64,000 nt of DNA. Origin: a virus. Of this stretch, positions 1 through 64,000 are shown one piece after another (the first letter of the stretch is position 1; the number at the start of each line of letters is the position of its first letter). Both the position numbers and the translations under genes were made by a program. The notes beneath the pieces were generated by a model, which saw nothing but the letters and a program-made list of their open reading frames with translations, was not told the DNA's origin and did no database searches. The stretch spans positions 1 to 64,000 of the IMG/VR virus record IMGVR_UViG_3300013111_000325; one strand, given 5' to 3'.

Positions 1-318
1 CATTATCTTGAATATGAAATGCAATATCCTGATCAAGAAAATGCATTTGATGATGATTCTGACCCATACGAAACAGGCTTCAATGAAGTGCATAGTCTTG
101 ATGATATTTTACCTGCTATCAAAAGAAGTATAAAAGAAAACACATCTTTCAAATTTAGAACAAGAGATGACTACGAGGTTATTGTGAACCCAAGAATTTC
201 AAAAAATATTTACGAAACATATTTGAAATTGAATGATTACAATAAAGAAAAATTTGCAAATAATCTCGTAGAAAGTAAAACCAGTTTTTGGAAAGTCGCA
301 TCATTTGCAACAAAGTAA
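1..318 (+). CDS. Hypothetical protein of the prohead-core region (5' partial; frame open from base 1)
   Basis: Frame 1 has no stop from base 1 (HYLEYEMQYP...) to TAA at 316-318; lies upstream of gp21. Confidence 0.6.
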   Translation, partial: HYLEYEMQYPDQENAFDDDSDPYETGFNEVHSLDDILPAIKRSIKENTSFKFRTRDDYEVIVNPRISKNIYETYLKLNDYNKEKFANNLVESKTSFWKVASFATK

Positions 319-327
319 GGATAAAAC

Positions 328-894
328 ATGAGTACCGCATTTAGACCTGTAAGTTATACTGCATTAGCAAACGTAGCATCTGTTTCTACGGGTTCAGCAT
401 CTACAGGAGCATTTGCACCAAAGAGTCATGCAAGCGTATTAAGGGTTGCAACTACTGTTGATGCATATGTTAATATTGTAAGTCAAGCCGCCGATGTTGT
501 GGCTGATGTAAATAATGTATTAGTTCTCAGCGGAGATCCTGCATACATTAAAGTAGATACAATCAGAGGTGAGATATCGAGCATCACAGATCCTGGTTCA
601 GGTTCAACAACGGTTGTATTAAATCAACCAGATAATGGAACTGCACATGCGTTTGTTGTTGGAGATCTTGTTATTTTTGAAAATACAACAAATTACAATT
701 CTTATACAGTTTCAGGTGGAACGTTACCTGTTGTTACTGCCGTTACAAATTCTAGTGCATTCACAGTGGCATCTTCTGGTAGTTCAATAGCAAACGAAAC
801 TTCTGGTACAGTGAGAAAAGCATATAAGATGGGTATCAAAGCCACCACGGGTACAGGTAAAGCATCAGTACACGAAGTAACTTTACAAGGTTAA
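328..894 (+). CDS. Putative virion structural protein (S/T/V/G-rich, beta-type)
   Basis: AGGA RBS; composition typical of virion proteins; located in the head module. Confidence 0.55.
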   Translation: MSTAFRPVSYTALANVASVSTGSASTGAFAPKSHASVLRVATTVDAYVNIVSQAADVVADVNNVLVLSGDPAYIKVDTIRGEISSITDPGSGSTTVVLNQPDNGTAHAFVVGDLVIFENTTNYNSYTVSGGTLPVVTAVTNSSAFTVASSGSSIANETSGTVRKAYKMGIKATTGTGKASVHEVTLQG

Positions 895-895
895 T

Positions 896-1297
896 ATGTT
901 AAAATTTACAGATTTTTTCGATGGAAAAATAGAAGAACCAGTAGAAGTAGATCCTCATTCGGGCGATCCTCTTGATGAAAGAGTTCTTGGCGTCCAAGAT
1001 CGAATGAAACTTTCTCGTAGAATGAAACGTTTTCAACATAGAATACAGAGAAAACGGAAAATCCAAATGAGAAGAAAAGCAGATTCAGGTAGACTACAAA
1101 AAAGAGCAAGAAAAGGTGCCAGAAATGATATGAAAAAGAGAGTTTCTGGAGGTAAATCTTATAGAAAAATGAGTTTTGGTATGAAAAAAATGATAGATCA
1201 AAAGTTAGAAAATAAAGCAAAACAAAGTGCTATCAAAAGATTTACAAAAAGAAAAGTAAAGGATAAACGTAAACTAGACATTGCGAGAAGAAAATGA
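896..1297 (+). CDS. Highly basic prohead-core/internal protein (gp67/gp68 position)
   Basis: K/R-rich body after an acidic leader ending LDE; directly upstream of and overlapping gp21. Confidence 0.6.
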   Translation: MLKFTDFFDGKIEEPVEVDPHSGDPLDERVLGVQDRMKLSRRMKRFQHRIQRKRKIQMRRKADSGRLQKRARKGARNDMKKRVSGGKSYRKMSFGMKKMIDQKLENKAKQSAIKRFTKRKVKDKRKLDIARRK

Positions 1298-1938
1298 AAT
1301 TAATTACAGAAATTAATGAGGATCTTGAATACGTTATTGAAGGTACAGGAAATAATAAAAGTATGTACATCAATGGTGTATTCATGATGAGTGAGACAAA
1401 AAATCGCAATGGAAGAATTTATGGTAAAGATATTTTATTCAATGAAGTAAATAGATATCGTAAAGAATATGTAGATAAAAATAGAGCATTTGGCGAACTC
1501 GGACATCCAGAAGGACCTACAATAAACCTTGAGCGAGTTTCGCATATGATTAGAGAACTAAAAGAAGACGGAAATAATATTGTAGGTAAAGCGAAAATTA
1601 TGGACACACCTTATGGTAACATTGTCAAAAATTTGATTAATGAAGGTGCCAAGTTAGGTGTATCTTCAAGAGGTATGGGTTCTCTTGAAGAAAAAGGTGG
1701 TGCTAACTATGTCAAAGATGATTTTTATTTGGCGACCGCCGCAGACATTGTAGCAGACCCTTCTGCTCCCGATGCGTTTGTTGATGGTATTATGGAAGGT
1801 AAAGAGTGGATTTGGGATAATGGTGTGGTTAAAGAGGCCACTATCGCAAAGATTAAAGAAAGTATTAAGAGAAGTCCTGCTTCTAATCTTGATAATAACA
1901 AGTTGAAAGCATTTAATTCTTTTCTTTCTAAACTTTAG
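1294..1938 (+). CDS. gp21: Prohead protease gp21
   Basis: NRNGRIY, GELGHP, GVSSRGMGS, DIVADPSAPDAFV motifs. Confidence 0.97.
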   Translation: MKLITEINEDLEYVIEGTGNNKSMYINGVFMMSETKNRNGRIYGKDILFNEVNRYRKEYVDKNRAFGELGHPEGPTINLERVSHMIRELKEDGNNIVGKAKIMDTPYGNIVKNLINEGAKLGVSSRGMGSLEEKGGANYVKDDFYLATAADIVADPSAPDAFVDGIMEGKEWIWDNGVVKEATIAKIKESIKRSPASNLDNNKLKAFNSFLSKL

Positions 1939-1942
1939 GTAT

Positions 1943-1950
1943 TATAAATA
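1943..1950 (+). promoter_or_regulatory. T4-type late promoter TATAAATA
   Basis: Exact consensus, intergenic before gp22-gp23; gp55 is encoded in the window. Confidence 0.85.
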
Positions 1951-1985
1951 TAAACAGAGATTTTCTCAAAATATTAGGAGTTTCT

Positions 1986-3281
1986 ATGTCAAAGAAAGAA
2001 ATTCTGGAGCAGGAGCAAGAAGTGCAAGAAGAAACTGAAGTTCAGGTTTCAGAAAATAGTCAGGTAGAAGAAGATTTATCGGCGCCTGGCCAGAGCAAAT
2101 CAACTACAGATAAAACAAATACACAAGCCACAGGTGTAAGGGCGGCTAAAAGATCGTTAGATAAGAAAAGCCCTCAAGATGCTCAGCCTAGTCTATCGGC
2201 AGATCAGAGTTCCGACGATGTTGGTGCTGATCCTACGAAGAGTGGTGCTGAAGATGGTGGCCAGTCAACATCAAAACCAAACTACACTCAAAGTGTAGGT
2301 AAAGCAAAGTCAGGAAAAATGTCAGAATCAGCAACTAGAATGGGCATGATTAAAGATATCTATGACCTATTACAAGAGATGGATAAAGATTCGATTGAAG
2401 AAGTACGTAAGGCACTTTCTGAAGAAGAATCAGGTGAAGAAACAGAAGAGGCTGAAAATACTCAGGTTCTTTCTGAGGACGAACTTGAAGAATTGAAGAA
2501 AGAGTATCAAATCGATATTAAATCTGATGTTGAGGCTTTGATTCAAGGTGAAGAGTTGTCCGAAGAATTCAAGGAAAAAGCGGCAACAATTTTTGAGGCC
2601 GCAGTATTTGCAAAGGTAAACGAAGAGGTTAACCAAAGAGTAGAAACTCTTGAAGAGCAATACAAAACTCAGTTAGAAGAAACCATTCTTGAGACAAGAG
2701 AAGAAATGGTCAAGAAAGTCGATGACTACTTGAACTATGTTGTTAAAGAGTGGATGCAAGAGAATGAATTGGCAATTGAAAAAGGAATTAGATCCGAGAT
2801 TGTTGAAGATTTCATGGTTGGTCTTAAAAATCTTTTTGTCGAACATTATATCGACATTCCAGAAGAAAAGGTTGATCTTGTTGACGATCTTTTTGCTAAG
2901 GTTGAAGACCTTGAAGAATCCTTGAACAAAGAGATGGAAAAGAATGTAGATATGCAAAGCGAACTTAAAGAATATAAGAAGTTTGAGGCTATCGCAAACA
3001 TTTCTGAAGATCTTACAGATGTTCAAGTAGAAAAAATGCAAAAACTCGCTGACAGTGTAGACTATGATTCTGAAGAAGAGTATGCAGAAAAATTGCAGGT
3101 AATTAAAGAAAATTATTTTCCTGCTAAAGGTTCAGTTGCTACAGAAGAAGCATCTACAAATGATGATTCACAACCTGAAGTATTAACTGAAGAGGAAGCC
3201 AAAGAAGTTGAAGAAACGGCAGAAATGTCTGACACTATGAAATGGTATAGTTCGGCTATCTCACGAACAATTAAAAAATAA
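1986..3281 (+). CDS. gp22: Prohead core scaffolding protein gp22
   Basis: Acidic coiled coil; ELSEEFKEKAATIFEAAV and KVDDYLNYVVKEWMQENELAIE motifs; between gp21 and gp23. Confidence 0.93.
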   Translation: MSKKEILEQEQEVQEETEVQVSENSQVEEDLSAPGQSKSTTDKTNTQATGVRAAKRSLDKKSPQDAQPSLSADQSSDDVGADPTKSGAEDGGQSTSKPNYTQSVGKAKSGKMSESATRMGMIKDIYDLLQEMDKDSIEEVRKALSEEESGEETEEAENTQVLSEDELEELKKEYQIDIKSDVEALIQGEELSEEFKEKAATIFEAAVFAKVNEEVNQRVETLEEQYKTQLEETILETREEMVKKVDDYLNYVVKEWMQENELAIEKGIRSEIVEDFMVGLKNLFVEHYIDIPEEKVDLVDDLFAKVEDLEESLNKEMEKNVDMQSELKEYKKFEAIANISEDLTDVQVEKMQKLADSVDYDSEEEYAEKLQVIKENYFPAKGSVATEEASTNDDSQPEVLTEEEAKEVEETAEMSDTMKWYSSAISRTIKK

Positions 3282-3311
3282 TCCTAACGCACCCTATAGG
3301 AGAAAGTAAAT

Positions 3312-4700
3312 ATGTATTTGTCTGAACAACTACAAAAAAAATGGGGTCCAATTCTTGAGCACCCAGATTTGGGTAATATCAAGGACCCATACAAGAGAGC
3401 AGTAACAACTCTCTTGTTAGAAAACCAAGAAAAAGCACAGAGCATGGACAATGAAGTCTTGTCTTCACAAAACTTCTTGACAGAAGCGGGTTTTGGTGCT
3501 GGTACAATGCCAGATACACCTGCCGCTCACACGGCAGCCGGTGGTGGTCACGTTGCAAAATTTGACCCAATTCTCATTTCTCTCGTAAGAAGAGCAATGC
3601 CTAACTTGATTGCATATGACATTTGTGGTGTGCAACCAATGACAGGTCCTACTGGTCTTATTTTCGCAATGAGATCTAAGAAAGGTTCTGGTTCAGGTAG
3701 TGAAACATTCTACGATGAAGTAACACCAGCATATTCAGGTAATACCAATACAACTGATACAACTTCATTGAACCCAGGTCTTATGATTGTTGCTAATGCT
3801 TCTGCTACAGGTGGTGGTGCTGGTAACACATCTTATCTTGACACTGGTGGTCCTATGGAAACCGCTAGAGCAGAACATTTGACACCTGCTAATATGTCTT
3901 TCAGTATCGAGAAGTTGAGTGTAACTGCTAGATCAAGAGCATTGAAAGCAGATTACACAATGGAAGTCGCCCAGGATCTTAAAGCCGTTCACGGTCTTGA
4001 TGCTGAAACAGAACTTTCCAACATTCTCTCAGCAGAAATTCTTGCTGAAATTAACAGAGAAGTTGTACGTAAGATTTACGGTGAAGCAAAAATTGGCGCA
4101 CAACATAACACAACCGCCGCTGGTATTTTCGATCTTGACACCGACTCTAATGGTCGTTGGTCTGTTGAAAAATTCAAGGGTCTCATGTTCCAGATTGAGC
4201 GTGAAGCAAACGCTATCGCAAAAGACACACGTAGAGGTAAAGGTAATATCATCATTACTTCTTCTGATGTTGCTTCTGCATTGCAAATGGCTGGTGTTCT
4301 TGATTATACACCTGCTCTTGATAGCAATAACATTAGCCCAGATGACACAGGCAATACTTTTGTTGGTGTTCTTAATGGTCGCTACAGAGTGTATATCGAT
4401 CCATATGCAGTAGCCAGTTCCACAAACTGGTTCGTAGTAGGTTATAAAGGTTCTTCAGCATATGATGCTGGTATCTTCTACTGCCCATATGTCCCATTGC
4501 AAATGGTACGTGCGGTTGATACTAATACATTTCAACCAAAAATTGGATTTAAGACTCGCTATGGCATGGTCAGAAATCCATTTGCCCAAGGTTCAACAGC
4601 CAGAAGTTCAGTTGCCGGTTTTGATATCGGTGGTGATGATACTACATCTGTACAAAGCAACGTCTACTACAGACTTGTTCGTGTAAATAACTTGATGTAA
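3312..4700 (+). CDS. gp23: Major capsid protein gp23
   Basis: DPILISLVRRAMPNLIAYDICGVQPMTGPTGLIFAMR, YCPYVPLQM and FQPKIGFKTRYG motifs. Confidence 0.99.
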   Translation: MYLSEQLQKKWGPILEHPDLGNIKDPYKRAVTTLLLENQEKAQSMDNEVLSSQNFLTEAGFGAGTMPDTPAAHTAAGGGHVAKFDPILISLVRRAMPNLIAYDICGVQPMTGPTGLIFAMRSKKGSGSGSETFYDEVTPAYSGNTNTTDTTSLNPGLMIVANASATGGGAGNTSYLDTGGPMETARAEHLTPANMSFSIEKLSVTARSRALKADYTMEVAQDLKAVHGLDAETELSNILSAEILAEINREVVRKIYGEAKIGAQHNTTAAGIFDLDTDSNGRWSVEKFKGLMFQIEREANAIAKDTRRGKGNIIITSSDVASALQMAGVLDYTPALDSNNISPDDTGNTFVGVLNGRYRVYIDPYAVASSTNWFVVGYKGSSAYDAGIFYCPYVPLQMVRAVDTNTFQPKIGFKTRYGMVRNPFAQGSTARSSVAGFDIGGDDTTSVQSNVYYRLVRVNNLM

Positions 4701-4726
4701 TTTTTCTTGTACATTAAGTTATAGTT

Positions 4727-4763
4727 AAAAGGGGGATCCATCTCACGAGGGTCCCCTTTTTTT
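4727..4763 (+). terminator. Rho-independent terminator after gp23
   Basis: GGGGGATCC...GGGTCCCC stem followed by T7; a second hairpin (4688-4722) spans the gp23 stop. Confidence 0.85.
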
Positions 4764-4782
4764 GTATGAAAAACTTGGTGAT

Positions 4783-4847
4783 CCCAAACAAAAATACCCC
4801 CTCCAAAATCCGGATGGAAAAATCACCCAAAAAGTCGGCTTAAAAAT
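4783..4847 (+). repeat. 65-bp dispersed A-tract repeat, copy 1
   Basis: Aligns ungapped with 20836-20900, 52/65 identical by manual count. Confidence 0.85.
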
Positions 4848-5565
4848 GATATTTGTAATTGGTAATGGTGCCTCACGAAAAAATGTAAATCTAAACATTT
4901 TAAAACAACATGGTAAAGTTATTGGATGCAATGCTCTTTACAGAGATTTTGCTCCTGATCATTTGTTCGCAAACGACTCAATCATATTACATGAAATTTT
5001 ATCGAGTGATTATCCCAAACATCATGAAGTTTTTTTACTAAAAGGAGAAATACAATTTTTATCAGAAGATTTATATTTCAATATTAAAATGGGTCTCTCT
5101 AATATTACAGAGAATGAAAAAAATAATTCGACAGAATTTATTGTTCACGGAATGAATGATAGTGAACCATATCTTACATGGCTACCTCGTGGTCATAAAC
5201 TAAAAGAAACGTCTTGGGTAGAAACTGATGATATTCTAATATACAATACAGGATTTAACGCATGTAGATTAGCATGTGAGTTATATCCTGATGAAGATAT
5301 TTACATGATAGGTTTTGATATCTTTGGTAAGAGGAACAATTTGTATGATGGTACATACGGATATCACGATCCAGAAAGAGAACATTATGAAGAGCAGGGA
5401 TGGGTAGTTATTTTTAATCAATTACCATCAATATATCCGAATATAAATATAAGAAGAGTTATAGATTATGGACCAGAACTTGAAAACATACAAAGTATTA
5501 CTTACGAAGAATTATGTCAACATTCTCAAATCAACCTGACAACTTTAATTACTTCAACCCAGTAG
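4846..5565 (+). CDS. DUF115/MptE- or sialyltransferase-like fold protein (putative sugar transferase)
   Basis: FVIGNGASR, GCNALYRD and IYMIGFD motifs; probable start is ATG 4846 rather than 4762. Confidence 0.6.
   Translation: MIFVIGNGASRKNVNLNILKQHGKVIGCNALYRDFAPDHLFANDSIILHEILSSDYPKHHEVFLLKGEIQFLSEDLYFNIKMGLSNITENEKNNSTEFIVHGMNDSEPYLTWLPRGHKLKETSWVETDDILIYNTGFNACRLACELYPDEDIYMIGFDIFGKRNNLYDGTYGYHDPEREHYEEQGWVVIFNQLPSIYPNINIRRVIDYGPELENIQSITYEELCQHSQINLTTLITSTQ
5442..5449 (+). promoter_or_regulatory. Late promoter TATAAATA upstream of gp3
   Basis: Exact consensus about 65 nt before the gp3 start, inside the upstream ORF. Confidence 0.6.
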
Positions 5566-6053
5566 GGTTCAAATTTGAAGTAGATAAACTTCCAAATGTT
5601 AATTTTTTCTGTCAATCTGCTACACTACCTGGACTCACACTAGGAGAAGCAACTCTACCAAACCCATTTAGAGATATACCAACACCAGGTGATAAAATAT
5701 TATTTGAGGAATTAACAATTAGATTTATTGTTGATGAAGAACTACAAAATTGGCTTGAAATGAAAGAGTGGATATTTGGATTAGGATATCCAAACCGTCA
5801 AGAAGAATATGTTAAATTAGCAAAAGAAAATTCAGGTATAAAACCAAAAGGAAACAAATACTCAGAAGGTGTTCTTATGATTTTGACCAGTCATAAAAAT
5901 GCACAAATCAAAGTTACTTTTCAAGATCTATGGCCAGTGACTTTATCTGGTATACAAATGGATTCTTCTGTAACTGAAGTAGATTATATTACCGCAGATG
6001 CCACATTTGCGTACACAATATATAATGTAGAACGATTAATTGGAGAACATTAA
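5514..6053 (+). CDS. gp3: Tail completion / tail tube terminator protein gp3
   Basis: NFFCQSATLPG and FIVDEELQNWLE motifs; synteny gp23-gp3-uvsY. Confidence 0.9.
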   Translation: MSTFSNQPDNFNYFNPVGFKFEVDKLPNVNFFCQSATLPGLTLGEATLPNPFRDIPTPGDKILFEELTIRFIVDEELQNWLEMKEWIFGLGYPNRQEEYVKLAKENSGIKPKGNKYSEGVLMILTSHKNAQIKVTFQDLWPVTLSGIQMDSSVTEVDYITADATFAYTIYNVERLIGEH

Positions 6054-6065
6054 TTATGAGGTTTG

Positions 6066-6506
6066 ATGAAATTAGAAGAAATACAAGAATCATGGTCCAG
6101 TGACAGTCAAATTGATGATACAGAATTAGATAATGAATCTCTCAAAATTCCTGAATTACATCACAAATATTTTAGAATATTTTCAGATGAAAAACTCAAA
6201 CTTGTGCGAATGTATTCAAAGCAAAAAGAGTTACGCAGACTAAAATGGTTGTATTACACAGGAAAACTTGATCAAGAAACACTAGAAAATTTAGAATGGC
6301 ATGTGTTTGAACTTGACATAAAAAAGAACCGAAGTGATTTAGAAATGTTTATAGAATCCGACAAAGATATTCTAGAATTAGTAGAAAAAATATCATATCA
6401 AAAAGAAAAAATAGATTATTTAGAATCAATTATTAAAACATTAAATACACGAGGGTTTCAAATTAAGAACGCAATTGATTGGAAACGCTTTACTATGGGG
6501 ACTTGA
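6066..6506 (+). CDS. uvsY: Recombination mediator UvsY
   Basis: ESLKIPELHHKY, YYTGK and RGFQIKNAIDWKRF motifs. Confidence 0.93.
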   Translation: MKLEEIQESWSSDSQIDDTELDNESLKIPELHHKYFRIFSDEKLKLVRMYSKQKELRRLKWLYYTGKLDQETLENLEWHVFELDIKKNRSDLEMFIESDKDILELVEKISYQKEKIDYLESIIKTLNTRGFQIKNAIDWKRFTMGT

Positions 6507-7550
6507 ATGTATGATATATTGATAATGACAGGATCATCATTAGATCCTGCTGATGGTGGTACAATGGGTGGTACTGAAAGACAAATTCTTTCCGTTGCCG
6601 AATCATTGGCACACGAAGGTTTAGATGTTGCAATAGTACATTCTATTACAGATGGTACTGATAAAGTTATTAATGGAGTAAAACATTTGAATACCTATAG
6701 ACATTATTATGATTATTCTAAAGTAAGATTGATGGCAAATCATTTTGGATATTCTGGTAATTTTCACAGAAACTATACTATGAGTAATGTTCATGTACCT
6801 CCAATGTCACCTATTGAAATGAATTGTGCAGAAAAAACATATTGTTGGTTTCACAACTGGTTTCATCTTTCTAATAATGATTATCCTAGAATTTTTAATT
6901 CTAAAGCGGTAGCAAAATATGTTTATGAACAAAATCCTTTTAGTCACATGGTAAAAAAATTACCTGATGATAAAGTAATTTACTATATGATTCCTAAAGG
7001 ACTAGTCGTACAGCCACAAGAAAAAAGACAGGATTATTTGTTCTGGATGAGTGCTTTCGGTAAAGGCATGAAAGAAGCAATTTTAATGTATATTTCTTTG
7101 TTTGAGAGAGGCTTGACTAAAAGACCTTTCCACATTGCAATACCACCGCAAAGAGACAGAAAAGATGTAGAAGTAGTAGAAAAAATGTTAATAGATGTGA
7201 ATAAGAATGGATATCCTATAAGATTTTTTGGTGAGATGAAGTATGCTGATGCATTGACTAAATTAAGTAAAGCCGCCTGTCTTTTTCGACCTGGATTACC
7301 TCAAGAGACATTTGGACTTGTTTACTTAGAAGCAAATCAATTAGGTGTTCCTGTTCTCACATATAAGGGTGATGCAGGAGAAGAAATTTTACAAGATAAA
7401 CACAATATGTTAATAGATAAACATCACAAACTACAAGACATATCGAACTGGTTAATAGATATAGACGAGCAAAAAACAACAGTAGACATGAGCAAATTTG
7501 ATCCAGATAGAATAAAGAAACAGTGGATTAAATTGATAGAAAATGCATAA
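6507..7550 (+). CDS. Glycosyltransferase (GT-B, family 4-like)
   Basis: MGGTERQ N-terminal motif; ETFGLVYLEANQLGVPVL (E-x7-E) motif. Confidence 0.85.
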   Translation: MYDILIMTGSSLDPADGGTMGGTERQILSVAESLAHEGLDVAIVHSITDGTDKVINGVKHLNTYRHYYDYSKVRLMANHFGYSGNFHRNYTMSNVHVPPMSPIEMNCAEKTYCWFHNWFHLSNNDYPRIFNSKAVAKYVYEQNPFSHMVKKLPDDKVIYYMIPKGLVVQPQEKRQDYLFWMSAFGKGMKEAILMYISLFERGLTKRPFHIAIPPQRDRKDVEVVEKMLIDVNKNGYPIRFFGEMKYADALTKLSKAACLFRPGLPQETFGLVYLEANQLGVPVLTYKGDAGEEILQDKHNMLIDKHHKLQDISNWLIDIDEQKTTVDMSKFDPDRIKKQWIKLIENA

Positions 7551-9430
7551 TGCTATACGAACATGATACACTGCTCATAGACAAAAAGAATGAAGTGTTC
7601 ATGACGGTGCAAGCCGAACCTGGACTCGCAAGAGAATTGAGTGATTTTTTTACATTCTTTGTTCCAGGATATCGTTTCATGCCATCATATCGAAATAAGA
7701 TATGGGATGGTAAGATACGACTTTATAATCTACAAAACAAGTATCTTTATAGTGGTCTCATAGACTATGTTGAGAAGTTTGCTTCAGAACGTGAATATAA
7801 GATAGACTACAAAACAAATCCAAAAAACGTAAATGGTTATAATGAGAATGACTATGAAAGACTTGTGCGTTCTCTCAATCTTGAAATAGAACCACGAGAT
7901 TATCAGAGAGATGCATTTCTACATTCAATCAATAATGAACGTGCATTGCTACTCTCACCAACCGCATCTGGTAAATCTCTTATCATATATTTGTTGCTAC
8001 GGCACTATCAAATGAGATTGACAAATTTTAAGGCAATTGTTATAGTACCTACTACATCTCTCGTGGCACAGATGAATTCTGATTTTGCAGACTATGCAAA
8101 GAAAGATCGTTGGAAAGTTGCAGAAAATACACACATGATTTATTCAGGTCATGATAAAGTATCTGACAAACCTATATTCATATCAACTTGGCAATCACTT
8201 TATAAAATGCCTCTCAGTTATTTTTCAGATTTTGATGTAATTATAGGAGATGAATGTTTATCACCTGATACTGATATTATAATGAAAGACGGATCGTTTA
8301 AAAAAATAAAAGATATTTGTGTTGGTGATTATGTAAAAACATACAATGAAATATCAAAAGAAATAGAAAACAAACCTGTATTGAAAGTCCATAAAAATAT
8401 ATCAATAAAAGAAAAAATGTATGAAATAACATTGGATGGAATTAATAAAATTCAAATTACAGGTAATCATAAAGTCCTATTAACCAATGGAGTATGGAAA
8501 CGGGCTGATAGTCTTAAAATAGGAGATCGTATAAAAGGTTCAATAGTTACCTCAATAGTAGAATGTGCTCCTACTGATGAAGTCTATAATTTACACATTG
8601 AAGATAATCACAACTATTTCGCTAATGGTATTGTAGTATCAAATTGTCACCAATTTAAAGCGAAATCTCTGACTGCAATTATGGAGAAGGCGGTCAATAC
8701 CAAATATCGTTTTGGTACAACTGGAACACTTGACGGCACACAAATACACCGTCTTGCATTGGAAGGATTATTTGGACCTGTTTATAAAGTCACGACAACA
8801 AAGAAACTGATTGACAACAAGACACTATCACAGTTTGAGATCAAAGCATTGGTCCTGCAATATTCAGATGAGACATGTAAAGCACTCAAAGGAGCAAATT
8901 ATCAAGAAGAAATAGATTTTCTTGTATCAAATGAGAAACGAAACAACTTTATACGCAATTTAGCACTCAGTCTAAATACTAATACATTGATATTATTTCA
9001 ACTGGTTGAGAAACACGGTAGAATTCTATATAAGTTAATTAAGGATAAAACGAATGAACGACCAGTCTTTTTCGTCTATGGAGGAACCGACACAAACGAC
9101 CGAGAGCAAATTAGAGGAATCGTTGAACGAGAGTCCAATGCCATTATTGTTGCGAGTTACGGCACTTTTTCTACTGGCATCAATATTACTAATCTTCATA
9201 ATGTCATTTTTGCTTCCCCATCTAAATCTCGCATAAGAAATTTACAAAGTATAGGAAGAGGATTGAGAAAGAATGAACAAAAAAATATTGCGATATTATA
9301 TGATGTTGCCGATGATCTATCTTATAAGTCTCATAAAAACTACACTCTTAACCATTTCATTGAACGTATCAAAATATATAATGAAGAACAATTTGAATAC
9401 AAAATTCTTACAATACCAATCGGAGAATGA
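7550..9430 (+). CDS. uvsW: UvsW RNA-DNA/DNA helicase, intein-containing
   Basis: SPTASGKS Walker A; DE[intein]CH motif II; LQSIGRGLR motif VI. Confidence 0.96.
   Translation: MLYEHDTLLIDKKNEVFMTVQAEPGLARELSDFFTFFVPGYRFMPSYRNKIWDGKIRLYNLQNKYLYSGLIDYVEKFASEREYKIDYKTNPKNVNGYNENDYERLVRSLNLEIEPRDYQRDAFLHSINNERALLLSPTASGKSLIIYLLLRHYQMRLTNFKAIVIVPTTSLVAQMNSDFADYAKKDRWKVAENTHMIYSGHDKVSDKPIFISTWQSLYKMPLSYFSDFDVIIGDECLSPDTDIIMKDGSFKKIKDICVGDYVKTYNEISKEIENKPVLKVHKNISIKEKMYEITLDGINKIQITGNHKVLLTNGVWKRADSLKIGDRIKGSIVTSIVECAPTDEVYNLHIEDNHNYFANGIVVSNCHQFKAKSLTAIMEKAVNTKYRFGTTGTLDGTQIHRLALEGLFGPVYKVTTTKKLIDNKTLSQFEIKALVLQYSDETCKALKGANYQEEIDFLVSNEKRNNFIRNLALSLNTNTLILFQLVEKHGRILYKLIKDKTNERPVFFVYGGTDTNDREQIRGIVERESNAIIVASYGTFSTGINITNLHNVIFASPSKSRIRNLQSIGRGLRKNEQKNIAILYDVADDLSYKSHKNYTLNHFIERIKIYNEEQFEYKILTIPIGE
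8255..8644 (+). mobile_element. Mini-intein (130 aa, no homing endonuclease) in UvsW motif II
   Basis: Starts CLSPDT; block B ITGNH; ends VYNLHIEDNHNYFANGIVVSN followed by Cys+1; removal restores GDECHQFKAK. Confidence 0.95.
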
Positions 9431-9431
9431 T

Positions 9432-9764
9432 ATGTCTACGTATAAATACATTCATCTTACAAACGGTGATCACATCTTTACAGAATTACATTTTCCGAAA
9501 GAAAAAACGGGGTTCTTTAAATTAAAACGCCCATTAAAATTAACAATGCAAGAAGATGAAAATCACGTACACTTTGGCTTTATGCCGTGGATACCATTCT
9601 CTGATGATGAAGAAGTGCCATTACAAGCGAAATCAGTAATTACAATGGCAAATCTAAATGATGAGTATAAAGAAATGTATATAAGAGGACTAGAACATCA
9701 TACAAAAATGGAAGATGTAATAGATTTTGAAGACTCTGAAATACCTAATGTACTTTTAAATTAA
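9432..9764 (+). CDS. Conserved small protein downstream of uvsW (Sm-like fold suspected)
   Basis: GGAG RBS before ATG 9432; LTNGDHI...FMPWIPFS pattern; position between uvsW and gp55. Confidence 0.6.
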   Translation: MSTYKYIHLTNGDHIFTELHFPKEKTGFFKLKRPLKLTMQEDENHVHFGFMPWIPFSDDEEVPLQAKSVITMANLNDEYKEMYIRGLEHHTKMEDVIDFEDSEIPNVLLN

Positions 9765-9786
9765 TCATATCAAACGGGACACACCT

Positions 9787-9815
9787 ATAATAACACATTG
9801 TCAAGCATTTGTCAA
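9787..9815 (-). promoter_or_regulatory. Antisense sigma70-type promoter
   Basis: Minus strand reads TTGACA-17 bp-TATTAT with a TG extension. Confidence 0.6.
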
Positions 9816-9819
9816 GCCC

Positions 9820-9847
9820 TTGACTTTTTCATATAGTATGTTATACT
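9820..9847 (+). promoter_or_regulatory. sigma70-type promoter for gp55
   Basis: TTGACT-16 bp-TATACT with TG extension; AAGGAG RBS downstream. Confidence 0.7.
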
Positions 9848-9871
9848 GTACAATAATGAAAGGAGTTACTA

Positions 9872-10426
9872 ATGGCTAAAACAAGACACTACGTAAACAA
9901 TGCAGATTTTTTAGAAGCCCTTATTAAATATAAAGCGGACATTGAAATTGCAGAAAAAAATGAAGAAGAGAAGCCTCTACTACCTGATTATATTGGAGAG
10001 TGTTTTCTATTAATAGCACAACGATTATCTTACAGACCAAACTTCATCAACTATGTATTTAAGGATGATATGATATCCGATGGCATAGAAAATTGTTTAC
10101 AGTATGTGCATAATTTTAATCCTGAAAAGTCACAAAATCCTTTTGCATATTTTACACAGATAATTTATTATGCCTTTATTCGTAGAATTCAAAAAGAGAA
10201 AAAACATTTGTATGTGAAGTATAAAGAGATGGAGCGAATGCACTATCTTGAAGATAATGTTGAACATGGACAATATGATACCTCAGGAGAACTCATGACA
10301 GAGGTTGCATCTAATGACATGAGAATAATGATAGGTGATTTTATTGCTGAATTTGAACAGAAAAAAGCGGCCAAAAGAAAACCTAGAAAAAATGTTGCAG
10401 AATATGCAGGAATATACTCTATATAG
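9872..10426 (+). CDS. gp55: Late-transcription sigma factor gp55
   Basis: HYVNNADFL, DMISDGIENC and NPFAYFTQIIYYAFIRRIQKEKK motifs. Confidence 0.97.
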   Translation: MAKTRHYVNNADFLEALIKYKADIEIAEKNEEEKPLLPDYIGECFLLIAQRLSYRPNFINYVFKDDMISDGIENCLQYVHNFNPEKSQNPFAYFTQIIYYAFIRRIQKEKKHLYVKYKEMERMHYLEDNVEHGQYDTSGELMTEVASNDMRIMIGDFIAEFEQKKAAKRKPRKNVAEYAGIYSI

Positions 10427-10454
10427 AACTTCTCTTGTGAGAGTATTAGGAGAA

Positions 10455-10901
10455 ATGAAAATAGCACACATTTATATAGGTGAAGGTCTTCCTAAAAAAG
10501 AAGTTCAATCTGCTACTTTAACAACTACGGGTTTTGTTGGAGATAAGCAACGATGGAAAAGACATGGGCCTCCTTTGCGAGATATTGTAATATGGAGTTT
10601 AACTCGTATTGAAGAATTAATGAATGAGGGACATCCTATTTTTCCTGGCGCATGTGGGGAAAATTTAGTTATTGAAGGAAAGGAATATTTTAAATTGAAA
10701 AAGGATGATATTTTAACCATAGGAGATTCTATATTAAAACTAACTTTTCCTGCCGATCCTTGTAATCAAATTAAAGAATTTTTTACTTCTAATATGAATC
10801 TGGTGCATGATAAAATACCTAGATGGTGTTGTGATGTACTTTATGCAGATGAAAAAGAGATGTGTGTAAATGATCAAATAACACTACTTCATAAAAAATG
10901 A
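10455..10901 (+). CDS. MOSC-domain (YiiM-like) protein
   Basis: AGGAG RBS before ATG 10455; GLPK, GFVGD, PGACGENL and PADPC motifs. Confidence 0.75.
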   Translation: MKIAHIYIGEGLPKKEVQSATLTTTGFVGDKQRWKRHGPPLRDIVIWSLTRIEELMNEGHPIFPGACGENLVIEGKEYFKLKKDDILTIGDSILKLTFPADPCNQIKEFFTSNMNLVHDKIPRWCCDVLYADEKEMCVNDQITLLHKK

Positions 10902-10908
10902 AAATAAT

Positions 10909-11988
10909 ATGAAAATAGCATTAATTACGGATACCCACTGGGGTGCTAGGAATGACAATAAAATATTTGCTGATTATTTTTCTAGATTTTATGACAATAT
11001 ATTTTTTCCTTATATCGATGACCATAATATTAAAACATGCATACATTTAGGTGATGTCGTTGATAGAAGAAAATACATTAACTTTAAGACCGCAAATGAT
11101 TTGAGAGAAAATTTTGTAGAACGATTATGGGAGATGAATGTTGACACACATATGATTGTCGGCAATCATGATATCTACTACAAGAATACAAATCAGGTCA
11201 ATTCTCTTCATGAACTTTTTAGCACCGCAGATCATATTCTTGAACCTTGGATCTATGCAAGCCCACGAGAATTTGATTTTGATGGTACTAAAATTCTCAT
11301 GATGCCGTGGATTAATTCAGATAATTATACAGAATGCATGGAAGCAATCAATAATTCTTCTGCACAAATTATGATGGGACATCTTGAAATCAATGGTTTT
11401 GAGATGCATCAACATGGTCAAATATGTGATGCAGGTTTTAGTGCAGACATGTTTTCTAAATTTGATTTAGTTTACAGTGGGCATTTTCATCACAAATCTA
11501 CACAAGGTGGTATCACATATCTTGGTAATCCTTATGAAATAACTTGGTCTGATTTTGGAGATGCAAGAGGTTTTCATGTGTTTGATACGAATACACGAGA
11601 ACTGGAATTTATACAAAATCCGTATCACATGTTTTATAAGATTTATTACGATGATAACAAAGAAACATTTGAGACTATTAAAGAAAGAGATTACGGTATT
11701 TACACAGGAACAATTGTTAAGGTTATTGTTACTGAAAAGAACAATCCGTATTGGTTTGACACAATGCTTGATGAGTTATACAAAGCGGATGTCGCAGATG
11801 TTTCTGTGGTTGAGAATGTTGATCTTGAATTTGAAAATGATGAATCTGTAGTTGATGAAGCCGAAGATACTTTGACTATTTTGAGTAATTACATTGATGG
11901 TTTGAATATTCAAAAGAATAAAAAAGAACTTGACAATCTTATAAGAACACTTTACAATGAGGCATTGGACTATGAAATCACAGCCTGA
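10909..11988 (+). CDS. gp47: Recombination nuclease gp47 (Mre11-like)
   Basis: DTHWG, HLGDVVDRRK, GNHD and SGHFH metallophosphoesterase motifs. Confidence 0.96.
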   Translation: MKIALITDTHWGARNDNKIFADYFSRFYDNIFFPYIDDHNIKTCIHLGDVVDRRKYINFKTANDLRENFVERLWEMNVDTHMIVGNHDIYYKNTNQVNSLHELFSTADHILEPWIYASPREFDFDGTKILMMPWINSDNYTECMEAINNSSAQIMMGHLEINGFEMHQHGQICDAGFSADMFSKFDLVYSGHFHHKSTQGGITYLGNPYEITWSDFGDARGFHVFDTNTRELEFIQNPYHMFYKIYYDDNKETFETIKERDYGIYTGTIVKVIVTEKNNPYWFDTMLDELYKADVADVSVVENVDLEFENDESVVDEAEDTLTILSNYIDGLNIQKNKKELDNLIRTLYNEALDYEITA

Positions 11989-12178
11989 AGAAGAAATGGA
12001 AACTATTACTTTGGATATATCCGATGATGTATTTATGAAACTCGCCATGCAAGCACATGAGAGAGATGTGACACTCAATACGCATATTATTGATGTGTTA
12101 AAAGATAAATTGAAAGATTTGGATTATCAATTTGAGAATGGAACAAAACCTCAACTCCTTACTGAAAAACAAACTTGA
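11972..12178 (+). CDS. Hypothetical small protein (ribbon-helix-helix-like)
   Basis: ITLDISDDVFMKLAMQAHERDVTLN pattern; a TTGACA-17-TACAAT promoter at 11930-11958 precedes it. Confidence 0.55.
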   Translation: MKSQPEEEMETITLDISDDVFMKLAMQAHERDVTLNTHIIDVLKDKLKDLDYQFENGTKPQLLTEKQT

Positions 12179-12326
12179 TGAATTAGAGGTTCTTGAAAAA
12201 GAACTGCATGATTGCAAATCAGTAGTTAAAGGTAAAATGCATATGCGAGATATCGTAAGTGGATATGTATATTCTAAAAAATCAGAAATTATTGAGATAT
12301 TGAAATCTAATTATGATAAACTTTAA
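12132..12326 (+). CDS. Hypothetical protein
   Basis: ORF fills the gap before gp46. Confidence 0.45.
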   Translation: MRMEQNLNSLLKNKLDELEVLEKELHDCKSVVKGKMHMRDIVSGYVYSKKSEIIEILKSNYDKL

Positions 12327-12332
12327 TAAGAT

Positions 12333-14045
12333 ATGATTTTATTTTCGCAGGTGAGATGGAAAAATCTGCTATCAACAGGTCAGGTTTTTACAGAGGTTGA
12401 TCTAAAAAGAAATCCAACAACTCTGATTGTTGGTGAAAATGGTTCTGGAAAATCTACGATACTTGATGCACTCACATTCAGTCTGTTCGGTAAAGCATTT
12501 CGTAACATAAAAAAACCACAACTCATCAATTCAATTAATGAACAGAATTGTATTACTGAAGTAGAATTTTCTATAGGTAAAAAACATTTTCTTGTTCGTA
12601 GAGGTATCAGGCCAAATATTTTTGAGATTGAAGTTGATGGTGTCATGATAAATCAAGATTCTAAAGCCAGAGACTATCAAGAGCATCTTGAAAAAAATAT
12701 TCTCAAACTCAATTACAAATCTTTTACACAAATCGTAATACTTGGTAGTTCATCTTTTGTTCCTTTTATGCAATTGAGGACAAATGACCGCCGAGTAATT
12801 ATTGAAGACTTACTTGATATTGAGGTGTTTTCTACAATGAATTTACTTCTCAAAAATAGAGTATCAGAACTGAAGCAAGATATAAATCTCAATGAACTTG
12901 AAAGATCTAAAACTGAAAATGCGATAGAGTTACAAGAAGATTATATCTCAAAGATGAAGCAGAACAACATACAATTAATTTCTGCTAATCAAGAAAAAAT
13001 AGATAAGTCAAATAAAGATATTGCAACATATAATTTACAGATTGCAGATATCGAAACACGGATAGAAGCATTGTATAAACTGGTCGAAGATTTCGACCAG
13101 CAACAAAATAAGCAGAGAACGTTAGAAAAATATGAAGATGATATAAACAAAAACCTCAAAAAGGTAGAAAAAGAAATAGAATTCTATCGTCAAAATACAG
13201 ATTGTCCAGTATGTAAACAGACAATTGATGAGGATCATAGAGAATGTGAAATAAAAGAAAAGCGAAAAAAGAAAACAGAACTTGATGATGCGGTTACAAA
13301 AATTGATGAAGAATTACAATTATCAATTAAGTTAATTCAGGAGATGACCGAAACACAAAAATCGATTACAGATTTTCAGAGTGAGATTACAAAACATAAT
13401 GCATCTATTTCCGCAATCAATCAGTACATACAAAAGGTCAATGAAGAGATACAGTCATTAAATGAGAAAGGTGCAGATGTCACAGATGCATCAAAGAAAC
13501 TCAAAAAATTAAAGACTGATCAAAAAAATCTCTTGTCATTGAAAGAGCAATATAGTAATATGTCTTCAATATATGACGTTGCGAGTGTGCTTCTCAAAGA
13601 CGGTGGCATCAAAACAACCATCATAAAAAAATACTTGCCGATTATGAATAAATTAATTAACAAGTATTTGGCATCTATGGATTTTTATGTATCGTTTAAT
13701 CTCGATGAGAACTTTAACGAGACAATTAAATCTAGATTTCGTGATGAATTCACCTATGCATCATTTAGTGAAGGTGAAAAAATGAGAATCGACTTGGCCT
13801 TGCTTTTCACTTGGAGAGCAATTGCCAAGTTGAAAAATAGTATGAGTACGAATCTACTCGTTCTTGATGAAGTGTTTGATAGTTCATTGGATGAAGATGG
13901 TACAAGTGACTTTCTCAAAATACTTCATTCGCTTGGTAATGAATCGAATGTTTTTATAATTAGTCACAAGGGTGAAGTCTTGTACGACAAATTTAAAAGC
14001 ATGATTAAATTTGAAAAACATAAAAACTTTAGCAGGATAGTATGA
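12333..14045 (+). CDS. gp46: Recombination ATPase gp46 (Rad50-like)
   Basis: GENGSGKS Walker A; CPVC zinc hook; FSEGEKMRIDL signature; LVLDEVFDSSLD. Confidence 0.97.
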   Translation: MILFSQVRWKNLLSTGQVFTEVDLKRNPTTLIVGENGSGKSTILDALTFSLFGKAFRNIKKPQLINSINEQNCITEVEFSIGKKHFLVRRGIRPNIFEIEVDGVMINQDSKARDYQEHLEKNILKLNYKSFTQIVILGSSSFVPFMQLRTNDRRVIIEDLLDIEVFSTMNLLLKNRVSELKQDINLNELERSKTENAIELQEDYISKMKQNNIQLISANQEKIDKSNKDIATYNLQIADIETRIEALYKLVEDFDQQQNKQRTLEKYEDDINKNLKKVEKEIEFYRQNTDCPVCKQTIDEDHRECEIKEKRKKKTELDDAVTKIDEELQLSIKLIQEMTETQKSITDFQSEITKHNASISAINQYIQKVNEEIQSLNEKGADVTDASKKLKKLKTDQKNLLSLKEQYSNMSSIYDVASVLLKDGGIKTTIIKKYLPIMNKLINKYLASMDFYVSFNLDENFNETIKSRFRDEFTYASFSEGEKMRIDLALLFTWRAIAKLKNSMSTNLLVLDEVFDSSLDEDGTSDFLKILHSLGNESNVFIISHKGEVLYDKFKSMIKFEKHKNFSRIV

Positions 14046-14575
14046 CTGAAAATAAAGTAGAAGTTCATCCTCTTGTAACAGAAGATCACGAACTAATCAC
14101 AACTAAACTTGATGAGTTTAATTTTGATAGAGATGATGCAGAAAAACTTGAAGACACATTAATCAACTGCATGGATTTTTATCGTGGTCTTGGACTGTCA
14201 GCAAATCAATTAGGAATAAATGCAAGAGTATTTGCTATGGTGCATGAAGAACAACCAATGGTGATGTTTAATCCAAAAGTTGTGTCGGCAACAGAAGAAA
14301 AATATCTCATGAAAGAAGGATGTCTCACATGGTTCGGTCTTTTTCCAAAAGTATTAAGACCTCAAGGAGTAACAATAAACTGGAAAGATAAAGAAGGTCA
14401 AGAATTTTCAGGTAGTTTCATTGATTTATCCGCTAGAATTATACTTCATGAATATGATCACCTAAATGGTTATACTTTCTTTGATAGAGCAAAACCAATG
14501 CACATGTCACAGGCCAAAAAACGAAGAAAAATATATATCAGAAAGGCTAAACGACAAGCGAAAGAAATAGTATAA
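14042..14575 (+). CDS. def: Peptide deformylase
   Basis: GLGLSANQLG, EGCL and HEYDHLNG motifs. Confidence 0.93.
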   Translation: MTENKVEVHPLVTEDHELITTKLDEFNFDRDDAEKLEDTLINCMDFYRGLGLSANQLGINARVFAMVHEEQPMVMFNPKVVSATEEKYLMKEGCLTWFGLFPKVLRPQGVTINWKDKEGQEFSGSFIDLSARIILHEYDHLNGYTFFDRAKPMHMSQAKKRRKIYIRKAKRQAKEIV

Positions 14576-14595
14576 TTATAATTAAGGGAGTCAAA

Positions 14596-14835
14596 ATGAA
14601 AAATAATAGACTTTGTTATGATATATCCGTGCAAGAATGTATTGAAAAATGTCCTCAAGAACTAGTCCATTGTAGTGTAAGATTATTACGTAAAACTGTA
14701 ATAGGTATGGGTAATGAACCTTTAGCAGATTTAATTGAATGTGCTTTAGATGAACATTGGAGAGAAGCATTTCAGACAGGACTTGATTATAATTCCAAAT
14801 CTTATGAGAACTTTTTAGATAAAAGGTTAGTATGA
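14596..14835 (+). CDS. Hypothetical protein
   Basis: GGGAG RBS; tight packing with neighbours. Confidence 0.55.
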   Translation: MKNNRLCYDISVQECIEKCPQELVHCSVRLLRKTVIGMGNEPLADLIECALDEHWREAFQTGLDYNSKSYENFLDKRLV

Positions 14836-15023
14836 AACATAAAGAAGATTATGTTTCTTTTGGTCCTAATTATGTCACTAGTCAAGTACGGCACATGAAA
14901 CAAAAGATGCTTAAAATTATGAATCGTGTTCTTGAATCACAAAGAAAATATCATGACAGTACAATTTGTAATAATTGTTTAAATCATATACGTTATGAAT
15001 GTGAAAGGCTGAGTAATTCATAA
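14832..15023 (+). CDS. Hypothetical protein
   Basis: Overlapping start/stop with neighbours. Confidence 0.5.
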   Translation: MKHKEDYVSFGPNYVTSQVRHMKQKMLKIMNRVLESQRKYHDSTICNNCLNHIRYECERLSNS

Positions 15024-15172
15024 TGATGAATTGGACTAAGGTTCACCTAGAAACTATGAATGTTTTGCAATTGAAAGAATTGAAAAGATATGTTGATGAA
15101 ATCCTTAAACGAAAAATTGAACAATCCAAACGGCTCCCAGATGAAGACTTGGCAGAAAGGCATAGACCTTGA
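15023..15172 (+). CDS. Small hypothetical protein (49 aa, not in the ORF track)
   Basis: TAATG coupling to the upstream gene; MMNWTKVHLETMNVLQLKELKRYVDEILKRK... Confidence 0.45.
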   Translation: MMNWTKVHLETMNVLQLKELKRYVDEILKRKIEQSKRLPDEDLAERHRP

Positions 15173-16280
15173 TACTCTTTTAGCACACACCAAAAGATTT
15201 GAGAACTACAATAAGTATAGTTGCTCACCTTTTTCAGAAATGAAAAAGAATGATATTGCCGAACATCTGAGCAATGGTACGGTAGTCAATCTTAAAGGTT
15301 CTACATTCACTATTCAGGAATGTAAAGTTCGTTCTCCTATTTACATGTATCAAAAAATACCGATAGGGTATCGTGAACCTGGTGACCTTAAAATTGACAG
15401 ATTTGCTTTTACAGATTATTCACATGAAAGTCAGCAAGAGTTTTACGATTATATTATACGCAATCATAGAACTGATGTTTGGATATGTTCCTGGGCCGAA
15501 GATACTGCAACAAATGATATTTTTGATACGCAATTAGGTTTGCAGAAAGTTGGCACAAAGGTTACTACATTTGGTGAGTTAATTGTGTATTGGTTTTTAC
15601 CATACTCAAAAGATATGTTTGGTGAAAGCAGAAAACATCCAAAAGTGCCTGACACAGAATACCATAATCTTGTAAAATTAAAATTGCCTACTGATATCTC
15701 ACATCTTATATCTGCAATACAAGAGAAAATTTCTAAACTTCCTGTATTTACTAACCATTATTCAAACTATAATAAACGCAAATCTTGGTCAGCAGTATCT
15801 TTAAGAGGGCACAGTCCGAAACCAGAGTTTATTACAGACCCAGCAGAAATGAGTAAGAAATGGAAAGAGGAAAATAAAGATGTGTTATTTGAAATGCAAG
15901 ATACATATCTATATGATGACTTTCCTGAAGTGAGAGAATTGGTGAAGATGCTCAAAGCAGAAGAGATACATCGTGTGCGATTTATGAAATTAAATGCTGG
16001 AGATGGTGAATTAGACCGACATACTGATTTGGTTGATCCGAAAGGTGGATTGGCAGATGGTAAGTTAATGCGAATACATTTTCCTATCATCACAAGTGAC
16101 AAAGTTTTGTTTGAGTCCTGGGACTTGACGGGGCATATACACTGTGCTAATATGAGGGTTAATGAAGCATGGATGTTGGACACTAGAAAACCTCATCGTG
16201 CAGTAAATGAAGGAACAGAAGATAGAATACATTTAGTAATTGACATTGTTTCAAATGAACGATCTAGAACATTATTATGA
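15141..16280 (+). CDS. Two-domain protein: unknown (GNAT-like?) N-terminus plus 2OG-Fe(II) oxygenase of the Asp/Asn beta-hydroxylase-like family
   Basis: RVRFMKL, HTD (HxD), RIHFPI, KPHRAVN and RIHLVID motifs; probable start MKTWQKG at 15141. Confidence 0.75.
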   Translation: MKTWQKGIDLDTLLAHTKRFENYNKYSCSPFSEMKKNDIAEHLSNGTVVNLKGSTFTIQECKVRSPIYMYQKIPIGYREPGDLKIDRFAFTDYSHESQQEFYDYIIRNHRTDVWICSWAEDTATNDIFDTQLGLQKVGTKVTTFGELIVYWFLPYSKDMFGESRKHPKVPDTEYHNLVKLKLPTDISHLISAIQEKISKLPVFTNHYSNYNKRKSWSAVSLRGHSPKPEFITDPAEMSKKWKEENKDVLFEMQDTYLYDDFPEVRELVKMLKAEEIHRVRFMKLNAGDGELDRHTDLVDPKGGLADGKLMRIHFPIITSDKVLFESWDLTGHIHCANMRVNEAWMLDTRKPHRAVNEGTEDRIHLVIDIVSNERSRTLL

Positions 16281-16888
16281 ACATATTTTTTCTTGACAAA
16301 GATCCTGTATTTGCGGCACGTTATCATTGTGATAAACATGTGCCCAAGATGATTGTTGAGTATGCTCAACTTATGAGTACCGCTCACCGATTAATTGATG
16401 GTGAACCATATGAAGCAAAAAACAAGCGAGGTCACAAACTGACTAGATGGAGATTATCAGATGACCGAGAACATAAATTATATTTTGCCTCCCATTTTAA
16501 GCATCCTTCTAATATTTGGGTTCGGTCTAGCACTCAACATTATGATTGGTTGTATGAGTTATTTAATGCTTTGTGTGCTGAATTCACGTTGCGATATGGA
16601 AAGTTTCATAAGACAGACCTTGACTTACGTGAATATATTAAAAGAAGACCTGACAATCTTCAAGACAATGGATGGTCAGATCCACCACTCGCAATGCCAG
16701 AACAGTACAAATTAAACAAAGCAATTCCTTCTTATCGTAATTTCTATGCTACTGAAAAACGTAGATTTGCGACATGGAAAACGGAAAAACCTCACTGGTA
16801 TGATTGGTGGTGTATGATGAATGACACTTTTAATTCTAAATCAATAGAGGAACATGTACACGTTAAAGGTGAAGGATGGATTGATTAA
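16277..16888 (+). CDS. Pyrimidine-dimer DNA glycosylase (DenV)-related protein
   Basis: MNIFFLD...HCDKHVPKMIVEYAQLMSTAH and HPSNIWVR motifs. Confidence 0.75.
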   Translation: MNIFFLDKDPVFAARYHCDKHVPKMIVEYAQLMSTAHRLIDGEPYEAKNKRGHKLTRWRLSDDREHKLYFASHFKHPSNIWVRSSTQHYDWLYELFNALCAEFTLRYGKFHKTDLDLREYIKRRPDNLQDNGWSDPPLAMPEQYKLNKAIPSYRNFYATEKRRFATWKTEKPHWYDWWCMMNDTFNSKSIEEHVHVKGEGWID

Positions 16889-17916
16889 TGAAAAACCATT
16901 TTGTTATTGTCGCTGGCTATCTTGATACTGATGAAAAAACCAAGATGGCCGTTGACTTTATTGAGAAGTTACGAAAAGTAGAAAATATATCAATTTGTTA
17001 TTCTACTCACCACTCCAATATTCCTCAAAAATTAATAGAACTTACAGATTTTATTGTTTACAATAAGTATAACCCAATTCTTAACTGGGACATATGTTCT
17101 GAATATACCGAGAGATTTGGTTGTTCAATACAAGAGCATCCTGCTCTTGACAAAGAAGATATATTTTTTCCTCAACCATATCATGGCTACGCACATTTAA
17201 TTTCTCTATGTGACGCCGTAGCAATAGGAACAAATACAGGTTATAAAACTTTTTCTTTTATGAATTTTGATGTTGTAGATTATTGTATTGATCAATTACC
17301 ACTGCATATTAAAGAGATAAAAAAGAATAAGGTTGATGCTATTTTTTATCCGTATCTAATACAAAATATTAAAGCAACTGTAGGTAGCACAGAATTTTTT
17401 ACTTTTAGTCTAAAATTTGCTCAAGAAATTTATAAGTATAGAGATTTTAGGCATTATCAAACAATTCATGATCCAGTTCTAGAAAGATTTGTAAATCTTG
17501 TATGTAAATCAAAAGGATTAAAATGGATTCTTATTGAAAATAAATTCTCTGAAAATGGCACAATAGGAAAATTAAATTTTGGTAAAGGTGATATGTCAAA
17601 AGTTCCATTTTGGGTCCCATACGAAACTATTTGGGATGGTGATAAAAGATTTGAGATATGTATCATACCATTTAAGACAAAAAATAAATATCAACTTGTA
17701 TTTGGTATAAATTCTATGTTTTCGGAATATGATGAAGACATAAAAGAGATTAGAATATTTGCAGATGATAAACAATTAAAAAATGATTGGGAATTACACA
17801 CAATACAAAAACCTTGTAGATTAAAAATCTCTTATAAAAATAAAATTACAAGAGATTTTGTTCTCAATGACGAAAGACACTTTGGCAAAGTTAGAATGAA
17901 AGTGAGAAAACCATGA
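16888..17916 (+). CDS. Hypothetical protein, possibly glycosyltransferase-related
   Basis: Long AT-rich ORF; only weak GT-A-like features. Confidence 0.45.
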   Translation: MKNHFVIVAGYLDTDEKTKMAVDFIEKLRKVENISICYSTHHSNIPQKLIELTDFIVYNKYNPILNWDICSEYTERFGCSIQEHPALDKEDIFFPQPYHGYAHLISLCDAVAIGTNTGYKTFSFMNFDVVDYCIDQLPLHIKEIKKNKVDAIFYPYLIQNIKATVGSTEFFTFSLKFAQEIYKYRDFRHYQTIHDPVLERFVNLVCKSKGLKWILIENKFSENGTIGKLNFGKGDMSKVPFWVPYETIWDGDKRFEICIIPFKTKNKYQLVFGINSMFSEYDEDIKEIRIFADDKQLKNDWELHTIQKPCRLKISYKNKITRDFVLNDERHFGKVRMKVRKP

Positions 17917-18701
17917 CTACATTATGGAAAGAAACAGAAGAAGAATACCTTGAACTTGTAAAAGATTGGACAGACCCATATCCTACTCCACAACTTATTG
18001 AGTATGATGGCGTTCTTGTAGTAAGAGATGATTTGCTCAATGCAGGTTCAAAAGTTCGTTTCGTAGATTATCTTATTGGTTCAAATAAAAACGTAAATGA
18101 ATGGGTATTTGGTTCATGTCCTGCTACAGGATATGCACAAATAAGTTTACCTATTGCATGTAAACGTCATAACAAAAAAGCAGTATTGTTTATGGCAAAA
18201 CGTAATAAAAAAAATTTTACTGAGTATCAAAAACGTGGCATAGAATTAGGTGTTGATTATCATTGGGTAGAAAATGGTATGTTGACAGTCACACAAAAAC
18301 GTGCAAAAGACTATGCCGCCAAATCATCTGATAGGATGGTTTTGCCTTTAGGACTTGAACATCCGACAGTTCTTGGGTCAATAATCAAAGTTGCTAGAAG
18401 CCTACCAGTTACACCAAATGAAGTATGGACTGTAGGTTCAAGCGGAACATTAAATAGAGGCTTGCAACTTGCTTGGCCTGATGCTACAATACATGTTGTA
18501 AGTGTGGGGCACACCATGAATAAACGAGAGATAGGTAGAGCAATTTATCATCGTAGTAAATACAGGTTTGATCAACCTGTAAAAGAGAATGAAATGCCAC
18601 CTTTTCCTTCCGCTCCTACATATGATGCAAAAGCATGGAAGTTTATTCAAGAACTTTCAGATAAAAAAGGTACAACATTACTTTGGAATGTCGGAGCATA
18701 A
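17913..18701 (+). CDS. PLP-dependent enzyme, fold type II (ACC deaminase / D-cysteine desulfhydrase-like)
   Basis: VVRDDLLNAGSKVR (PLP lysine), VGSSGT phosphate loop and PTYDAKAW motifs. Confidence 0.8.
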   Translation: MTTLWKETEEEYLELVKDWTDPYPTPQLIEYDGVLVVRDDLLNAGSKVRFVDYLIGSNKNVNEWVFGSCPATGYAQISLPIACKRHNKKAVLFMAKRNKKNFTEYQKRGIELGVDYHWVENGMLTVTQKRAKDYAAKSSDRMVLPLGLEHPTVLGSIIKVARSLPVTPNEVWTVGSSGTLNRGLQLAWPDATIHVVSVGHTMNKREIGRAIYHRSKYRFDQPVKENEMPPFPSAPTYDAKAWKFIQELSDKKGTTLLWNVGA

Positions 18702-19234
18702 TGGCACACACAGAACAATTAGAATATGTAAAATCTTTAAAATTAGTATTTCCTCATTATTTCAGATATAGAAAAGTTTTAGAAGTTGGTAGTTTAGATA
18801 TTAATGGTACCGTAAAAGTATTTTTTGATAATTGCGATTATACAGGTTTAGATCTAGGTGAAGGTAAAGGTGTCGATCTGATTGAAGAAGGTCAAAATTA
18901 TGATGCACCAGATGAAACTTATGATACAGTTCTTTCCACTGAATGCTTTGAACATAATCCTTACTGGAAAGAAACCTTTTTGAATATGATCAGGTTATGT
19001 AAAAAGAATGGTCTCGTATTTTTCACCTGTGCAACCGATGGTAATCCTGAGCATGGTACAGTAAATAGACTTCCAGGTGATGCCCCATTAGTTATTGAAA
19101 AGGGCTGGAATTATTATAAAAATTTGAATAAACACGATTTCAATATTTTCCCATTAGATGATTTATTCTTGACTTTTAGTTTTTCTAATAATATAATAGC
19201 ACATGATCTTTATTTCTTTGGTATAAAAAAATGA
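18701..19234 (+). CDS. Class I SAM-dependent methyltransferase
   Basis: VLEVGSLDING and YDTVLSTECFEH motifs; TAATG coupling. Confidence 0.85.
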   Translation: MAHTEQLEYVKSLKLVFPHYFRYRKVLEVGSLDINGTVKVFFDNCDYTGLDLGEGKGVDLIEEGQNYDAPDETYDTVLSTECFEHNPYWKETFLNMIRLCKKNGLVFFTCATDGNPEHGTVNRLPGDAPLVIEKGWNYYKNLNKHDFNIFPLDDLFLTFSFSNNIIAHDLYFFGIKK

Positions 19235-20835
19235 AACATTTTTATGAACGTAACGATTATGTTTTAAATCATGAAGTCAACAAAACATTTGAAGAAATTC
19301 TTTGGATGTCAGATGATGAATTTCGTCAATGGTTGACTGATATGAGAAAGACAATTGCATATGCTTGGGATGAACTTGGATTGCCACCAAGAGTTGGTTG
19401 GAATGAAAAAGATATCATAGACCAATTCAATAAGATGTCATCGTTTCCTGTTCATGAGATGGACAAAGGTGATAACATAGTTCGTAATACATCTGTCATC
19501 GGTAATGCTTGTAATCAGTTTTTTCCGACAATGATGAAGACTAGAATTAATTATTCTAAAAATGATGATGGTCTTTCAATTTACGACCATTTTGTAGATG
19601 ATAAACTATCTGAAAAAGTTTACAAGTATTCACATCGTCACTTCAAGCGTGATAGTTTTTATGAATATTCACAAACTGTTCCGACAAATGCTGAGACTAA
19701 AGATTTTTTGATATCAGCAAAAACTGGTAAAGAATGGATTCAAAATTTTGAAAAAAGTTTTAGAAATAAAAAAGTAACAATAAGAAAAAAAGGTAAAGAG
19801 GGTGCAGAAAAAGGTGTTGTATTTCAAGAAGATGTTGAATATGATTATTGGATCGCACCTCATTCAGAAGATACAGAATATACTGGTCATAATAAAGATC
19901 TTGTAGGAGTAAAATGGTGTACACTTACAAAAAATGAAATTCACGAATTGAATATTCCTGAAAAATGTTTAGTCAATGCTAAACTTGATGAAAATGATTT
20001 ATTTCGTATTCGTTTGTTCAAGTTTGGTCAGAGAATATTTCCTGTAGGTTTTAAGGCATTTCGTATTTCATGGTGTCAGTATGCAGTAAACTTTCCACCT
20101 CTTACCGCTAAATATTTGTATGAGAGATACACTGAACACATTAAAGAGCAGGATGTTATCAACATTTATGATCCTTCTAGCGGTTGGGGCGGTCGTATTC
20201 TTGGGGCTATGGCTGTCCGTGATGACCGTAATATCCACTATATTGGGACCGACCCAAACACGGATCATACGATTGAAGAACTGGGTATTACGAAGTATGA
20301 GTACCTTGCAAACTTTTTTAACGAAAATAAATATGGATCTCTTTTCCCGCACAACAATACCTATGAAATTTATCAACTCGGTTCGGAAGAAATCAGAAAT
20401 AATAAGCAGTTTCAAACGTACAGAGGAAAACTTGATATCGTTTTCACAAGTCCTCCATATTTTGCAAAAGAAGCCTATTCAGAAGACGAAGAACAATCTT
20501 ACAAAAAGTTCCCACAATACCAGTCTTGGGTAGACGGTTTTTTGAGACCAACTCTTGAAACATGTATTGAGTACCTAAGACCAAACAGATATTTGCTTTG
20601 GAATATTGCTGATGCAAAGTTTGGTCCTGACATGTTACCTCTTGAAGAAGACAGTAACAAGATATTGCGTGAGCATGGTATGGAGTTTGTTGAAGTTGTG
20701 AAGATGACATTGGCTTGGATGCCAGGCGGTAATCGTATTGGTGAGGATGGTAAGCCAAGTTACAAGAATGCAGTACAAGTTGAAGGTAAGTGGTTTAAAT
20801 ACGAACCGATATTTGTCTGGAAAAAACCAGCGTAA
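19231..20835 (+). CDS. DNA amino-methyltransferase-like protein (N6A/N4C type)
   Basis: YDPSSGWGGR SAM-binding motif and FTSPPYF catalytic motif. Confidence 0.8.
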   Translation: MKHFYERNDYVLNHEVNKTFEEILWMSDDEFRQWLTDMRKTIAYAWDELGLPPRVGWNEKDIIDQFNKMSSFPVHEMDKGDNIVRNTSVIGNACNQFFPTMMKTRINYSKNDDGLSIYDHFVDDKLSEKVYKYSHRHFKRDSFYEYSQTVPTNAETKDFLISAKTGKEWIQNFEKSFRNKKVTIRKKGKEGAEKGVVFQEDVEYDYWIAPHSEDTEYTGHNKDLVGVKWCTLTKNEIHELNIPEKCLVNAKLDENDLFRIRLFKFGQRIFPVGFKAFRISWCQYAVNFPPLTAKYLYERYTEHIKEQDVINIYDPSSGWGGRILGAMAVRDDRNIHYIGTDPNTDHTIEELGITKYEYLANFFNENKYGSLFPHNNTYEIYQLGSEEIRNNKQFQTYRGKLDIVFTSPPYFAKEAYSEDEEQSYKKFPQYQSWVDGFLRPTLETCIEYLRPNRYLLWNIADAKFGPDMLPLEEDSNKILREHGMEFVEVVKMTLAWMPGGNRIGEDGKPSYKNAVQVEGKWFKYEPIFVWKKPA

Positions 20836-20900
20836 CCCAAACAAAAATGACCCTCCGAGAATCCGGAGGGAAAAAATGCCGAAAAAGTTGGCTCAAAAAT
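20836..20900 (+). repeat. 65-bp dispersed A-tract repeat, copy 2
   Basis: Ungapped match to 4783-4847; contains the inverted repeat CCCTCCG-N6-CGGAGGG. Confidence 0.85.
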
Positions 20901-20910
20901 AAATAGAACA

Positions 20911-21348
20911 ATGATTAAAAATCTTTATTCTGCAAAACATGATGATAAATGGATTAAAATTATTGATAATATTGACTTTGATGTAAAACAATATCAAAAT
21001 TTTTATAATTATGTAGGTTATCAATTTTTACCAAAATTATACGACTATTCTATTATAGAGGGTAACAAAGCAAAATTTGTTATGGCTTATTTAGATGGAA
21101 AACAAGTAAGCATGAAAAATATTAGGGCATTATTTGATTTTGTGTGTCATACAATATTTCCTAGTTTCATGCAATGGACAATTTTAAATCGAAATCATAT
21201 GATTCGTGATAAAAAGGAAAATTTTTTTTATTATCACAACGACCTCAAACCTGAAAATTTTTTAGTGATTAAAAATAAATTTATGTTAATAGATATTGAT
21301 GCCATGTGTCTTACTAACATAAATGATAAAATATTTAAAATATATTAA
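20911..21348 (+). CDS. Minimal protein-kinase-like phosphotransferase
   Basis: HNDLKPENF catalytic loop and LIDID metal-binding motif. Confidence 0.6.
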   Translation: MIKNLYSAKHDDKWIKIIDNIDFDVKQYQNFYNYVGYQFLPKLYDYSIIEGNKAKFVMAYLDGKQVSMKNIRALFDFVCHTIFPSFMQWTILNRNHMIRDKKENFFYYHNDLKPENFLVIKNKFMLIDIDAMCLTNINDKIFKIY

Positions 21349-21356
21349 TTTTTTAA

Positions 21357-21432
21357 GCGAGTATAGTTCAGTTGGTAGAACGTTTGCTTGCCAAGCAAAA
21401 GGTCACGAGTTCGAATCTCGTTACTCGCTCCA
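21357..21432 (+). tRNA. tRNA-Gly(GCC)
   Basis: 76 nt; acceptor GCGAGTA/TACTCGC; anticodon arm TTTGC-TTGCCAA-GCAAA; TTCGAAT T-loop; encoded CCA. Confidence 0.97.
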
Positions 21433-21443
21433 CAAAAAAACCC

Positions 21444-21480
21444 TTGACAATTGAGCCTAGTTTGCTATTATATAAATGTA
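21444..21480 (+). promoter_or_regulatory. Early promoter (twin of 24014)
   Basis: TTGACAA-N10-TTTGCTATTATATAAATGTA. Confidence 0.8.
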
Positions 21481-21512
21481 GAGTGATAGAGAAACCTTAA
21501 CCAAGATATCTT

Positions 21513-23888
21513 ATGGATATTAGAGAATCAAAATCAATGTTGGCTAAACTGCTAGCCACAGAAAATATCAAAGTTGAACACGGTAATTATGAAACTGCCG
21601 CCTTTGATCCTAAAAAACGTGTGCTTTATCTTCCTATTTTCAAGTGGATGGACGGTGATGTCTATGACCTTCTTGTTCTTCATGAAGTGAGTCATGCACT
21701 TAATACCCCTGCTGATGGTTGGCATTCTTCTGCTAGTTCAAAAGGCAAAGGTTATAAGTCATTTCTTAATGTCACCGAAGATGCTCGTATTGAGAAGAAA
21801 ATCAAGCGAAGGTATCCTGGTGCTTCCAAATCGATGGTATTTGGGTATCGTGAATTGATGAAAAATGATTTCTTTGGTATCAGTCATGTAAATGTTGATA
21901 AACTGCCTCTCATTGACCGCATCAATCTTCACACAAAAGGTGGTGCTTCAATGGGCATTTCTTTTACCGAAGATGAAATGAAATGGGTTGATGAACTGAT
22001 GTCTCTTGAAACTTTTCCTGAGATTGTTGAGTTCACTGACCGACTTTATAATTATTGTGCAGAAAATGAAAGCATGACCGATGAACATGATTTCAACATG
22101 TTTTCAAGTGAAGGTTATGGTGAAGATGATGAAGAGTTTGAACCTGGTATGACTGGTGAGACACCATTTGAGTGGACTGAAGATTCTGATGAATCAATGT
22201 CTCAGTCAGGTATGCCTCAAAGTTCCGATGAAAATGAGGGTTCTGAAAGTGACAATTCTGATGGTCCTTCTGCTGAAACTGATGAATCATCAAAAGGTTC
22301 AGAAGAAACAAATTCTTCTTCTGGTAATTCACCTGCTGATAAATTTAAAGATGAATTTGAGAATGATGAGTCTGATGGTCAAGTCAATCCGTCAAACACT
22401 GTAGGTGCTGAAGGTGGTGTCAATACTGACATTAATCCGAATGCAGTTGCTGGTCCTCGTTCAATTACTGATGAATTTTTTCGCAGAAAAGAAACAGAAT
22501 TGAATGACAGTATTGATAGTGACAAAAAATATATTTATGCTAATCTTCCAAAACCAGTTCTTGAAAATATTGTTATTGATTACAAAAAATTGGCTCAGTT
22601 ACATGATAAGTATTATAATCAAGAACAACATTCAGGATATTGGGGCACAATGACACCATCAGAGTCATGGTCAACCGCTCCAAAACGATATAAGGAATTC
22701 CGTGAGCAAAATAAATCAATCGTTGATTATCTTGCCAAAGAGTTTGAGATGAAGAAACGTGCAGATGAGTACAAACGTACTGCATCGGCAAATACTGGTG
22801 TTCTTGAAACATCAAAACTGTATTCTTACAAGTATTCTGATAATCTTTTCAAGCGAGTGGCTACGGTTGCTAGTGGTAAAAATCATGGTCTTGTCATGTT
22901 TATTGACTGGTCTGGTTCAATGAGTGGAAACATGGCCGGTACAGTTGAACAAATGATGATACTTGTGATGTTCTGCAAGAAAGTAAATATTCCATTTGAT
23001 GTTTATGCTTTTACTGATAGAATATGGCGCACAAATAATGAACTTAATTCCTTTGATTCTGCCGATGAAAAGCCCAAATGGGATTATCAACCTGGTGATT
23101 TTTGTGAGCAAGAACATTTCAATCTCATGCAGTTGTTTTCAAGTAATATGTCAAATATTGAATTCAACAAAGCATGTTGGAATGCTATTAACATTCGTGA
23201 TTATTACAACGGTAAAGTCAATTGGCACTATAATGGTGGTAAGAGTCCTTCAATCCCTAGTCAATACTCTTTGGGTGGTACACCGTTGAATGCCGCCATT
23301 GTTGCAAGTCATGATCTGGTTCGCAAATTTAAGCGTGACCATAATGTTCAGATTGTCAATACTGTATTTCTTACAGATGGTGATTCAAATCAAGCAGGTT
23401 GTTATCTTGATTCAGAAGGCAAAGAACAACATATTGGTCGTAATGATCATTTAACAATCCGTGATACACTATCAAAATCAGAGATTGTACGATCCCAAAC
23501 AATGGGTTGGTCTGCTTCTCACCGAGCAACTACTGAATTGTTATTCAATTCTTTGCGTAAAGCAACTGGCGCAAATATCATCGGTTTCTTTCTTGTCAAT
23601 CGTCTTGATCGTCACAGAGCAGGTTATTACTCTACTGATAACAAATCATTTGAGAACATGATGGATTCATGGCGTAAAGAAAAATGCATTGTTGCTGAAA
23701 TTGACGGTTACGATAATCTCTATATAATTAAAGATGGTTCAGATTTGCAGATTGAAGAAAAATCAGAACTTGATAAGGTTGATGCTGGTTCTAAAAAATC
23801 TGCAATTCGTACCGCTTTCAAAAAAATGAACCGTAAAAAACTACGCAACCGTGTAGTTCTTAATAAATTCATTGAACAAGTAGCATAG
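21513..23888 (+). CDS. Metallopeptidase-motif / vWA protein (CobT-like partner of a MoxR ATPase)
   Basis: HEVSH and NVTEDARIE motifs; acidic linker; MIDAS DWSGSM, GGTPL and FLTDG. Confidence 0.85.
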   Translation: MDIRESKSMLAKLLATENIKVEHGNYETAAFDPKKRVLYLPIFKWMDGDVYDLLVLHEVSHALNTPADGWHSSASSKGKGYKSFLNVTEDARIEKKIKRRYPGASKSMVFGYRELMKNDFFGISHVNVDKLPLIDRINLHTKGGASMGISFTEDEMKWVDELMSLETFPEIVEFTDRLYNYCAENESMTDEHDFNMFSSEGYGEDDEEFEPGMTGETPFEWTEDSDESMSQSGMPQSSDENEGSESDNSDGPSAETDESSKGSEETNSSSGNSPADKFKDEFENDESDGQVNPSNTVGAEGGVNTDINPNAVAGPRSITDEFFRRKETELNDSIDSDKKYIYANLPKPVLENIVIDYKKLAQLHDKYYNQEQHSGYWGTMTPSESWSTAPKRYKEFREQNKSIVDYLAKEFEMKKRADEYKRTASANTGVLETSKLYSYKYSDNLFKRVATVASGKNHGLVMFIDWSGSMSGNMAGTVEQMMILVMFCKKVNIPFDVYAFTDRIWRTNNELNSFDSADEKPKWDYQPGDFCEQEHFNLMQLFSSNMSNIEFNKACWNAINIRDYYNGKVNWHYNGGKSPSIPSQYSLGGTPLNAAIVASHDLVRKFKRDHNVQIVNTVFLTDGDSNQAGCYLDSEGKEQHIGRNDHLTIRDTLSKSEIVRSQTMGWSASHRATTELLFNSLRKATGANIIGFFLVNRLDRHRAGYYSTDNKSFENMMDSWRKEKCIVAEIDGYDNLYIIKDGSDLQIEEKSELDKVDAGSKKSAIRTAFKKMNRKKLRNRVVLNKFIEQVA

Positions 23889-23898
23889 AGGTGTCAAA

Positions 23899-24030
23899 AT
23901 GTCAGAAGAAAAAGATGAAAAGGAAAAAGATGAACAGTATTATTCAGAAGAAGAATGGGGCGATATTCTTTTTGCAAAAGAAATGGCAATTAGAGATATT
24001 GCAGAAAAAACTCTTGACAAACCTGAATAA
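23899..24030 (+). CDS. Small acidic hypothetical protein (43 aa, not in the ORF track)
   Basis: GAGGT RBS; MSEEKDEKEKDEQYYSEEEWGDILF... Confidence 0.45.
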   Translation: MSEEKDEKEKDEQYYSEEEWGDILFAKEMAIRDIAEKTLDKPE

Positions 24031-24050
24031 TTTGCTATTATATAAATGTA
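24014..24050 (+). promoter_or_regulatory. Early promoter (twin of 21444)
   Basis: TTGACAA-N10-TTTGCTATTATATAAATGTA. Confidence 0.8.
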
Positions 24051-24084
24051 AGTGAGATTTTTAATTCTTTCGTAATGAGGTAAT

Positions 24085-25302
24085 ATGATATTGACTAGTA
24101 AACAACAAAAGTTTCTTGACCTTTTAAAATCTGAAGGTTTTGAAGATTCCTTGACAATGAGTGATATTAAGGAATTGAGAAAAAAACATGGAACTATAAC
24201 TTGCCAATGGCTGATGAAAGACCCCGTTTTTCGTATGTCTCGTGGTGTTTATCGCATTCCTAAAATTGCCGCTAATGGTGCAGTAGTTATGGGTGAAAGC
24301 ACTACTGCTCCTTTAACCGCAGAACCTGCTATGATCGCAACAAAGGTTGATGAGAAGGTCACACGTATTGAACCTTCACTTCCTACATCTATCACTAATA
24401 CTGAAGATGTCAGTTTTGTACCTGAGATTGACCGGACATTTATTCCGTTTGGTCAGTTCAAAGATATTCATAACATCATCAAATCAAATCTGTTTTATAC
24501 AGGTTTCATTACTGGTCTGTCTGGTAATGGAAAAACTTTTCTTGTTGAGCAGGCTTGTGCTAAAGCCAAACGTGAATTGTTTCGTGTCAATATCACCGTT
24601 GAGACTGATGAAGATGATCTTCTTGGTCACTACGTATTGATTGACGGCCAAACTGTATGGCAAGATGGTCCTGTCATTCAAGCCATGGATCGTGGTGCGG
24701 TCCTGCTTCTTGATGAAGTTGATCTTGCTTCTAACAAGATCATGTGTTTGCAACCAGTTCTTGAAGGTAAAGGTGTTTATGTCAAAAAAATTAATCGTTT
24801 TGTCAAACCCAAGACTGGTTTCAATGTGATTGCTACTGCAAACACTAAAGGTAAAGGTTCTGATGATGGTCGTTTCATTGGCACTAACATCCTCAATGAG
24901 GCTTTCCTTGAGCGTTTTGCAATTACTATTGAGCAAGAGTATCCTACTCCTGCTACCGAGAAGAAAATCCTCGTTGGTATTATGCAATCACTTGGGTGTT
25001 TTGATGAAGAGTTTGCACAGAAACTTGTAGATTGGGCAGACATTATCCGCAAGACATTCTATGATGGTGGTATTGATGAAATCATATCCACCAGGCGACT
25101 TGTTCACATCGTAAATGCATTCAAGATTTTCGGTGACCGAATGAAGTCAATCCAACTTTGTGTCAATCGTTTTGATGATGAAACAAAACAGGCATTTCTT
25201 GACCTGTACACCAAAGTTGATGGTGAAGTTAATAAACCTTCAGAAGAAACTTCAGAAGGAGGTGAATCCCAAGTTGATTCTGATGACAGAACACCTTTTT
25301 GA
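24085..25302 (+). CDS. MoxR/CobS-like AAA+ ATPase
   Basis: GLSGNGKT, LLLDEVD, ATANTKGKG and NEAFLERF motifs. Confidence 0.92.
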   Translation: MILTSKQQKFLDLLKSEGFEDSLTMSDIKELRKKHGTITCQWLMKDPVFRMSRGVYRIPKIAANGAVVMGESTTAPLTAEPAMIATKVDEKVTRIEPSLPTSITNTEDVSFVPEIDRTFIPFGQFKDIHNIIKSNLFYTGFITGLSGNGKTFLVEQACAKAKRELFRVNITVETDEDDLLGHYVLIDGQTVWQDGPVIQAMDRGAVLLLDEVDLASNKIMCLQPVLEGKGVYVKKINRFVKPKTGFNVIATANTKGKGSDDGRFIGTNILNEAFLERFAITIEQEYPTPATEKKILVGIMQSLGCFDEEFAQKLVDWADIIRKTFYDGGIDEIISTRRLVHIVNAFKIFGDRMKSIQLCVNRFDDETKQAFLDLYTKVDGEVNKPSEETSEGGESQVDSDDRTPF

Positions 25303-25315
25303 TTGACATATATAT

Positions 25316-25350
25316 AATAGGTGAGTTCAGCAGGGCTCACCTATTTTTTT
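25316..25350 (+). terminator. Rho-independent terminator
   Basis: AATAGGTGAG...CTCACCTATT stem followed by a T run. Confidence 0.85.
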
Positions 25351-25369
25351 ATTTACTCGTGAGAAAATC

Positions 25370-25630
25370 ATGGAAATTAATATTAATGGAAACGTGATTG
25401 TGAGACACCAATCAGTTCCCGAATGTCAATGGTGTGATAAAGCAAAAGAATTGTTTGAGGAAAATCAAGAAAAATATACAGTTATATATTCGGATAAACG
25501 ATTTTTTGGAGATTTGATGAAAATCACCAAATCTACTATGGTTCCTCAAATTTTCATCAAAGGAGAGTTTGTAGGTGACTATAATGGTATGGTAGAACAT
25601 TTAGAAAAGGAGAATAATGAAAGTACCTAA
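25370..25630 (+). CDS. Glutaredoxin
   Basis: CQWC active site; VPQIFIKGEFVGDY motif. Confidence 0.9.
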   Translation: MEININGNVIVRHQSVPECQWCDKAKELFEENQEKYTVIYSDKRFFGDLMKITKSTMVPQIFIKGEFVGDYNGMVEHLEKENNEST

Positions 25631-25749
25631 TACTAATTGGAAGATTAGAAGTAGAAAAAATGTGGATTGAAGAAGGTAAAAATCAAATTGGTACTGATTC
25701 AGACCCATATGAAATTACTAAACCAGAAAATATTTTAAATAACTTATGA
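25617..25749 (+). pseudogene. Internally deleted peroxiredoxin (Prx5/AhpC-TSA type) remnant
   Basis: AAGGAG RBS then MKVPNTNWKIR, joined out of frame to VEKMWIEEG...DSDPYEITKPENILNNL*, resembling the two termini of Prx5-type proteins. Confidence 0.65.
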
Positions 25750-25759
25750 TTAGGAGATT

Positions 25760-26773
25760 ATGCATTTAGAAGTGAAAGCAAGTGAATTGCAAAAAATTAA
25801 ATTATTTGTAGCAACACCTATGTATGGTGGACAATGTGCTGGTATGTATTCCAAAGCCGCCATTGACCTTGCTACAATGTGTGCTAACTATGGAGTTGAA
25901 TGTAGATTTTTCTTTATATTCAATGAATCACTCATTACAAGAGCAAGAAATTATCTTGTAGATGAGTTTTTGAGGGCCGAAGAATTTACGCATTTAATGT
26001 TTATAGATGCTGATATTAATTTTAATCCCAAAGATGTGTTGTCTCTCGCAGTGCTTTCACAACAAGAAGATAAACCTATCATTGGTGGTCCGTATGGTAA
26101 AAAATGTATTGCGTGGGAACGTATTCGTACCGCAGTTGACGTAGGCATTGCCGATGAAGATCCTAATGAACTATCAAAGTTTACAGGTGATTTTGTATTT
26201 AACCCTGTTCAAGGAACGAAAGAACTTCAAATTCATGAACCAGTAGAAGTATTAGAAATTGGTACAGGTTTTATGATGTGTAGACGAGAAGTATTTTCGC
26301 AATGGAAAGAGGCTTATCCTCAATTTGAGTACAAACCTGATCATAATCGTTCCGAACATTTCAAGGGTGATCGATACATTCATGCATATTTTGATACTGT
26401 TATCGATAATGAAAAATATATGCCTATGGGATCATCTAATAATTCAGATCGATATTTATCAGAAGATTATTCTTTTTGTCAATTGGCAAGACATATTGGT
26501 ATTAAGATTTGGTTATGTCCATGGATGAAACTCGGACATATCGGTACATATGTTTTTGATGGTACTATGGCAGATCTTGGCAGAGTTGATACATCTAATG
26601 CTTGGGCTCATAAAAATATGCAACAAGCACAACAAATGAGAAATGATAGAAAAACAGAAATTGAAAACGCAAGAGCGGTTCAAGAGATTGAGAACATAGA
26701 AAAACAAAGCGAAACAAGAAAGGAACGAAGATCAAAGGTAAAAAAGAAAAAAATAATTGACAAACGAATTTAA
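25760..26773 (+). CDS. Conserved phage protein with a GT-A (glycosyltransferase 2-like) fold
   Basis: ATPMYGG, NESLITRARN, MFIDADI (DxD), GTGFM and LSEDYSFC motifs. Confidence 0.7.
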   Translation: MHLEVKASELQKIKLFVATPMYGGQCAGMYSKAAIDLATMCANYGVECRFFFIFNESLITRARNYLVDEFLRAEEFTHLMFIDADINFNPKDVLSLAVLSQQEDKPIIGGPYGKKCIAWERIRTAVDVGIADEDPNELSKFTGDFVFNPVQGTKELQIHEPVEVLEIGTGFMMCRREVFSQWKEAYPQFEYKPDHNRSEHFKGDRYIHAYFDTVIDNEKYMPMGSSNNSDRYLSEDYSFCQLARHIGIKIWLCPWMKLGHIGTYVFDGTMADLGRVDTSNAWAHKNMQQAQQMRNDRKTEIENARAVQEIENIEKQSETRKERRSKVKKKKIIDKRI

Positions 26774-26784
26774 TATGTTATAAT
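26757..26784 (+). promoter_or_regulatory. sigma70-type promoter for the gp45 operon
   Basis: TTGACA-16 bp-TATAAT with TG extension. Confidence 0.8.
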
Positions 26785-26815
26785 ATACACATTACTAATT
26801 CAATATGGAGTTATT

Positions 26816-27484
26816 ATGAAATTAAGTGAAGAAACCCTTGCGGTTCTTAAAAACTTTTCTGCCATTAATAATGGTATCTTTTTTGAGCAAGGTAAAACAA
26901 TCAAAACAGTATCGCCACAAAAGTCGATACTAGTAGATGCAACGGTAGAAGAAGAATTTCCTTCTGATTTCGGTATCTACGACCTCAACAAATTTCTAGG
27001 TGCTCATTCTTTATTTGAGAGTCCTGAAATTTCATTTGAGGACAAATATCTAACTCTCACAAGTGACAAAACACAAGTAAATTATTCTTATTGTGATATA
27101 AGTTCAGTTGTGAGACCACCTAACAAAGAGGTAGCATTGCCTTCTGTAGATGTGACATTCAAGATGTCAAACACCGTGTATGATTCGGTAGTCAAGGCGG
27201 CACTTGTTCTGGGCGTGCCAGAGATTGCAATTGTTGGTGACAGTTCTCGTATCAAACTTGTTGCAAGTGAAAGCAAAAACACTATGAGTAACAAGTTCAG
27301 TTATGATATCGATGAAACTGATAAAACATTTTCTATGATTTTCAAGGTAGAAAATTTCAGTAAATTGATGAGTAGAAATTATATTGTATCTGTTTCTGCT
27401 CGTGGTCTTTCCAAATTTGAATCTGATGACGGTAAATTAACATATTATGTAGCAATTGAACCAAACTCAAATTTTGAGGGTTAA
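26816..27484 (+). CDS. gp45: Sliding clamp gp45
   Basis: MKLSEETLAVLKNFSAIN, FGIYDLNKFL and YYVAIE motifs. Confidence 0.95.
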   Translation: MKLSEETLAVLKNFSAINNGIFFEQGKTIKTVSPQKSILVDATVEEEFPSDFGIYDLNKFLGAHSLFESPEISFEDKYLTLTSDKTQVNYSYCDISSVVRPPNKEVALPSVDVTFKMSNTVYDSVVKAALVLGVPEIAIVGDSSRIKLVASESKNTMSNKFSYDIDETDKTFSMIFKVENFSKLMSRNYIVSVSARGLSKFESDDGKLTYYVAIEPNSNFEG

Positions 27485-28428
27485 TGCAAAATCGTGAATC
27501 ATTTCTTTGGGTTGAAAAATATCGGCCTAAAGAAATTTCGGAATGTATCCTACCAGACCATATTAAGCAAACATTTGAGGGTATCAAATCTCAAGGTCGT
27601 ATTCCTAATCTCATTCTCAATGGCGGTCCAGGTACTGGTAAAACTACTATTGCCAAAGCACTTTGTAATGAGGTTGGGTGTGATTATTTGTTTATTAATG
27701 GATCTGAAGAATCAGGTATTGATGTTCTGCGAACTAAAATTCGTGGTTATGCTTCTACTATGAGTTTTGATGGTGGTAGTAAAGTCGTAATACTTGATGA
27801 AGCAGATTATCTCAATCCACAATCTACACAACCTGCTTTGAGAGCCTTTATTGAAGAGTTTGAGAAGCATTGTACTTTTATTTTTACGTGTAATTATTCA
27901 AATCGTATTATATCACCATTGCATTCAAGATGTCAGGTCATTGACTTCAAGGTTGTTGCTGATGACAAGCAACGAATGGCTGGTGCATTTATGAAACGTG
28001 TTGGATATATATTAGACGAAGAGAAGATAGAGTACGATAAAAAGGTAGTTGCTGAAGTTATTATGAAACATTTTCCTGATAACAGGAGAGTGCTAAATGA
28101 ACTTCAGAAATACTCATCATCTGGTAAAATTGATGCTGGTATTCTCTCTCAGGTTGCCGAAGTCAATCTTAAAGAATTGATGTGGGCACTCAAAGAGAAA
28201 AAGTTTAATGATGTTCGTAAATGGGTTGCAGATAATGTTGATAATGATCCACAGAAAATCTTTCGCAAGATCTATGATGTTGCTTCCGAGTATGTCCAAC
28301 AATCTTCAATTCCGCAATTAATATTAATACTGGCAGACTATCAATATAAATCTGCATTTGCGGCCGATCAAGAATTAAATCTAGTGGCTTGTCTTACAGA
28401 AGTTATGGTAGAATGTCAGTTCAATTAA
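27484..28428 (+). CDS. gp44: Clamp loader large subunit gp44
   Basis: LWVEKYRP, GPGTGKTT, ILDEADYL and LHSRC motifs. Confidence 0.97.
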   Translation: MQNRESFLWVEKYRPKEISECILPDHIKQTFEGIKSQGRIPNLILNGGPGTGKTTIAKALCNEVGCDYLFINGSEESGIDVLRTKIRGYASTMSFDGGSKVVILDEADYLNPQSTQPALRAFIEEFEKHCTFIFTCNYSNRIISPLHSRCQVIDFKVVADDKQRMAGAFMKRVGYILDEEKIEYDKKVVAEVIMKHFPDNRRVLNELQKYSSSGKIDAGILSQVAEVNLKELMWALKEKKFNDVRKWVADNVDNDPQKIFRKIYDVASEYVQQSSIPQLILILADYQYKSAFAADQELNLVACLTEVMVECQFN

Positions 28429-28436
28429 GGAACTAA

Positions 28437-28859
28437 ATGTTTAAGCAATCAATACTTGCTATGGCTTTGGTGATAGGTATTGGTTATGGATGCACTCAAA
28501 AACCTGAAGAAATCAAACCTGCAGATAATGCTACGGTTTCTTTACCTCAAAAACAATTTGGTTGGCCGGAAGAACGAAAGCAATACTGGGTATCAGTATA
28601 TTTTTCAAAGATGTCTTGGGATCCAAACATTAGAGCAAGAATGTTACCGGAGACCCTTTTTAAGGTTGTTGTATGTATCGTAGAAACTATGGAGCAAAGA
28701 TATGATATTGAAACTTGGGAAAAATCTATAACCCTAGAAAATGCCGCCCAACACTATAAACAAGAGTTGTGGCAAGTATCTTATAATTGTTCAGTACAAG
28801 GTTTTCAAGAACAACAAAAAAGATTAATGGAACAACCAACTCTACAAAATATGATGTAA
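28437..28859 (+). CDS. Putative lipoprotein
   Basis: Signal peptide ending in a lipobox-like IGYGC. Confidence 0.6.
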   Translation: MFKQSILAMALVIGIGYGCTQKPEEIKPADNATVSLPQKQFGWPEERKQYWVSVYFSKMSWDPNIRARMLPETLFKVVVCIVETMEQRYDIETWEKSITLENAAQHYKQELWQVSYNCSVQGFQEQQKRLMEQPTLQNMM

Positions 28860-28860
28860 A

Positions 28861-29613
28861 ATGAATTTTCATGAATTGATTGATGAGGCAGAGAAATCTT
28901 ATCAAACGAATAAAGATTTCTCTGCCTTTAGAGATGATGATTTTTATTGGTTCATAAGAGAAGGTGGTGATTTAGATTTTGTGAATCTTAAATATGCTTT
29001 TGATCATGATTCTAGATTTTTTTCTCAATTAATATCTGTAAAAAAATCTTTATTTGGATACTCAAACAAACAAGATTATCGTCTTATTGATAGAGATGAT
29101 AGTAGAGATATATTAAATTCAACATTCATTTTTTCAGATAATAAATCACATAAAAATATAGTAGAGATAGGTTCTGCATGGGGAAATGTTTATTGATTGG
29201 TGCATGATCTTGTAGAACATGAGAAATGGATTTCAATTGATTTACCTTGTGTTTTAGATTTACAAAAATGGTATTTAAGTAATGAAATTTCTGATATAGA
29301 TAAACTTGACTTTCAATCTGCACATAATTATAATGTGCCTGACAATATAGATTTAGTGATTGCAACCCATAGTTTAAGTCAGGTAACAGATGAGAGTTTT
29401 GATTTATATTATAATAAAATATTATCAAAAGCAAAATACATTTTCTATGCTACAAATCCTTGGTACATGGGTACTATGCCTCATACATTTTTAGCAGAAG
29501 CAATTTTGACAGACAGAGAGAAACAAATTGAAAAACAATTTGATGTAATCAAAAATTATGATATCGAAAGAATAACGACAAAAATGTATAGGAATAAAAA
29601 TGACGCCATTTGA
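28861..29613 (+). pseudogene. Putative sugar O-methyltransferase interrupted by an in-frame TGA (29194-29196)
   Basis: ORFs 28861-29196 and 29197-29613 are contiguous in one frame: IVEIGSAWGNVY*LVHD...SIDLP...DLVIATHSLSQ. Confidence 0.75.
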
Positions 29614-29995
29614 TTTTCTGAATGAAATAAATCAAGGTAAAAAAGACCTGATGGTTGATGATATTGATCAGCAGGTTGAAAAACAATATAATCCTTTCAT
29701 TATTAATCGTGGTCTATCGTATTTTCTTGACACTATTATGGATGCAAATGAGATGAATATTCGGCATCACCTTGACAAGAAACTACAAAACGCCTACTTA
29801 CTAAATATCATAAGGAAGAAGAAACGATTCTCTAAATGGTACAAAGCAGAAAAATCTGAATTATTAGAAATCGTTATGGAATTTTATGGTTATAGTATTA
29901 AACGAGCAAAAGAAGTTTTACCCTTATTGACAACCGAAGATATAGAACAGATGAAGATAGTTTTAGATAAGGGCGGAATGAAAGGAGTGAAATGA
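29600..29995 (+). CDS. gp62: Clamp loader small subunit gp62
   Basis: YNPFIINRGLSYF, RKKKRFSKW and YGYS motifs. Confidence 0.93.
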   Translation: MTPFDFLNEINQGKKDLMVDDIDQQVEKQYNPFIINRGLSYFLDTIMDANEMNIRHHLDKKLQNAYLLNIIRKKKRFSKWYKAEKSELLEIVMEFYGYSIKRAKEVLPLLTTEDIEQMKIVLDKGGMKGVK

Positions 29996-30390
29996 CTTAT
30001 GGTGTTGACCAAATGATAGAGGTCACTATAAAGGAATCGGATGACTTCCTTAAAATCAAAGAAACACTAACACGTATTGGTGTCGCATCACGCAAAGACA
30101 AGACATTATATCAGTCTTGTCATATTCTACACAAACAACAGAAATATTATATTGTGCATTTCAAGGAATTGTTTGCACTAGATGGTAAGCCTACAAATTT
30201 TTCAGAGAATGATATTGCAAGAAGAAATACAATCACAAATCTTTTAGCAGAATGGGAATTGCTTACAATAGTTGAACCAGAAAAAACAAAAGATCCTGTT
30301 GTATCTCTCAATCAATTAAAAATACTTTCATTTTCAGAGAAAGAAGAGTGGATACTTACTCCCAAATATAACATTGGTAAAAAAACATAA
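29992..30390 (+). CDS. regA: Translational repressor RegA
   Basis: DDFLKIKETLTRIG and QSCHILHKQQKYYIVHFKELFALDG motifs. Confidence 0.97.
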   Translation: MTYGVDQMIEVTIKESDDFLKIKETLTRIGVASRKDKTLYQSCHILHKQQKYYIVHFKELFALDGKPTNFSENDIARRNTITNLLAEWELLTIVEPEKTKDPVVSLNQLKILSFSEKEEWILTPKYNIGKKT

Positions 30391-30911
30391 TGAGCATTGT
30401 AAAAATTCAACAGAAACTAGGAGTATTCTGTTTACATGATGATATTGAGATCCCATCATTGGCAACAGAAAAATCTGCATGTTTTGACCTTAAAGCATAT
30501 CTTAAAAAAGATGCAAAACTTTTAGCATTCAATCAATATAATCACAAAAAAGAAGTTACACTCAAAGGTGATCATCTTGAAATGATACCTAAATGGAGAT
30601 ATTTAATATCTACAGGATTGATATTTGATATTCCTCCAGGATATTATATAAAAGTACATCCACGATCTGGTAATGCCTTAAAAAAGGGATTGGTCACTGC
30701 AAATAATACAGGTATTATAGATGAAGATTATGTAGAAGAATGTAATTGTATAATGATTAATTTATCAGATGATCCTTATATAATAGAACATGGTGATAGA
30801 ATAGCACAAGCAGAACTTAGACAAACCGAATCATATGTGATAGGTCGTATTAATAATAGACCTTTACAAAAGACTGAAAGAGATGGTGGATTTGGATCCA
30901 CAGGAACTTGA
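30390..30911 (+). CDS. dut: Trimeric dUTPase
   Basis: ACFDL, PRSG, GIIDEDY, DRIAQ and RDGGFGSTG motifs. Confidence 0.93.
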   Translation: MSIVKIQQKLGVFCLHDDIEIPSLATEKSACFDLKAYLKKDAKLLAFNQYNHKKEVTLKGDHLEMIPKWRYLISTGLIFDIPPGYYIKVHPRSGNALKKGLVTANNTGIIDEDYVEECNCIMINLSDDPYIIEHGDRIAQAELRQTESYVIGRINNRPLQKTERDGGFGSTGT

Positions 30912-30947
30912 CAAATCCGAAATTTGTGTTATAATTTATTATAAATA
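30908..30947 (+). promoter_or_regulatory. Tandem sigma70 promoter and late promoter for hsp20
   Basis: TTGACA-16-TATAAT (30908-30935) followed by TATAAATA (30940-30947). Confidence 0.8.
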
Positions 30948-30961
30948 GAATTATAGTTGTT

Positions 30962-31067
30962 ATGAGATGTGCCAATATTGGACATCTCTTATCGTGGCAT
31001 ATTGCCACACGGAGTTAGCCTATGCGTAACTCCAAAATTAATCTCGCTAATATAGGAGATAATTATG
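30962..31067 (+). ncRNA. ROSE-like RNA thermometer in the hsp20 5' UTR
   Basis: Four consecutive hairpins; the last pairs ATCTC-G-CT with AG-GAGAT, giving the UCGCU motif with a bulged G opposite the SD. Confidence 0.75.
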
Positions 31068-31547
31068 TTGAATCGAGAAATGGCTATAACATTCCCCAAT
31101 AACATCCGAGATTTTGAAAGAGCATTCCAGACAAGTGTTGGATTAGACTCTTTATTCTCCCGTCTATTTGATGTTGATCCTGGTACTACAAGTTCAGGAT
31201 ACCCTCCATATAACATCAAAAAAACTGGTGAGTATGCATATCAAATTGAGATGGCACTCGCTGGATTCTCTAAAGACGAATTACAGGTAGAAGTGGCGGA
31301 CGGCACACTTTCAATTAAGACCGTTCCCTCTGAAAAAGAGGAAGGAAATGACTTCCTTCATCGTGGAATTGCCAAGAGGCAATTTTCTCGCAGATTTACC
31401 CTATCCGACGATGTGGTCGTGAAGGGTGCAGACCTGTATAACGGGCTTCTTACTATTGACTTGGAAAGAGTAATTCCTGAGGAAAAGAAACCTCGTGAAA
31501 TTCCAATCAATGATGGAGTGAAAGTTGTAGATCATAAAGTAGTATAA
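31065..31547 (+). CDS. hsp20: Small heat shock protein (Hsp20/IbpA-like)
   Basis: YPPYNI, EMALAGF, LHRGIAKRQF, NGLLTIDL and IPEEKKPREIPI motifs. Confidence 0.96.
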   Translation: MLNREMAITFPNNIRDFERAFQTSVGLDSLFSRLFDVDPGTTSSGYPPYNIKKTGEYAYQIEMALAGFSKDELQVEVADGTLSIKTVPSEKEEGNDFLHRGIAKRQFSRRFTLSDDVVVKGADLYNGLLTIDLERVIPEEKKPREIPINDGVKVVDHKVV

Positions 31548-31552
31548 CTTTT

Positions 31553-31578
31553 GGGGCGGTCTTCGGACCGCCTTTTTT
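31553..31578 (+). terminator. Terminator with a cUUCGg tetraloop
   Basis: GGCGGTC-TTCG-GACCGCC followed by T6. Confidence 0.92.
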
Positions 31579-31600
31579 AGGAGTATATTTGAAAAATTTT

Positions 31601-31620
31601 AACACACACAAACACACACA
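31601..31620 (+). repeat. (AACACACACA)x2 immediately before an RBS
   Basis: Read directly from the sequence. Confidence 0.9.
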
Positions 31621-31632
31621 TAAGGAGAAATT

Positions 31633-31863
31633 ATGTCTAGTAATCCATTTGAACTACGTTTTAAACTCTTAGAAATGGCGCAAAATTATCTCAATGATAA
31701 TTATGCTAGATCCGAAAATATGATGTATCAACTATGGGATGAAGCAAAGGCTCATGGTGATGCAAACATGAAATTATGGAAAGAACTTCAACCCGAATCA
31801 TATACCATTGATGATATTAAGAAGAAAGCATCTGAATTGTATGAATTCGTAGAGAAGAAATAA
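31633..31863 (+). CDS. Small conserved phage protein
   Basis: NPFELRFKLLEMA...IKKKASELYEFV; TAAGGAG RBS. Confidence 0.75.
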   Translation: MSSNPFELRFKLLEMAQNYLNDNYARSENMMYQLWDEAKAHGDANMKLWKELQPESYTIDDIKKKASELYEFVEKK

Positions 31864-31876
31864 TTTTTCAAAAATT

Positions 31877-31910
31877 GGGAAGGAAATACTTATACATTTC
31901 CTTCCTTTTT
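31877..31910 (+). terminator. Rho-independent terminator
   Basis: GGAAGGAAAT...ATTTCCTTCC followed by T5. Confidence 0.8.
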
Positions 31911-31933
31911 GTTAACAAAAAAAAGTAGAAAAT

Positions 31934-32500
31934 ATGTTATCGTTTAATACATACATTACAGAGTCTAGTCTTTCCAGAATTATGACCCATGTAGAGAAAA
32001 CAGAAAATTTTGGTGTAATGTCACCTTTTAGAAAAGAATTTTCTAATAAAGAAAATCTTGAGCGTTATAAAGAACTCAAAAAAATAGTCAGAGATAATGG
32101 TTATGGTTTTATTGAAATGAAAGGCGGTTATCAAGAAGAAGATGGATTTGTTAATGAAAAATCTTTATTTATTCCTAATATTAGACAAAAAGAAATGATA
32201 GAGTTGGGTAAGAAATATGACCAACATTCAGTAATTATAAAGGATAGACAAACCTTTGCAATGATAGGTACAAATAAAAGTGCAGGAATTGGTAAAGTAT
32301 TAGATAAATTTGATGTGAAAGGAAGAAATATTACCATAGATGATGTTGGGAATAAATTTAAAGATTTCTTTTCTCGTCTACTGAAGGGTTCTCATAGAGG
32401 AAAAAAATTCTTATTTAAAATGCAAGAAAAAAATGAAACAAGTATGTATTATTATAAAAAACATGGGCCCCAATGGGTTACCATTTTAGAAGAGGATTAA
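31934..32500 (+). CDS. Putative SAM lyase (T3 gp0.3 SAMase-like) with a capsid-targeting leader
   Basis: SPFR...N..R...GGYQE...EKS...YDQHSV parallels T3 SAMase SAFR...N..R...GCYRE...EKT...WEQDCV (recalled, not aligned by tool); leader MLSFNTYITE. Confidence 0.6.
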   Translation: MLSFNTYITESSLSRIMTHVEKTENFGVMSPFRKEFSNKENLERYKELKKIVRDNGYGFIEMKGGYQEEDGFVNEKSLFIPNIRQKEMIELGKKYDQHSVIIKDRQTFAMIGTNKSAGIGKVLDKFDVKGRNITIDDVGNKFKDFFSRLLKGSHRGKKFLFKMQEKNETSMYYYKKHGPQWVTILEED

Positions 32501-32965
32501 ATGAAACTGACAAAGAATTTTTCGTTAAAAGAAATGACATTTTCAGATACCGCTATTCGTAGAAACATACCTAATGAACCTACGATGGAAGAAGTTGTCA
32601 ATTTAACAAATCTTTGTTGCTATATTCTTCAACCTGTCAGAGAGCATTTCGGTAAAGCAGTCCGTATTAACTCTGGTTTCAGGTCAGTTAAATTATGTGA
32701 AGCAGTGGGAAGTTCAAGTAAATCACAACATGCAAAAGGCCAAGCCGCCGATTTTGAGATCAATGGACTATCAAATAAAGAATTAGCGACATGGATTTAT
32801 AAAAACTGTGATTTTGACCAGATTATACTAGAATTTCACGATCCAGAGGGCGATCCAAATAGTGGATGGGTCCATTGTTCGTACAGAAATGATGGGTCTA
32901 ATCGCCATAATGGATTAATTATAAACGCAAAAACTAAAGGCAAGTATTTGCCATGGAAACCGTAA
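32501..32965 (+). CDS. Peptidase M15A (endolysin-like)
   Basis: INSGFR, SQHAKGQAAD and WVHCSY motifs. Confidence 0.88.
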   Translation: MKLTKNFSLKEMTFSDTAIRRNIPNEPTMEEVVNLTNLCCYILQPVREHFGKAVRINSGFRSVKLCEAVGSSSKSQHAKGQAADFEINGLSNKELATWIYKNCDFDQIILEFHDPEGDPNSGWVHCSYRNDGSNRHNGLIINAKTKGKYLPWKP

Positions 32966-33123
32966 AAGCATTATTTTGGAAAATATATTTACAGGTTTTA
33001 TTTTTAATAGGTGCATTTCAATCTAAGAAAACTTGGATTGACAAGCACATTCTTTTGTGCTATGATAAACTTGATCAAATTGGGAGTCCCTATCAATATA
33101 GATATACCAGATTTAATGCATGA
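32953..33123 (+). CDS. Small hydrophobic protein (56 aa, not in the ORF track) containing the gp43 promoter
   Basis: METVKALFWKIYLQVLFLIGAF...; ATGA overlap with gp43; embedded TTGACA-17-TATGAT at 33038-33066. Confidence 0.45.
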   Translation: METVKALFWKIYLQVLFLIGAFQSKKTWIDKHILLCYDKLDQIGSPYQYRYTRFNA

Positions 33124-35639
33124 GTTTTTATACTAACGTCCAAAATGTAAAAGGTCAAATCTTCTATCGTGGAATAGATGATAAAGGCCGACACTTCAAG
33201 CAAAAAGTAGACTACAACCCTTCCCTATACATCCCTTCAGCAAAAGAATCTAAATGGAAAACCCTTGAGGGTGAGAACGTATCCGAAGTTCCATGCGGTT
33301 CTATAAACGATGCAAAAGATTTTATTCGTAAATATGAAGGTGTAGATAACTTCAAGATTTATGGTAATACAAACTTTCATTATTGTTTTATTGCTGATAA
33401 CTTTCCTGATACAATATATTATGATATCAATCAAATCAGTATTGCAAACATTGACATAGAGACTGGTTCAGAGAATGGTTTTCCTGATCCACAGATAGCA
33501 TCAGAAGAAGTCATATCAATTACTGTAAAAGTCAAAGGTAAATTTTATTCATTTGGTTGTGGTGAATATACACCAAGTGATGAGAATGTGACATATGTAC
33601 GATGTTCTAATGAAATTCACATGTTGCAAGAGTTTCTTTCGTTCTGGGAAAAACTTGATGTTGATATTGTGACTGGATGGAACGTAAAGTTTTTTGATAT
33701 ACCGTTTCTTGTCAATCGTATGAATAGGTTGTTTGATAAGCCTGAATATCAAAGATTGTCACCTTGGAAGTTTGTGAGTGAGAGAACAGTTAATCAAATG
33801 GGTTTCGGTGGTACACGAGAGCAACAAGCATTTGAATTGGTCGGTGCCGCCACGCTTGATTATCTTGATCTATATCGTAAATTTACATACACACAACAAG
33901 AAAATTACAGACTTGATCATATCGCACACGTAGAACTTGGTGAGCGTAAATTAGATTATTCAGAGTTTGACAATCTGCATCAGTTATATAAACAAGACTT
34001 TCAGAAATTCATGGACTACAACGTGAAAGACGTTGACCTTGTAGATAAACTTGAAGACAAATTGAAATTGATTGAGACCGCAGTTGTTCTTGCATATGAT
34101 GCAAAAGTAAATTACACAGATGTCTTCACACAAGTAAGAATGTGGGACACTTTGATATATAATGAATTGCGTGGCAAAGGTATCGTACTTCCACCAAAGA
34201 AAAATACTTTCAAGGAAAATCCATACGAAGGTGCCTATGTGAAAGAACCAGAACCTGGTGCATACAACTGGGTTGTATCGTTTGACTTGAACAGTTTATA
34301 CCCTCATTTGATTATGCAGTATAATGTATCACCTGAAACTATGGTTCTTGATTATCCGCCTCAGGCGGTAACAGTTGATAAATTGCTTGATGGTGAAATA
34401 GATACTTCTTATTGTCAGAGACAGAATTTGAGCATGGCCGCAAATGGTTATCATTTTCGCAGAGACATACAAGGATTTCTACCTGCTATGATGGAGCGTA
34501 TGTACAATGAGAGATCCAAGTTTAAGAAGCAAATGCTTGAAACACAACAACTATACGAAAATGAAAAAAATCCATCCGAGCGAGTGAAACTATCAAAAGA
34601 AGTTGCAAGACTTGACAACATGCAGATGGCAAGAAAAATTCAACTGAATTCTGCTTATGGTGCTTTGGGTAATCAGTATTTTCGTTTCTTTGATGTGAGA
34701 TGTGCAGAAGCAATTACGACTGGTGGTCAGTTATCCACCAAATGGGTTGAGCGAGATGTAAATGAATATCTAAACAAAATACTCAAAACAGAAGATAAGG
34801 ATTATGTCATTGCATCCGATACAGACTCCATCTATGTTAATCTTGAAGACCTTGTGAAAAGTGTATTTGATGATACGAGTGACAAGACAAAGGTGATTGA
34901 TTTTCTTGACAAGGTGTGTGATGGCAAAGTACAAGAATGTATTGACAGATCGTTCAATGGGTTACGTGAATACATGAATGCATATCAGCAGAAGATGTTC
35001 ATGAAACGTGAGGTTCTTGCTGACAGAGCAATCTGGACTGGTAAGAAACATTATATCATTAATGTACATGACAGTGAAGGTGTGCGATTTGAGAAACCTA
35101 AAATCAAAGTCAAGGGACTTGAATCGGTTAAATCTTCAACACCTGCTATTGTGAGACAAAAACTTGCTGATGCATACAAAATTTTGATGAATGATACGGA
35201 AGATGATATGATTGCATTCGTTGAAAGTTTTAGAAATCAATTTGAGTCACTACCACCTGAAGATGTTGCGTTTCCTCGTTCTGTTAAAGGTATTGCAAAA
35301 TATAGTGATGCAACAATGTTGTACAAAAAAGGAACACCAATACATGTAAAAGGCACGATTATACATAATAAATTATTAAAAGAACATAAACTTACGAGAA
35401 AATATCAGATTATCCAAGAGGGTGAAAAGATAAAATTTTCGTATCTTAAAACACCAAATCCAGTAGGTGATACAGTTGTGAGTATGGGTAACACATTGCC
35501 TGCAGAATTTGGATTACATGAATTTATTGACTACGATACGCAATTTGAGAAAACATTTCTTGATCCGTTGAAAGATATATTGAATTGTGTAGGTTGGGAA
35601 TATGAAAAGAGATATACAATTGATAATTTTTTTGTTTAA
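33120..35639 (+). CDS. gp43: Family B DNA polymerase gp43
   Basis: DIET exonuclease motif; SFDLNSLYP, KIQLNSAYGALGN and SDTDS motifs. Confidence 0.99.
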   Translation: MSFYTNVQNVKGQIFYRGIDDKGRHFKQKVDYNPSLYIPSAKESKWKTLEGENVSEVPCGSINDAKDFIRKYEGVDNFKIYGNTNFHYCFIADNFPDTIYYDINQISIANIDIETGSENGFPDPQIASEEVISITVKVKGKFYSFGCGEYTPSDENVTYVRCSNEIHMLQEFLSFWEKLDVDIVTGWNVKFFDIPFLVNRMNRLFDKPEYQRLSPWKFVSERTVNQMGFGGTREQQAFELVGAATLDYLDLYRKFTYTQQENYRLDHIAHVELGERKLDYSEFDNLHQLYKQDFQKFMDYNVKDVDLVDKLEDKLKLIETAVVLAYDAKVNYTDVFTQVRMWDTLIYNELRGKGIVLPPKKNTFKENPYEGAYVKEPEPGAYNWVVSFDLNSLYPHLIMQYNVSPETMVLDYPPQAVTVDKLLDGEIDTSYCQRQNLSMAANGYHFRRDIQGFLPAMMERMYNERSKFKKQMLETQQLYENEKNPSERVKLSKEVARLDNMQMARKIQLNSAYGALGNQYFRFFDVRCAEAITTGGQLSTKWVERDVNEYLNKILKTEDKDYVIASDTDSIYVNLEDLVKSVFDDTSDKTKVIDFLDKVCDGKVQECIDRSFNGLREYMNAYQQKMFMKREVLADRAIWTGKKHYIINVHDSEGVRFEKPKIKVKGLESVKSSTPAIVRQKLADAYKILMNDTEDDMIAFVESFRNQFESLPPEDVAFPRSVKGIAKYSDATMLYKKGTPIHVKGTIIHNKLLKEHKLTRKYQIIQEGEKIKFSYLKTPNPVGDTVVSMGNTLPAEFGLHEFIDYDTQFEKTFLDPLKDILNCVGWEYEKRYTIDNFFV

Positions 35640-35648
35640 GGAGTTGTA

Positions 35649-36692
35649 ATGAGTTTTTTGACAGACATGATTAAGGAGACAGGAAATGAATATGCTGGAT
35701 TGGTTTCTGATGGTGTTGAAGCAGGTGATGTTGAATCCTTTATTGATTCCGGTAGTTATGCTCTCAATGCTTTACTATCGGGAAGTATCTATGGTGGGCT
35801 TGCTGGGAACAAGATTACCGCCTTTGCTGGAGAATCGGCTACAGGAAAAACATTTTTTGTACTCGGTATTGTCAAACAATTTTTGTCAGATAATCCTGAC
35901 GGTGGTGTTCTTTACTTTGAGTCTGAATCTGCAATAACGAAAGATATGATTGAGAGGAGAGGTATAGATTCTTCTCGCATGGTTATGTTGCCAGTTGCAT
36001 CAATACAGGAGTTTGCACACCAATCAACAAAGATATTAGATAAATATCTTGCTGATCAAGAACGTAAGCCTATGATGATTTGTCTTGATAGTCTTGGTAT
36101 GCTATCTACATCAAAAGAATTGACTGACATTGCTGATGGTAAAGAGACAAAAGACATGACACGAGCCGCCCTTGTAAAAGGTGCATTTAGAGTATTAACA
36201 CTCAAAGCAGGTAAAGCAAAAGTTCCTATGCTTGTGACAAATCATACATATTCACAAGTAGGTGTAATGTTTCCTCAACAAGTGATGGGTGGTGGTACAG
36301 GGTTGTATTATGCCTCAAGCAATATTGTGTTTCTCTCAAAGAGAAAAGAAAAAGAAGGAACAGAAGTTATTGGTAATGTGATACATTGTAAGAATCACAA
36401 GTCTAGATTGACAGTGGAAAATAAAATGATAGATGCTCTTGTCACATATGACAAAGGTTTAGATAGATGGTATGGTATGCTTGAACTTGCAGAAGAAGCA
36501 GGTATTTTTACTAAAGTCTCTACTCGTTTTGAGTTACCAGACGGATCAAAAATGTTTGGTAAACAAATTATGCAACAACCTGAAAAATATTTTACAGAAG
36601 ATGTCATGAAAAAAATTGATGAATTTTGTAAAGAAAAATTTTTATATGGAACGACAAGTGAAACAGTAGAAGAGAATGATGAAACCGTTTGA
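35649..36692 (+). CDS. uvsX: RecA-like recombinase UvsX
   Basis: [15 protein letters not shown] and MGGGTG motifs. Confidence 0.95.
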
Positions 36693-37320
36693 AATAAATT
36701 ATGAAAAAATTAATTCTCATTATCACATTCAAAAAACAAAAGTTGAAGTATTTCGAGAAAATATTTTTGAAACTTATTATGGTAATACTGAATGGAAATT
36801 AGATTGTTTGATAGATAGAGCATTACAGGTCAAAACTGACAATATTGATGGTGATGTAGCAGAGGTTGGTGTTGCAAGAGGTGGCAGTGCTAAATTATTA
36901 GCAAGTATTTTTCAAGATAAAAAAATACATTTATATGATACATTTCAAGGTTTACCTCATGAAGATATTTTTAGTGGTAAAGTAATTGGTGATTTTTCCG
37001 AGCCTGAGTCAATTGCAAGAGAAACTTTATCTAAATTTGATAACGTTGAAATAAATGTAGGTGTTTTTCCAGATACAATAAATTTAGAAAATACAAATTA
37101 TTATTCGTTTGTTCATTTGGATGCTGATACATATAAAAGCACAATGGATGGATTAATTTATTTTTATCCTAGAATGAATAAAGGCGGAATAATTTTAATA
37201 GATGATTATATGTTTGAAGAATTACCTGGTGTTACTCTAGCAGTTTTAGAATTTACTAGGGTACATAATATAAAATATTTAATACCTGAAAGATGGATGT
37301 GTCTGATTCAAAAAATTTAA
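36676..37320 (+). CDS. TylF/MycF-family sugar O-methyltransferase
   Basis: [32 protein letters not shown] and GGIILIDDY motifs. Confidence 0.88.
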
Positions 37321-37664
37321 AAGAATGGTACGAAATAGTGCCGAATCCACAGAATGATAATGATGAGCAACAAGCCTTCCGTATAACGAAAGGTAAGTTT
37401 CAAGATGTAATATACAAGTATAATAGATTTGGTGTTAACGAAGAACCAAACGATGATGGTACGTTGACATATAAATTTGAATATGATATACTTGAGATAC
37501 CAGAAGAAATTGTCAATAAAAACTATGCTGATGAAGAAGGTATAGAATTTGAGCAACTTATTGGCGATATTCTTATTGAAGTCATACAAGAAAACATCGA
37601 AGTAAACGAAAGCGAGGATGGAAAGACTAGAAGATACGATTTTAAGGAACCTCTTATACAATGA
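37293..37664 (+). CDS. Hypothetical protein at the T4 gp40 position
   Basis: Synteny between uvsX and gp41. Confidence 0.55.
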   Translation: MDVSDSKNLKEWYEIVPNPQNDNDEQQAFRITKGKFQDVIYKYNRFGVNEEPNDDGTLTYKFEYDILEIPEEIVNKNYADEEGIEFEQLIGDILIEVIQENIEVNESEDGKTRRYDFKEPLIQ

Positions 37665-39072
37665 TGATTTTGTCAGAAAATCATTACCATATCTGAAGAA
37701 TGATTATTTTCTTGAACACACAGATAAGATCTTGTTTGAGGAAATTGATAAATTTATTCAGAAATATAATATATCTCCAACAAAAGAATCTCTTGTAATA
37801 GAACTCAATGAGAATTCTAAATTACAAGAAGATCAGTTTAAGGGTCTTATAGAAAGGCTTAATAATTATGAGACAAATAAGAACGAGCAATCAGAAATAG
37901 AATGGCTTATTAACACTACAGAACAATTTTGTCAAGACAAAGCAATCTATAATGCAGTTCTAGAATCTATTTCAATTATTGATGGTCAAAAGAAAACAGA
38001 GAAAGATAAAGGCGCTATTCCAGCGATTTTATCTGATGCACTTGCAGTATGTTTTGATCCCAATATTGGACATGATTATATTGAAGATGCTGAAGCAAGA
38101 TATGAATCCTATCATCAAATAGAACAAAGAATACCATTCGATTTAGAATATTTCAATAAAATTACAAATGGTGGTCTGCCAAACAAGACACTCAATGTTG
38201 CAATAGCAGGTACTGGTGTCGGTAAATCATTGTTCATGTGTCATATGGCGTCAAGTTGCCTATCTCAAGGAAACAATGTTTTGTATATCACACTTGAGAT
38301 GGCGGAAGAAAAGATTGCAGAAAGAATTGATGCAAATTTAATGAACATTACACTTGATGATTTAAAGCAATTACCTAAAGATTTGTACGAAAGAAAAGTT
38401 GCAAGTATAAGTAAAGTGACAGACGGTAAATTAATTGTCAAAGAGTATCCGACTGCCGCCGCTAATACAAATCATTTTCGTAATTTATTGAGTGAATTGA
38501 AACTCAAAAGACAATTTGTTCCGCAGATTATTTTTGTTGATTATCTCAACATTTGTTCATCTGCAAGATTAAAGCAAGGAGCGAATGTGAATTCTTATAC
38601 ATTCATAAAATCCATTGCTGAAGAACTGCGTGGTATGGCAGTAGAATATGATGTGCCAATTGTATCGGCTACGCAGACCACTCGTTCAGGGTTTACGAGT
38701 ACAGATGTCGGTCTTGAAGATACATCTGAATCGTTTGGTCTTCCTGCAACTGCTGACTTGATGTTTGCTTTGATATCTACTGAAGAACTTGAGAACCTTG
38801 GTCAAATGTTGGTGAAACAACTCAAGAATAGATATAATGATCCAACATCATCAAAAAGATTTGTGATAGGTATTGATCGTGCTAAAATGAAATTATATGA
38901 TCTTGAAGAATCTGCACAAGATGATTTGATAGACAGAATGAATGATAAAAAGAACAAGAAGGGTAAATTTAATGCTCCATGGAAAGAAGATGACGATGAG
39001 CCATCATTCGATAAAGCGACTGGAGGAAAAATGAAATTTAAAAAAGAATTCGAGGAGTTTAATTTCTCATGA
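37618..39072 (+). CDS. gp41: Replicative helicase gp41
   Basis: AGTGVGKSL, ITLEMAEE, VDYLNIC and QLKNRY motifs. Confidence 0.97.
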   Translation: MERLEDTILRNLLYNDDFVRKSLPYLKNDYFLEHTDKILFEEIDKFIQKYNISPTKESLVIELNENSKLQEDQFKGLIERLNNYETNKNEQSEIEWLINTTEQFCQDKAIYNAVLESISIIDGQKKTEKDKGAIPAILSDALAVCFDPNIGHDYIEDAEARYESYHQIEQRIPFDLEYFNKITNGGLPNKTLNVAIAGTGVGKSLFMCHMASSCLSQGNNVLYITLEMAEEKIAERIDANLMNITLDDLKQLPKDLYERKVASISKVTDGKLIVKEYPTAAANTNHFRNLLSELKLKRQFVPQIIFVDYLNICSSARLKQGANVNSYTFIKSIAEELRGMAVEYDVPIVSATQTTRSGFTSTDVGLEDTSESFGLPATADLMFALISTEELENLGQMLVKQLKNRYNDPTSSKRFVIGIDRAKMKLYDLEESAQDDLIDRMNDKKNKKGKFNAPWKEDDDEPSFDKATGGKMKFKKEFEEFNFS

Positions 39073-39284
39073 TAAAAGTATCATCCGTAGATAATGAACC
39101 ATTTTCTATGACTATAGAATATAAAAATCACAGTGTTATTTTGGTCGGATTACAGACCGGAGATGGGTATGATGGAGATTTAAAGGTATTTAAAGGTGAT
39201 CTAGATGTATCTGAAAAAATAGGTGAATATGACATTTCAGGAGAAGGATTGAAAAAAATACTTGACACTATCGACACTTTTTGA
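39069..39284 (+). CDS. Hypothetical protein
   Basis: ATGA overlap with gp41. Confidence 0.5.
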   Translation: MIKVSSVDNEPFSMTIEYKNHSVILVGLQTGDGYDGDLKVFKGDLDVSEKIGEYDISGEGLKKILDTIDTF

Positions 39285-39328
39285 TAAAATAGTTACTGAG
39301 AGTGAGAGTTTCACTCTTTTTTGTAACT
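39262..39328 (+). promoter_or_regulatory. sigma70 promoter followed at once by a terminator-like stem-loop
   Basis: TTGACA-17-TAAAAT; then GAGAGTGA-GAGTT-TCACTCTT-T4, enclosed by AGTTAC/GTAACT. Confidence 0.6.
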
Positions 39329-39346
39329 CTAATTAAAAAAGGTCTT

Positions 39347-39997
39347 ATGCTCAAATATATTTTCATAATCCTTACTGCATTGTACTTTGGTATTCCATTT
39401 GCATATGAAAAAGCAATTGGTGCTGAAACTAAAGTTATTACTATGAATGGTAAACAATGGCTTGTTATAGTCGAACAAGGCAAAGAACCGATGCTAAAAC
39501 CTCTTGAAAAACCGAGAGCAAAAAAACCGACTATAGTATCAACTGTAAAGAAGGAGCCGGAATGGCAACGTAAAACAGTTAAGGAATCAAAATTAGTACA
39601 AGTATGTGATGATCCTTTAGGGTGTGTCATGACACCTGAGGGTGATTGTCCTGATTGTAAAACTGAACTTGTCAAAGAAGAAACGGTAGAAGTTGTACAA
39701 AAATCAGATTTTACTGCTTTTAAAGAAAACGTCAAAGCACAAAATTCTTTGAATGAAAAAGTTAAAAATACTAAAACAAAATGGTATTTACAAACATATG
39801 ACTGGATGAGAGATGTTGGTCATCCATCATATATCTGTTGGAAAGTCATGCTTACGTGTCAGCATAATGATCCAATTTCCATTCAAGACCTATATCTTGC
39901 CAAATTAAATGCATCAACATGTTCTGATTTTCAACATACATTTAATTTCACCAACCCAATATCATCCTGCCAAAAATCTACAATACTTAATCTTTAA
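39347..39997 (+). CDS. Secreted or membrane-anchored Cys-containing hypothetical protein
   Basis: N-terminal hydrophobic signal; CDDPLGC...CPDC. Confidence 0.55.
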   Translation: MLKYIFIILTALYFGIPFAYEKAIGAETKVITMNGKQWLVIVEQGKEPMLKPLEKPRAKKPTIVSTVKKEPEWQRKTVKESKLVQVCDDPLGCVMTPEGDCPDCKTELVKEETVEVVQKSDFTAFKENVKAQNSLNEKVKNTKTKWYLQTYDWMRDVGHPSYICWKVMLTCQHNDPISIQDLYLAKLNASTCSDFQHTFNFTNPISSCQKSTILNL

Positions 39998-40001
39998 TAA
40001 A

Positions 40002-40009
40002 CATAAATA
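40002..40009 (+). promoter_or_regulatory. Late promoter variant CATAAATA
   Basis: One mismatch to consensus; intergenic before 40035. Confidence 0.6.
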
Positions 40010-40034
40010 GTTTGAAACGAGTTATGCAAAAATT

Positions 40035-41273
40035 ATGCAGAGTTTCAAACAATTTATAAATGAAGAAAAGAACTTACATCTAGAACACATAGAAGATGAA
40101 GTTCTCAACAATGGAGTAGATGGCACACGGCAAGCAATAAACTTTCTCAGAGGTTTGAGAGATATGCTTGCTGGTTCATCAAAAAGCGGAAAGCAGGTTC
40201 GCATCACCGTAAAATGGGATGGTGCGCCTGCTATTTTTGCAGGAATTAATCCTGAAAATAATAAGTTTTTTGTTGGTACAAAAGGAGTTTTTGCAAAAAC
40301 TGCAAAACTTAATTATACTCCGGAAGATATCGATAAAAATCATCCTGCTGAAGGGTTAAATAGAAAACTCAAATTAGCACTTGAGTATTTGCCTGAATTG
40401 GGTATACAAGATGTCGTACAAGGAGACATGATGTATAGTCAGGAAGATCTACAGGATGAAACGATTGATGGTGAAGAATATTTGATATTTAAACCAAATA
40501 CTATTGTTTACGCAATACCTAAAAATAGTGATTTGGCTAAACAAATATCAATATCAAAAATGGGTATTGTATTTCATACTAGATATTCAGGTGATAGTTT
40601 ACCCGAAATGGATGCCAATTTTGATATTGATGTTTCTCAAATGACACAAACACCGAATGTTTGGTTTAGGGATGCAGAATATGAAGATGTAAGTGGTACG
40701 GCATCTATGACTGAGAAAGAAACGGCACAAATAACAGGAATTCTATCGGGCGCTGGAAGATTATTTAGACAATTAAATCCGAATATACTTAAATATATTC
40801 AAAATCATAAGGACGTGAATATACAAATTAAAGCATACACAAATACGAAAATACGAGAAGGGCGTCCGATAGAAAACCCTGATGCACATGCAAGAGGATT
40901 GATAGTTTATCTGAAACAAAAATTTGAAAAGGAACTCAATAAATTAAAAACCGAAAAAGCAAGAATAAGAAAGCAACAGGCACAAAGAGAATTTTTGAAG
41001 TTTTTTCAAACAAACATAAGACAATTATCACAAATATTTGAAATGCAAAATATGTTAATTGCATGTAAAATATTGATATTGAGAAAATTAGAGCAGGTTA
41101 AAACATTGACAAAAACTTTTATTCAAGATGACGATGGTTTTAGAGTGACAAATCCAGAGGGGTTTGTTGCAGTAGATAAGTTAAAATCTGACCAGTATGT
41201 GAAACTGGTAGATCGTCTTGAATTTTCAAGACAAAATTTTAATGCCGCCAAAAACTGGTCAAAGGGAGCATAA
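40035..41273 (+). CDS. RNA-ligase-like nucleotidyltransferase (KxDG) with a capsid-targeting leader
   Basis: TVKWDG (motif I), QGD, EGFV and VKLV motifs; leader MQSFKQFINE. Confidence 0.65.
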   Translation: MQSFKQFINEEKNLHLEHIEDEVLNNGVDGTRQAINFLRGLRDMLAGSSKSGKQVRITVKWDGAPAIFAGINPENNKFFVGTKGVFAKTAKLNYTPEDIDKNHPAEGLNRKLKLALEYLPELGIQDVVQGDMMYSQEDLQDETIDGEEYLIFKPNTIVYAIPKNSDLAKQISISKMGIVFHTRYSGDSLPEMDANFDIDVSQMTQTPNVWFRDAEYEDVSGTASMTEKETAQITGILSGAGRLFRQLNPNILKYIQNHKDVNIQIKAYTNTKIREGRPIENPDAHARGLIVYLKQKFEKELNKLKTEKARIRKQQAQREFLKFFQTNIRQLSQIFEMQNMLIACKILILRKLEQVKTLTKTFIQDDDGFRVTNPEGFVAVDKLKSDQYVKLVDRLEFSRQNFNAAKNWSKGA

Positions 41274-41666
41274 ATGTTAAAACAAGAAGAGCAATTGCTT
41301 GAAACACTTAATGGTAAAATGATCGATATCACTTTATCCGAAGGTGTAGATACACGATTAAGAAGATTAGCCACTCAAGGTCTTATTGCAAAAGATGAAC
41401 TTGCGTTATTCACAAAACTCATAAAAGATCTTGATGATGGTAAATCACCTACGTTGCCACAACGTATGATGGTAATGAGAGTTTTTGACAAACTTCTGAA
41501 ACTCATAATGGATAATAAAGAAGTGTATCAGAGAGTTTTGCAGACTGTTAAAAAGGATAAAAAAGTGAAAAAAGAAGCATTCGAAGCCACACATACTATC
41601 GTTGAACACAACGGAAAAAGATTTGTCATTGACGAAAATGAGCAATTAGTTCCTTATAATGGATAA
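41274..41666 (+). CDS. Hypothetical protein
   Basis: GGGAG RBS; abuts the upstream gene. Confidence 0.6.
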   Translation: MLKQEEQLLETLNGKMIDITLSEGVDTRLRRLATQGLIAKDELALFTKLIKDLDDGKSPTLPQRMMVMRVFDKLLKLIMDNKEVYQRVLQTVKKDKKVKKEAFEATHTIVEHNGKRFVIDENEQLVPYNG

Positions 41667-41677
41667 TAAATATTCAT

Positions 41678-43978
41678 ATGCGACTTAAAGATTTACACGA
41701 AAAACTAGATGGAAGAACCGCAGTTTTCACATTTGGTAGAATGAATCCTCCTACTATTGGACACGAAAAACTTCTTAATAAGTTGAAAAATGTCGCTAGT
41801 AAAAGTTCTGCTGATTGGTTCGTATATTTAAGTTCAAGTCAAGATGCCAAAAAGAATCCACTACCTTTTGAGCGTAAAATTCACTATGCCAGAAAGATGT
41901 TTGGTAGAGATGTGAATGCAAGAACCTTTCCTAAAGAGCCCACCGTACTCCATGCCGCTTCATCTCTTTACGGTAAAGGTTATAAAAAATTAATTATGGT
42001 TGTAGGGTCAGATAGAATAAATGATTTCAGCAAACTCCTCAAGCAATATAACAATCAAGATAAACCTCATGGATTTTATAATTTCGATTCGATTGATGTT
42101 GTGTCAGCAGGTGAGAGAGATCCTGATGCCGAAGGTGTATCAGGTATGTCAGCATCAAAGTTGAGAGGATTTGCAGTTCAAGGTAAATATGATGAGTTTG
42201 CGAAAGGGTTGCCAGGGTTGAATGATAAAGATGCAAAATCATTATTTAATGAAATACGAAAAGGATTAAAATTACAAGCAATATCTGAAAAAATCAAAGT
42301 GCAAAAAGAAATTATACCAGAAAAGGTTACTATGAAATTATCTACATTCAGAAATATTTTTAAGAGAGAAAAAATAGATGAAGATATTATGGATGTATTA
42401 AAGAAAAAGGCAGAGGTTTCCGGTATTTCTTTACAAATATTAAAATCAATTTATGAAAAAGCAGTAAAGCAATATAAACTTGGACATGAAATAGGACAGG
42501 TGAAAGAGCAATATGCTATGCAAAAAGTGAATGTACATCTTCTTAAAAATAAAAATATAGACAATACAAATGAGCAATTTAAGGAATGGATGAAGATGAC
42601 TGATTTTGCAGTTGTAGATGAGGCAACTGATGTTGTTGTGAGTACACCAACAGGAAGATATCAAACAAAAACAGATAGTGTGACAAAAACGAAGCAAAAA
42701 GAAAAAACGAGATTTAGATCATCTGCTGATAGAAATAGTGTAACAGTAAAACGAGCAACTTCAAGAGACAAACGATATACTGATCAAGAACCTGTACAAC
42801 CTGTACAAGAAATGATGTCTAGACCTCATGTATTTGTAGGTATTAAAGATACGGATCCTCGGTCTAATCTACGCCCTAGTGTTAGTTATAAACCAGGTAA
42901 GTCGGACGATTTAGTATTAATCAAACCTGTGGAAACAGATTTTTTTAACGAGAACTTAAAAGAACTTATTAATTCACCTTATGATTTTTTAGAAGAACTT
43001 AAATTGCATACTAATTTTCCAATATTGATAAAAGATAAAGGTGCTGAAAAGAAAATGGTAGATGCCATCGTAAAGAAAAAATCATTTACGACTTCAGGTT
43101 ATTATGGCGACAAAGTTTATGCAGTTGGCACAAATGAAAATAGTTTGAGAAAAGCATTAGAAAATTCTAAAATGTACGAAAGTCTTGATGAAGCAACTGG
43201 TAATGAAATTAAAAAGTACATGAAATCAAAATGGAATACTGATGTAAGAGCATCTAAAGTTGGTACTGGTAAGTCTATGAGGGTGGTAGGTAAGATTCCT
43301 AATGATTTTAGAGCATTTGTTATTAAGAAGTTTGAGCCCAATGCAAAAATTATGGATAAGAACAATATTGATTATGGAAACATAAGAGGTAATTATGTTT
43401 CACTTAGAGTTGGTGAATGGGATGAGTTATTGAAAGAGGATATTCAAGAAAAAGCAGTATCAAAACAACAACAAAAATTCTTTGGTCTTGTCAGAGCAAT
43501 TCAAAAAGGTAAAGCAAGTGGATCTCCTGAAGCAGAGAAGACCGCACGAGATATGAGTAAGAAAGATGTGAAAGATTTTGCCAGCACAAAGCATAAAGGT
43601 TTACCGAAAAAGGTTCAACAAGAAGGAAAATTACTCAAAAGAATTAAAGAGTTGAAAAATAATACTGTTTCTGAAGAATGGGAATTTGATGCAAATACAC
43701 TTCTTCAACAATTGGGTGGTAATAAATTTATGGTTATGACTGGTGCTAAAAATCTCATGGTTGACAAAGAAGAAAAATCTTTACATATGAGAATAGGTAA
43801 AAACTCAAAAGGTATCAATCATCTTAAAATAACATATATGCCAGATGACACTTATACTATGGATTTTGGACGAATTAGAAAACTCGACTATAAAGTGGTT
43901 CGTTCAGTTAAAAGCGTGTATGCAGAGGCATTACAGGATGTTTTCACAGAAGTAACTGGAATGTATACCAGTTTATAG
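41678..43978 (+). CDS. Multi-module protein: N-terminal HIGH-type (cytidylyl/adenylyl) transferase plus several small domains
   Basis: FGRMNPPTIGH, VVGSDR and MSASK motifs; later modules separated by acidic linkers; AATAAATA late-like promoter at 41665. Confidence 0.75.
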   Translation: MRLKDLHEKLDGRTAVFTFGRMNPPTIGHEKLLNKLKNVASKSSADWFVYLSSSQDAKKNPLPFERKIHYARKMFGRDVNARTFPKEPTVLHAASSLYGKGYKKLIMVVGSDRINDFSKLLKQYNNQDKPHGFYNFDSIDVVSAGERDPDAEGVSGMSASKLRGFAVQGKYDEFAKGLPGLNDKDAKSLFNEIRKGLKLQAISEKIKVQKEIIPEKVTMKLSTFRNIFKREKIDEDIMDVLKKKAEVSGISLQILKSIYEKAVKQYKLGHEIGQVKEQYAMQKVNVHLLKNKNIDNTNEQFKEWMKMTDFAVVDEATDVVVSTPTGRYQTKTDSVTKTKQKEKTRFRSSADRNSVTVKRATSRDKRYTDQEPVQPVQEMMSRPHVFVGIKDTDPRSNLRPSVSYKPGKSDDLVLIKPVETDFFNENLKELINSPYDFLEELKLHTNFPILIKDKGAEKKMVDAIVKKKSFTTSGYYGDKVYAVGTNENSLRKALENSKMYESLDEATGNEIKKYMKSKWNTDVRASKVGTGKSMRVVGKIPNDFRAFVIKKFEPNAKIMDKNNIDYGNIRGNYVSLRVGEWDELLKEDIQEKAVSKQQQKFFGLVRAIQKGKASGSPEAEKTARDMSKKDVKDFASTKHKGLPKKVQQEGKLLKRIKELKNNTVSEEWEFDANTLLQQLGGNKFMVMTGAKNLMVDKEEKSLHMRIGKNSKGINHLKITYMPDDTYTMDFGRIRKLDYKVVRSVKSVYAEALQDVFTEVTGMYTSL

Positions 43979-43986
43979 GAGAAACA

Positions 43987-46900
43987 ATGTTAAATACACT
44001 TCATGACGGACCATTTACTCAGATGAAAGAACAGGGAGATATCCATGTTCATCATTATCAAAAGGGAGAAAATCCTGACGATAAAAAGAAAAAAGAGAAA
44101 GAATCCAAAGCCAATGGTAACGGAAACGGCAATGGTGCTCCTGCAAACGGAAACGGCAATGGTGCTCCTGTAGAAGCAGAGGCGGCTCCTCCCCCTCCTG
44201 AGGATAAGGGTAATCCATTGGCTAAATTTTCAAAAGACGAAGTGAAGCGTATTAGAGATATTCTTAAAAAAGATAAAGAGGAAAAAGAACCAGAGAAAAA
44301 ATTATCAAATAAAAAAGATAAGGTCAATACTAAACCTAAAATGAAAGATACCGAAGTAAAAGAAATGTCCGCTGACCTAGCATACAGAGCAATGGATAAA
44401 GCGGATAAGAAAAGTAGAGGGGAAATGTCAGTGATGGATCCCAAAAGAGCAAGAAAAAAAGCAAGACAATCACGAAAATTTGCTGATTATTCTATCAAGA
44501 AAACTCTTAAAGGTGAAGAGTTTGAATATGCACATAATCAAGCACTTGAAGAAAATGCTAAAAGAGATATAATGGCTTTTGGTGCAAAACTTAAAGGGTA
44601 TTCCGATAGAAGTGGCGGTATTGATAAAGACTATTTTAACAAAATTGCAAATACTGCATTAAGTGGTCGTATGCCTGATAAAAGAGATATTGATGGTGAT
44701 ACAGATCCAAGAGATTTTGTATTAGATATGATGAATCGTACATTTCCAAAAGCAACAATGCAAAACTATGCAGGAATTTCTCCATCACTTGATCAATATT
44801 TACGATCAACAACAGGTGTAAAAACACACGTTAGTCAAAATCTTAAAAGAAGTGTAACAGTTCCTGAAGAAGTTGAATTAGACGAAGTAGAATCAGACTA
44901 TGCAAAAGAAATAGAAGCATTTAAAGCACAAGGAGGAAAGATTAAAAAATTACCTCCAGGAAAAAAATTTAAAAGTAAATTTAGTAAAGTAAAAGGTCCG
45001 AAAAAACTTCCAATACAAGCAGAAGATGCTGAAATTGAAGAAAATGTAGCATACCTGAAAAATAAAGAAGGACACGTTTTTCATATTTCAAAAAGAGATA
45101 AAAAAGGTGATGCTTATTCAATGCATGTAGCCGATTCAAGTGGAAAGAAAGTTAAGGATTGGGGTTCACATCCTTCTCTAAGTGGAGCAAAGAAATTTGC
45201 AAGTAAACGAGGATTTACAGAAGAGGTTGATTTTGAGGAAGCCTATACAATGCATAAAGGAATGAAAATAAAAAATGTTCCACGTTCAGCAGGTAAAGAT
45301 GCAGTAGAATATAATAAAAAAAGAAGAGAAGCACAAAGAAAAAGAGCAGGTCTTGATGAAGCAAAAAAACCAAACCTGACAGCCGGAATGGAATGTCAGG
45401 AATGTGGTAAGAAATTTCGTGCTAAACTTTCTACATTACAATATGGAAAGACAAAATGTCCAAAATGTAAAAGCACCGATTTGGATTTTGCATTTGGTGC
45501 AAAAAATGAGAGTAGTGTAAATGGTATTGTTGAGGGATATCAAAAAGCAGTATTGCTCAGTTTGGATGATGCAGGAATTGACGGACATTTTGATAGGGAT
45601 AAAGTGGTTGTTGCAAAGAGAGATGTAGAAAGAGCCAAAGAAGTTTTGGATAATGACCCAGATATAAGGAGAACTCCAAAGATTGTTGGGGAAGAAGTTG
45701 AAACTGTTTATGAAGCAAGAAAATCTGATTATCAAATCTATCATAAAGATTTCTCTTCTGCTATGCAACATGCATATGCAGTTGCAAAGAAAAGGGGATA
45801 TACAGTCGATCCACAAGAGATTGACAACAAAGTTGCAACAGGTCCAAGAAAACCTTCTAGCGGTAAAACAAATCGTTATATCCTAGGTACGGACAAGAAG
45901 CAAAACTTACATGTCCAGGTTGCAAACCTAGATAACAAACGATACGAACTCAATATGTATATTGAGGAAGTAATTCCAGAGGAGACTAAAATGATTCCAA
46001 CAAATGAGAAAAAATTGGATCCTGTCGGTCAAGAAGATGGTGATGTTGATAATGATGGTGACAAGGATTCATCTGATGATTATCTTATGAAACGCAGAAA
46101 TGCAGTTAAAAAAGCAATGGGTAAGCGTAAGACAGGTATGAAAGAAGAGCATCAACTCAATACGATGACTGATGGTGCTTTCACAACTGCCGATATGCTT
46201 GCACAAACATATCTTTCTATGTCTCGTGATGAGCAAATTCAAGTGACGGAAGTTACTAATGAAGATCTTAAAAAAGAAAATATTGACGAAGTTGAATCCG
46301 CATATGCGAAACAAATTGCTGACTATAAAGCCAAAGGTGGAACAGTTAAGAAATATACTGGTCCTAACATGAAAAATGTCAAGAGAGCAACTTCAGGTTT
46401 TAAGAAAAAACTTGCAAAGACTAATAAAATCGTTGCTCAGGAACTTGAAAAAGTGAAAGCGGAAAAAGAGGCTAATAAGCAACAGGATGAGGCTTGGAAA
46501 AAAGGGACTTATCATGTAAAAGATGCAGATGGTAAAATACATGGCACATATAAATCCGGAAAACATGCTTCTAAAGCAATGCATAAACTCATGGATAAAG
46601 GTGGTCATAAAGAATTAGAAGTATCAAGGGCTAATGAAGAAGTCTCAAAGAATGTCGGCAAATTAAATAAAGTTCTGGAGAATAGAAAACTTGAGCGTAA
46701 TAAAGTTGTTGTGGATGGTCAAGGTGGTGCAGGTGAAGTAGGTACTGACGAACTTACAAAAAAATATCAGGAAGTTACGCCAGGACAACCAAAAGAGTTG
46801 ATCAGAGAAAGTTCAGTTGTTATTAATAGTCAAGATATGTTTAAGAGATTTGAGGACATGGTGAGTTATATGATGGGTATTTCTGTAACACATCCTGAAA

Positions 46901-47229
46901 GTTTTCAGATGTTTCCGATTGGTGAATCTGGTAAAATGAGATTAGAATATGAACATGGACCTCTTGCTACAATTTGTGAAACAGATGTTATCAATTTCTT
47001 TGGACCAAACGTTGACATGGAACAATTTGTAGAAATGGTTAAAGAATTTGGTGTAAATGTCACAACGGCAGATAATTCTTTTGTTGTAGGAGACACACCA
47101 GGTACTGAAGGTATAGTCAAAGAAATTACACCTGGACAATATGCCGAAGAGTATGCAAAAAAGTATACCACAGGAGGCATGATGGATCAAATGAGAGCAA
47201 ATATTGAAGAACTTGCTAAGAGAATTTGA
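43987..47229 (+). CDS. Large modular, probably head-internal polyprotein
   Basis: Basic modules alternating with acidic linkers; C4 zinc ribbon CQEC...CPKC; internally duplicated module. Confidence 0.65.
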   Translation: MLNTLHDGPFTQMKEQGDIHVHHYQKGENPDDKKKKEKESKANGNGNGNGAPANGNGNGAPVEAEAAPPPPEDKGNPLAKFSKDEVKRIRDILKKDKEEKEPEKKLSNKKDKVNTKPKMKDTEVKEMSADLAYRAMDKADKKSRGEMSVMDPKRARKKARQSRKFADYSIKKTLKGEEFEYAHNQALEENAKRDIMAFGAKLKGYSDRSGGIDKDYFNKIANTALSGRMPDKRDIDGDTDPRDFVLDMMNRTFPKATMQNYAGISPSLDQYLRSTTGVKTHVSQNLKRSVTVPEEVELDEVESDYAKEIEAFKAQGGKIKKLPPGKKFKSKFSKVKGPKKLPIQAEDAEIEENVAYLKNKEGHVFHISKRDKKGDAYSMHVADSSGKKVKDWGSHPSLSGAKKFASKRGFTEEVDFEEAYTMHKGMKIKNVPRSAGKDAVEYNKKRREAQRKRAGLDEAKKPNLTAGMECQECGKKFRAKLSTLQYGKTKCPKCKSTDLDFAFGAKNESSVNGIVEGYQKAVLLSLDDAGIDGHFDRDKVVVAKRDVERAKEVLDNDPDIRRTPKIVGEEVETVYEARKSDYQIYHKDFSSAMQHAYAVAKKRGYTVDPQEIDNKVATGPRKPSSGKTNRYILGTDKKQNLHVQVANLDNKRYELNMYIEEVIPEETKMIPTNEKKLDPVGQEDGDVDNDGDKDSSDDYLMKRRNAVKKAMGKRKTGMKEEHQLNTMTDGAFTTADMLAQTYLSMSRDEQIQVTEVTNEDLKKENIDEVESAYAKQIADYKAKGGTVKKYTGPNMKNVKRATSGFKKKLAKTNKIVAQELEKVKAEKEANKQQDEAWKKGTYHVKDADGKIHGTYKSGKHASKAMHKLMDKGGHKELEVSRANEEVSKNVGKLNKVLENRKLERNKVVVDGQGGAGEVGTDELTKKYQEVTPGQPKELIRESSVVINSQDMFKRFEDMVSYMMGISVTHPESFQMFPIGESGKMRLEYEHGPLATICETDVINFFGPNVDMEQFVEMVKEFGVNVTTADNSFVVGDTPGTEGIVKEITPGQYAEEYAKKYTTGGMMDQMRANIEELAKRI
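44119..44170 (+). repeat. 27-bp tandem duplication (NGNGNGAP x2)
   Basis: AACGGAAACGGCAATGGTGCTCCTG at 44119 and 44146. Confidence 0.9.
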
Positions 47230-47722
47230 TCAACCACAAATTTATTGCGATATGGACATGGTGTTAGTCGATTTCTTAGGAGGAGCGGCCAATGCTCTTG
47301 GTGTTGATTTTCGTGAAGCTAATAGAAAAACACGTTGGTCTATTTTAGATAATCAACCTGATTTCTTTTTCAATCTTCCACCAATGCCAGATTATAAAGT
47401 CTTGTGGAATTTTATACGAAAATTTGATCCATACATATTGACAGCCGCCCCAAATTCTAGTTTTGAGAAGGCGTCAATAGATAAAAAGAAATGGTGTAAA
47501 AAATATCTTAAAATAGATGAGTCAAGAGTATATACAGTGCAGAGACAGGATAAAAAACACTTTGCAATTGACGGAAGAGATGGTCGAGCAAATATATTGA
47601 TTGATGACCATCCAAAAAATGTTAAAGAATGGAGAGATAATGGTGGTATAGGTGTCTTACATACACCTTTTAATGCAAAAAATTCTGTTAAACAATTAAT
47701 TAATATTGGATTTGGGAGATGA
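47204..47722 (+). CDS. HAD-family 5'(3')-nucleotidase-like protein
   Basis: CDMDMVLVDF (DxD), ILTA, and ILIDD...NVKEW...GGIGVLH motifs. Confidence 0.85.
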   Translation: MKNLLREFDQPQIYCDMDMVLVDFLGGAANALGVDFREANRKTRWSILDNQPDFFFNLPPMPDYKVLWNFIRKFDPYILTAAPNSSFEKASIDKKKWCKKYLKIDESRVYTVQRQDKKHFAIDGRDGRANILIDDHPKNVKEWRDNGGIGVLHTPFNAKNSVKQLINIGFGR

Positions 47723-47723
47723 T

Positions 47724-47900
47724 ATGGCAAAAGCCAAAAAAACAGAAGTAAAGTCCGCAACTATTGAGGATGTAGCTCCAGCACCTAAGCCTGCTCCAGC
47801 ACCTAAGCCTGCTTCAAAAGTTGTGACTAATACAGAATGGTCAGAAAAAGGTTTCAAATCACCAGAAGCCTATGAAAAATATAAGAGTAAATTTAACTAA
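47724..47900 (+). CDS. Small protein with an APAPKP x2 repeat
   Basis: GGGAG RBS; 18-bp tandem repeat at 47775-47810. Confidence 0.55.
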   Translation: MAKAKKTEVKSATIEDVAPAPKPAPAPKPASKVVTNTEWSEKGFKSPEAYEKYKSKFN

Positions 47901-47911
47901 GAGGAGAAACT

Positions 47912-48205
47912 ATGTCTTGGGGAGTTATAGACAATAATGCAAGTAAACCTGCGTATCTAAGTTCAGATACTAATGCACCACAAGGAGATCAAAAAGATAA
48001 CTGCTTTGGTGTAAATGCAACCGAAGTTGCCGTTGCAACAGAAGACGGTAAAGGTTGTATTTCACAAGGTTTTGTTGCAAAAAGAACAAAAACACGATAT
48101 GCTGAAGGTACTTCAACGGCAACGACACACTCATACTTTGAACCATTAGTATGTGTTAATATTACAAGTGGAGACTTGGAAGACGATGTATTTCTTGATT
48201 CTTAA
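47912..48205 (+). CDS. Small putative virion protein
   Basis: GAGGAG RBS; MSWG...FGVNATE...DLEDD pattern. Confidence 0.55.
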   Translation: MSWGVIDNNASKPAYLSSDTNAPQGDQKDNCFGVNATEVAVATEDGKGCISQGFVAKRTKTRYAEGTSTATTHSYFEPLVCVNITSGDLEDDVFLDS

Positions 48206-48227
48206 TTTTTAACTTTATTATGGAGAC

Positions 48228-48506
48228 ATGATGAATGACAATATTTCGTTATTAAAAACGATTGAAAAAACCTATACAAATAATGAATTGATTGAAATTT
48301 TAGTTTATAAGAAGAACGAAGTTGATGCCTTATTTCAAGAACAGTCTTTGGAATTAGATCGCATTGGCCGTGAGAAAGATGAACTAAATAAATTAGAAGA
48401 AAATGTTCGTTATGAACTTAGTGGATTACATGGTGCTAGAACGGTTCTAGACCAACTTATAAACGACAATAGTGTGAAGACAAAACAAGAAAACGAGGAA
48501 CAGTAA
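48228..48506 (+). CDS. Coiled-coil hypothetical protein
   Basis: GGAG RBS; heptad pattern ending LHGARTVLDQL. Confidence 0.55.
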   Translation: MMNDNISLLKTIEKTYTNNELIEILVYKKNEVDALFQEQSLELDRIGREKDELNKLEENVRYELSGLHGARTVLDQLINDNSVKTKQENEEQ

Positions 48507-48576
48507 AACATCCCTTTTACTGTTCTTTTATAGTATGAACAGTCTTGGTTGAGTCCCAACACTCTTAGGAGTAACA

Positions 48577-49359
48577 ATGGCTGATAAGAAAATGACGGCC
48601 CTTACGGATCTGTCCACAGGTATCGCTTCCGCTGATATCTTACATGTGGTTGATGATCCTAGTGGCAGTCCAGTAAATAAAAGAGTTTCGGTTTTCAATT
48701 TGTTTGGAAACTTAAATCACGTAACCGACTCTGGTGATAGTTCTGGTAGAACTTTTGTTGCCGCAACTCAAAACGTAGGAAATGATGCCACATCTGGTGA
48801 TACAATTCCTTTAAGTTCGCATACAAATTTTATCAAAACATCGTCTAGTGCAAGAACAGTTCAATTTCTATATGGATCAAAATTCTCTGCAAACGTTCAG
48901 GGCGCTTATGCTAATGTAACCGGAGTTGTAGCAGGATCAATTATTCATGTAGACATTACTAATGGTGCGGCACCTAGTTCTATTAATACTGCATGGTCTT
49001 CAGGTACTGCAAGAGCATATGGTATGAAAATTCAATTTAGTGATTCTAATAGTACGACACGATCTATGAAACCTGATGCGTTTATCTGTTTAGATGATGA
49101 GCATGGCTCAACTGCAAATCGTTCACCTGGTGCTTATCCAGTTCAGTATTTGTTTGAGTTAGGTTCTAATGCATCTGGTTATGTATCTATGACTAATGCA
49201 GGAAATACCGAAGTGAATGCTCATCAGACAGGAAACAATAATATTATGGTTTCCGCTAATTGTGCTGATACAGCCGCCGATACCAGAGTAAGATGTAAAA
49301 TTAATGGTACCGATTATTGGTTACTAGCAACATCGAATACCACTATAGATAACGTATAA
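48577..49359 (+). CDS. Virion fibre-like protein
   Basis: N-terminal [10 protein letters not shown]...[15 protein letters not shown] module shared with the next gene. Confidence 0.65.
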
Positions 49360-49385
49360 AGGTATTCGTATCATAAAGTAGGACT

Positions 49386-52300
49386 ATGGCAGATAAACGC
49401 ATATCAGGTCTTACTGCAATGACCACTATCAGCAAGGATGATATCCTGCTGGTAGTGGATGATCCTGCAGGAACACCTACAAATAAAAAAGTCTCAATTG
49501 AAAAATTCTTTGCTAATGTAGAACCTCAAATAGTTTTTGCTAATGTTACGGCGGCTTCAAATTCAACTGCTAGTAGTGTGACATTTAGAGGTGGAATAGG
49601 CGTTTCTAAAAATATAATAGTTGATGGTAACGTAACAGTAAATGGTGTTTTTACATTAGCTGGAAATGGAGCAATTACAAATCTTAGTTCAGATATAACT
49701 CCAGATACGACAATTACATATGACTTAGGTAATTCTATTGCATCATGGAAAGATGTGTATGTTCAAAAAATTGTTGGACATTCTGGTGCAATTGAGGTGG
49801 ATGCTAATGCGACATTTTCGGCAAATTTGACAACGACAGGAGCAAATGTATATGTCAATGGAACAGATTTAACAGTTGATGCAAATACAACATTTAAAGC
49901 AAATTTAATAGTACATTCTGATACAACAAATACTGTAATAAATTCTGGCAATACGCATATAACAAGTAATACTTTACTTGCAGGAACAAATACAGTCATA
50001 TCATCGAATCTCTCATCGTCTGCCAATTTAACACAAACTGGTATTTTGAGTTTGTTTAATGGGGCAAATTTAACTTCAAATGCTAATGCGACATTTTTTG
50101 GAAATGTGTCTCTTGGTGTCACATCTGGTGGAGGTAATCCAAAAGGCACAGATACGGTATTATTAAAAATTGATGCTGGAAATACATTTTCATCTTCTAA
50201 TACTACTTTAGAGGGTACTAATACTGTCATATCTTCAAACGTCACGATGAGTGGTGCAAATGTTAATATCACAGGTTCAAATAATTATATTACTGCTAAT
50301 ACCACATTAACCGCAAATCTTAATATAACAGGTGCGAATGTTTATATATCTCCTACTGGAGTTGCAAATGTTTATATAAAAGGTAATATAACAACAACGG
50401 GTAATACTGCACTTGGAGACGATTTATCAGTTGCTGGTAATGTAAATGTTACAGATACTACAGATTCAGAAACTAATACAACAGGATCAATTGTTACTGC
50501 AGGTGGTGTTGGAATTGCAAAAAGTTTATGGGTTGGAGAAAATGTAAATATTCATGGAAACCTTCATGCTAATGGTAATATAACTGCTGATGGTGGAACT
50601 ATTACTTTAGGAAGTGATGACACAGATACCGTTTCTTTTGGTGCAGATGTGGGTTCTCATATTATTCCTGACACAGATTCGACATATGATTTAGGTACTA
50701 CCGCAAAACGATTTAGAAACATTTGGCTTGATGATGCGGTTGCCACAGGAAATGTAAATGCAAGTGGTGATATAACTGCTACTGGAAATGTATCTGGATT
50801 ATTTGGTAATTTTACTGATAATGTAAAAATATCTACAGACAAATCTTTACAATTAAGAGATGATACAGAATATATTCATTCAAATGCTGATGGTGAAATT
50901 TCAGTTATATCTGGATCTAAAGTCACAATTACAACAACATCATTGAACACATCTGCAAATACGACACTTGCAGGTGAAACTGCAAACGTTACTGCAAATC
51001 TTTTTATTTCTGGAGCGAACACTAAAATTAGTTCCGCCAATACTACATTAGATGGTACAAAAACTACAATTGAAGGAGACGATTTAGTAGTCACTGCAAA
51101 TACAGCATTGCCAGCGTTTACATCAAATACTATATTAGTAACGACATCTGCGAATACAAATCTTGATGGTTCAGTAAATATCTCAGGTAATGTTGAAATG
51201 TTACATACTGTAAATGTAGCGGCTAATACATTTATTGGTGGACATGCAAATGTAAGAGGCACAAGTGAAGTTGCCGGTAATGTTGTCATGGGATCCACGA
51301 GTGCAGGTTCAAAAGTTACTATTCACGCTAATAATAATTTAATTATTAATTCGAATAATGAAAATGAATTTATTAAACTTGACACAAAGAGAACTGAATT
51401 ATATTCGAATGTAAACTTAGATATTGCTAAACATATACTCGCTGGAAATGGTGTATATGTTCAGGATGGCACTTCTGTTGTTTTTGGTGGTCAATTGTCA
51501 ATAAATGACACAATATCAACTGAAGGCTTGTTGTTATTAGAAGATGGTACTGCATATGATAGTGGAACTGATGATGGCGCCTTTATATTAGAAGATGGTG
51601 GTACTGATAGAATAGGAAGTAATTCTACAGGAATGATTATTGGCGGAGATATGATACTTGACAATTCAGAAATATCTTCTGCTAATGGTGTTATAAGTCT
51701 TGGAACTTATAATGGTCTTGCAAATGGTGTTATTAGAGTAAGTGATGCATATAATTTACCAAATACTGCAGGTGCTAATGGTCAATTTTTAAGATTGTTA
51801 CATGGTAATATTGTGTTCTCATCTGGCTCAGGTACAAATATGACTGATCTACATCAAGATTTAACACCACAATTAGGCGGTAAGTTAGATACTGATGACT
51901 ATATCATTACAAATGATGCACAAGCAAATGTAGTTATTCATGGAAATACAAGTGTATCATCAAGTGCAGGGGTTAAATTAGGAAGTCATCCTACTCTTTA
52001 TACTTTTGTAAAAGACACTAATGGTAGATTAGGTGTTAATACCATAGATCCAGGCCATTCTCTTGAAGTTATTGGTACTTTTAGAGCCTCCAATGATGGA
52101 GAGTTCAGTGAAGATTTAGATATAACATCACATAATGGAATAGATATAGGTTTAAAATTGGCTGGTACTCTTATTACATCTACCGCAGCCGAAATTAATA
52201 CACTAGATGGTTTTACAGGTGATGTAGCAGATCTTAATAAATTATCAGGAACTTCTGATACACTAGCCCCTGCTGACCTTAATGCAGTAGAAAATTTTGA

Positions 52301-53177
52301 AGAAACTGTTAGTGCAAGTTATGATACTGAAACGAGTATTGGTACATTAACTGTTAACGATGGTAATATTAGTCTTGATGTTGCTAGTCACGATCATGCT
52401 ACTTATGGTTTAAAATTAGGAGGCTCACTTGTAACATCATCTGCTGATGAGTTGAATATACTCGATGGATGTTTAGCAGATGTAACCGAATTAAATAGAT
52501 TACAAATTGTTAGCTTAGGACAAACCCAGGTTTCGAGATTTTTACACACAGATGATGAAAATAGAGTTGATTTTACTGCACTTGACGAAACAAAACCTGG
52601 ACAGATTACGGTAGCAAATGTAGTTGTAACTGGTACCACGACATCCTCTTCAAATACAACAGGAGCTTTAAAAGTAACTGGTGGTGCAGGAATTGCAAAG
52701 AGTGTAAACATTGGTCAAAAATTAACAGTTTATGGTAATACAACTTTCAATTCAAATGTCACAATTGCCGCAAGTGTTACTGATAACAGAATATTTTATG
52801 ATAATACGACTGATGATTTAAACTTAAAATTAAGAGTTGTCAGTTTTGGAACAACAAGTACGACTACAACTGATATTGGTGAGGATGCAAATAATGTTCT
52901 TGTTTTTGGAAATGGAGTTGCACCTTCAACAGTTCCTGAAGGACAAGCATATCTATATGCCAGAAATGTATCCGGAGGTGCGGATGATGGACTAACTCAC
53001 TTATTCACAAAAGATGAAGGTGGCAATGAAACTCAATTAGGACCGCATAATAAAGATAACGAATGGGAGTTTTATTCACGCAATACTAAAACTGGTAAAG
53101 TTACAAGAATAAATATGGAACGAATGATACGTAAATTAGAAGAATTTACAGGAGAAACTTTTATTGAAAATGAATAA
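49386..53177 (+). CDS. Long fibre/adhesin-like virion protein
   Basis: Same N-terminal module; N/T/G-rich beta repeats; repeated GGVGIAKS; YDLG...F/W motifs. Confidence 0.75.
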   Translation: MADKRISGLTAMTTISKDDILLVVDDPAGTPTNKKVSIEKFFANVEPQIVFANVTAASNSTASSVTFRGGIGVSKNIIVDGNVTVNGVFTLAGNGAITNLSSDITPDTTITYDLGNSIASWKDVYVQKIVGHSGAIEVDANATFSANLTTTGANVYVNGTDLTVDANTTFKANLIVHSDTTNTVINSGNTHITSNTLLAGTNTVISSNLSSSANLTQTGILSLFNGANLTSNANATFFGNVSLGVTSGGGNPKGTDTVLLKIDAGNTFSSSNTTLEGTNTVISSNVTMSGANVNITGSNNYITANTTLTANLNITGANVYISPTGVANVYIKGNITTTGNTALGDDLSVAGNVNVTDTTDSETNTTGSIVTAGGVGIAKSLWVGENVNIHGNLHANGNITADGGTITLGSDDTDTVSFGADVGSHIIPDTDSTYDLGTTAKRFRNIWLDDAVATGNVNASGDITATGNVSGLFGNFTDNVKISTDKSLQLRDDTEYIHSNADGEISVISGSKVTITTTSLNTSANTTLAGETANVTANLFISGANTKISSANTTLDGTKTTIEGDDLVVTANTALPAFTSNTILVTTSANTNLDGSVNISGNVEMLHTVNVAANTFIGGHANVRGTSEVAGNVVMGSTSAGSKVTIHANNNLIINSNNENEFIKLDTKRTELYSNVNLDIAKHILAGNGVYVQDGTSVVFGGQLSINDTISTEGLLLLEDGTAYDSGTDDGAFILEDGGTDRIGSNSTGMIIGGDMILDNSEISSANGVISLGTYNGLANGVIRVSDAYNLPNTAGANGQFLRLLHGNIVFSSGSGTNMTDLHQDLTPQLGGKLDTDDYIITNDAQANVVIHGNTSVSSSAGVKLGSHPTLYTFVKDTNGRLGVNTIDPGHSLEVIGTFRASNDGEFSEDLDITSHNGIDIGLKLAGTLITSTAAEINTLDGFTGDVADLNKLSGTSDTLAPADLNAVENFEETVSASYDTETSIGTLTVNDGNISLDVASHDHATYGLKLGGSLVTSSADELNILDGCLADVTELNRLQIVSLGQTQVSRFLHTDDENRVDFTALDETKPGQITVANVVVTGTTTSSSNTTGALKVTGGAGIAKSVNIGQKLTVYGNTTFNSNVTIAASVTDNRIFYDNTTDDLNLKLRVVSFGTTSTTTTDIGEDANNVLVFGNGVAPSTVPEGQAYLYARNVSGGADDGLTHLFTKDEGGNETQLGPHNKDNEWEFYSRNTKTGKVTRINMERMIRKLEEFTGETFIENE

Positions 53178-53188
53178 TATGGAGCATT

Positions 53189-53386
53189 ATGGATAAAGAG
53201 CATGTTGAAAATGAAGTTGAAAGATTGACAAAAGATAAAATTCAAATTGAAACATCGATTGTCACATATGAGAAAGAATTGGCGAAGTTAAAGGCACAGA
53301 ATGATATGTTAACAGGTGCCTTACAAACTTGTAATTATTTTTTATCTCAATATGAAGAAGTAAAAGAAGAAACTGATAGTGTTTGA
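53189..53386 (+). CDS. Small coiled-coil protein
   Basis: GGAG RBS; LTGALQTCNYFL resembles the end of 48228. Confidence 0.55.
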   Translation: MDKEHVENEVERLTKDKIQIETSIVTYEKELAKLKAQNDMLTGALQTCNYFLSQYEEVKEETDSV

Positions 53387-53768
53387 AAATTTAAATGAAG
53401 ATAATTTTATATTATATGCGATGAAATATTATGAAAATACACAATGTTTAAGCGAGGTGGAATTTCATAATGATTTAAAAATTATAAAATATATTAAAAG
53501 ATTATTGAATAGATATTCGAAGACAGGTAAGATAAAGGAAAGATTAATGCTTAATCATTTAATTATGCTATCAAATGTTTTTCCTATTCCAGTGTTGGTA
53601 AGAATATTATTTTTGAAGATACCTGAAGATTATTGGAAAGAATTGAAAACGTTTTTGATTTTTTTGAAATATATGCCAGAAGTGATTTCAAGTATTAATC
53701 AAAGAACTATTATTAGTTCAGATATAGGTGTTGATTTGTACATAGCAGAGAAACTAAGGAAAATTTAA
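53379..53768 (+). CDS. Conserved T4-like hypothetical protein
   Basis: FILYAMKYY..., KYIKRLLNRY and ERLMLNHLI motifs. Confidence 0.7.
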   Translation: MFENLNEDNFILYAMKYYENTQCLSEVEFHNDLKIIKYIKRLLNRYSKTGKIKERLMLNHLIMLSNVFPIPVLVRILFLKIPEDYWKELKTFLIFLKYMPEVISSINQRTIISSDIGVDLYIAEKLRKI

Positions 53769-54514
53769 TGTCTCTATTAAAGTCAGCAGGAAACATATAT
53801 TTTGCTTATCAATTTTTAACGAAATTGACAACTCCATTTGAAAAGACCGAGGCATATAAATTAGGTATAATAGATGAAAAAGGCAAAGTTTTAAAGAAAC
53901 GAAGCAAACTCAAAAGTCAAGAAGAGAGAGATGCATACACGATAACAGATACTATGATCTTTAATCTTAAAAAACTATTAGGTAAAGTGCCTGGTGGTAA
54001 AACAAGGTTTGCAACATTTGCCGCCGCATTATTTTTACTTAAAGAAGATTTAACTTATAGACATTATCAAGATCAGAGTTTTTTACAAGAAGAATTTTTC
54101 AAGTTTATGAAAACAGATGAAAAAAATGTACAAATGGTGAGAGAACAGATTACATTAAGAGAAAAATATCTTGAAGAGTTAGATGCAGGCAGTGGTAATA
54201 TAGCAAGTATTGGTGTAGGACCAGATGGTGAACCTCCAGGTATTACGGCGGCACAAAAAAAGAAAAAAAGAGAAAAATTTGCAGGGGCAGAGGTTTTCAC
54301 AGTTGACCCAAATGTATTCATGAAAGCAAGATTTGGTAAAAAGAAATATGCAAAATATGAGAATTATGTAGGTAATGATGAAGTAGGTGAAGAGATAAGA
54401 CAATACGGTAGAGCAAATCCAAGTAAACCTATCATAATTAAAGATAGTTTAACTGGGGCCATGCTTTATCTTAAATACGGAAAAGATAATGCAAGGATTC
54501 AAAACTTTTATTAA
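53768..54514 (+). CDS. Conserved T4-like hypothetical protein
   Basis: LTTPFEKTEAYKLGIIDEKG and FAAALFLLKE motifs; second module after LEE. Confidence 0.7.
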   Translation: MSLLKSAGNIYFAYQFLTKLTTPFEKTEAYKLGIIDEKGKVLKKRSKLKSQEERDAYTITDTMIFNLKKLLGKVPGGKTRFATFAAALFLLKEDLTYRHYQDQSFLQEEFFKFMKTDEKNVQMVREQITLREKYLEELDAGSGNIASIGVGPDGEPPGITAAQKKKKREKFAGAEVFTVDPNVFMKARFGKKKYAKYENYVGNDEVGEEIRQYGRANPSKPIIIKDSLTGAMLYLKYGKDNARIQNFY

Positions 54515-54716
54515 AAACAGTAAAAAAAGAACAGTTGGCAATTCAACTTTGGAATACTCTACTGGTGCTTTACCGCCAATAGACGGAAAATGTCCAGACG
54601 GATTTACTATGCACAATGAATTAGGAGGTTGTGTGCCAGCAGGACCAGAATTGCATGATATGAGTATGCCTGAAGTAGGTGACTCATATCCTGCTGGGAC
54701 CCCGAAAAATGTTTAG
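54489..54716 (+). CDS. Hypothetical protein
   Basis: Leader MQGFKTFI; CPDG...CVP. Confidence 0.5.
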   Translation: MQGFKTFIKNSKKRTVGNSTLEYSTGALPPIDGKCPDGFTMHNELGGCVPAGPELHDMSMPEVGDSYPAGTPKNV

Positions 54717-54723
54717 GAGTTAA

Positions 54724-55659
54724 ATGGCAGTTATAAGACAAAATTTAGAATTATTATCACCTGACGAAGGTGATGCTGATGGTTCTAGACAAAATAAAAT
54801 TACGTTCTATGGTTTTAAAAGTGGTGATGCCGATTTCAATGATGTCACAAGTGGTATTGGGCCTACAACTCAAGCAACAGGAACTGGATTAAACGATGCA
54901 ACATTTGGAGGATCTTATACGGGCAGTTCGACAAAAACTTATCAAGTAAAAATTACAGCCGTTGGAACTCCAGATTCTTTTCAATATAGTGATGACGGAG
55001 GATCTACTTTTAATGGGGTAAACATAGAGATAAGAAGTGATGGTGTTCAAGCATTAGCCGAGGGTGTTACAATTATTTTTGGAGCAACAACAGGACATAC
55101 GTTAAATGATGTATGGGAATCAACAGTTATTGTTCCTCTCACAACTTTAACTGCTCCACACAAAATGGCTGAAATTGAAGTAAATCATCCAGGAACAAGT
55201 GCCGATGTAAAAGGTAGATTGATTTTACGGTCAAATGATGGCGGACAGATAGGAAGTGTGTCAATTCATGCCGCCGTTGGATCTCCAGCAACTGGAGATA
55301 TTACAACAAGTGGCGATTATACAGGAGGTCCATCACCTGTCACTTATTATATCAAAACAACAGATATAACATCCACACCTCACAAGTGGGCATGGAGCAC
55401 AAATAATTTAAATTATAGTGATGATATTGACATGGCAACAAGTGCTACGGCTGTAGAAAAAGGTATATCTATTGCATGGACAGGAACAACTGCAGGTGAT
55501 GCTGTTGGTGATATTTATAAGTTTTCAGTTGGGCAAGATAACGTGCAATTACATGCAAATGGAGACATGGTCGTTTCTGATAAAGTAGTTTCAGAAGGTG
55601 GTCATTATGTGCCTAAAATTTTCGATGTGAGTGGAACTCTACTTAATACATATTCGTAA
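54724..55659 (+). CDS. Virion structural protein with two repeated beta modules
   Basis: GSYTG...Y.VKI...F.YS...GVTIIF and GDYTG...YYIK...WAWS...GISIAW internal repeat. Confidence 0.6.
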   Translation: MAVIRQNLELLSPDEGDADGSRQNKITFYGFKSGDADFNDVTSGIGPTTQATGTGLNDATFGGSYTGSSTKTYQVKITAVGTPDSFQYSDDGGSTFNGVNIEIRSDGVQALAEGVTIIFGATTGHTLNDVWESTVIVPLTTLTAPHKMAEIEVNHPGTSADVKGRLILRSNDGGQIGSVSIHAAVGSPATGDITTSGDYTGGPSPVTYYIKTTDITSTPHKWAWSTNNLNYSDDIDMATSATAVEKGISIAWTGTTAGDAVGDIYKFSVGQDNVQLHANGDMVVSDKVVSEGGHYVPKIFDVSGTLLNTYS

Positions 55660-55689
55660 TGACTGATTTTAAACAGAATGGAGAAATAA

Positions 55690-56043
55690 ATGTCTGAAAG
55701 AGGTATTAAAGAAACAAAAGAAGTTTTGGCTTTTGTTTTCAGTCTTGGTAATGCGATAAAAGTTAGTTTGTCTGATGGAGATTTTGATTTTTGGGATGCC
55801 AAAAATTTTGTAGAGCCTTTAAAAAAAATTGCTCCTGCAGTAGAAAATATTGATGAAGTTCTTCCAGAATTAGAAGATTTGTCCTTGGATGAGGTTATGG
55901 AATTAACTAAATATTCTATGACAGAGTTGGGTTTAGGGGGAAATATCGATATAGATGCTGAGGTCGAAGCCGCCGCAGAAACAGTACAAAATGCTATTAC
56001 CATGGGTAAAAGTTTATTAAAAATAGTCAATGGCATCGGATAA
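55690..56043 (+). CDS. Hypothetical protein
   Basis: GGAG RBS; helical and acidic. Confidence 0.6.
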   Translation: MSERGIKETKEVLAFVFSLGNAIKVSLSDGDFDFWDAKNFVEPLKKIAPAVENIDEVLPELEDLSLDEVMELTKYSMTELGLGGNIDIDAEVEAAAETVQNAITMGKSLLKIVNGIG

Positions 56044-56046
56044 TTA

Positions 56047-56256
56047 ATGGAACACGAGAATTTGGTACAAATGATTATAACGCCTATGATAGTGGCTATC
56101 ATTGCTATGATAGGTTGGAGTCTTGCTTCTGTTATAGAATTAAAAGAAGAAGTGGCTCAGGTTAAATCAGAAGTAAAATATATTTCAAAGCAAGTTGATT
56201 TGTTGCGAGATCAGCTTGCTTTGGTATATGATGTGGAAATGTATGCAAAACAATGA
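56047..56256 (+). CDS. Single-TM protein with coiled coil
   Basis: IITPMIVAIIAMIGWSLASV hydrophobic segment. Confidence 0.55.
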   Translation: MEHENLVQMIITPMIVAIIAMIGWSLASVIELKEEVAQVKSEVKYISKQVDLLRDQLALVYDVEMYAKQ

Positions 56257-56389
56257 TCTTGTGAAATTAGCACTATCTCTTAAAAAAAAGACAAAGACAA
56301 GAGATCTGGTTCCTCTTTATGAATTTGCTAAAAAAAATAATATAAAAGAAGAAGAACTTATAACTGTAATCAAACAGGTTGGGATATAA
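56243..56389 (+). CDS. Small hypothetical protein
   Basis: Fills the gap before the primase promoter. Confidence 0.4.
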   Translation: MQNNDLVKLALSLKKKTKTRDLVPLYEFAKKNNIKEEELITVIKQVGI

Positions 56390-56390
56390 T

Positions 56391-56419
56391 TTGACATTTT
56401 GAACTTTTTGTTATATAAT
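56391..56419 (+). promoter_or_regulatory. sigma70 promoter for the primase-thyX-nrdJ block
   Basis: TTGACA-17-TATAAT, perfect consensus. Confidence 0.85.
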
Positions 56420-56450
56420 ATAGTTATTTTCAACCCTTTCATTTTATATT

Positions 56451-57464
56451 ATGAGTATCTACATTGATCAAAAATTCATCAATTTACTCTCAGGACAATT
56501 AGAACGATTTACACGCAAAAGAGATGATCTGTATAATTTCAGATGTCCTATCTGTGGTGATTCACAAAAGAAAAAACATAAAGCGAGAGGCTATGTCTAT
56601 CGTAAAGAAAATCTTTTGTTTTATCGATGTCATAATTGTTCTGCGAGTATGAGTCTTGCCAATCTTATCAAGCAAATAAATCCTACCTTACATAAACAAT
56701 ATGTTCTTGAAAGTTATACAAATAATGCTTCTACGTTTTCTCCAGTAGAAAAACCTGAATTCAAGTTTGAGCCACCTAAATTTTCTGATAGTCTTTCACC
56801 TTTACAAAAATTGAAGTCAATCAATTTACTTAATGACGAGCATTATTGTAAAGAGTATGTGAATAAGAGAGGCATACCGAAAGAGCATCATAGAAATTTA
56901 TTCTATACAGAAAATTTTAAGACTTTTGTTCAAGGTCTTGAAATCTCCGATGTTGATATATATAAGCATCTTTATGAAGAGCCGAGGTTAGTGATTCCTT
57001 TCTTTGATAAATCACGGAAGATGTTTGCCGTTCAAGGACGAGCCCTAGGTCAATCGGACCTGAGATATATTACTGTAAGAATTGATGAACAATACCCTAA
57101 AATATATGGTCTTGATAGAGTTGATATAAGTAAGCCAATTTATGTAGTCGAAGGTCCGATTGACTCCTTGTTCATAGATAATTGTATTGCGGTTGCAGGT
57201 GGTGATTTAGTTTCAGCAATAAAACATTTCATTAATCAAGAACTGATATTTGTTTACGATAATGAAAGAAGAAATCGTGAGACAATCAAAAAGATGGAAG
57301 CAACAATTGAGAGACACCATAAAATAGTAATTTGGCCTCGGTACATAGAGCATAAAGATATTAATGATATGATTTTGAGTGGAATAGATGTTATAAATGA
57401 GTTAAAAAATAATGTCTATTCTGGTCTAATTGCGAAAACAAAAATGTTGGAATTTAAAATATGA
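56451..57464 (+). CDS. gp61: DNA primase gp61
   Basis: CPICGDS...CHNC zinc finger; VVEGPIDSLF TOPRIM; KDINDM. Confidence 0.96.
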   Translation: MSIYIDQKFINLLSGQLERFTRKRDDLYNFRCPICGDSQKKKHKARGYVYRKENLLFYRCHNCSASMSLANLIKQINPTLHKQYVLESYTNNASTFSPVEKPEFKFEPPKFSDSLSPLQKLKSINLLNDEHYCKEYVNKRGIPKEHHRNLFYTENFKTFVQGLEISDVDIYKHLYEEPRLVIPFFDKSRKMFAVQGRALGQSDLRYITVRIDEQYPKIYGLDRVDISKPIYVVEGPIDSLFIDNCIAVAGGDLVSAIKHFINQELIFVYDNERRNRETIKKMEATIERHHKIVIWPRYIEHKDINDMILSGIDVINELKNNVYSGLIAKTKMLEFKI

Positions 57465-58276
57465 AAATACATAAGCATGGTTTTGTGAAGTTATTAGAAG
57501 TGATGGGTAATGATGAGGAAGTTGAAAATGCCGCCCGAATTAGTTACGGTGAAGGTACACGGAAGGTTAACCAAACAAGAAACCTAATTCGTTATTTGAT
57601 GAGACACAAACATACATCACCATTTGAGATGTGCGAAGTGAAGTTTCATATTAAACTACCAATATTCGTGATGAGACAACTTGTTAGACATAGGACTGCT
57701 AACATAAACGAATACTCTGGTCGGTACTCATTAATGAGTGATGAATTTTATTTGCCTGCTGAAGCCGATGTACAAGAACAATCAGAAACAAACAATCAAG
57801 GTCGTGGTCAAGATTTGGATCAAGAAAATAAAATTCTTGTTTTAAGTCGCATGGTTGCAACTACCGATCAGGCAAAAGAGTGTTATAGACAAATTGCTAA
57901 CCCTACTCTTCTAGATGGATTTTATGAAGGGTTTAAGGGTATTGCAAGAGAAATTGCAAGAACAGTTTTACCAGTTTCAAATTACACCGAGTGTATTTGG
58001 AAAATAGATTTACATAACTTTTTTCATTTTGCAAAATTACGTATGGATGCTCACGCACAAAAAGAGATACAAGATTACGCAAGTGCAATGTATGAATTGG
58101 TAAAACCACATTTTCCTATTTGTTGTGAAGCCTTTGAAGACTATATTTTAAACTCAAAGACATTTTCCGCCAAAGAGATGAGGATTATCAAAGAGAATCT
58201 AAATGGAAGTTGGGTAATGGCAAAATATGGTCTATCAGAACGAGAATCAAAAGAATTTTTAGAAAAATTAAAATAA
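57461..58276 (+). CDS. thyX: Flavin-dependent thymidylate synthase
   Basis: HTSPFE and RHRTANINEYSGRY signature. Confidence 0.97.
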   Translation: MKIHKHGFVKLLEVMGNDEEVENAARISYGEGTRKVNQTRNLIRYLMRHKHTSPFEMCEVKFHIKLPIFVMRQLVRHRTANINEYSGRYSLMSDEFYLPAEADVQEQSETNNQGRGQDLDQENKILVLSRMVATTDQAKECYRQIANPTLLDGFYEGFKGIAREIARTVLPVSNYTECIWKIDLHNFFHFAKLRMDAHAQKEIQDYASAMYELVKPHFPICCEAFEDYILNSKTFSAKEMRIIKENLNGSWVMAKYGLSERESKEFLEKLK

Positions 58277-58285
58277 GGAGCAAAA

Positions 58286-60217
58286 ATGCCTCTACCTACC
58301 GAGTACCAATCATTTATTCACTTATCAAGATATGCAAGATGGAATTATACATTAAAACGTAGAGAATCATGGGAAGAAACAGTTGACAGATTGGTTACTT
58401 TTTTTAAAGAACATTTAGATACAAAACATAGTTTTAAATTAGATAATGGGTTAGAGGCAGATCTGAGAGAGGCTATCACTAATCTAGATGTTATGCCTAG
58501 CATGAGATGCTTGATGACCGCAGGTGAAGCCCTTAAGAAAGAAAACATTGCAGGATATAATTGTTCATATGTTAAGGTAGATGTTCCAAGATCCTTTGAT
58601 GAAGTGTTGTATATTCTCATGAATGGTACTGGTGTGGGATTTTCAGTAGAAGAAGAGTATGTGGCTCAATTACCAATAGTTGCCGAAGAGTTTCATGAGA
58701 CTGACACAACAATAGTTGTAGCAGATAGTAAATTAGGATGGGCTAAAGCATATAAAGAATTACTCTCACTTATTTGGCAAGGTCAAATACCAAAGTGGGA
58801 TCTTTCAAATGTGAGACCTGCAGGAGCACCACTCAAAACATTTGGAGGTAGAGCATCAGGTCCTGAGCCATTAGATGAACTGTTTAAGTTTACAATAAAT
58901 ACATTTCAGAATAGTGCAGGGCGTAAACTTAAACCGGTAGAAGCACATGATATTATATGTAAAATTGCAGAAATTGTTGTTGTTGGTGGGGTCCGCCGTT
59001 CTGCTCTTATCAGCCTGTCAAACTTACAAGACGAAACAATGCGACATGCTAAGTCAGGACAGTGGTGGGAGAATAATAAACAACGAGCCCTCGCCAATAA
59101 TTCGGTTAACTATAAAGAAAAGCCAGACATTGGGACTTTCATGCGAGAGTGGCTATCCCTCTACGATTCTAAATCGGGAGAGCGTGGAATCTATAACAGT
59201 ATGTCGGCCAAAAAACAAGTAGAAAGTTTAAACAATGAAGAAGAAATCAGAAGAGAACCAAGAGAAGACTTTGGAACTAACCCCTGCAGTGAGATCATAC
59301 TTAGAAGCAGAGAGTTTTGCAACCTTTCAGAAGTCGTTGTCCGTGGACGGGACACTGCCGAATCTTTACGGAAGAAAGTTCGCATGGCGACTATCCTTGG
59401 CACATTTCAATCAACCCTCACAAATTTCAAATACCTCTCCAGAGAGTGGAAACGAAACTGCGATGAAGAACGACTTCTTGGAGTCTCTCTCACAGGAATA
59501 ATGGACAATGCTCTTACAAATGGTAAGAAAAAAGGGCTAGAAGATTTATTAGAGAATCTTAAACAAGAAGCGGTTGCAACAAACAAAGAATTTGCAGAGA
59601 AACTTGACATTCCTCAATCTGCCGCTATTACATGCGTTAAGCCAAGCGGAACGGTTAGTCAGTTAGTCGATTCTGCATCAGGTATCCATGCCAGACATAA
59701 TCCATATTACATTAGAACTGTACGTGCAGACAACAAAGATCCTTTGTGTGCGTTCATGAAAGATGCAGGGTTTCCAAACGAAGCAGATGTAATGAAACCA
59801 CAACATACAACTGTATTTTCATTTCCAATGCAGAGTCCAAAAAATGCAGTATTTAGACAAGATATGACCGCAAAAGAGCAACTTGAACTCTGGCAGAAAT
59901 ATCAAACTCATTGGTGTGAGCATAAACCATCAGTGACAATTTCAGTCAAAGAACATGAATGGATGGAAGTAGGTAACTGGGTTTGGGACAACTTTGACAA
60001 TATCAGTGGTATCTCATTTCTTCCTTTTAATGAACATACTTATCGTCAAGCACCATATCAAGATTGTACAAAAGAAGAATATGAAGAAGCATTGAAAACA
60101 ATGCCAAAAAATGTTGATTGGTTACAGTTGGCTAAATACGAAGAGCAAGACTTTACTGCTGGAGCACAAGAATTGGCTTGTGCCTCCGATGGTGGTTGTG
60201 AAGTGGTGGACATCTAA
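58286..60217 (+). CDS. nrdJ: Class II (adenosylcobalamin-dependent) ribonucleotide reductase
   Basis: YNC, GGVRRSA, TNPCSEI and KPSGT motifs; C-terminal Cys pair; no beta-subunit gene adjacent. Confidence 0.9.
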   Translation: MPLPTEYQSFIHLSRYARWNYTLKRRESWEETVDRLVTFFKEHLDTKHSFKLDNGLEADLREAITNLDVMPSMRCLMTAGEALKKENIAGYNCSYVKVDVPRSFDEVLYILMNGTGVGFSVEEEYVAQLPIVAEEFHETDTTIVVADSKLGWAKAYKELLSLIWQGQIPKWDLSNVRPAGAPLKTFGGRASGPEPLDELFKFTINTFQNSAGRKLKPVEAHDIICKIAEIVVVGGVRRSALISLSNLQDETMRHAKSGQWWENNKQRALANNSVNYKEKPDIGTFMREWLSLYDSKSGERGIYNSMSAKKQVESLNNEEEIRREPREDFGTNPCSEIILRSREFCNLSEVVVRGRDTAESLRKKVRMATILGTFQSTLTNFKYLSREWKRNCDEERLLGVSLTGIMDNALTNGKKKGLEDLLENLKQEAVATNKEFAEKLDIPQSAAITCVKPSGTVSQLVDSASGIHARHNPYYIRTVRADNKDPLCAFMKDAGFPNEADVMKPQHTTVFSFPMQSPKNAVFRQDMTAKEQLELWQKYQTHWCEHKPSVTISVKEHEWMEVGNWVWDNFDNISGISFLPFNEHTYRQAPYQDCTKEEYEEALKTMPKNVDWLQLAKYEEQDFTAGAQELACASDGGCEVVDI

Positions 60218-60420
60218 TGCAAGTATTATCAGATGCGTTGTCCGAGAAAGATGAATTATATCAGACTATACGACACTATGAGGACTTATTAAGCGAACAA
60301 TTGATCGTTCCATCACACCTATATAATGCAGTAAAGATAAAAGAATTGCGAGAAAAACTATATTATTATAAGGCTGAATACGATGGATATGTCAATGGTC
60401 CCAGAACACTATGCGGATAA
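60217..60420 (+). CDS. Hypothetical protein
   Basis: TAATG coupling. Confidence 0.5.
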   Translation: MQVLSDALSEKDELYQTIRHYEDLLSEQLIVPSHLYNAVKIKELREKLYYYKAEYDGYVNGPRTLCG

Positions 60421-60628
60421 TCTCCTAGCGGAGATCATGGACGAGATTGAAAATGAAATGACTAGGGTTTCTAACTTACGAGAAAAAATAAGAAGAAACC
60501 CTAAACCAGACCTTAATCATTTGGTCATGCCAGAACGACTTAAATGTTATTCTGACGGACTTAAACATTGTTATCATTTATTAAAAAAATATAAGGATTC
60601 GGAGAGGCCTGCAAATGAACGAGATTGA
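60383..60628 (+). CDS. Hypothetical protein
   Basis: ORF packing. Confidence 0.5.
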   Translation: MDMSMVPEHYADNLLAEIMDEIENEMTRVSNLREKIRRNPKPDLNHLVMPERLKCYSDGLKHCYHLLKKYKDSERPANERD

Positions 60629-60761
60629 AAAGGATTTTGATTGCGTTGAGTGTAGCGAATCATATATAGTTACATGGACTAGTCATAGGGCACCATCCCA
60701 CTGTCCTTTTTGCGGTGCCTATGTAGAAACACCAGAAGAAGATGAAGATAATTGGGATTGA
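60615..60761 (+). CDS. Small zinc-ribbon protein (48 aa, not in the ORF track)
   Basis: CVEC...CPFCG with an acidic tail; GGAGAGG RBS. Confidence 0.65.
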   Translation: MNEIEKDFDCVECSESYIVTWTSHRAPSHCPFCGAYVETPEEDEDNWD

Positions 60762-61314
60762 TTATTCATTAACCAGTCCTGCAATAACACTGTACAATGG
60801 AAACGATAAGTGGAATTATAATTCTGGCACTTGTACTCATTTTTGTTTGGCGAATAATGAACGACAACGATCAAAATGGGCCGAGATTCGGAGCATAAAA
60901 ACAGACATATATCCTGCTTGGGAAACTGATTTGCAGAGGTATCATGGGCTTGCAAACTGGGTGATTAATTGTTGTATTACTGCAACAAGCCCAGAAAGAC
61001 CGAAAGCATATATAGAAGACTACGCATATGCCGCCACTGGTAGAGTATTTCACATAGCAGAGAATATGGCAATACTCAAAGACACACTCACAAAATGGGG
61101 AATCAAATACGAGATGGTTGCTCCTACCGTTATTAAAAAATACGCTACAACTAAAGGTAATGCTAACAAAGAAAAAATGTATGATGCATTCACCGATGAG
61201 ACTAATAGAAACCTATTAGACGAGTTTAACATTAAACTAAATAATCCTATCACAGATATAGTTGATAGTTATTACATAGCAAAGTACGGACACGCCTATG
61301 GCAACAATACCTGA
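60742..61314 (+). CDS. RuvC-like Holliday junction resolvase
   Basis: GIDYSL, YIEDY, PTVIKK...GNANK and DIVDS motifs. Confidence 0.8.
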   Translation: MKIIGIDYSLTSPAITLYNGNDKWNYNSGTCTHFCLANNERQRSKWAEIRSIKTDIYPAWETDLQRYHGLANWVINCCITATSPERPKAYIEDYAYAATGRVFHIAENMAILKDTLTKWGIKYEMVAPTVIKKYATTKGNANKEKMYDAFTDETNRNLLDEFNIKLNNPITDIVDSYYIAKYGHAYGNNT

Positions 61315-61666
61315 AGAATACGCAGATTTTGATTTTGGTTTTTCTGCGGTAGATGATGAAGAATACAAAGCGAAAACGACTGAGGTCGAAAAGAAAATTG
61401 TAGAAGTCGAAGCAAAATCAGAATCCCTCACAAATCTAGAAAAAAAGATAGATTCCGCTATCAACGAAATCAATTACAAAAAAGAGTATCTTGAAGAAAA
61501 GTATGTGGAAGACATGCTTAAAGTTGAGAAACTTATTTTACCTCTATTGTATAATTTGATGAAAAATCCAGATAAAGATTATATTTACTGGCCAAAACGT
61601 GACGAAATCATTACAAAACAAATCGAAAAAATAAAAGATATAACGAGAGATATACAAGTCGATTAA
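61298..61666 (+). CDS. Conserved hypothetical protein
   Basis: FDFGFSAVD...ILPLLYNLMKNPDKDYIYWPKR. Confidence 0.65.
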   Translation: MATIPEEYADFDFGFSAVDDEEYKAKTTEVEKKIVEVEAKSESLTNLEKKIDSAINEINYKKEYLEEKYVEDMLKVEKLILPLLYNLMKNPDKDYIYWPKRDEIITKQIEKIKDITRDIQVD

Positions 61667-61674
61667 GGATTATC

Positions 61675-62145
61675 ATGAATAAATTATGGTATAGTTGGGA
61701 AGAAATGAGAAGAGATGTAAATGTGCTTGCAAGAGATATTGTTCTTGACAAATTCGACCCAAATGTGATTGTTGGATTATCCAGAGGTGGTCTCACTCCT
61801 GGTGTTATGTTATCTCATTGGTTCAAGAAACCGTTTAAGCCTGTTAAATCGTCATTGAGAGATTTTCCTGAATGGGAAGATTATTTGCCGAAACCCACCG
61901 ATGAAAGGGTTTTAATCGTTGATGATATATGTGATTCGGGAGAAACATTTGAAAAAATGGCTCAACATATCAAAGGTCCACGAAAAGGACCAGAACAGAA
62001 TATAGTTGATGTTAAATATGCAACCTTATGGTGGAACAATGAATGTAACTTTGAACCAACATATTATGTCAACGAGATTGCGAAGGATTCCACTAAAACA
62101 TGGATACATTTTCCGTGGGAGCAATGGTGGAATGCTCCAGTCTAA
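61675..62145 (+). CDS. Type I phosphoribosyltransferase (purine salvage, Gpt/Hpt-like)
   Basis: GLSRGGL, VLIVDDICDSGET PRPP loop and WIHFPWE motifs. Confidence 0.9.
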   Translation: MNKLWYSWEEMRRDVNVLARDIVLDKFDPNVIVGLSRGGLTPGVMLSHWFKKPFKPVKSSLRDFPEWEDYLPKPTDERVLIVDDICDSGETFEKMAQHIKGPRKGPEQNIVDVKYATLWWNNECNFEPTYYVNEIAKDSTKTWIHFPWEQWWNAPV

Positions 62146-62160
62146 TAAAAAAGGAGAAAA

Positions 62161-62388
62161 ATGATAGATAAAATTCTCGGATGGATTAGATCCATCACAG
62201 AAATAGGTTTATCACTTATAGCACTTGGAGTAGTGCTTCAGATCCTCTTTGGAGCCGCCGTACCGTTTATCGGTTTAGATGTGATCGGTTCTGTAGTAGG
62301 ATTAGTAAAGCAACTTGGAAGCGAAGGACTCGTCGGATTAGTTGCAATTTGGGTATTGTGGGGCATTTATTCTAAACCTAGTGCCTAA
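62161..62388 (+). CDS. Small membrane protein (host-like)
   Basis: Two to three hydrophobic helices; AAGGAG RBS. Confidence 0.7.
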   Translation: MIDKILGWIRSITEIGLSLIALGVVLQILFGAAVPFIGLDVIGSVVGLVKQLGSEGLVGLVAIWVLWGIYSKPSA

Positions 62389-62400
62389 TTATTAATTATT

Positions 62401-62432
62401 AGCGGTAAGGTGGAAGACTTACCGCTTTGTTT
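62401..62432 (+). terminator. Stem-loop just before the amtB RBS
   Basis: AGCGGTAAG-N8-CTTACCGCT followed by TTGTTT. Confidence 0.6.
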
Positions 62433-62447
62433 CTCGGAAGGAGAAAG

Positions 62448-63686
62448 ATGGACGATATTCAGTATATTCTGAATACTTTTTTGTTATTATTTTCTGGTGT
62501 GCTTGTTTTTTGGATGGCCGCTGGATTTGCAATGTTAGAATCAGGATTGGTGAGGACGAAAAATACGACCGCAATCCTAACTAAGAATGTTTGTTTATAT
62601 GCTCTTAGTTGTCTAGCATTCCTCGCATGTGGTTATTATCTCATGTATGGAGCCATGTCGGATGGAGACCATGCAGGGACCTCTGACTTCTTTTTTCAAG
62701 TAGTCTTTGTCGCAACAACCGCATCTATTATTTCAGGAGCAATAGCAGAACGAATGAGGTTTTGGTCATTTATGGTTTTTGTTCTTGTACTTTCCGCAAT
62801 CATATATCCTATGCAAGGAGCCTGGACATGGGGTGGGGGATTTCTATCTGAGATGGGGTTCTCTGACTTTGCAGGATCTACAATTGTTCATTCAGTTGGA
62901 GGTTGGGCCGCACTTGCTGGTGTTCTATTATTAGGTGCCAGATCAGGTAAGTATACTGATGACGGAAAAATTAACTTGATTCCCCCTTCAAATCTTCCAT
63001 TAGCAACTTTAGGAACAATGATTCTTTGGTTGGGGTGGTTTGGTTTTAATGGTGGTAGTCAATTGGCAATGGCTACTAAAGCAGATGTAAATGCTATTGC
63101 AAGTGTGTTTGTAAATACAAATATTGCCGCCTGTGCTGGCGCTATTACTGCTATGATTTTGACTCAACTGTTATATAAAAGAGTTGATTTGACGATGGTA
63201 TTGAATGGTGCATTAGCAGGACTAGTTTCTATTACTGCAGGTCCTGATTATCCTACTATGTGGTTAGCAACTGTTATAGGAATAATTGGAGCAGGATTAT
63301 GTGTACTAGCAATCCCTATGTGGGATAAACTAAAAATTGATGATCCGGTAGGAGCATTGTCTGTTCATTTAGTTGCTGGTATATGGGGAACATTAGCAGT
63401 AGGAGTGTTTAATCATGAAGTAAGTTTGATGTCGCAAATACAGGGCATTTTAATTATTGGAGCATTTGTTTTTGGCTCTAGTTTTGCAGTTTGGTATGTT
63501 ATTAAACTAGCAATGGGACTCCGGATTTCTTTGGAAGAAGAAACTCAGGGTATTGACATTGCTGAATTTGGTCATTCTGCTTATACGATAGGTCATGGTG
63601 AATTTGTTACTCATGACGAAATTAAATTAGGTAGAGGAACATTTGTTCCTGAAAGTGAACAATCTCTTAATTTGGTATCAAATTGA
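62448..63686 (+). CDS. amtB: Ammonium transporter
   Basis: DFAGSTIVHSVGG, WFGFNGGS and DDPVGALSVHL motifs (twin His present); AAGGAG RBS before ATG 62448. Confidence 0.96.
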   Translation: MDDIQYILNTFLLLFSGVLVFWMAAGFAMLESGLVRTKNTTAILTKNVCLYALSCLAFLACGYYLMYGAMSDGDHAGTSDFFFQVVFVATTASIISGAIAERMRFWSFMVFVLVLSAIIYPMQGAWTWGGGFLSEMGFSDFAGSTIVHSVGGWAALAGVLLLGARSGKYTDDGKINLIPPSNLPLATLGTMILWLGWFGFNGGSQLAMATKADVNAIASVFVNTNIAACAGAITAMILTQLLYKRVDLTMVLNGALAGLVSITAGPDYPTMWLATVIGIIGAGLCVLAIPMWDKLKIDDPVGALSVHLVAGIWGTLAVGVFNHEVSLMSQIQGILIIGAFVFGSSFAVWYVIKLAMGLRISLEEETQGIDIAEFGHSAYTIGHGEFVTHDEIKLGRGTFVPESEQSLNLVSN

Positions 63687-63895
63687 GTAAAATAAAACAG
63701 CCCAACCCAATTTCTGAGGGTTGGGGAGTTTACCGTGAATTAGTTGATGAGGTAGTAGCAAATACACATATGATGAAAGGTGTGCCATTTATAAAATGTC
63801 TAACTCACGATGATTGTCATTTAGATGCATTTTATCCAGGTAAACATTGGAGGTCTCTTAAACAAGATGAGACTGGAAGGTGGATAAAAAAATGA
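63683..63895 (+). CDS. Hypothetical protein
   Basis: Overlaps both neighbours by 4 nt. Confidence 0.45.
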   Translation: MSKIKQPNPISEGWGVYRELVDEVVANTHMMKGVPFIKCLTHDDCHLDAFYPGKHWRSLKQDETGRWIKK

Positions 63896-64000
63896 TTTTA
63901 TTATCTGGTAATTCTAATAAACTGCTTGCAAGTCACATATCAAATCATGCAGGCATTGCATTAGGTGAAATGAAATTGACACGATTTGCTGATGGTGAAA
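63892..64000 (+). CDS. prs: Ribose-phosphate pyrophosphokinase (3' partial)
   Basis: MILLSGNSNKLLA...LTRFADGE matches the Prs N-terminus. Confidence 0.85.
   Translation, partial: MILLSGNSNKLLASHISNHAGIALGEMKLTRFADGE

Follow-up and report, generated by a model that had tools for sequence, protein, structure and literature searches.

A 65-bp intergenic element at two loci of a marine T4-like myovirus, apparently a piece of gene leader that recombination has duplicated and exchanged

Introduction

Why does the same non-coding sequence of 65 bp stand twice, about 16 kb apart, in the genome of a T4-like phage, and what, if anything, does it do there? The question is raised by the window, that is the 64,000 nucleotides analysed here, which belong to a contig of 116.9 kb from a marine T4-like myovirus. 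An earlier note on this DNA had proposed a curved protein-binding site conserved at the DNA level or, alternatively, a landing site for inserted genes. According to our comparisons the element rather looks like a segment of a gene leader which is copied and swapped by recombination and evolves almost freely.

Results

The two copies, recovered by BLAST and profile searches and characterized by folding, are located at positions 4783–4847 and 20836–20900 and align without gaps, 52 of the 65 positions being identical, which confirms the coordinates and the identity given earlier. With copy 1 as query, BLAST retrieved copy 2 from its own 116,897-bp contig with an E value of 8.6e-12. A longer alignment of 79 nt is still 76% identical, but the 14 nt gained at locus 2 are the native 3′ end of a methyltransferase-like open reading frame. 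Both copies are intergenic and oriented with transcription. Copy 1 reaches into the ATG at 4846, whose A and T are its final two bases, and copy 2 begins directly behind a TAA (20833–20835). The earlier note had advised a profile scan of the genome and its relatives. No third copy was found in the contig with the two-sequence profile (nhmmer with --max, next match E 13) or with a covariance model, but in relatives the same two loci are occupied; at other loci no element was found in 478 kb of related DNA.

All features described in the following are on the plus strand. Upstream of copy 1 lies the major capsid gene gp23 (3312–4700; Pfam Gp23, E 2e-139; PHROG major head protein). The 27 nt directly 3′ of its stop codon (4701–4727), which are outside the repeat, are very conserved with 22 of 27 columns invariant in seven genomes, exceeding codon positions 1 and 2 of gp23. 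The gp23 terminator, as read from the sequence, is a G/C-rich hairpin followed by a run of seven T (4731–4763), and 33 of the 39 columns around it (4728–4766) are invariant. A spacer specific for this locus (4764–4782) leads to copy 1, which forms the untranslated leader of a 239-aa accessory ORF (4846–5565; PHROG match phrog_30607); ahead of the ATG of this ORF no Shine–Dalgarno sequence was found. Within the ORF, at 5442–5449, there is a late-promoter motif TATAAATA upstream of a gp3-like gene (5514–6053), which makes this gene independent of the element. The 239-aa ORF follows gp23 in relatives with as well as without the element.

At locus 2 the element occupies the interval which separates the stop codon of a 534-aa DNA-methyltransferase-like ORF (19231–20835; Pfam N6_N4_Mtase, below the family cut-off; PHROG 498/12517), for which 80 related loci were available, from the gene of a tRNA-Gly with the anticodon GCC (21357–21432). 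In four of the five locus-2 variants the element directly adjoins the tRNA-Gly. The window is the exception, as a 145-aa ORF (20911–21348), present in this genome only, is inserted exactly between copy 2 and the tRNA. This one insertion lends weak support to the proposed landing site for inserted genes. A contig of run X19 from the RNA libraries examined, which may contain DNA, connects position 20898 directly to 21355. Downstream of the tRNA there is an early promoter of the sigma-70 type (TTGACA, 16 nt, TATTAT; 21444–21471). No sigma-70 site was detected at 4600–5000 or within 20836–20900, nor does either copy contain TATAAATA; the observation that the element matches neither promoter class was thus correct.

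In relatives the element is confined to these two loci, with 16 distinct variants in 20 other records, 11 at locus 1 and five at locus 2; one 43-kb metagenome record carries both copies about 14.8 kb apart. One further record duplicates locus 1 and is mis-binned. The search patterns by which eight of the 16 variants were retrieved fix AAAAAT, CC, ATCCGGA, and AAAA, so that the invariance of these blocks is partly due to ascertainment. No variant has an internal indel in this untranslated insert of about 60 nt. The element is present in nine of the 17 IMG/VR loci anchored on the 239-aa ORF and in one of the 80 anchored on the methyltransferase, nine of which end within the gene. At locus 1 it is present even where the third-position identity of gp23 to the window is 0.57–0.63; at locus 2 it occurs only where that of the methyltransferase is at least 0.83. 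Two close relatives display the alternative alleles. In L009, whose 239-aa ORF is 93% identical, the sole difference to the window is a swap of the terminator and the element. In L028, whose methyltransferase is 90% identical, the same gap of about 63 nt ahead of the same tRNA-Gly is occupied by a sigma-70 site (TTGACC-17-TACAAT), and the last 8 nt or so of the gap are common to this allele and the element allele. At either locus there are close relatives which are devoid of the element. The 16 kb which separate the copies are not an island, but consist of core genes, among them gp3-like, UvsY, UvsW, gp55-like, gp47, and gp46.

The two copies exchange sequence. In its 5′ 40 columns copy 2 of the window is identical (40/40) to the locus-1 variants L006 and L181, but matches the locus-2 variants L179 and L227 at only 34 of 40 columns, whereas in the 3′ 19 columns it agrees with locus-2 copies at 18 and with locus-1 copies at 14–15 positions. 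The 5′ 40 nt exist in two allelic forms, each of which is common to both loci, and it is this that reveals the exchange. No identity breakpoint was found at the edge of the element.

The element changes about as fast as synonymous sites and is barely more conserved than these. At locus 1, 34 of 63 columns are invariant compared with 66 of 142 four-fold sites of gp23; at locus 2 the corresponding values are 53 of 65 columns and 44 of 59 four-fold sites. The element is not essential and near-neutral; such a rate is equally compatible with no function whatever. There is no sign that both copies are relics of a duplicated coding fragment: no frame on either strand is open across all 16 variants and the variable columns are distributed over the three phases as 10, 11, and 12, without a third-position bias.

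It had been noted that only copy 2 forms a clear hairpin, and this is right; in fact copy 2 has two, at 20851–20870 and 20878–20892, and folds with −19.2 kcal/mol (z −4.18), compared with −5.1 kcal/mol (z +0.51) for copy 1, whose sole hairpin at about 4799–4817 is weak and mismatched. The same two sense-strand hairpins are found in all five locus-2 variants (−17.8 to −19.2 kcal/mol, z −4.2 to −5.0). These variants are closely related, and their intact hairpins may only reflect youth. At locus 1 ten of the 11 variants were folded (the eleventh, L181, has the hairpin-1 sequence of L006): hairpin 1 is strong in four and the hairpins are weak or absent in six, with L016 at 0 kcal/mol. Hairpin 1 occurs in two registers, both of which pair perfectly. 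Covariation is not significant, since 69.9% of the cells are paired versus 69.7% in shuffled alignments, 246 of 500 shuffles equaling the observed value. Changes on both sides of a pair were seen in six cells versus 2.8 expected, a number reached by 19 of 500 shuffles, and among the stem cells G-U (11) is no commoner than A-C (13). In Rfam both loci matched tRNA only (E up to 1), and no family was found for the element.

The A-tracts are not arranged as in curved DNA. The centers of the runs of at least four A are 14.5, 13.5, 11, and 13 nt apart in copy 1 and 28.5, 10.5, and 13 nt apart in copy 2. The phasing resultant is 0.31 (copy 1) and 0.68 (copy 2) at 10.5 bp, but 0.91 and 0.87 at 13 bp, and the AA power at 10.5 bp of copies 1 and 2 is equaled or exceeded by 58% and 33% of the genome windows, respectively. 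Thus, neither phasing nor AA periodicity gave the helix-phased A-tracts, about 10–11 bp apart, of curved DNA. The palindrome TCCGGA emphasized earlier is indeed present in both copies, but with eight occurrences per strand it is neither enriched nor avoided in the contig.

Discussion

We suggest that the element is an untranslated leader or spacer of which short-homology recombination placed a copy at a second site, displacing a promoter spacer, and that any activity it has is weak and exerted at the RNA level; we put the probability of this reading at roughly 0.5. The native site of the element would be ahead of the 239-aa ORF, just past the gp23 terminator. From there a copy may have moved about 16 kb downstream via short patches of homology, thereby displacing the promoter-bearing spacer ahead of the tRNA-Gly, and ectopic gene conversion still swaps the 5′ 40 nt between the copies in the phage population. 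We infer the direction of copying, from locus 1 to locus 2, only from the distribution. In its fullest form the element comprises two small G/C-rich stem–loops with linkers of five to six A and is always oriented with transcription; we infer that it would act, if at all, as sense-strand RNA. The two stem–loops of locus 2 are located where the upstream mRNA would end once RNase P has cleaved the tRNA, and it is usually stem–loops that stop 3′ exonucleases. The locus-1 copy is an A/C-rich, mostly unstructured leader without Shine–Dalgarno sequence, in which the hairpins would be decaying.

It is also possible, albeit on the unlikely side, that the element is a functionless and decaying by-product of at least one ectopic recombination event, with hairpins and A-tracts idle at both loci. 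The proportion of invariant columns near that of four-fold sites at both loci, the lack of significant covariation with about equal numbers of G-U and A-C cells, and the close relatives which manage without the element all agree with such a relic. It explains less well that an insert of about 60 nt has no internal indels in 16 variants despite the otherwise tight gene spacing, that C exceeds G in all 16 variants against a C/G ratio of 0.72 for the plus strand, and that two different registers of hairpin 1 each pair perfectly; in samples of this small size weak selection may go unnoticed. The bias for C brings in a rather improbable reading, a rut-like site for the loading of Rho: untranslated, C-rich and G-poor RNA with C-blocks about 13 nt apart over 65–78 nt, the footprint of a Rho hexamer, which behind the gp23 terminator or a stop codon would damp read-through. 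In addition to the C excess in every variant and the periodicity of about 13 nt, the position in ribosome-free RNA fits, as do the essentially unstructured state of six of the ten folded locus-1 variants and the A+C content of copy 1 (49/65), which is joint-highest among the 65-nt windows (one is higher, several are equal). When scored with a 78-nt window, C>G, and six C spaced 11–13 nt, reportedly the criteria of RhoTermPredict and of Alifano 1991, locus 1 (C 20, G 10, chain of six) is within the top 1.3% of windows. However, 66 regions of the contig pass as well, so that this scoring is not specific, and locus 2 (C 18, G 15, chain of four) falls short, its C-blocks being sequestered in the two hairpins. 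Moreover, termination ahead of the tRNA-Gly would silence a tRNA without a promoter of its own in these genomes. In an extension of this idea, which we consider more doubtful still, the element would be a dedicated platform at which a Rho hexamer or some other ring-shaped protein loads onto untranslated RNA, in keeping with five C-blocks 13 nt apart over about 65 nt. In marine T4-like phages devoid of MotA and AsiA it would time transcription units or insulate them in place of middle-mode control, and the hairpin form at the tRNA-Gly would be an "off" or protected state.

The remaining readings act on double-stranded DNA or on the other strand. A phage or host protein could recognize TCCGGA and the flanking A-tracts as a curved or otherwise DNA-level site, since all 16 variants, the eight that were found without sequence patterns among them, have AATCCGGA and the A-runs unchanged, since copy 1 holds the 8-bp palindrome ATCCGGAT, and since the primary sequence persists where the hairpins are gone. 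We regard this as very improbable: the A-tracts are about 13 bp apart and out of helical phase, conservation is near that of synonymous sites, a stretch of eight successive invariant columns is by our estimate unremarkable when 54% of the columns are invariant, TCCGGA is not enriched, and the element occupies two sites only, with none elsewhere in the related DNA and both missing from close relatives. Hardly better founded is a promoter of a class not yet described, such as a middle-mode promoter of marine T4-like phages devoid of MotA, driving the 239-aa ORF and the tRNA-Gly. The element follows a terminator at locus 1 and sits in the exact gap of the sigma-70 promoter of L028 at locus 2, and a report on pelagimyophages (PMC7029224) describes the T4 early and middle regulators as missing and the middle and late promoters as not predictable. 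Yet neither sigma-70 nor TATAAATA is matched, evolution is near-neutral, there are just two sites per genome, and the same ORF in L009 does without the element. Least credible of all, in our opinion, are intrinsic terminators on the minus strand, where each hairpin would be followed by a T-run and would halt antisense transcription from the AT-rich accessory ORFs. This would explain the A-runs as U-tracts, and a scan calls one such terminator at 20870–20851 with eight pairs and then TCATTTTTGT, but there are essentially no genes on the minus strand (minus-strand ORFs of at least 100 aa near both loci all overlap plus-strand ORFs), most locus-1 variants are without the hairpins, and several stems need G-U pairs, which are A-C on the minus strand.

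The preferred reading, a leader copied by recombination with at most a weak activity as RNA, can be compared with known systems. Intercistronic stem–loops such as the REP sequence in the malE–malF spacer of Escherichia coli protect the upstream mRNA from 3′ exonucleases. Like REP, the element has stable G/C-rich sense-strand hairpins in an untranslated intercistronic gap, and at locus 2 these are directly upstream of the RNase P cleavage site, comparable to mRNA-protecting stem–loops. Unlike REP, with its conserved palindrome and its hundreds of copies, it is present twice and its hairpins are dispensable at locus 1. The element also resembles the rut region of lambda tR1 (rutA, boxB hairpin, rutB) in being about 65–80 nt of C-rich, G-poor untranslated RNA with regular C-blocks, and its 15-nt hairpin with an A-rich pentaloop (GCCGA-AAAAG-UCGGC) amid C-rich parts is reminiscent of boxB. 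In contrast to rut, this composition is confined to the locus-1 copy, while the locus-2 copy folds strongly and is followed by a tRNA that needs to be transcribed. The finding would matter more only if a rut-like or factor-binding reading were true, since it would then bear on middle-mode regulation in marine T4-like phages devoid of MotA.

A further comparison concerns the promoter-early stem–loop (PeSL) cassettes of T4-type phages, as characterized by Arbiol et al. 2010 (PMC2839356) and by Comeau et al. 2014 (PMC4122927). Like these, the element is a short (50–80 bp) repeated intergenic motif of a T4-like genome with a G/C-rich stem–loop and an A/T-rich part, its copies recombine mutually through homology patches of less than 50 bp (40/40 across loci versus 34/40 within), and gene insertions or replacements, namely the 145-aa ORF and the promoter-spacer allele, adjoin it. 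The differences to the cassettes as portrayed there are that it has no sigma-70 promoter, the nearest early promoter being past the tRNA, that its stem–loops are not sense-strand terminators, since A-runs and no T-run follow, and that there are two copies per genome with core genes between them instead of many copies in hyperplastic regions with ORFans. If our reading is correct, the element would be a small and clean natural case of T4-like phages moving and homogenizing short non-coding segments via very short homology, in which one copy took over the promoter spacer of a tRNA and alleles are common to both copies across 16 kb, and the PeSL idea would be widened to a module without promoter and to marine myoviruses that are uncultured relatives of the pelagimyophages. 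A new mechanism is not opened thereby because strong selection on the element is nowhere apparent in the data. Within the window, the better PeSL candidate is the early-promoter repeat family at positions 21435, 24005, and 26748.

The repeat and its two loci

The stretch studied, the window, comprises the first 64 kb of a viral contig of 116,897 bp, whose completeness is estimated at ~52%. The contig is a marine T4-like myovirus; for gp23, two Pelagibacter phages (HTVC008M and Mosig) and cyanomyoviruses are the nearest named relatives (~70–75% nucleotide identity), and practically all genes of the window lie on the + strand. The two copies of the 65-bp element, copy 1 at 4783–4847 and copy 2 at 20836–20900, are identical at 52/65 positions without gaps (within-contig BLAST E 8.6e-12). 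The earlier note describes the copies correctly as intergenic, equally oriented and provided with A-runs and a TCCGGA core. It also holds that the copies match neither promoter class, as no sigma-70-type site and no late-promoter motif TATAAATA is found in either, and that only copy 2 has a clear structure: it forms two stable hairpins (20851–20870 and 20878–20892; −19.2 kcal/mol, z −4.2), and copy 1 folds with −5.1 kcal/mol (z +0.5). A third copy was not detected in the 116.9 kb, neither with a profile of both copies and filters off nor with a later covariance model.

Copy 1 follows the genes of the prohead protease (1294–1938), the scaffold protein (1986–3281) and gp23 (3312–4700, stop 4698–4700). 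The gp23 stop is succeeded by a very conserved stretch of 27 nt (4701–4727, +), a G/C-rich terminator hairpin with T7 (~4731–4763), a spacer of 19 nt and then the element. The ATG at 4846 begins an ORF of 239 aa (phrog_30607, function unknown) which has no Shine–Dalgarno sequence before it. The gp3-like gene (5514–6053) overlaps this ORF by 52 nt and has its own TATAAATA at 5442–5449 (+), within the 3′ portion of the 239-aa ORF and 65 nt 5′ of the gp3-like gene. Copy 2 begins at the base after the TAA of a methyltransferase-like ORF of 534 aa (ending at 20835) and is followed by a 145-aa ORF (20911–21348, +), a tRNA-Gly (21357–21432) and an early promoter (21444–21471). Between the copies lie the genes for the gp3-like protein, UvsY, a glycosyltransferase, UvsW, a gp55-like sigma factor, a MOSC protein, gp47 and gp46 as well as a peptide deformylase, a hydroxylase and methyltransferases. 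As these include core genes, the repeats bracket no accessory island, and a cassette flanked by the two repeats was rejected.

Distribution in related phages

In protein-anchored searches, which carry no sequence bias, the element was found at the same place in 9/17 IMG/VR loci encoding a relative of the 239-aa ORF and was absent from the other 8. One of the loci without it (L009) encodes an ORF 93% identical to that of the window within flanks of 85–96% identity; its ATG is preceded by GGAG and, further 5′, by a longer terminator that differs from the window's. With the methyltransferase as anchor, 1/80 loci (L025) carries the element, 9 of the 80 stopping inside the gene. IMG/VR pattern scans with different anchors yielded no copy at any locus beyond these two, and a covariance model run over 478 kb of related loci returned just the two copies of the window. 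A pattern scan of metagenomes added 10 further records, each at locus 1 or locus 2 and together the real ones among at least 119 loci listed; the remaining matches listed are mostly an unrelated repeat family and noise. One metagenome record of 43 kb has both copies, ~14.8 kb apart. The GenBank phages contain no match to the element, and in bacterial and archaeal genomes one of four hits is real, an apparently mis-binned phage contig of 6 kb. In total, 16 distinct variants align without gaps, 11 from locus 1 and 5 from locus 2.

The locus-2 site is variable among relatives. In 4/5 locus-2 variants the element directly adjoins the tRNA-Gly, and therefore the 145-aa ORF is an insertion found in the window alone; in an RNA library (X19) one assembled contig joins 20898 to 21355. 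Peptide-pattern searches of IMG/VR gave no relatives of the 145-aa ORF, which also lacks a Pfam or PHROG match, is unrelated to the 239-aa ORF (BLASTP E 0.23) and contains a string resembling a protein-kinase catalytic loop, HNDLKPEN and then IDID. A related locus whose methyltransferase is 90% identical (L028) has a sigma-70 site, TTGACC-17-TACAAT, in the same gap of ~63 nt before the same tRNA-Gly, and shares with the element allele the last ~8 nt before the tRNA. Thus, the element and the promoter spacer are alternative alleles of one gap. Two other loci (L027 and L035) have a tRNA-Ser(TGA) rather than the tRNA-Gly ~10–30 nt after the methyltransferase-like ORF, which makes the site 3′ of this ORF a hot spot of tRNA and promoter turnover. 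At locus 1 a recombination breakpoint at the 3′ edge of the element was not seen; the divergence lies within the 239-aa ORF at ~4946–5245.

Exchange between the copies and proposed origin of the element

In the 40 alignment columns at its 5′ side, copy 2 of the window agrees 40/40 with two locus-1 copies (L006 and L181) and 34/40 with the other locus-2 copies, whereas in the 19 columns at the 3′ side it agrees 18/19 with locus-2 copies and 14–15/19 with locus-1 copies. The converse case is presented by three related records (L179, L005 and L227), which match copy 1 of the window in 39/40 columns. The presence of both 5′ forms at both loci requires at least two inter-locus transfers, and therefore the copies are in genetic contact. 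Such contact is as expected with UvsX/UvsY-type recombination, for which less than 50 bp of homology suffices according to PMC2839356.

The best-supported account of the element is evolutionary. We suggest that it is a segment of untranslated, non-essential leader in the gap between gp23 and the 239-aa ORF, where it occurs in genomes with a gp23 third-position identity to the window down to 0.57–0.63. In a subset of close relatives it would have been copied into the gap before the tRNA-Gly and have replaced the promoter spacer; the relatives with a locus-2 copy have a methyltransferase third-position identity of at least 0.83. The two copies go on converting each other. Any activity of the element would probably reside in small sense-strand stem–loops and in an A/C-rich unstructured leader. 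If RNase P cuts the tRNA free at locus 2, the stem–loops there would presumably lie at the 3′ end left on the upstream mRNA.

Selection and possible functions

At locus 1, 34/63 columns of the element are invariant in seven genomes compared to 66/142 four-fold sites of gp23, and in the same genomes 22/27 positions after the gp23 stop and 33/39 of the terminator are invariant. At locus 2 the corresponding values in five genomes are 53/65 and 44/59. The element therefore changes about as fast as synonymous sites do. In the two hairpins, 69.9% of cells are paired compared to 69.7% in shuffles, and 11 G-U cells do not outnumber 13 A-C cells; double changes are only marginally raised (6 compared to 2.8 expected, with 19/500 shuffles reaching 6). 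Both hairpins are kept in 5/5 locus-2 variants (z −4.2 to −5.0), these variants being closely related. Among ten folded locus-1 variants, hairpin 1 is strong in four, and the other six show weak structure or none, one of them (L016) with 0 kcal/mol; L181, outside the folded set, has the same hairpin-1 sequence as L006. Hairpin 1 exists in two forms that differ by a shift of one base and are perfectly paired in both, which is the sole hint that pairing was ever selected.

A curved or otherwise specific DNA-binding site, as proposed in the earlier note, is favored only by the invariant blocks CAAAAAT, CC, AATCCGGA, AAAAA and AAAAG, which in 8/16 variants owe part of their invariance to the search patterns. 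Against it, the A-tracts are off helical phase, with a phasing of ~13 bp (resultant 0.87–0.91) rather than 10.5 bp (0.31 and 0.68), the AA signal at a period of 10.5 bp does not stand out from the rest of the genome, and TCCGGA has 8 occurrences on each strand of the contig. Modules of A-tract, hairpin and A-tract were not found elsewhere in the contig beyond hairpin 1 of copy 2. The possibility that both copies are relics of a duplicated coding fragment is not supported either, since no frame is open across all variants and the substitutions show no codon phase; a mini-ORF after GGAGGG in the locus-2 copies is not kept at locus 1 and lacks a coding signal. At the RNA level, the element invariably lies on the strand that is transcribed, in RNA without ribosome cover, and C exceeds G in 16/16 variants, the C/G ratio of the whole + strand being 0.72. 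In a composition test for Rho utilisation sites, copy 2 fails and copy 1 passes, as do 66 regions in the contig as a whole. Read on the minus strand, hairpin 1 of copy 2 resembles a terminator, but there is nothing for it to terminate. No Rfam family matches the element, and inspection by eye against consensus sequences gave nothing convincing for a tRNA relic, a MITE with inverted ends or target duplications, sigma-54, sigma-28 or ECF promoters, or IHF and CRP sites. Logan contigs from RNA libraries have a summed depth of ~100–190 over gp22/gp23 and ~0 beyond ~4900, although DNA may be present and a lack of expression cannot be inferred; contigs of two libraries (X17 and X19) span 4731–4839, Logan contigs carrying no transcript-end information.

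Comparison with PeSL cassettes and further observations

The element resembles the promoter-early stem–loop (PeSL) cassettes of T4-type phages in its size, in the combination of a stem–loop with an A-rich part and in recombination. In contrast to these, it lacks a sigma-70 promoter and a sense-strand terminator function, and it is not present in many copies in hyperplastic regions. These are defining features of PeSL, and the element fails them. A limited search in portions of PMC2839356, PMC7029224, PMC3037559 and PMC4122927 found no description of the element, which is no proof of absence from print. A better PeSL-like candidate is a family of early-promoter repeats with three copies (21435–21480, 24005–24050 and 26748–26793, +), laid out as an A-run, TTGACA, 16–17 nt and TATTATATAAATG, in which the sigma-70 −10 box is combined with a TATAAAT motif.

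The 27 nt at 4701–4727 exceed the first and second codon positions of gp23 in the share of invariant sites and contain TATAGTTA immediately 5′ of the terminator hairpin. Two more distant relatives (L020 and L023) have a true TATAAATA in its place, so that transcripts starting there would be without the 5′ arm of the terminator. This stretch may be a late promoter overlapping the terminator.

The UvsW-like helicase (7550–9430, +) has UvsW_N, ResIII and Helicase_C domains and an intein-type insert with Intein_splicing, PT-HINT and Hint domain matches at residues ~235–360. The single real hit in the cellular genomes (L272) lies on a 6,146-bp contig that was binned into a MAG of Nitrosopumilaceae. 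In the printed 170 nt surrounding copy 1 it does not differ from the window, and its score equals that of the window's own copy. The contig almost certainly belongs to a phage and reached the archaeal MAG by mis-binning; it gives no indication of the host. The unrelated repeat among the metagenome matches listed (L150–L268) is ~100 nt long and abundant, matches the patterns by chance in dozens of contigs from a few samples, and contains a ATCCGGAT core between GGAGTCGGA-like flanking units.

Follow-up and report, generated by a model that had tools for sequence, protein, structure and literature searches.

The closest described counterparts of the locus analysed here are the PLP enzymes of thymidine hypermodification in phages. 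Pseudomonas phage M6 gp52 and Salmonella phage ViI gp226 are described as PLP-dependent decarboxylases of this pathway, and purified M6 gp52 is reported to decarboxylate C-alpha-glycinyl-thymine in DNA, working on thymine once a 5-hmdU DNA kinase and an amino-acid:DNA transferase have acted (PMC8989533). Also comparable are the MT + TET/5mYOX and CmoX carboxymethylcytosine phage systems (PMC8256090; 10.1101/2023.12.21.572611; PMC12783734), which according to these accounts target C5 of cytosine by means of C5-methylase folds and TET-type oxygenases, with CmoX, a marine cyanophage methylase homologue, transferring a non-methyl group; in a term search, PMC12783734 contained neither PLP nor pyridoxal, decarboxylase or oxygenase. 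As these systems are described, a methylase-fold enzyme makes a handle on the base that other phage enzymes elaborate, a logic common to them and the module proposed below, although their target atom, folds and oxygenases are unlike those of the proteins that we describe.

A third parallel, in logic only, is the wybutosine pathway of tRNA-Phe, in which the acp (3-amino-3-carboxypropyl) group of SAM is moved onto the base by the acp transferase TYW2, the side chain is hydroxylated by the cupin-type 2OG oxygenase TYW5, and small SAM methylases such as TYW4 finish the product. To our knowledge, this pathway acts on tRNA and involves no PLP-dependent step.

The window that we studied is a stretch of 64,000 nucleotides (positions 1 to 64,000) of the IMG/VR record IMGVR_UViG_3300013111_000325, a record that is ~52% complete and derives from a marine T4-like myovirus. 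It contains six ORFs on the + strand, each overlapping the next through, in order from ORF1 to ORF6, ATGA, TAATG, ATGA, TAATG and ATGA junctions, the two overlap types that an earlier note on this DNA had described. That note had the correct frame for the start of the cluster but placed it at 15141, which is an internal ATG; ORF1 opens at 15090. The upstream gp46 and PDF genes likewise overlap each other by ATGA. Five such overlaps in a row are unusual; overlap by itself is nevertheless weak evidence for a common function, since junctions of this kind make up 17 of the 76 in this phage (in a crude set of + strand ORFs). The run of overlapping genes ends at a G+C-rich hairpin (20851..20870; an 8-pair stem with 6 G-C pairs), 16 bases past the ORF6 stop codon, which we take only as a mark of that end and not as a terminator of the + strand cluster because its T-run lies on the minus strand.

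ORF4 (17913..18701, + strand; 262 aa), which is homologous to M6 gp52, belongs to the short PLP enzymes of fold type II. Both proteins belong to phrog_7093 (1.2e-35 for ORF4 and 2.2e-159 for gp52), have ~260-280 aa, and share the short fold-type-II PLP fold, an SSGT phosphate loop and a C-terminal PFP..YD.KAW..FWN signature. Their profiles align over the full length (hhalign probability 98.8, E 5.7e-17, 221 columns) at an identity of only ~23%. K47 and G178 of ORF4 are invariant in 71 sequences, and K47 is aligned to gp52 K36, the proposed Schiff-base lysine (PMC8989533). On the strength of this homology, ORF4 is predicted to function on a DNA-tethered amino acid. Its AF2 model (pLDDT 96.2) adopts the fold-type-II PLP fold with the putative Schiff-base lysine and a phosphate loop rich in Gly and Ser, and its top Foldseek matches are CJ0600, the ACC-deaminase homologue 1j0a and D-cysteine desulfhydrase (entries 9jqf, 1j0a and 4d8w; TMq 0.76 for 1j0a and 0.77 for 4d9e). 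The earlier assignment of an ACC-deaminase-like PLP enzyme therefore holds for the fold but not at the level of sequence, where membership in the ACC deaminases or D-cysteine desulfhydrases fails: ORF4 itself has no Pfam or NCBIfam match, and the profile of its family matches 1j0a at no better than E 5.4e-4. Whereas gp52 follows a kinase and an amino-acid:DNA transferase, the partners of ORF4 are an amino-methylase-like SAM enzyme, ORF6, and an AspH-type oxygenase, ORF1.

ORF6 (19231..20835, + strand; 534 aa) combines a conserved N-terminal region (residues ~1-270) of no known family with a class-I amino-methyltransferase-like domain. Its motif I (YDPSSGWGGR) and motif IV (FTSPPY) are invariant in 19/19 aligned relatives, in line with the SPPY amino-methyltransferase identified earlier. 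The domain scores 23.6 bits against N6_N4_Mtase (PF01555), under the Pfam gathering threshold of 26.7 and over profile positions 2-61 only; a six-frame search gives 26.6 bits, and 27.2 with neighbouring pieces. ORF6 thus resembles the orphan and ParB-fused phage N6/N4 methylases of PF01555 (e.g., CcrM-like) in its class-I SAM fold, motif I and catalytic (S/D/N)PP(Y/F) motif IV, and differs from them in its sub-threshold score, the placement of motif I before IV, the family-less 270-aa N-terminal region and the PLP linkage.

ORF1 (15090..16280, + strand; 396 aa) had been read as a two-domain 2OG-Fe(II) oxygenase. The C-terminal domain bears this out: residues 231-387 match Asp_Arg_Hydrox (PF05118; 36.5 bits against a Pfam cut-off of 22.6), and the metal-binding HxD...H residues (H311-x-D313 and H369), together with R379, recur in at least 95% of the 40 family members compared, among them the three fusion proteins. 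The ORF1-related Atlas clusters are likewise all PF05118, while the N-terminal 230 aa matched no family in our family searches. Among 50,697 phage records, the sole match of ORF1 is gp4 of the Mycobacterium phage LilMcDreamy, which comes after gp3, an ADDT amino-acid:DNA transferase (PF18724, 2.7e-12), with a ParB-like gp1 nearby. Together with the gp52 homology, this neighborhood lends real support to the earlier suggestion that the PLP enzyme and the oxygenase may tailor a group borne on a base.

Conserved gene neighborhoods single out the same three genes. Across the first 7 related IMG/VR loci, ORF1, ORF4 and ORF6 occur in every case where the sequence extends far enough to include them, and ORF2, ORF3 and ORF5 are variable. 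Of 80 related viral loci, 43 include 4 kb or more of flank on each side of ORF4; ORF6 lies beside ORF4 in 34 of these, accompanied by ORF1 in 24 and without it in 10, and the remaining 9 have neither. Counting by ORF4 clusters at 95% identity (27 clusters) gives 14, 6 and 7, respectively. The conserved unit is therefore ORF1, ORF4 and ORF6 only, with ORF1 a core component in most but not all relatives. An absence of conserved linkage, which the earlier note had named as evidence against a common pathway, is thus what we find for ORF2, ORF3 and ORF5 but not for the other three genes, which stay together or are elsewhere fused. The 9 loci with neither partner display instead weak glycosyltransferase-like genes, an ornithine/aspartate carbamoyltransferase, or ThyX and YunG, and so the PLP enzyme is not tied to methylases alone.

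The three facultative genes come and go among the relatives and are optional neighbors or accessory tailoring genes. ORF2 (16277..16888, + strand; 203 aa) matches phrog_624, 'DNA binding protein' (1.6e-49), and adjoins the module only in loci L004 and L007; its proposed kinship with T4 DenV, the pyrimidine dimer glycosylase, did not hold up, the likeness to Pyr_excise/DenV (PF03013; 18.2 bits, E 0.0034) falling below the Pfam cut-off of 23 and a search for PDB sequence matches, endonuclease V included, returning none. ORF3 (16888..17916, + strand; 342 aa) belongs to a viral family without known function, with no match in Pfam, PHROG or NCBIfam, and diverges fast, its identity in L004, L005 and L007 being 31-45% against 88-94% for ORF4; its nearest named Atlas clusters are glycosyltransferase-like (scores <0.9), a lead by which it is possibly a glycosyltransferase. 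ORF5 (18701..19234, + strand; 177 aa from its ATG, with a TTG at 18683 likewise open) is the small class-I SAM methyltransferase that had been recognized earlier (Methyltransf_23, 32.3 bits in Pfam; phrog_32762, 1.9e-64) and is present only in L005 and L009 among the 80 loci.

Linkage between the PLP enzyme and methylases extends to natural fusions, which are common. Among the best 150 of 1039 representative ORF4 relatives, 35 have at least 330 aa; BLAST detects an ORF6-like methylase domain in 11 of these and an ORF1-like domain in 3, and a Pfam scan of 30 of the 35 recovered N6_N4_Mtase (14), YunG (8), Asp_Arg_Hydrox (3), DUF3102 (2) and ParB_N (1). An ORF6-type domain is joined to the PLP domain in P0310, P0312, P0314, P0317 and P0318, and an ORF1-type domain in P0310, P0317 and P0313, such that a single chain unites all three domain types (methylase, oxygenase and PLP) in P0310 and P0317. 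This triple fusion is a single uninterrupted ORF in the metagenome loci L092 (1082 aa) and L094 (1074 aa), and in the latter a type III R-M Mod/Res pair comes next. In P0361, P0400, P0419 and P0450, a methylase of a second N6_N4 class, with the motifs in the other order, is interrupted by the PLP domain, which sits between its motif-I and motif-IV parts. The cultured Erythrobacter phage R6L encodes an N6_N4_Mtase and a PALP domain in one 807-aa protein (gp1); in it and in related proteins, the methylase part is CcrM-like. Microcystis phage Mae-JY30 has an N6_N4 methylase gene with the PLP gene immediately behind it.

The domain families, conserved catalytic residues, conserved linkage, natural fusions and gp52 homology observed here lead us, on balance, to favor a post-replicative hypermodification module in which ORF6, ORF4 and ORF1 jointly make a DNA base modification beyond plain methylation. 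Of the other readings, the one that survives best, though we judge it unlikely, is that ORF6 is an ordinary orphan m6A/m4C methylase directed against host restriction, and that ORF4 and ORF1 are auxiliary metabolic enzymes, merely co-regulated with it, whose substrates are free amino acids or SAM by-products. ORF6 does have all the classical methylase motifs, the overlapping junctions are common in this phage, and the region is a variable island with other metabolic genes (peptide deformylase here; OTCase, OMP decarboxylase and ThyX in relatives). Co-regulation, however, leaves unexplained why the PLP domain has been repeatedly fused to two N6_N4 classes, including by insertion inside the methylase, and equally the triple fusion. 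Moreover, the family HMM of ORF4 gives the DNA-acting gp52 73.5 bits, whereas no solved metabolic PALP enzyme exceeds 28.8 bits at the same Z, which places ORF4 far nearer to gp52.

For the favored hypermodification module, we infer DNA as the substrate, and the transferred group, order of steps and product as follows. ORF6 would flip a base out and alkylate an exocyclic amine (N6 of A, N4 of C or N2 of G) with a SAM-derived group, most economically the acp group of SAM: a PLP enzyme requires a primary alpha-amine, and the minimal conserved pair consists only of the methylase-like and PLP proteins. ORF4 would then act on the tethered amino acid, most likely by decarboxylation to leave an aminopropyl side chain, in the manner of M6 gp52 on glycinyl-thymine, and ORF1, where present, would hydroxylate the side chain. 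Alternatively, SAM might be decarboxylated first and its aminopropyl group then transferred, as in spermidine synthase. We advance this specific acp/aminopropyl chemistry only tentatively. As far as can be judged from its sequence, ORF6 keeps every hallmark of an ordinary amino-methyltransferase and gives no sign of acp being preferred over methyl, and the chemistry documented for the gp52 family concerns thymine rather than an amine-alkylated base.

The PLP enzyme might instead attach the amino acid itself, by a beta-replacement in which aminoacrylate from serine or O-acetylserine is added to the exocyclic amine, with the methylase-like domain flipping the base and activating the amine and SAM serving for methylation or merely as a structural ligand. 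The best PDB sequence-profile matches of the ORF4 family are indeed beta-replacement enzymes (O-acetylserine sulfhydrylases and TrpB), plant cysteine-synthase relatives produce beta-(heterocyclyl)alanines, and the insertion of the PLP domain beside the catalytic motif IV of a methylase fits a common active site. Against this, ORF6 and its relatives keep the SAM-binding motif I without exception, Foldseek places the ACC-deaminase and D-cysteine-desulfhydrase types first, and the nearest characterized relative, gp52, is described as a decarboxylase rather than a beta-replacement enzyme (PMC8989533); we accordingly hold such an attachment to be slightly less likely still than the metabolic explanation.

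The structure of ORF6 raises the further question of whether the module modifies RNA (tRNA or rRNA) or protein, like the acp-based tRNA modifications, and not DNA. The AF2 model (pLDDT 86.5) has a class-I methyltransferase fold whose highest-ranking structural matches (Z 15.2-15.7) are Trm11, TrmN and Trm14, all tRNA m2G methylases, near-tied with generic methyltransferases, and METTL5 and N6AMT1 are also among the top matches; with tRNA m2G methylases as the closest solved folds, an RNA target is still conceivable for ORF6. Wybutosine synthesis adds to this case by its combination of acp transferase, 2OG hydroxylase and SAM methylases, roles (TYW2, TYW5 and TYW4) that ORF6, ORF1 and ORF5 would fill by analogy. 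TYW2 itself does not figure among the 50 matches listed for the ORF6 structure, a listing that leaves room for it further down. We nonetheless regard an RNA or protein substrate as improbable: the methylases that carry a fused PLP domain include ParB_N-containing and CcrM-like DNA methylases, the triple fusion adjoins a type III R-M system, and DNA is the target both of the characterized homologue of ORF4 and of the neighbors of the ORF1 homologue. Least credible is a thymidine hypermodification of the M6/ViI kind, served by ORF4 with a kinase and amino-acid:DNA transferase in the unsequenced half of this roughly half-complete genome and ORF6 unrelated, which the gp52 family membership and a locus (L051) with ThyX and YunG genes directly before the ORF4 relative would suit, but which leaves the methylase-PLP fusions unexplained and is at odds with the 116,897 bases of the record, where we found no ADDT (PF18724), as also among the cluster neighbors, and no ThyA-type synthase or hydroxymethylase, the sole thymidylate synthase being ThyX.

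Our literature search returned no description of a combination of methylase-like, PLP and oxygenase proteins. If the hypermodification reading of ORF6, ORF4 and ORF1 is true, the module would build a decorated DNA base that is as yet undescribed.

The six ORFs of the cluster, all on the + strand, and the five ATGA/TAATG junctions that couple them are exactly as the earlier note had claimed. The ORFs are ORF1 (15090-16280), coding for an AspH-type oxygenase; ORF2 (16277-16888); ORF3 (16888-17916); ORF4 (17913-18701), coding for a short PLP enzyme; ORF5 (18701-19234), most likely starting at the ATG at 18701; and ORF6 (19231-20835), coding for a 534-aa SPPY methylase-like protein. The possible ORF1 start at 15090 lies 51 bases before the previously given 15141. 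Overlapping starts are frequent in this phage (a crude ORF set has them at 17 of 76 junctions), and five overlaps in a row are notable, not proof of common function. Promoter and terminator scans are at or near the expectation from shuffled sequence (72 vs 55.9 +/- 8.2 and 5 vs 4.3, respectively). Upstream of the cluster are a gp46/SbcC-like recombination nuclease (12333-14045) and, joined to it by an ATGA overlap, a peptide deformylase (14042-14575; PF01327, 3.7e-33); downstream is a 791-aa phrog_459 protein (21513-23888). The source record spans 116,897 bases with a CheckV completeness of ~52%, and the window, its first 64 kb, has a G+C content of 31-39% and carries nearly all its genes on the + strand. 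For the gp46 homologue, the nearest relatives are found in the Methylophilales phage Melnitz group (50.8% identity) and among the T4-like cyanophages (~48%), and we therefore assign the source virus to the uncultured marine T4-like myoviruses. The 6-kb region has no close DNA match among 50,697 phage records, of which eight match it, each over at most 5% of the query.

The six-gene cluster had been proposed as a coupled DNA hypermodification pathway, and part of that linkage persists across related loci: the seven closest viral loci retain ORF1, ORF4 and ORF6 as far as their sequence extends, whereas ORF2, ORF3 and ORF5 come and go; in two loci (L009 and L010) ORF1 directly abuts ORF4. We gathered 80 loci by profile (ORF4 identity 56-94%), scored their neighbors with family HMMs and, in the 43 flanked by 4 kb or more on each side, sought partners within 4.5 kb of ORF4. 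Both ORF1 and ORF6 accompany ORF4 in 24 of these 43 loci, ORF6 only in 10 and neither in nine, and clustering at 95% ORF4 identity gives a split of 14, 6 and 7 among 27 clusters. ORF1 without ORF6 is found in none of the 43 eligible loci; three shorter loci (L011, L012 and L082) have ORF1 and ORF4, with ORF6 not in the available sequence. Where ORF6 is absent, the gene after the ORF4 relative may be weakly glycosyltransferase-like (~457 aa; L043, L071) or an ornithine/aspartate carbamoyltransferase (L012, 8777-9760), or the relative may be preceded by ThyX and a YunG-family gene (L051). An OMP-decarboxylase-family gene occupies the ORF6 slot in L011 (4174-4779). The carbamoyltransferase and the OMP-decarboxylase-family gene thus point to this site being a variable island for genes of nucleotide and amino-acid metabolism. 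The YunG-like gene (PF24585), absent from the source genome, lies immediately 5' of the ORF4 relative in 13 of the 80 loci (L051:7589-8020, L074:7469-7933, L055:7477-7947 and 10 further loci); it codes for a protein of ~145-155 aa with 51 invariant columns in seven sequences, and its profile recovered nothing significant from the PDB.

These associations recur as natural fusions. Searched exhaustively, a set of 1.84 billion representatives yielded 1039 ORF4 relatives, 588 of them at E 1e-10 or better, and 35 of the best 150 of the 1039 are long forms of at least 330 aa. BLAST with the window proteins located an ORF6-like methylase domain in 11 of the 35 and an ORF1-like domain in three, while Pfam scans of 30 of them detected N6_N4_Mtase (14), YunG (8), Asp_Arg_Hydrox (3), DUF3102 (2) and ParB_N (1), with no partner family in four of the 30. 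The YunG domain is N-terminal to the PLP domain and exceeds the Pfam cut-off in one of its eight occurrences. Two long forms, P0310 (1081 aa) and P0317 (1138 aa), display all three domains in the order methylase, oxygenase, PLP; this triple fusion is a single uninterrupted ORF in metagenome contigs (1082 aa in L092 and 1074 aa in L094), the only places where it was found, as it was not recovered from IMG/VR (queries P0310 and P0317) or from genome contigs. A serine recombinase lies near the triple fusion of L092. In L094 (5218-9164), the genes after the fusion form a type III R-M pair (Mod, PF01555, 7.5e-40; Res, ResIII, 1.1e-17), a hint that this version of the module belongs to a cell or mobile element and stands in a defense context. 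Four further proteins (P0361, P0400, P0419 and P0450) have the PLP domain within a methylase of a different motif order, where it separates the motif-I half from the motif-IV half. Their uninterrupted counterpart is a second N6_N4 methylase of the source phage, outside the window (105322-106230 of the whole record; loci L086 and L088), in which the motif-I half precedes the motif-IV half. Cultured phages also show the pairing: gp1 of Erythrobacter phage vB_EliS-R6L is a single chain with both N6_N4_Mtase and PALP (807 aa in our translation), and in Microcystis phage Mae-JY30 the PLP gene is directly 3' of an N6_N4 methylase gene. In the available part of the R6L paper, gp1 is treated as a single-domain CcrM-like methylase, so the PLP part went unnoticed there.

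The structural model of ORF4 (pLDDT 96.2) is that of a short fold-type-II PLP enzyme, and the solved folds most similar to it are CJ0600, the ACC-deaminase homologue 1j0a, D-cysteine desulfhydrase and threonine deaminase. Because of these neighbors and the invariance of K47 and G178 in 71 relatives, its description as a truncated ACC-deaminase-like PLP enzyme is correct at the level of the fold. Neither phmmer with ORF4 nor the profile of its close relatives gave anything useful against the PDB, only a wider profile reached PALP enzymes there, no literature was found on the top fold match, Cj0600, and eight relatives named by cluster are all "hypothetical protein". At relaxed thresholds, the phage matches after the top three records comprise 48 Pseudomonas and nine Bordetella records and a few others, all falling on a gene annotated "threonine dehydratase", which is gp52 in Pseudomonas phage M6. 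The ORF4 family profile aligns with gp52 over 221 columns (hhalign probability 98.8, E 5.7e-17) and, on the PDB-search scale, gives it 73.5 bits, whereas no solved PALP enzyme exceeds 28.8 bits; both proteins also match phrog_7093. According to the available text of PMC8989533, purified M6 gp52 and ViI gp226 are PLP-dependent decarboxylases that act in DNA, where Cα-glycinyl-thymine becomes 5-(2-aminoethyl)uracil and 5-NeOmdU arises from O-seryl-thymine, and K36 of gp52 is the proposed Schiff-base lysine. In the hhalign alignment, K47 of ORF4 coincides with this residue.

ORF1 combines a C-terminal Asp_Arg_Hydrox cupin domain, above the Pfam threshold and with the iron ligands HxD...H conserved in 95% or more of 40 family members, with a first 230 residues that match no family. 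ORF1 matches a single phage protein, Mycobacterium phage LilMcDreamy gp4 (29% identity across residues 131-383), an AspH-type oxygenase preceded by gp1 (annotated ParB-like), gp2 (phrog_6059; annotated queuine tRNA-ribosyltransferase, with a weak Tet_JBP match) and gp3, a member of the amino-acid:DNA transferase family ADDT (2.7e-12). Taken together, gp1-gp4 (L084:1-3759) resemble a thymidine hypermodification cluster that has escaped annotation, in which the oxygenase would be the tailoring step. A similar ParB/Tet-JBP/aGPT-Pplase/kinase set in Rhodococcus phage Tonitrus is termed a thymidine hypermodification system in the available part of PMC11955845. ORF1-type oxygenases thus occur alongside enzymes for joining amino acids to DNA.

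Motif I (YDPSSGWGGR) and, after it, motif IV (FTSPPY) are strictly conserved in ORF6, whose conserved N-terminal region belongs to no known family. The ORF6 model (pLDDT 86.5) resembles class-I methyltransferases as a whole, with the amino-methylases Trm11, TrmN and Trm14 ranked first in a nearly tied field (Z 15.2-15.7); direct phmmer searches of the PDB with ORF6 and ORF2 gave nothing useful. The predicted ORF6-ORF4 complex scored 0.00 in a run without controls, which counts neither for nor against binding. In L064 and L065, the ORF4 relative is followed by tandem ORF6-family genes (8740-10359 and 10296-11933; 532-545 aa each), a duplication of the methylase-like component. Among the facultative genes, ORF5 is a small class-I SAM methyltransferase, and ORF3 has no family match, with weak Atlas leads to glycosyltransferases. 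ORF2 matches phrog_624 "DNA binding protein"; the DenV-like identity once given to it was not borne out, the likeness to DenV/Pyr_excise being below threshold. Directly after the cluster, a 145-aa ORF (20911-21348) contains HNDLKPENF, which by eye resembles a protein-kinase catalytic loop. As a candidate kinase partner it was rejected, having neither a family match nor a counterpart in the 80 loci.

The minimal recurrent unit comprises a methylase-like protein and a PLP enzyme, both among neighboring genes and in two-domain fusions; the oxygenase often joins them as a third member. PLP enzymes require a primary amine, typically an α-amino acid. If the system consists of nothing but DNA, a SAM enzyme and a PLP enzyme, SAM itself is the obvious source of such an amino acid, through its methionine-derived part, and we therefore propose a transfer of the 3-amino-3-carboxypropyl (acp) group. 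ORF6 would move the acp group of SAM to an exocyclic amine of A, C or G, and ORF4, by analogy with the action of gp52 on thymine, would then remove the carboxyl group of the attached amino acid to leave a cationic aminopropyl chain; alternatively, SAM may be decarboxylated first and an aminopropyl group then transferred. ORF1 could optionally hydroxylate the side chain and ORF5, where present, could methylate it. Methyltransferase-fold enzymes that transfer acp (TYW2) or aminopropyl (spermidine synthase) exist, and the acp chain of wybutosine is tailored by a 2OG hydroxylase (TYW5) and SAM methylases.

We thus tentatively posit, as a possibility held with limited confidence, a new class of DNA bases in a widely distributed family of marine T4-like phages and, scattered, in other phages and mobile elements, with a SAM-derived acp group on an exocyclic amine that is decarboxylated and optionally hydroxylated, the methyltransferase-fold enzyme being a DNA acp- or aminopropyl-transferase. 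Counter to this model, the ORF4 relative lacks both partners in the nine loci noted. ORF6 looks like a normal methylase and might be an ordinary orphan m6A/m4C DNA methylase, with ORF4 and ORF1 as auxiliary metabolic enzymes; we deem this unlikely, and the methylase-like and PLP domains repeatedly share one chain. RNA rather than DNA as the target of the module strikes us as quite improbable, and the ORF4 kin gp52 acts in DNA. The 117 kb of the source record, a ~52% complete genome, contain neither ADDT nor a ThyA-type enzyme, having only ThyX (57488-58117; PF02511, 2.5e-56).

To our knowledge, all known phage amino-acid or polyamine DNA hypermodifications begin at 5-hydroxymethyl pyrimidines. 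We found neither a methylase with a gp52-type PLP system nor acp or aminopropyl in phage DNA in the literature, where an earlier mention is possible in the 2013 aGPT-Pplase comparative-genomics paper or in the supplements of papers. The available text of PMC12783734 has none of the terms PLP, pyridoxal, decarboxylase or oxygenase, and PMC13458397 treats PLP-dependent decarboxylases in its introduction only and does not mention methyltransferases. Phage DNA hypermodification clusters are already known; the predicted product would be new chemistry. If true, it would be the first hypermodification of the amino-acid or polyamine type to start from something other than a C5-hydroxymethyl pyrimidine, opening a second route, from SAM and an exocyclic amine, and extending the gp52-type PLP enzymes beyond thymine. 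The ORF4 and ORF6 families are large (944 and 2220 relatives, respectively, at 90%-identity clustering), with members on contigs of up to ~250 kb. Ocean viruses could thus commonly bear the modification; if so, it could affect restriction evasion, sequencing bias and the nanopore base-calling of marine viromes.
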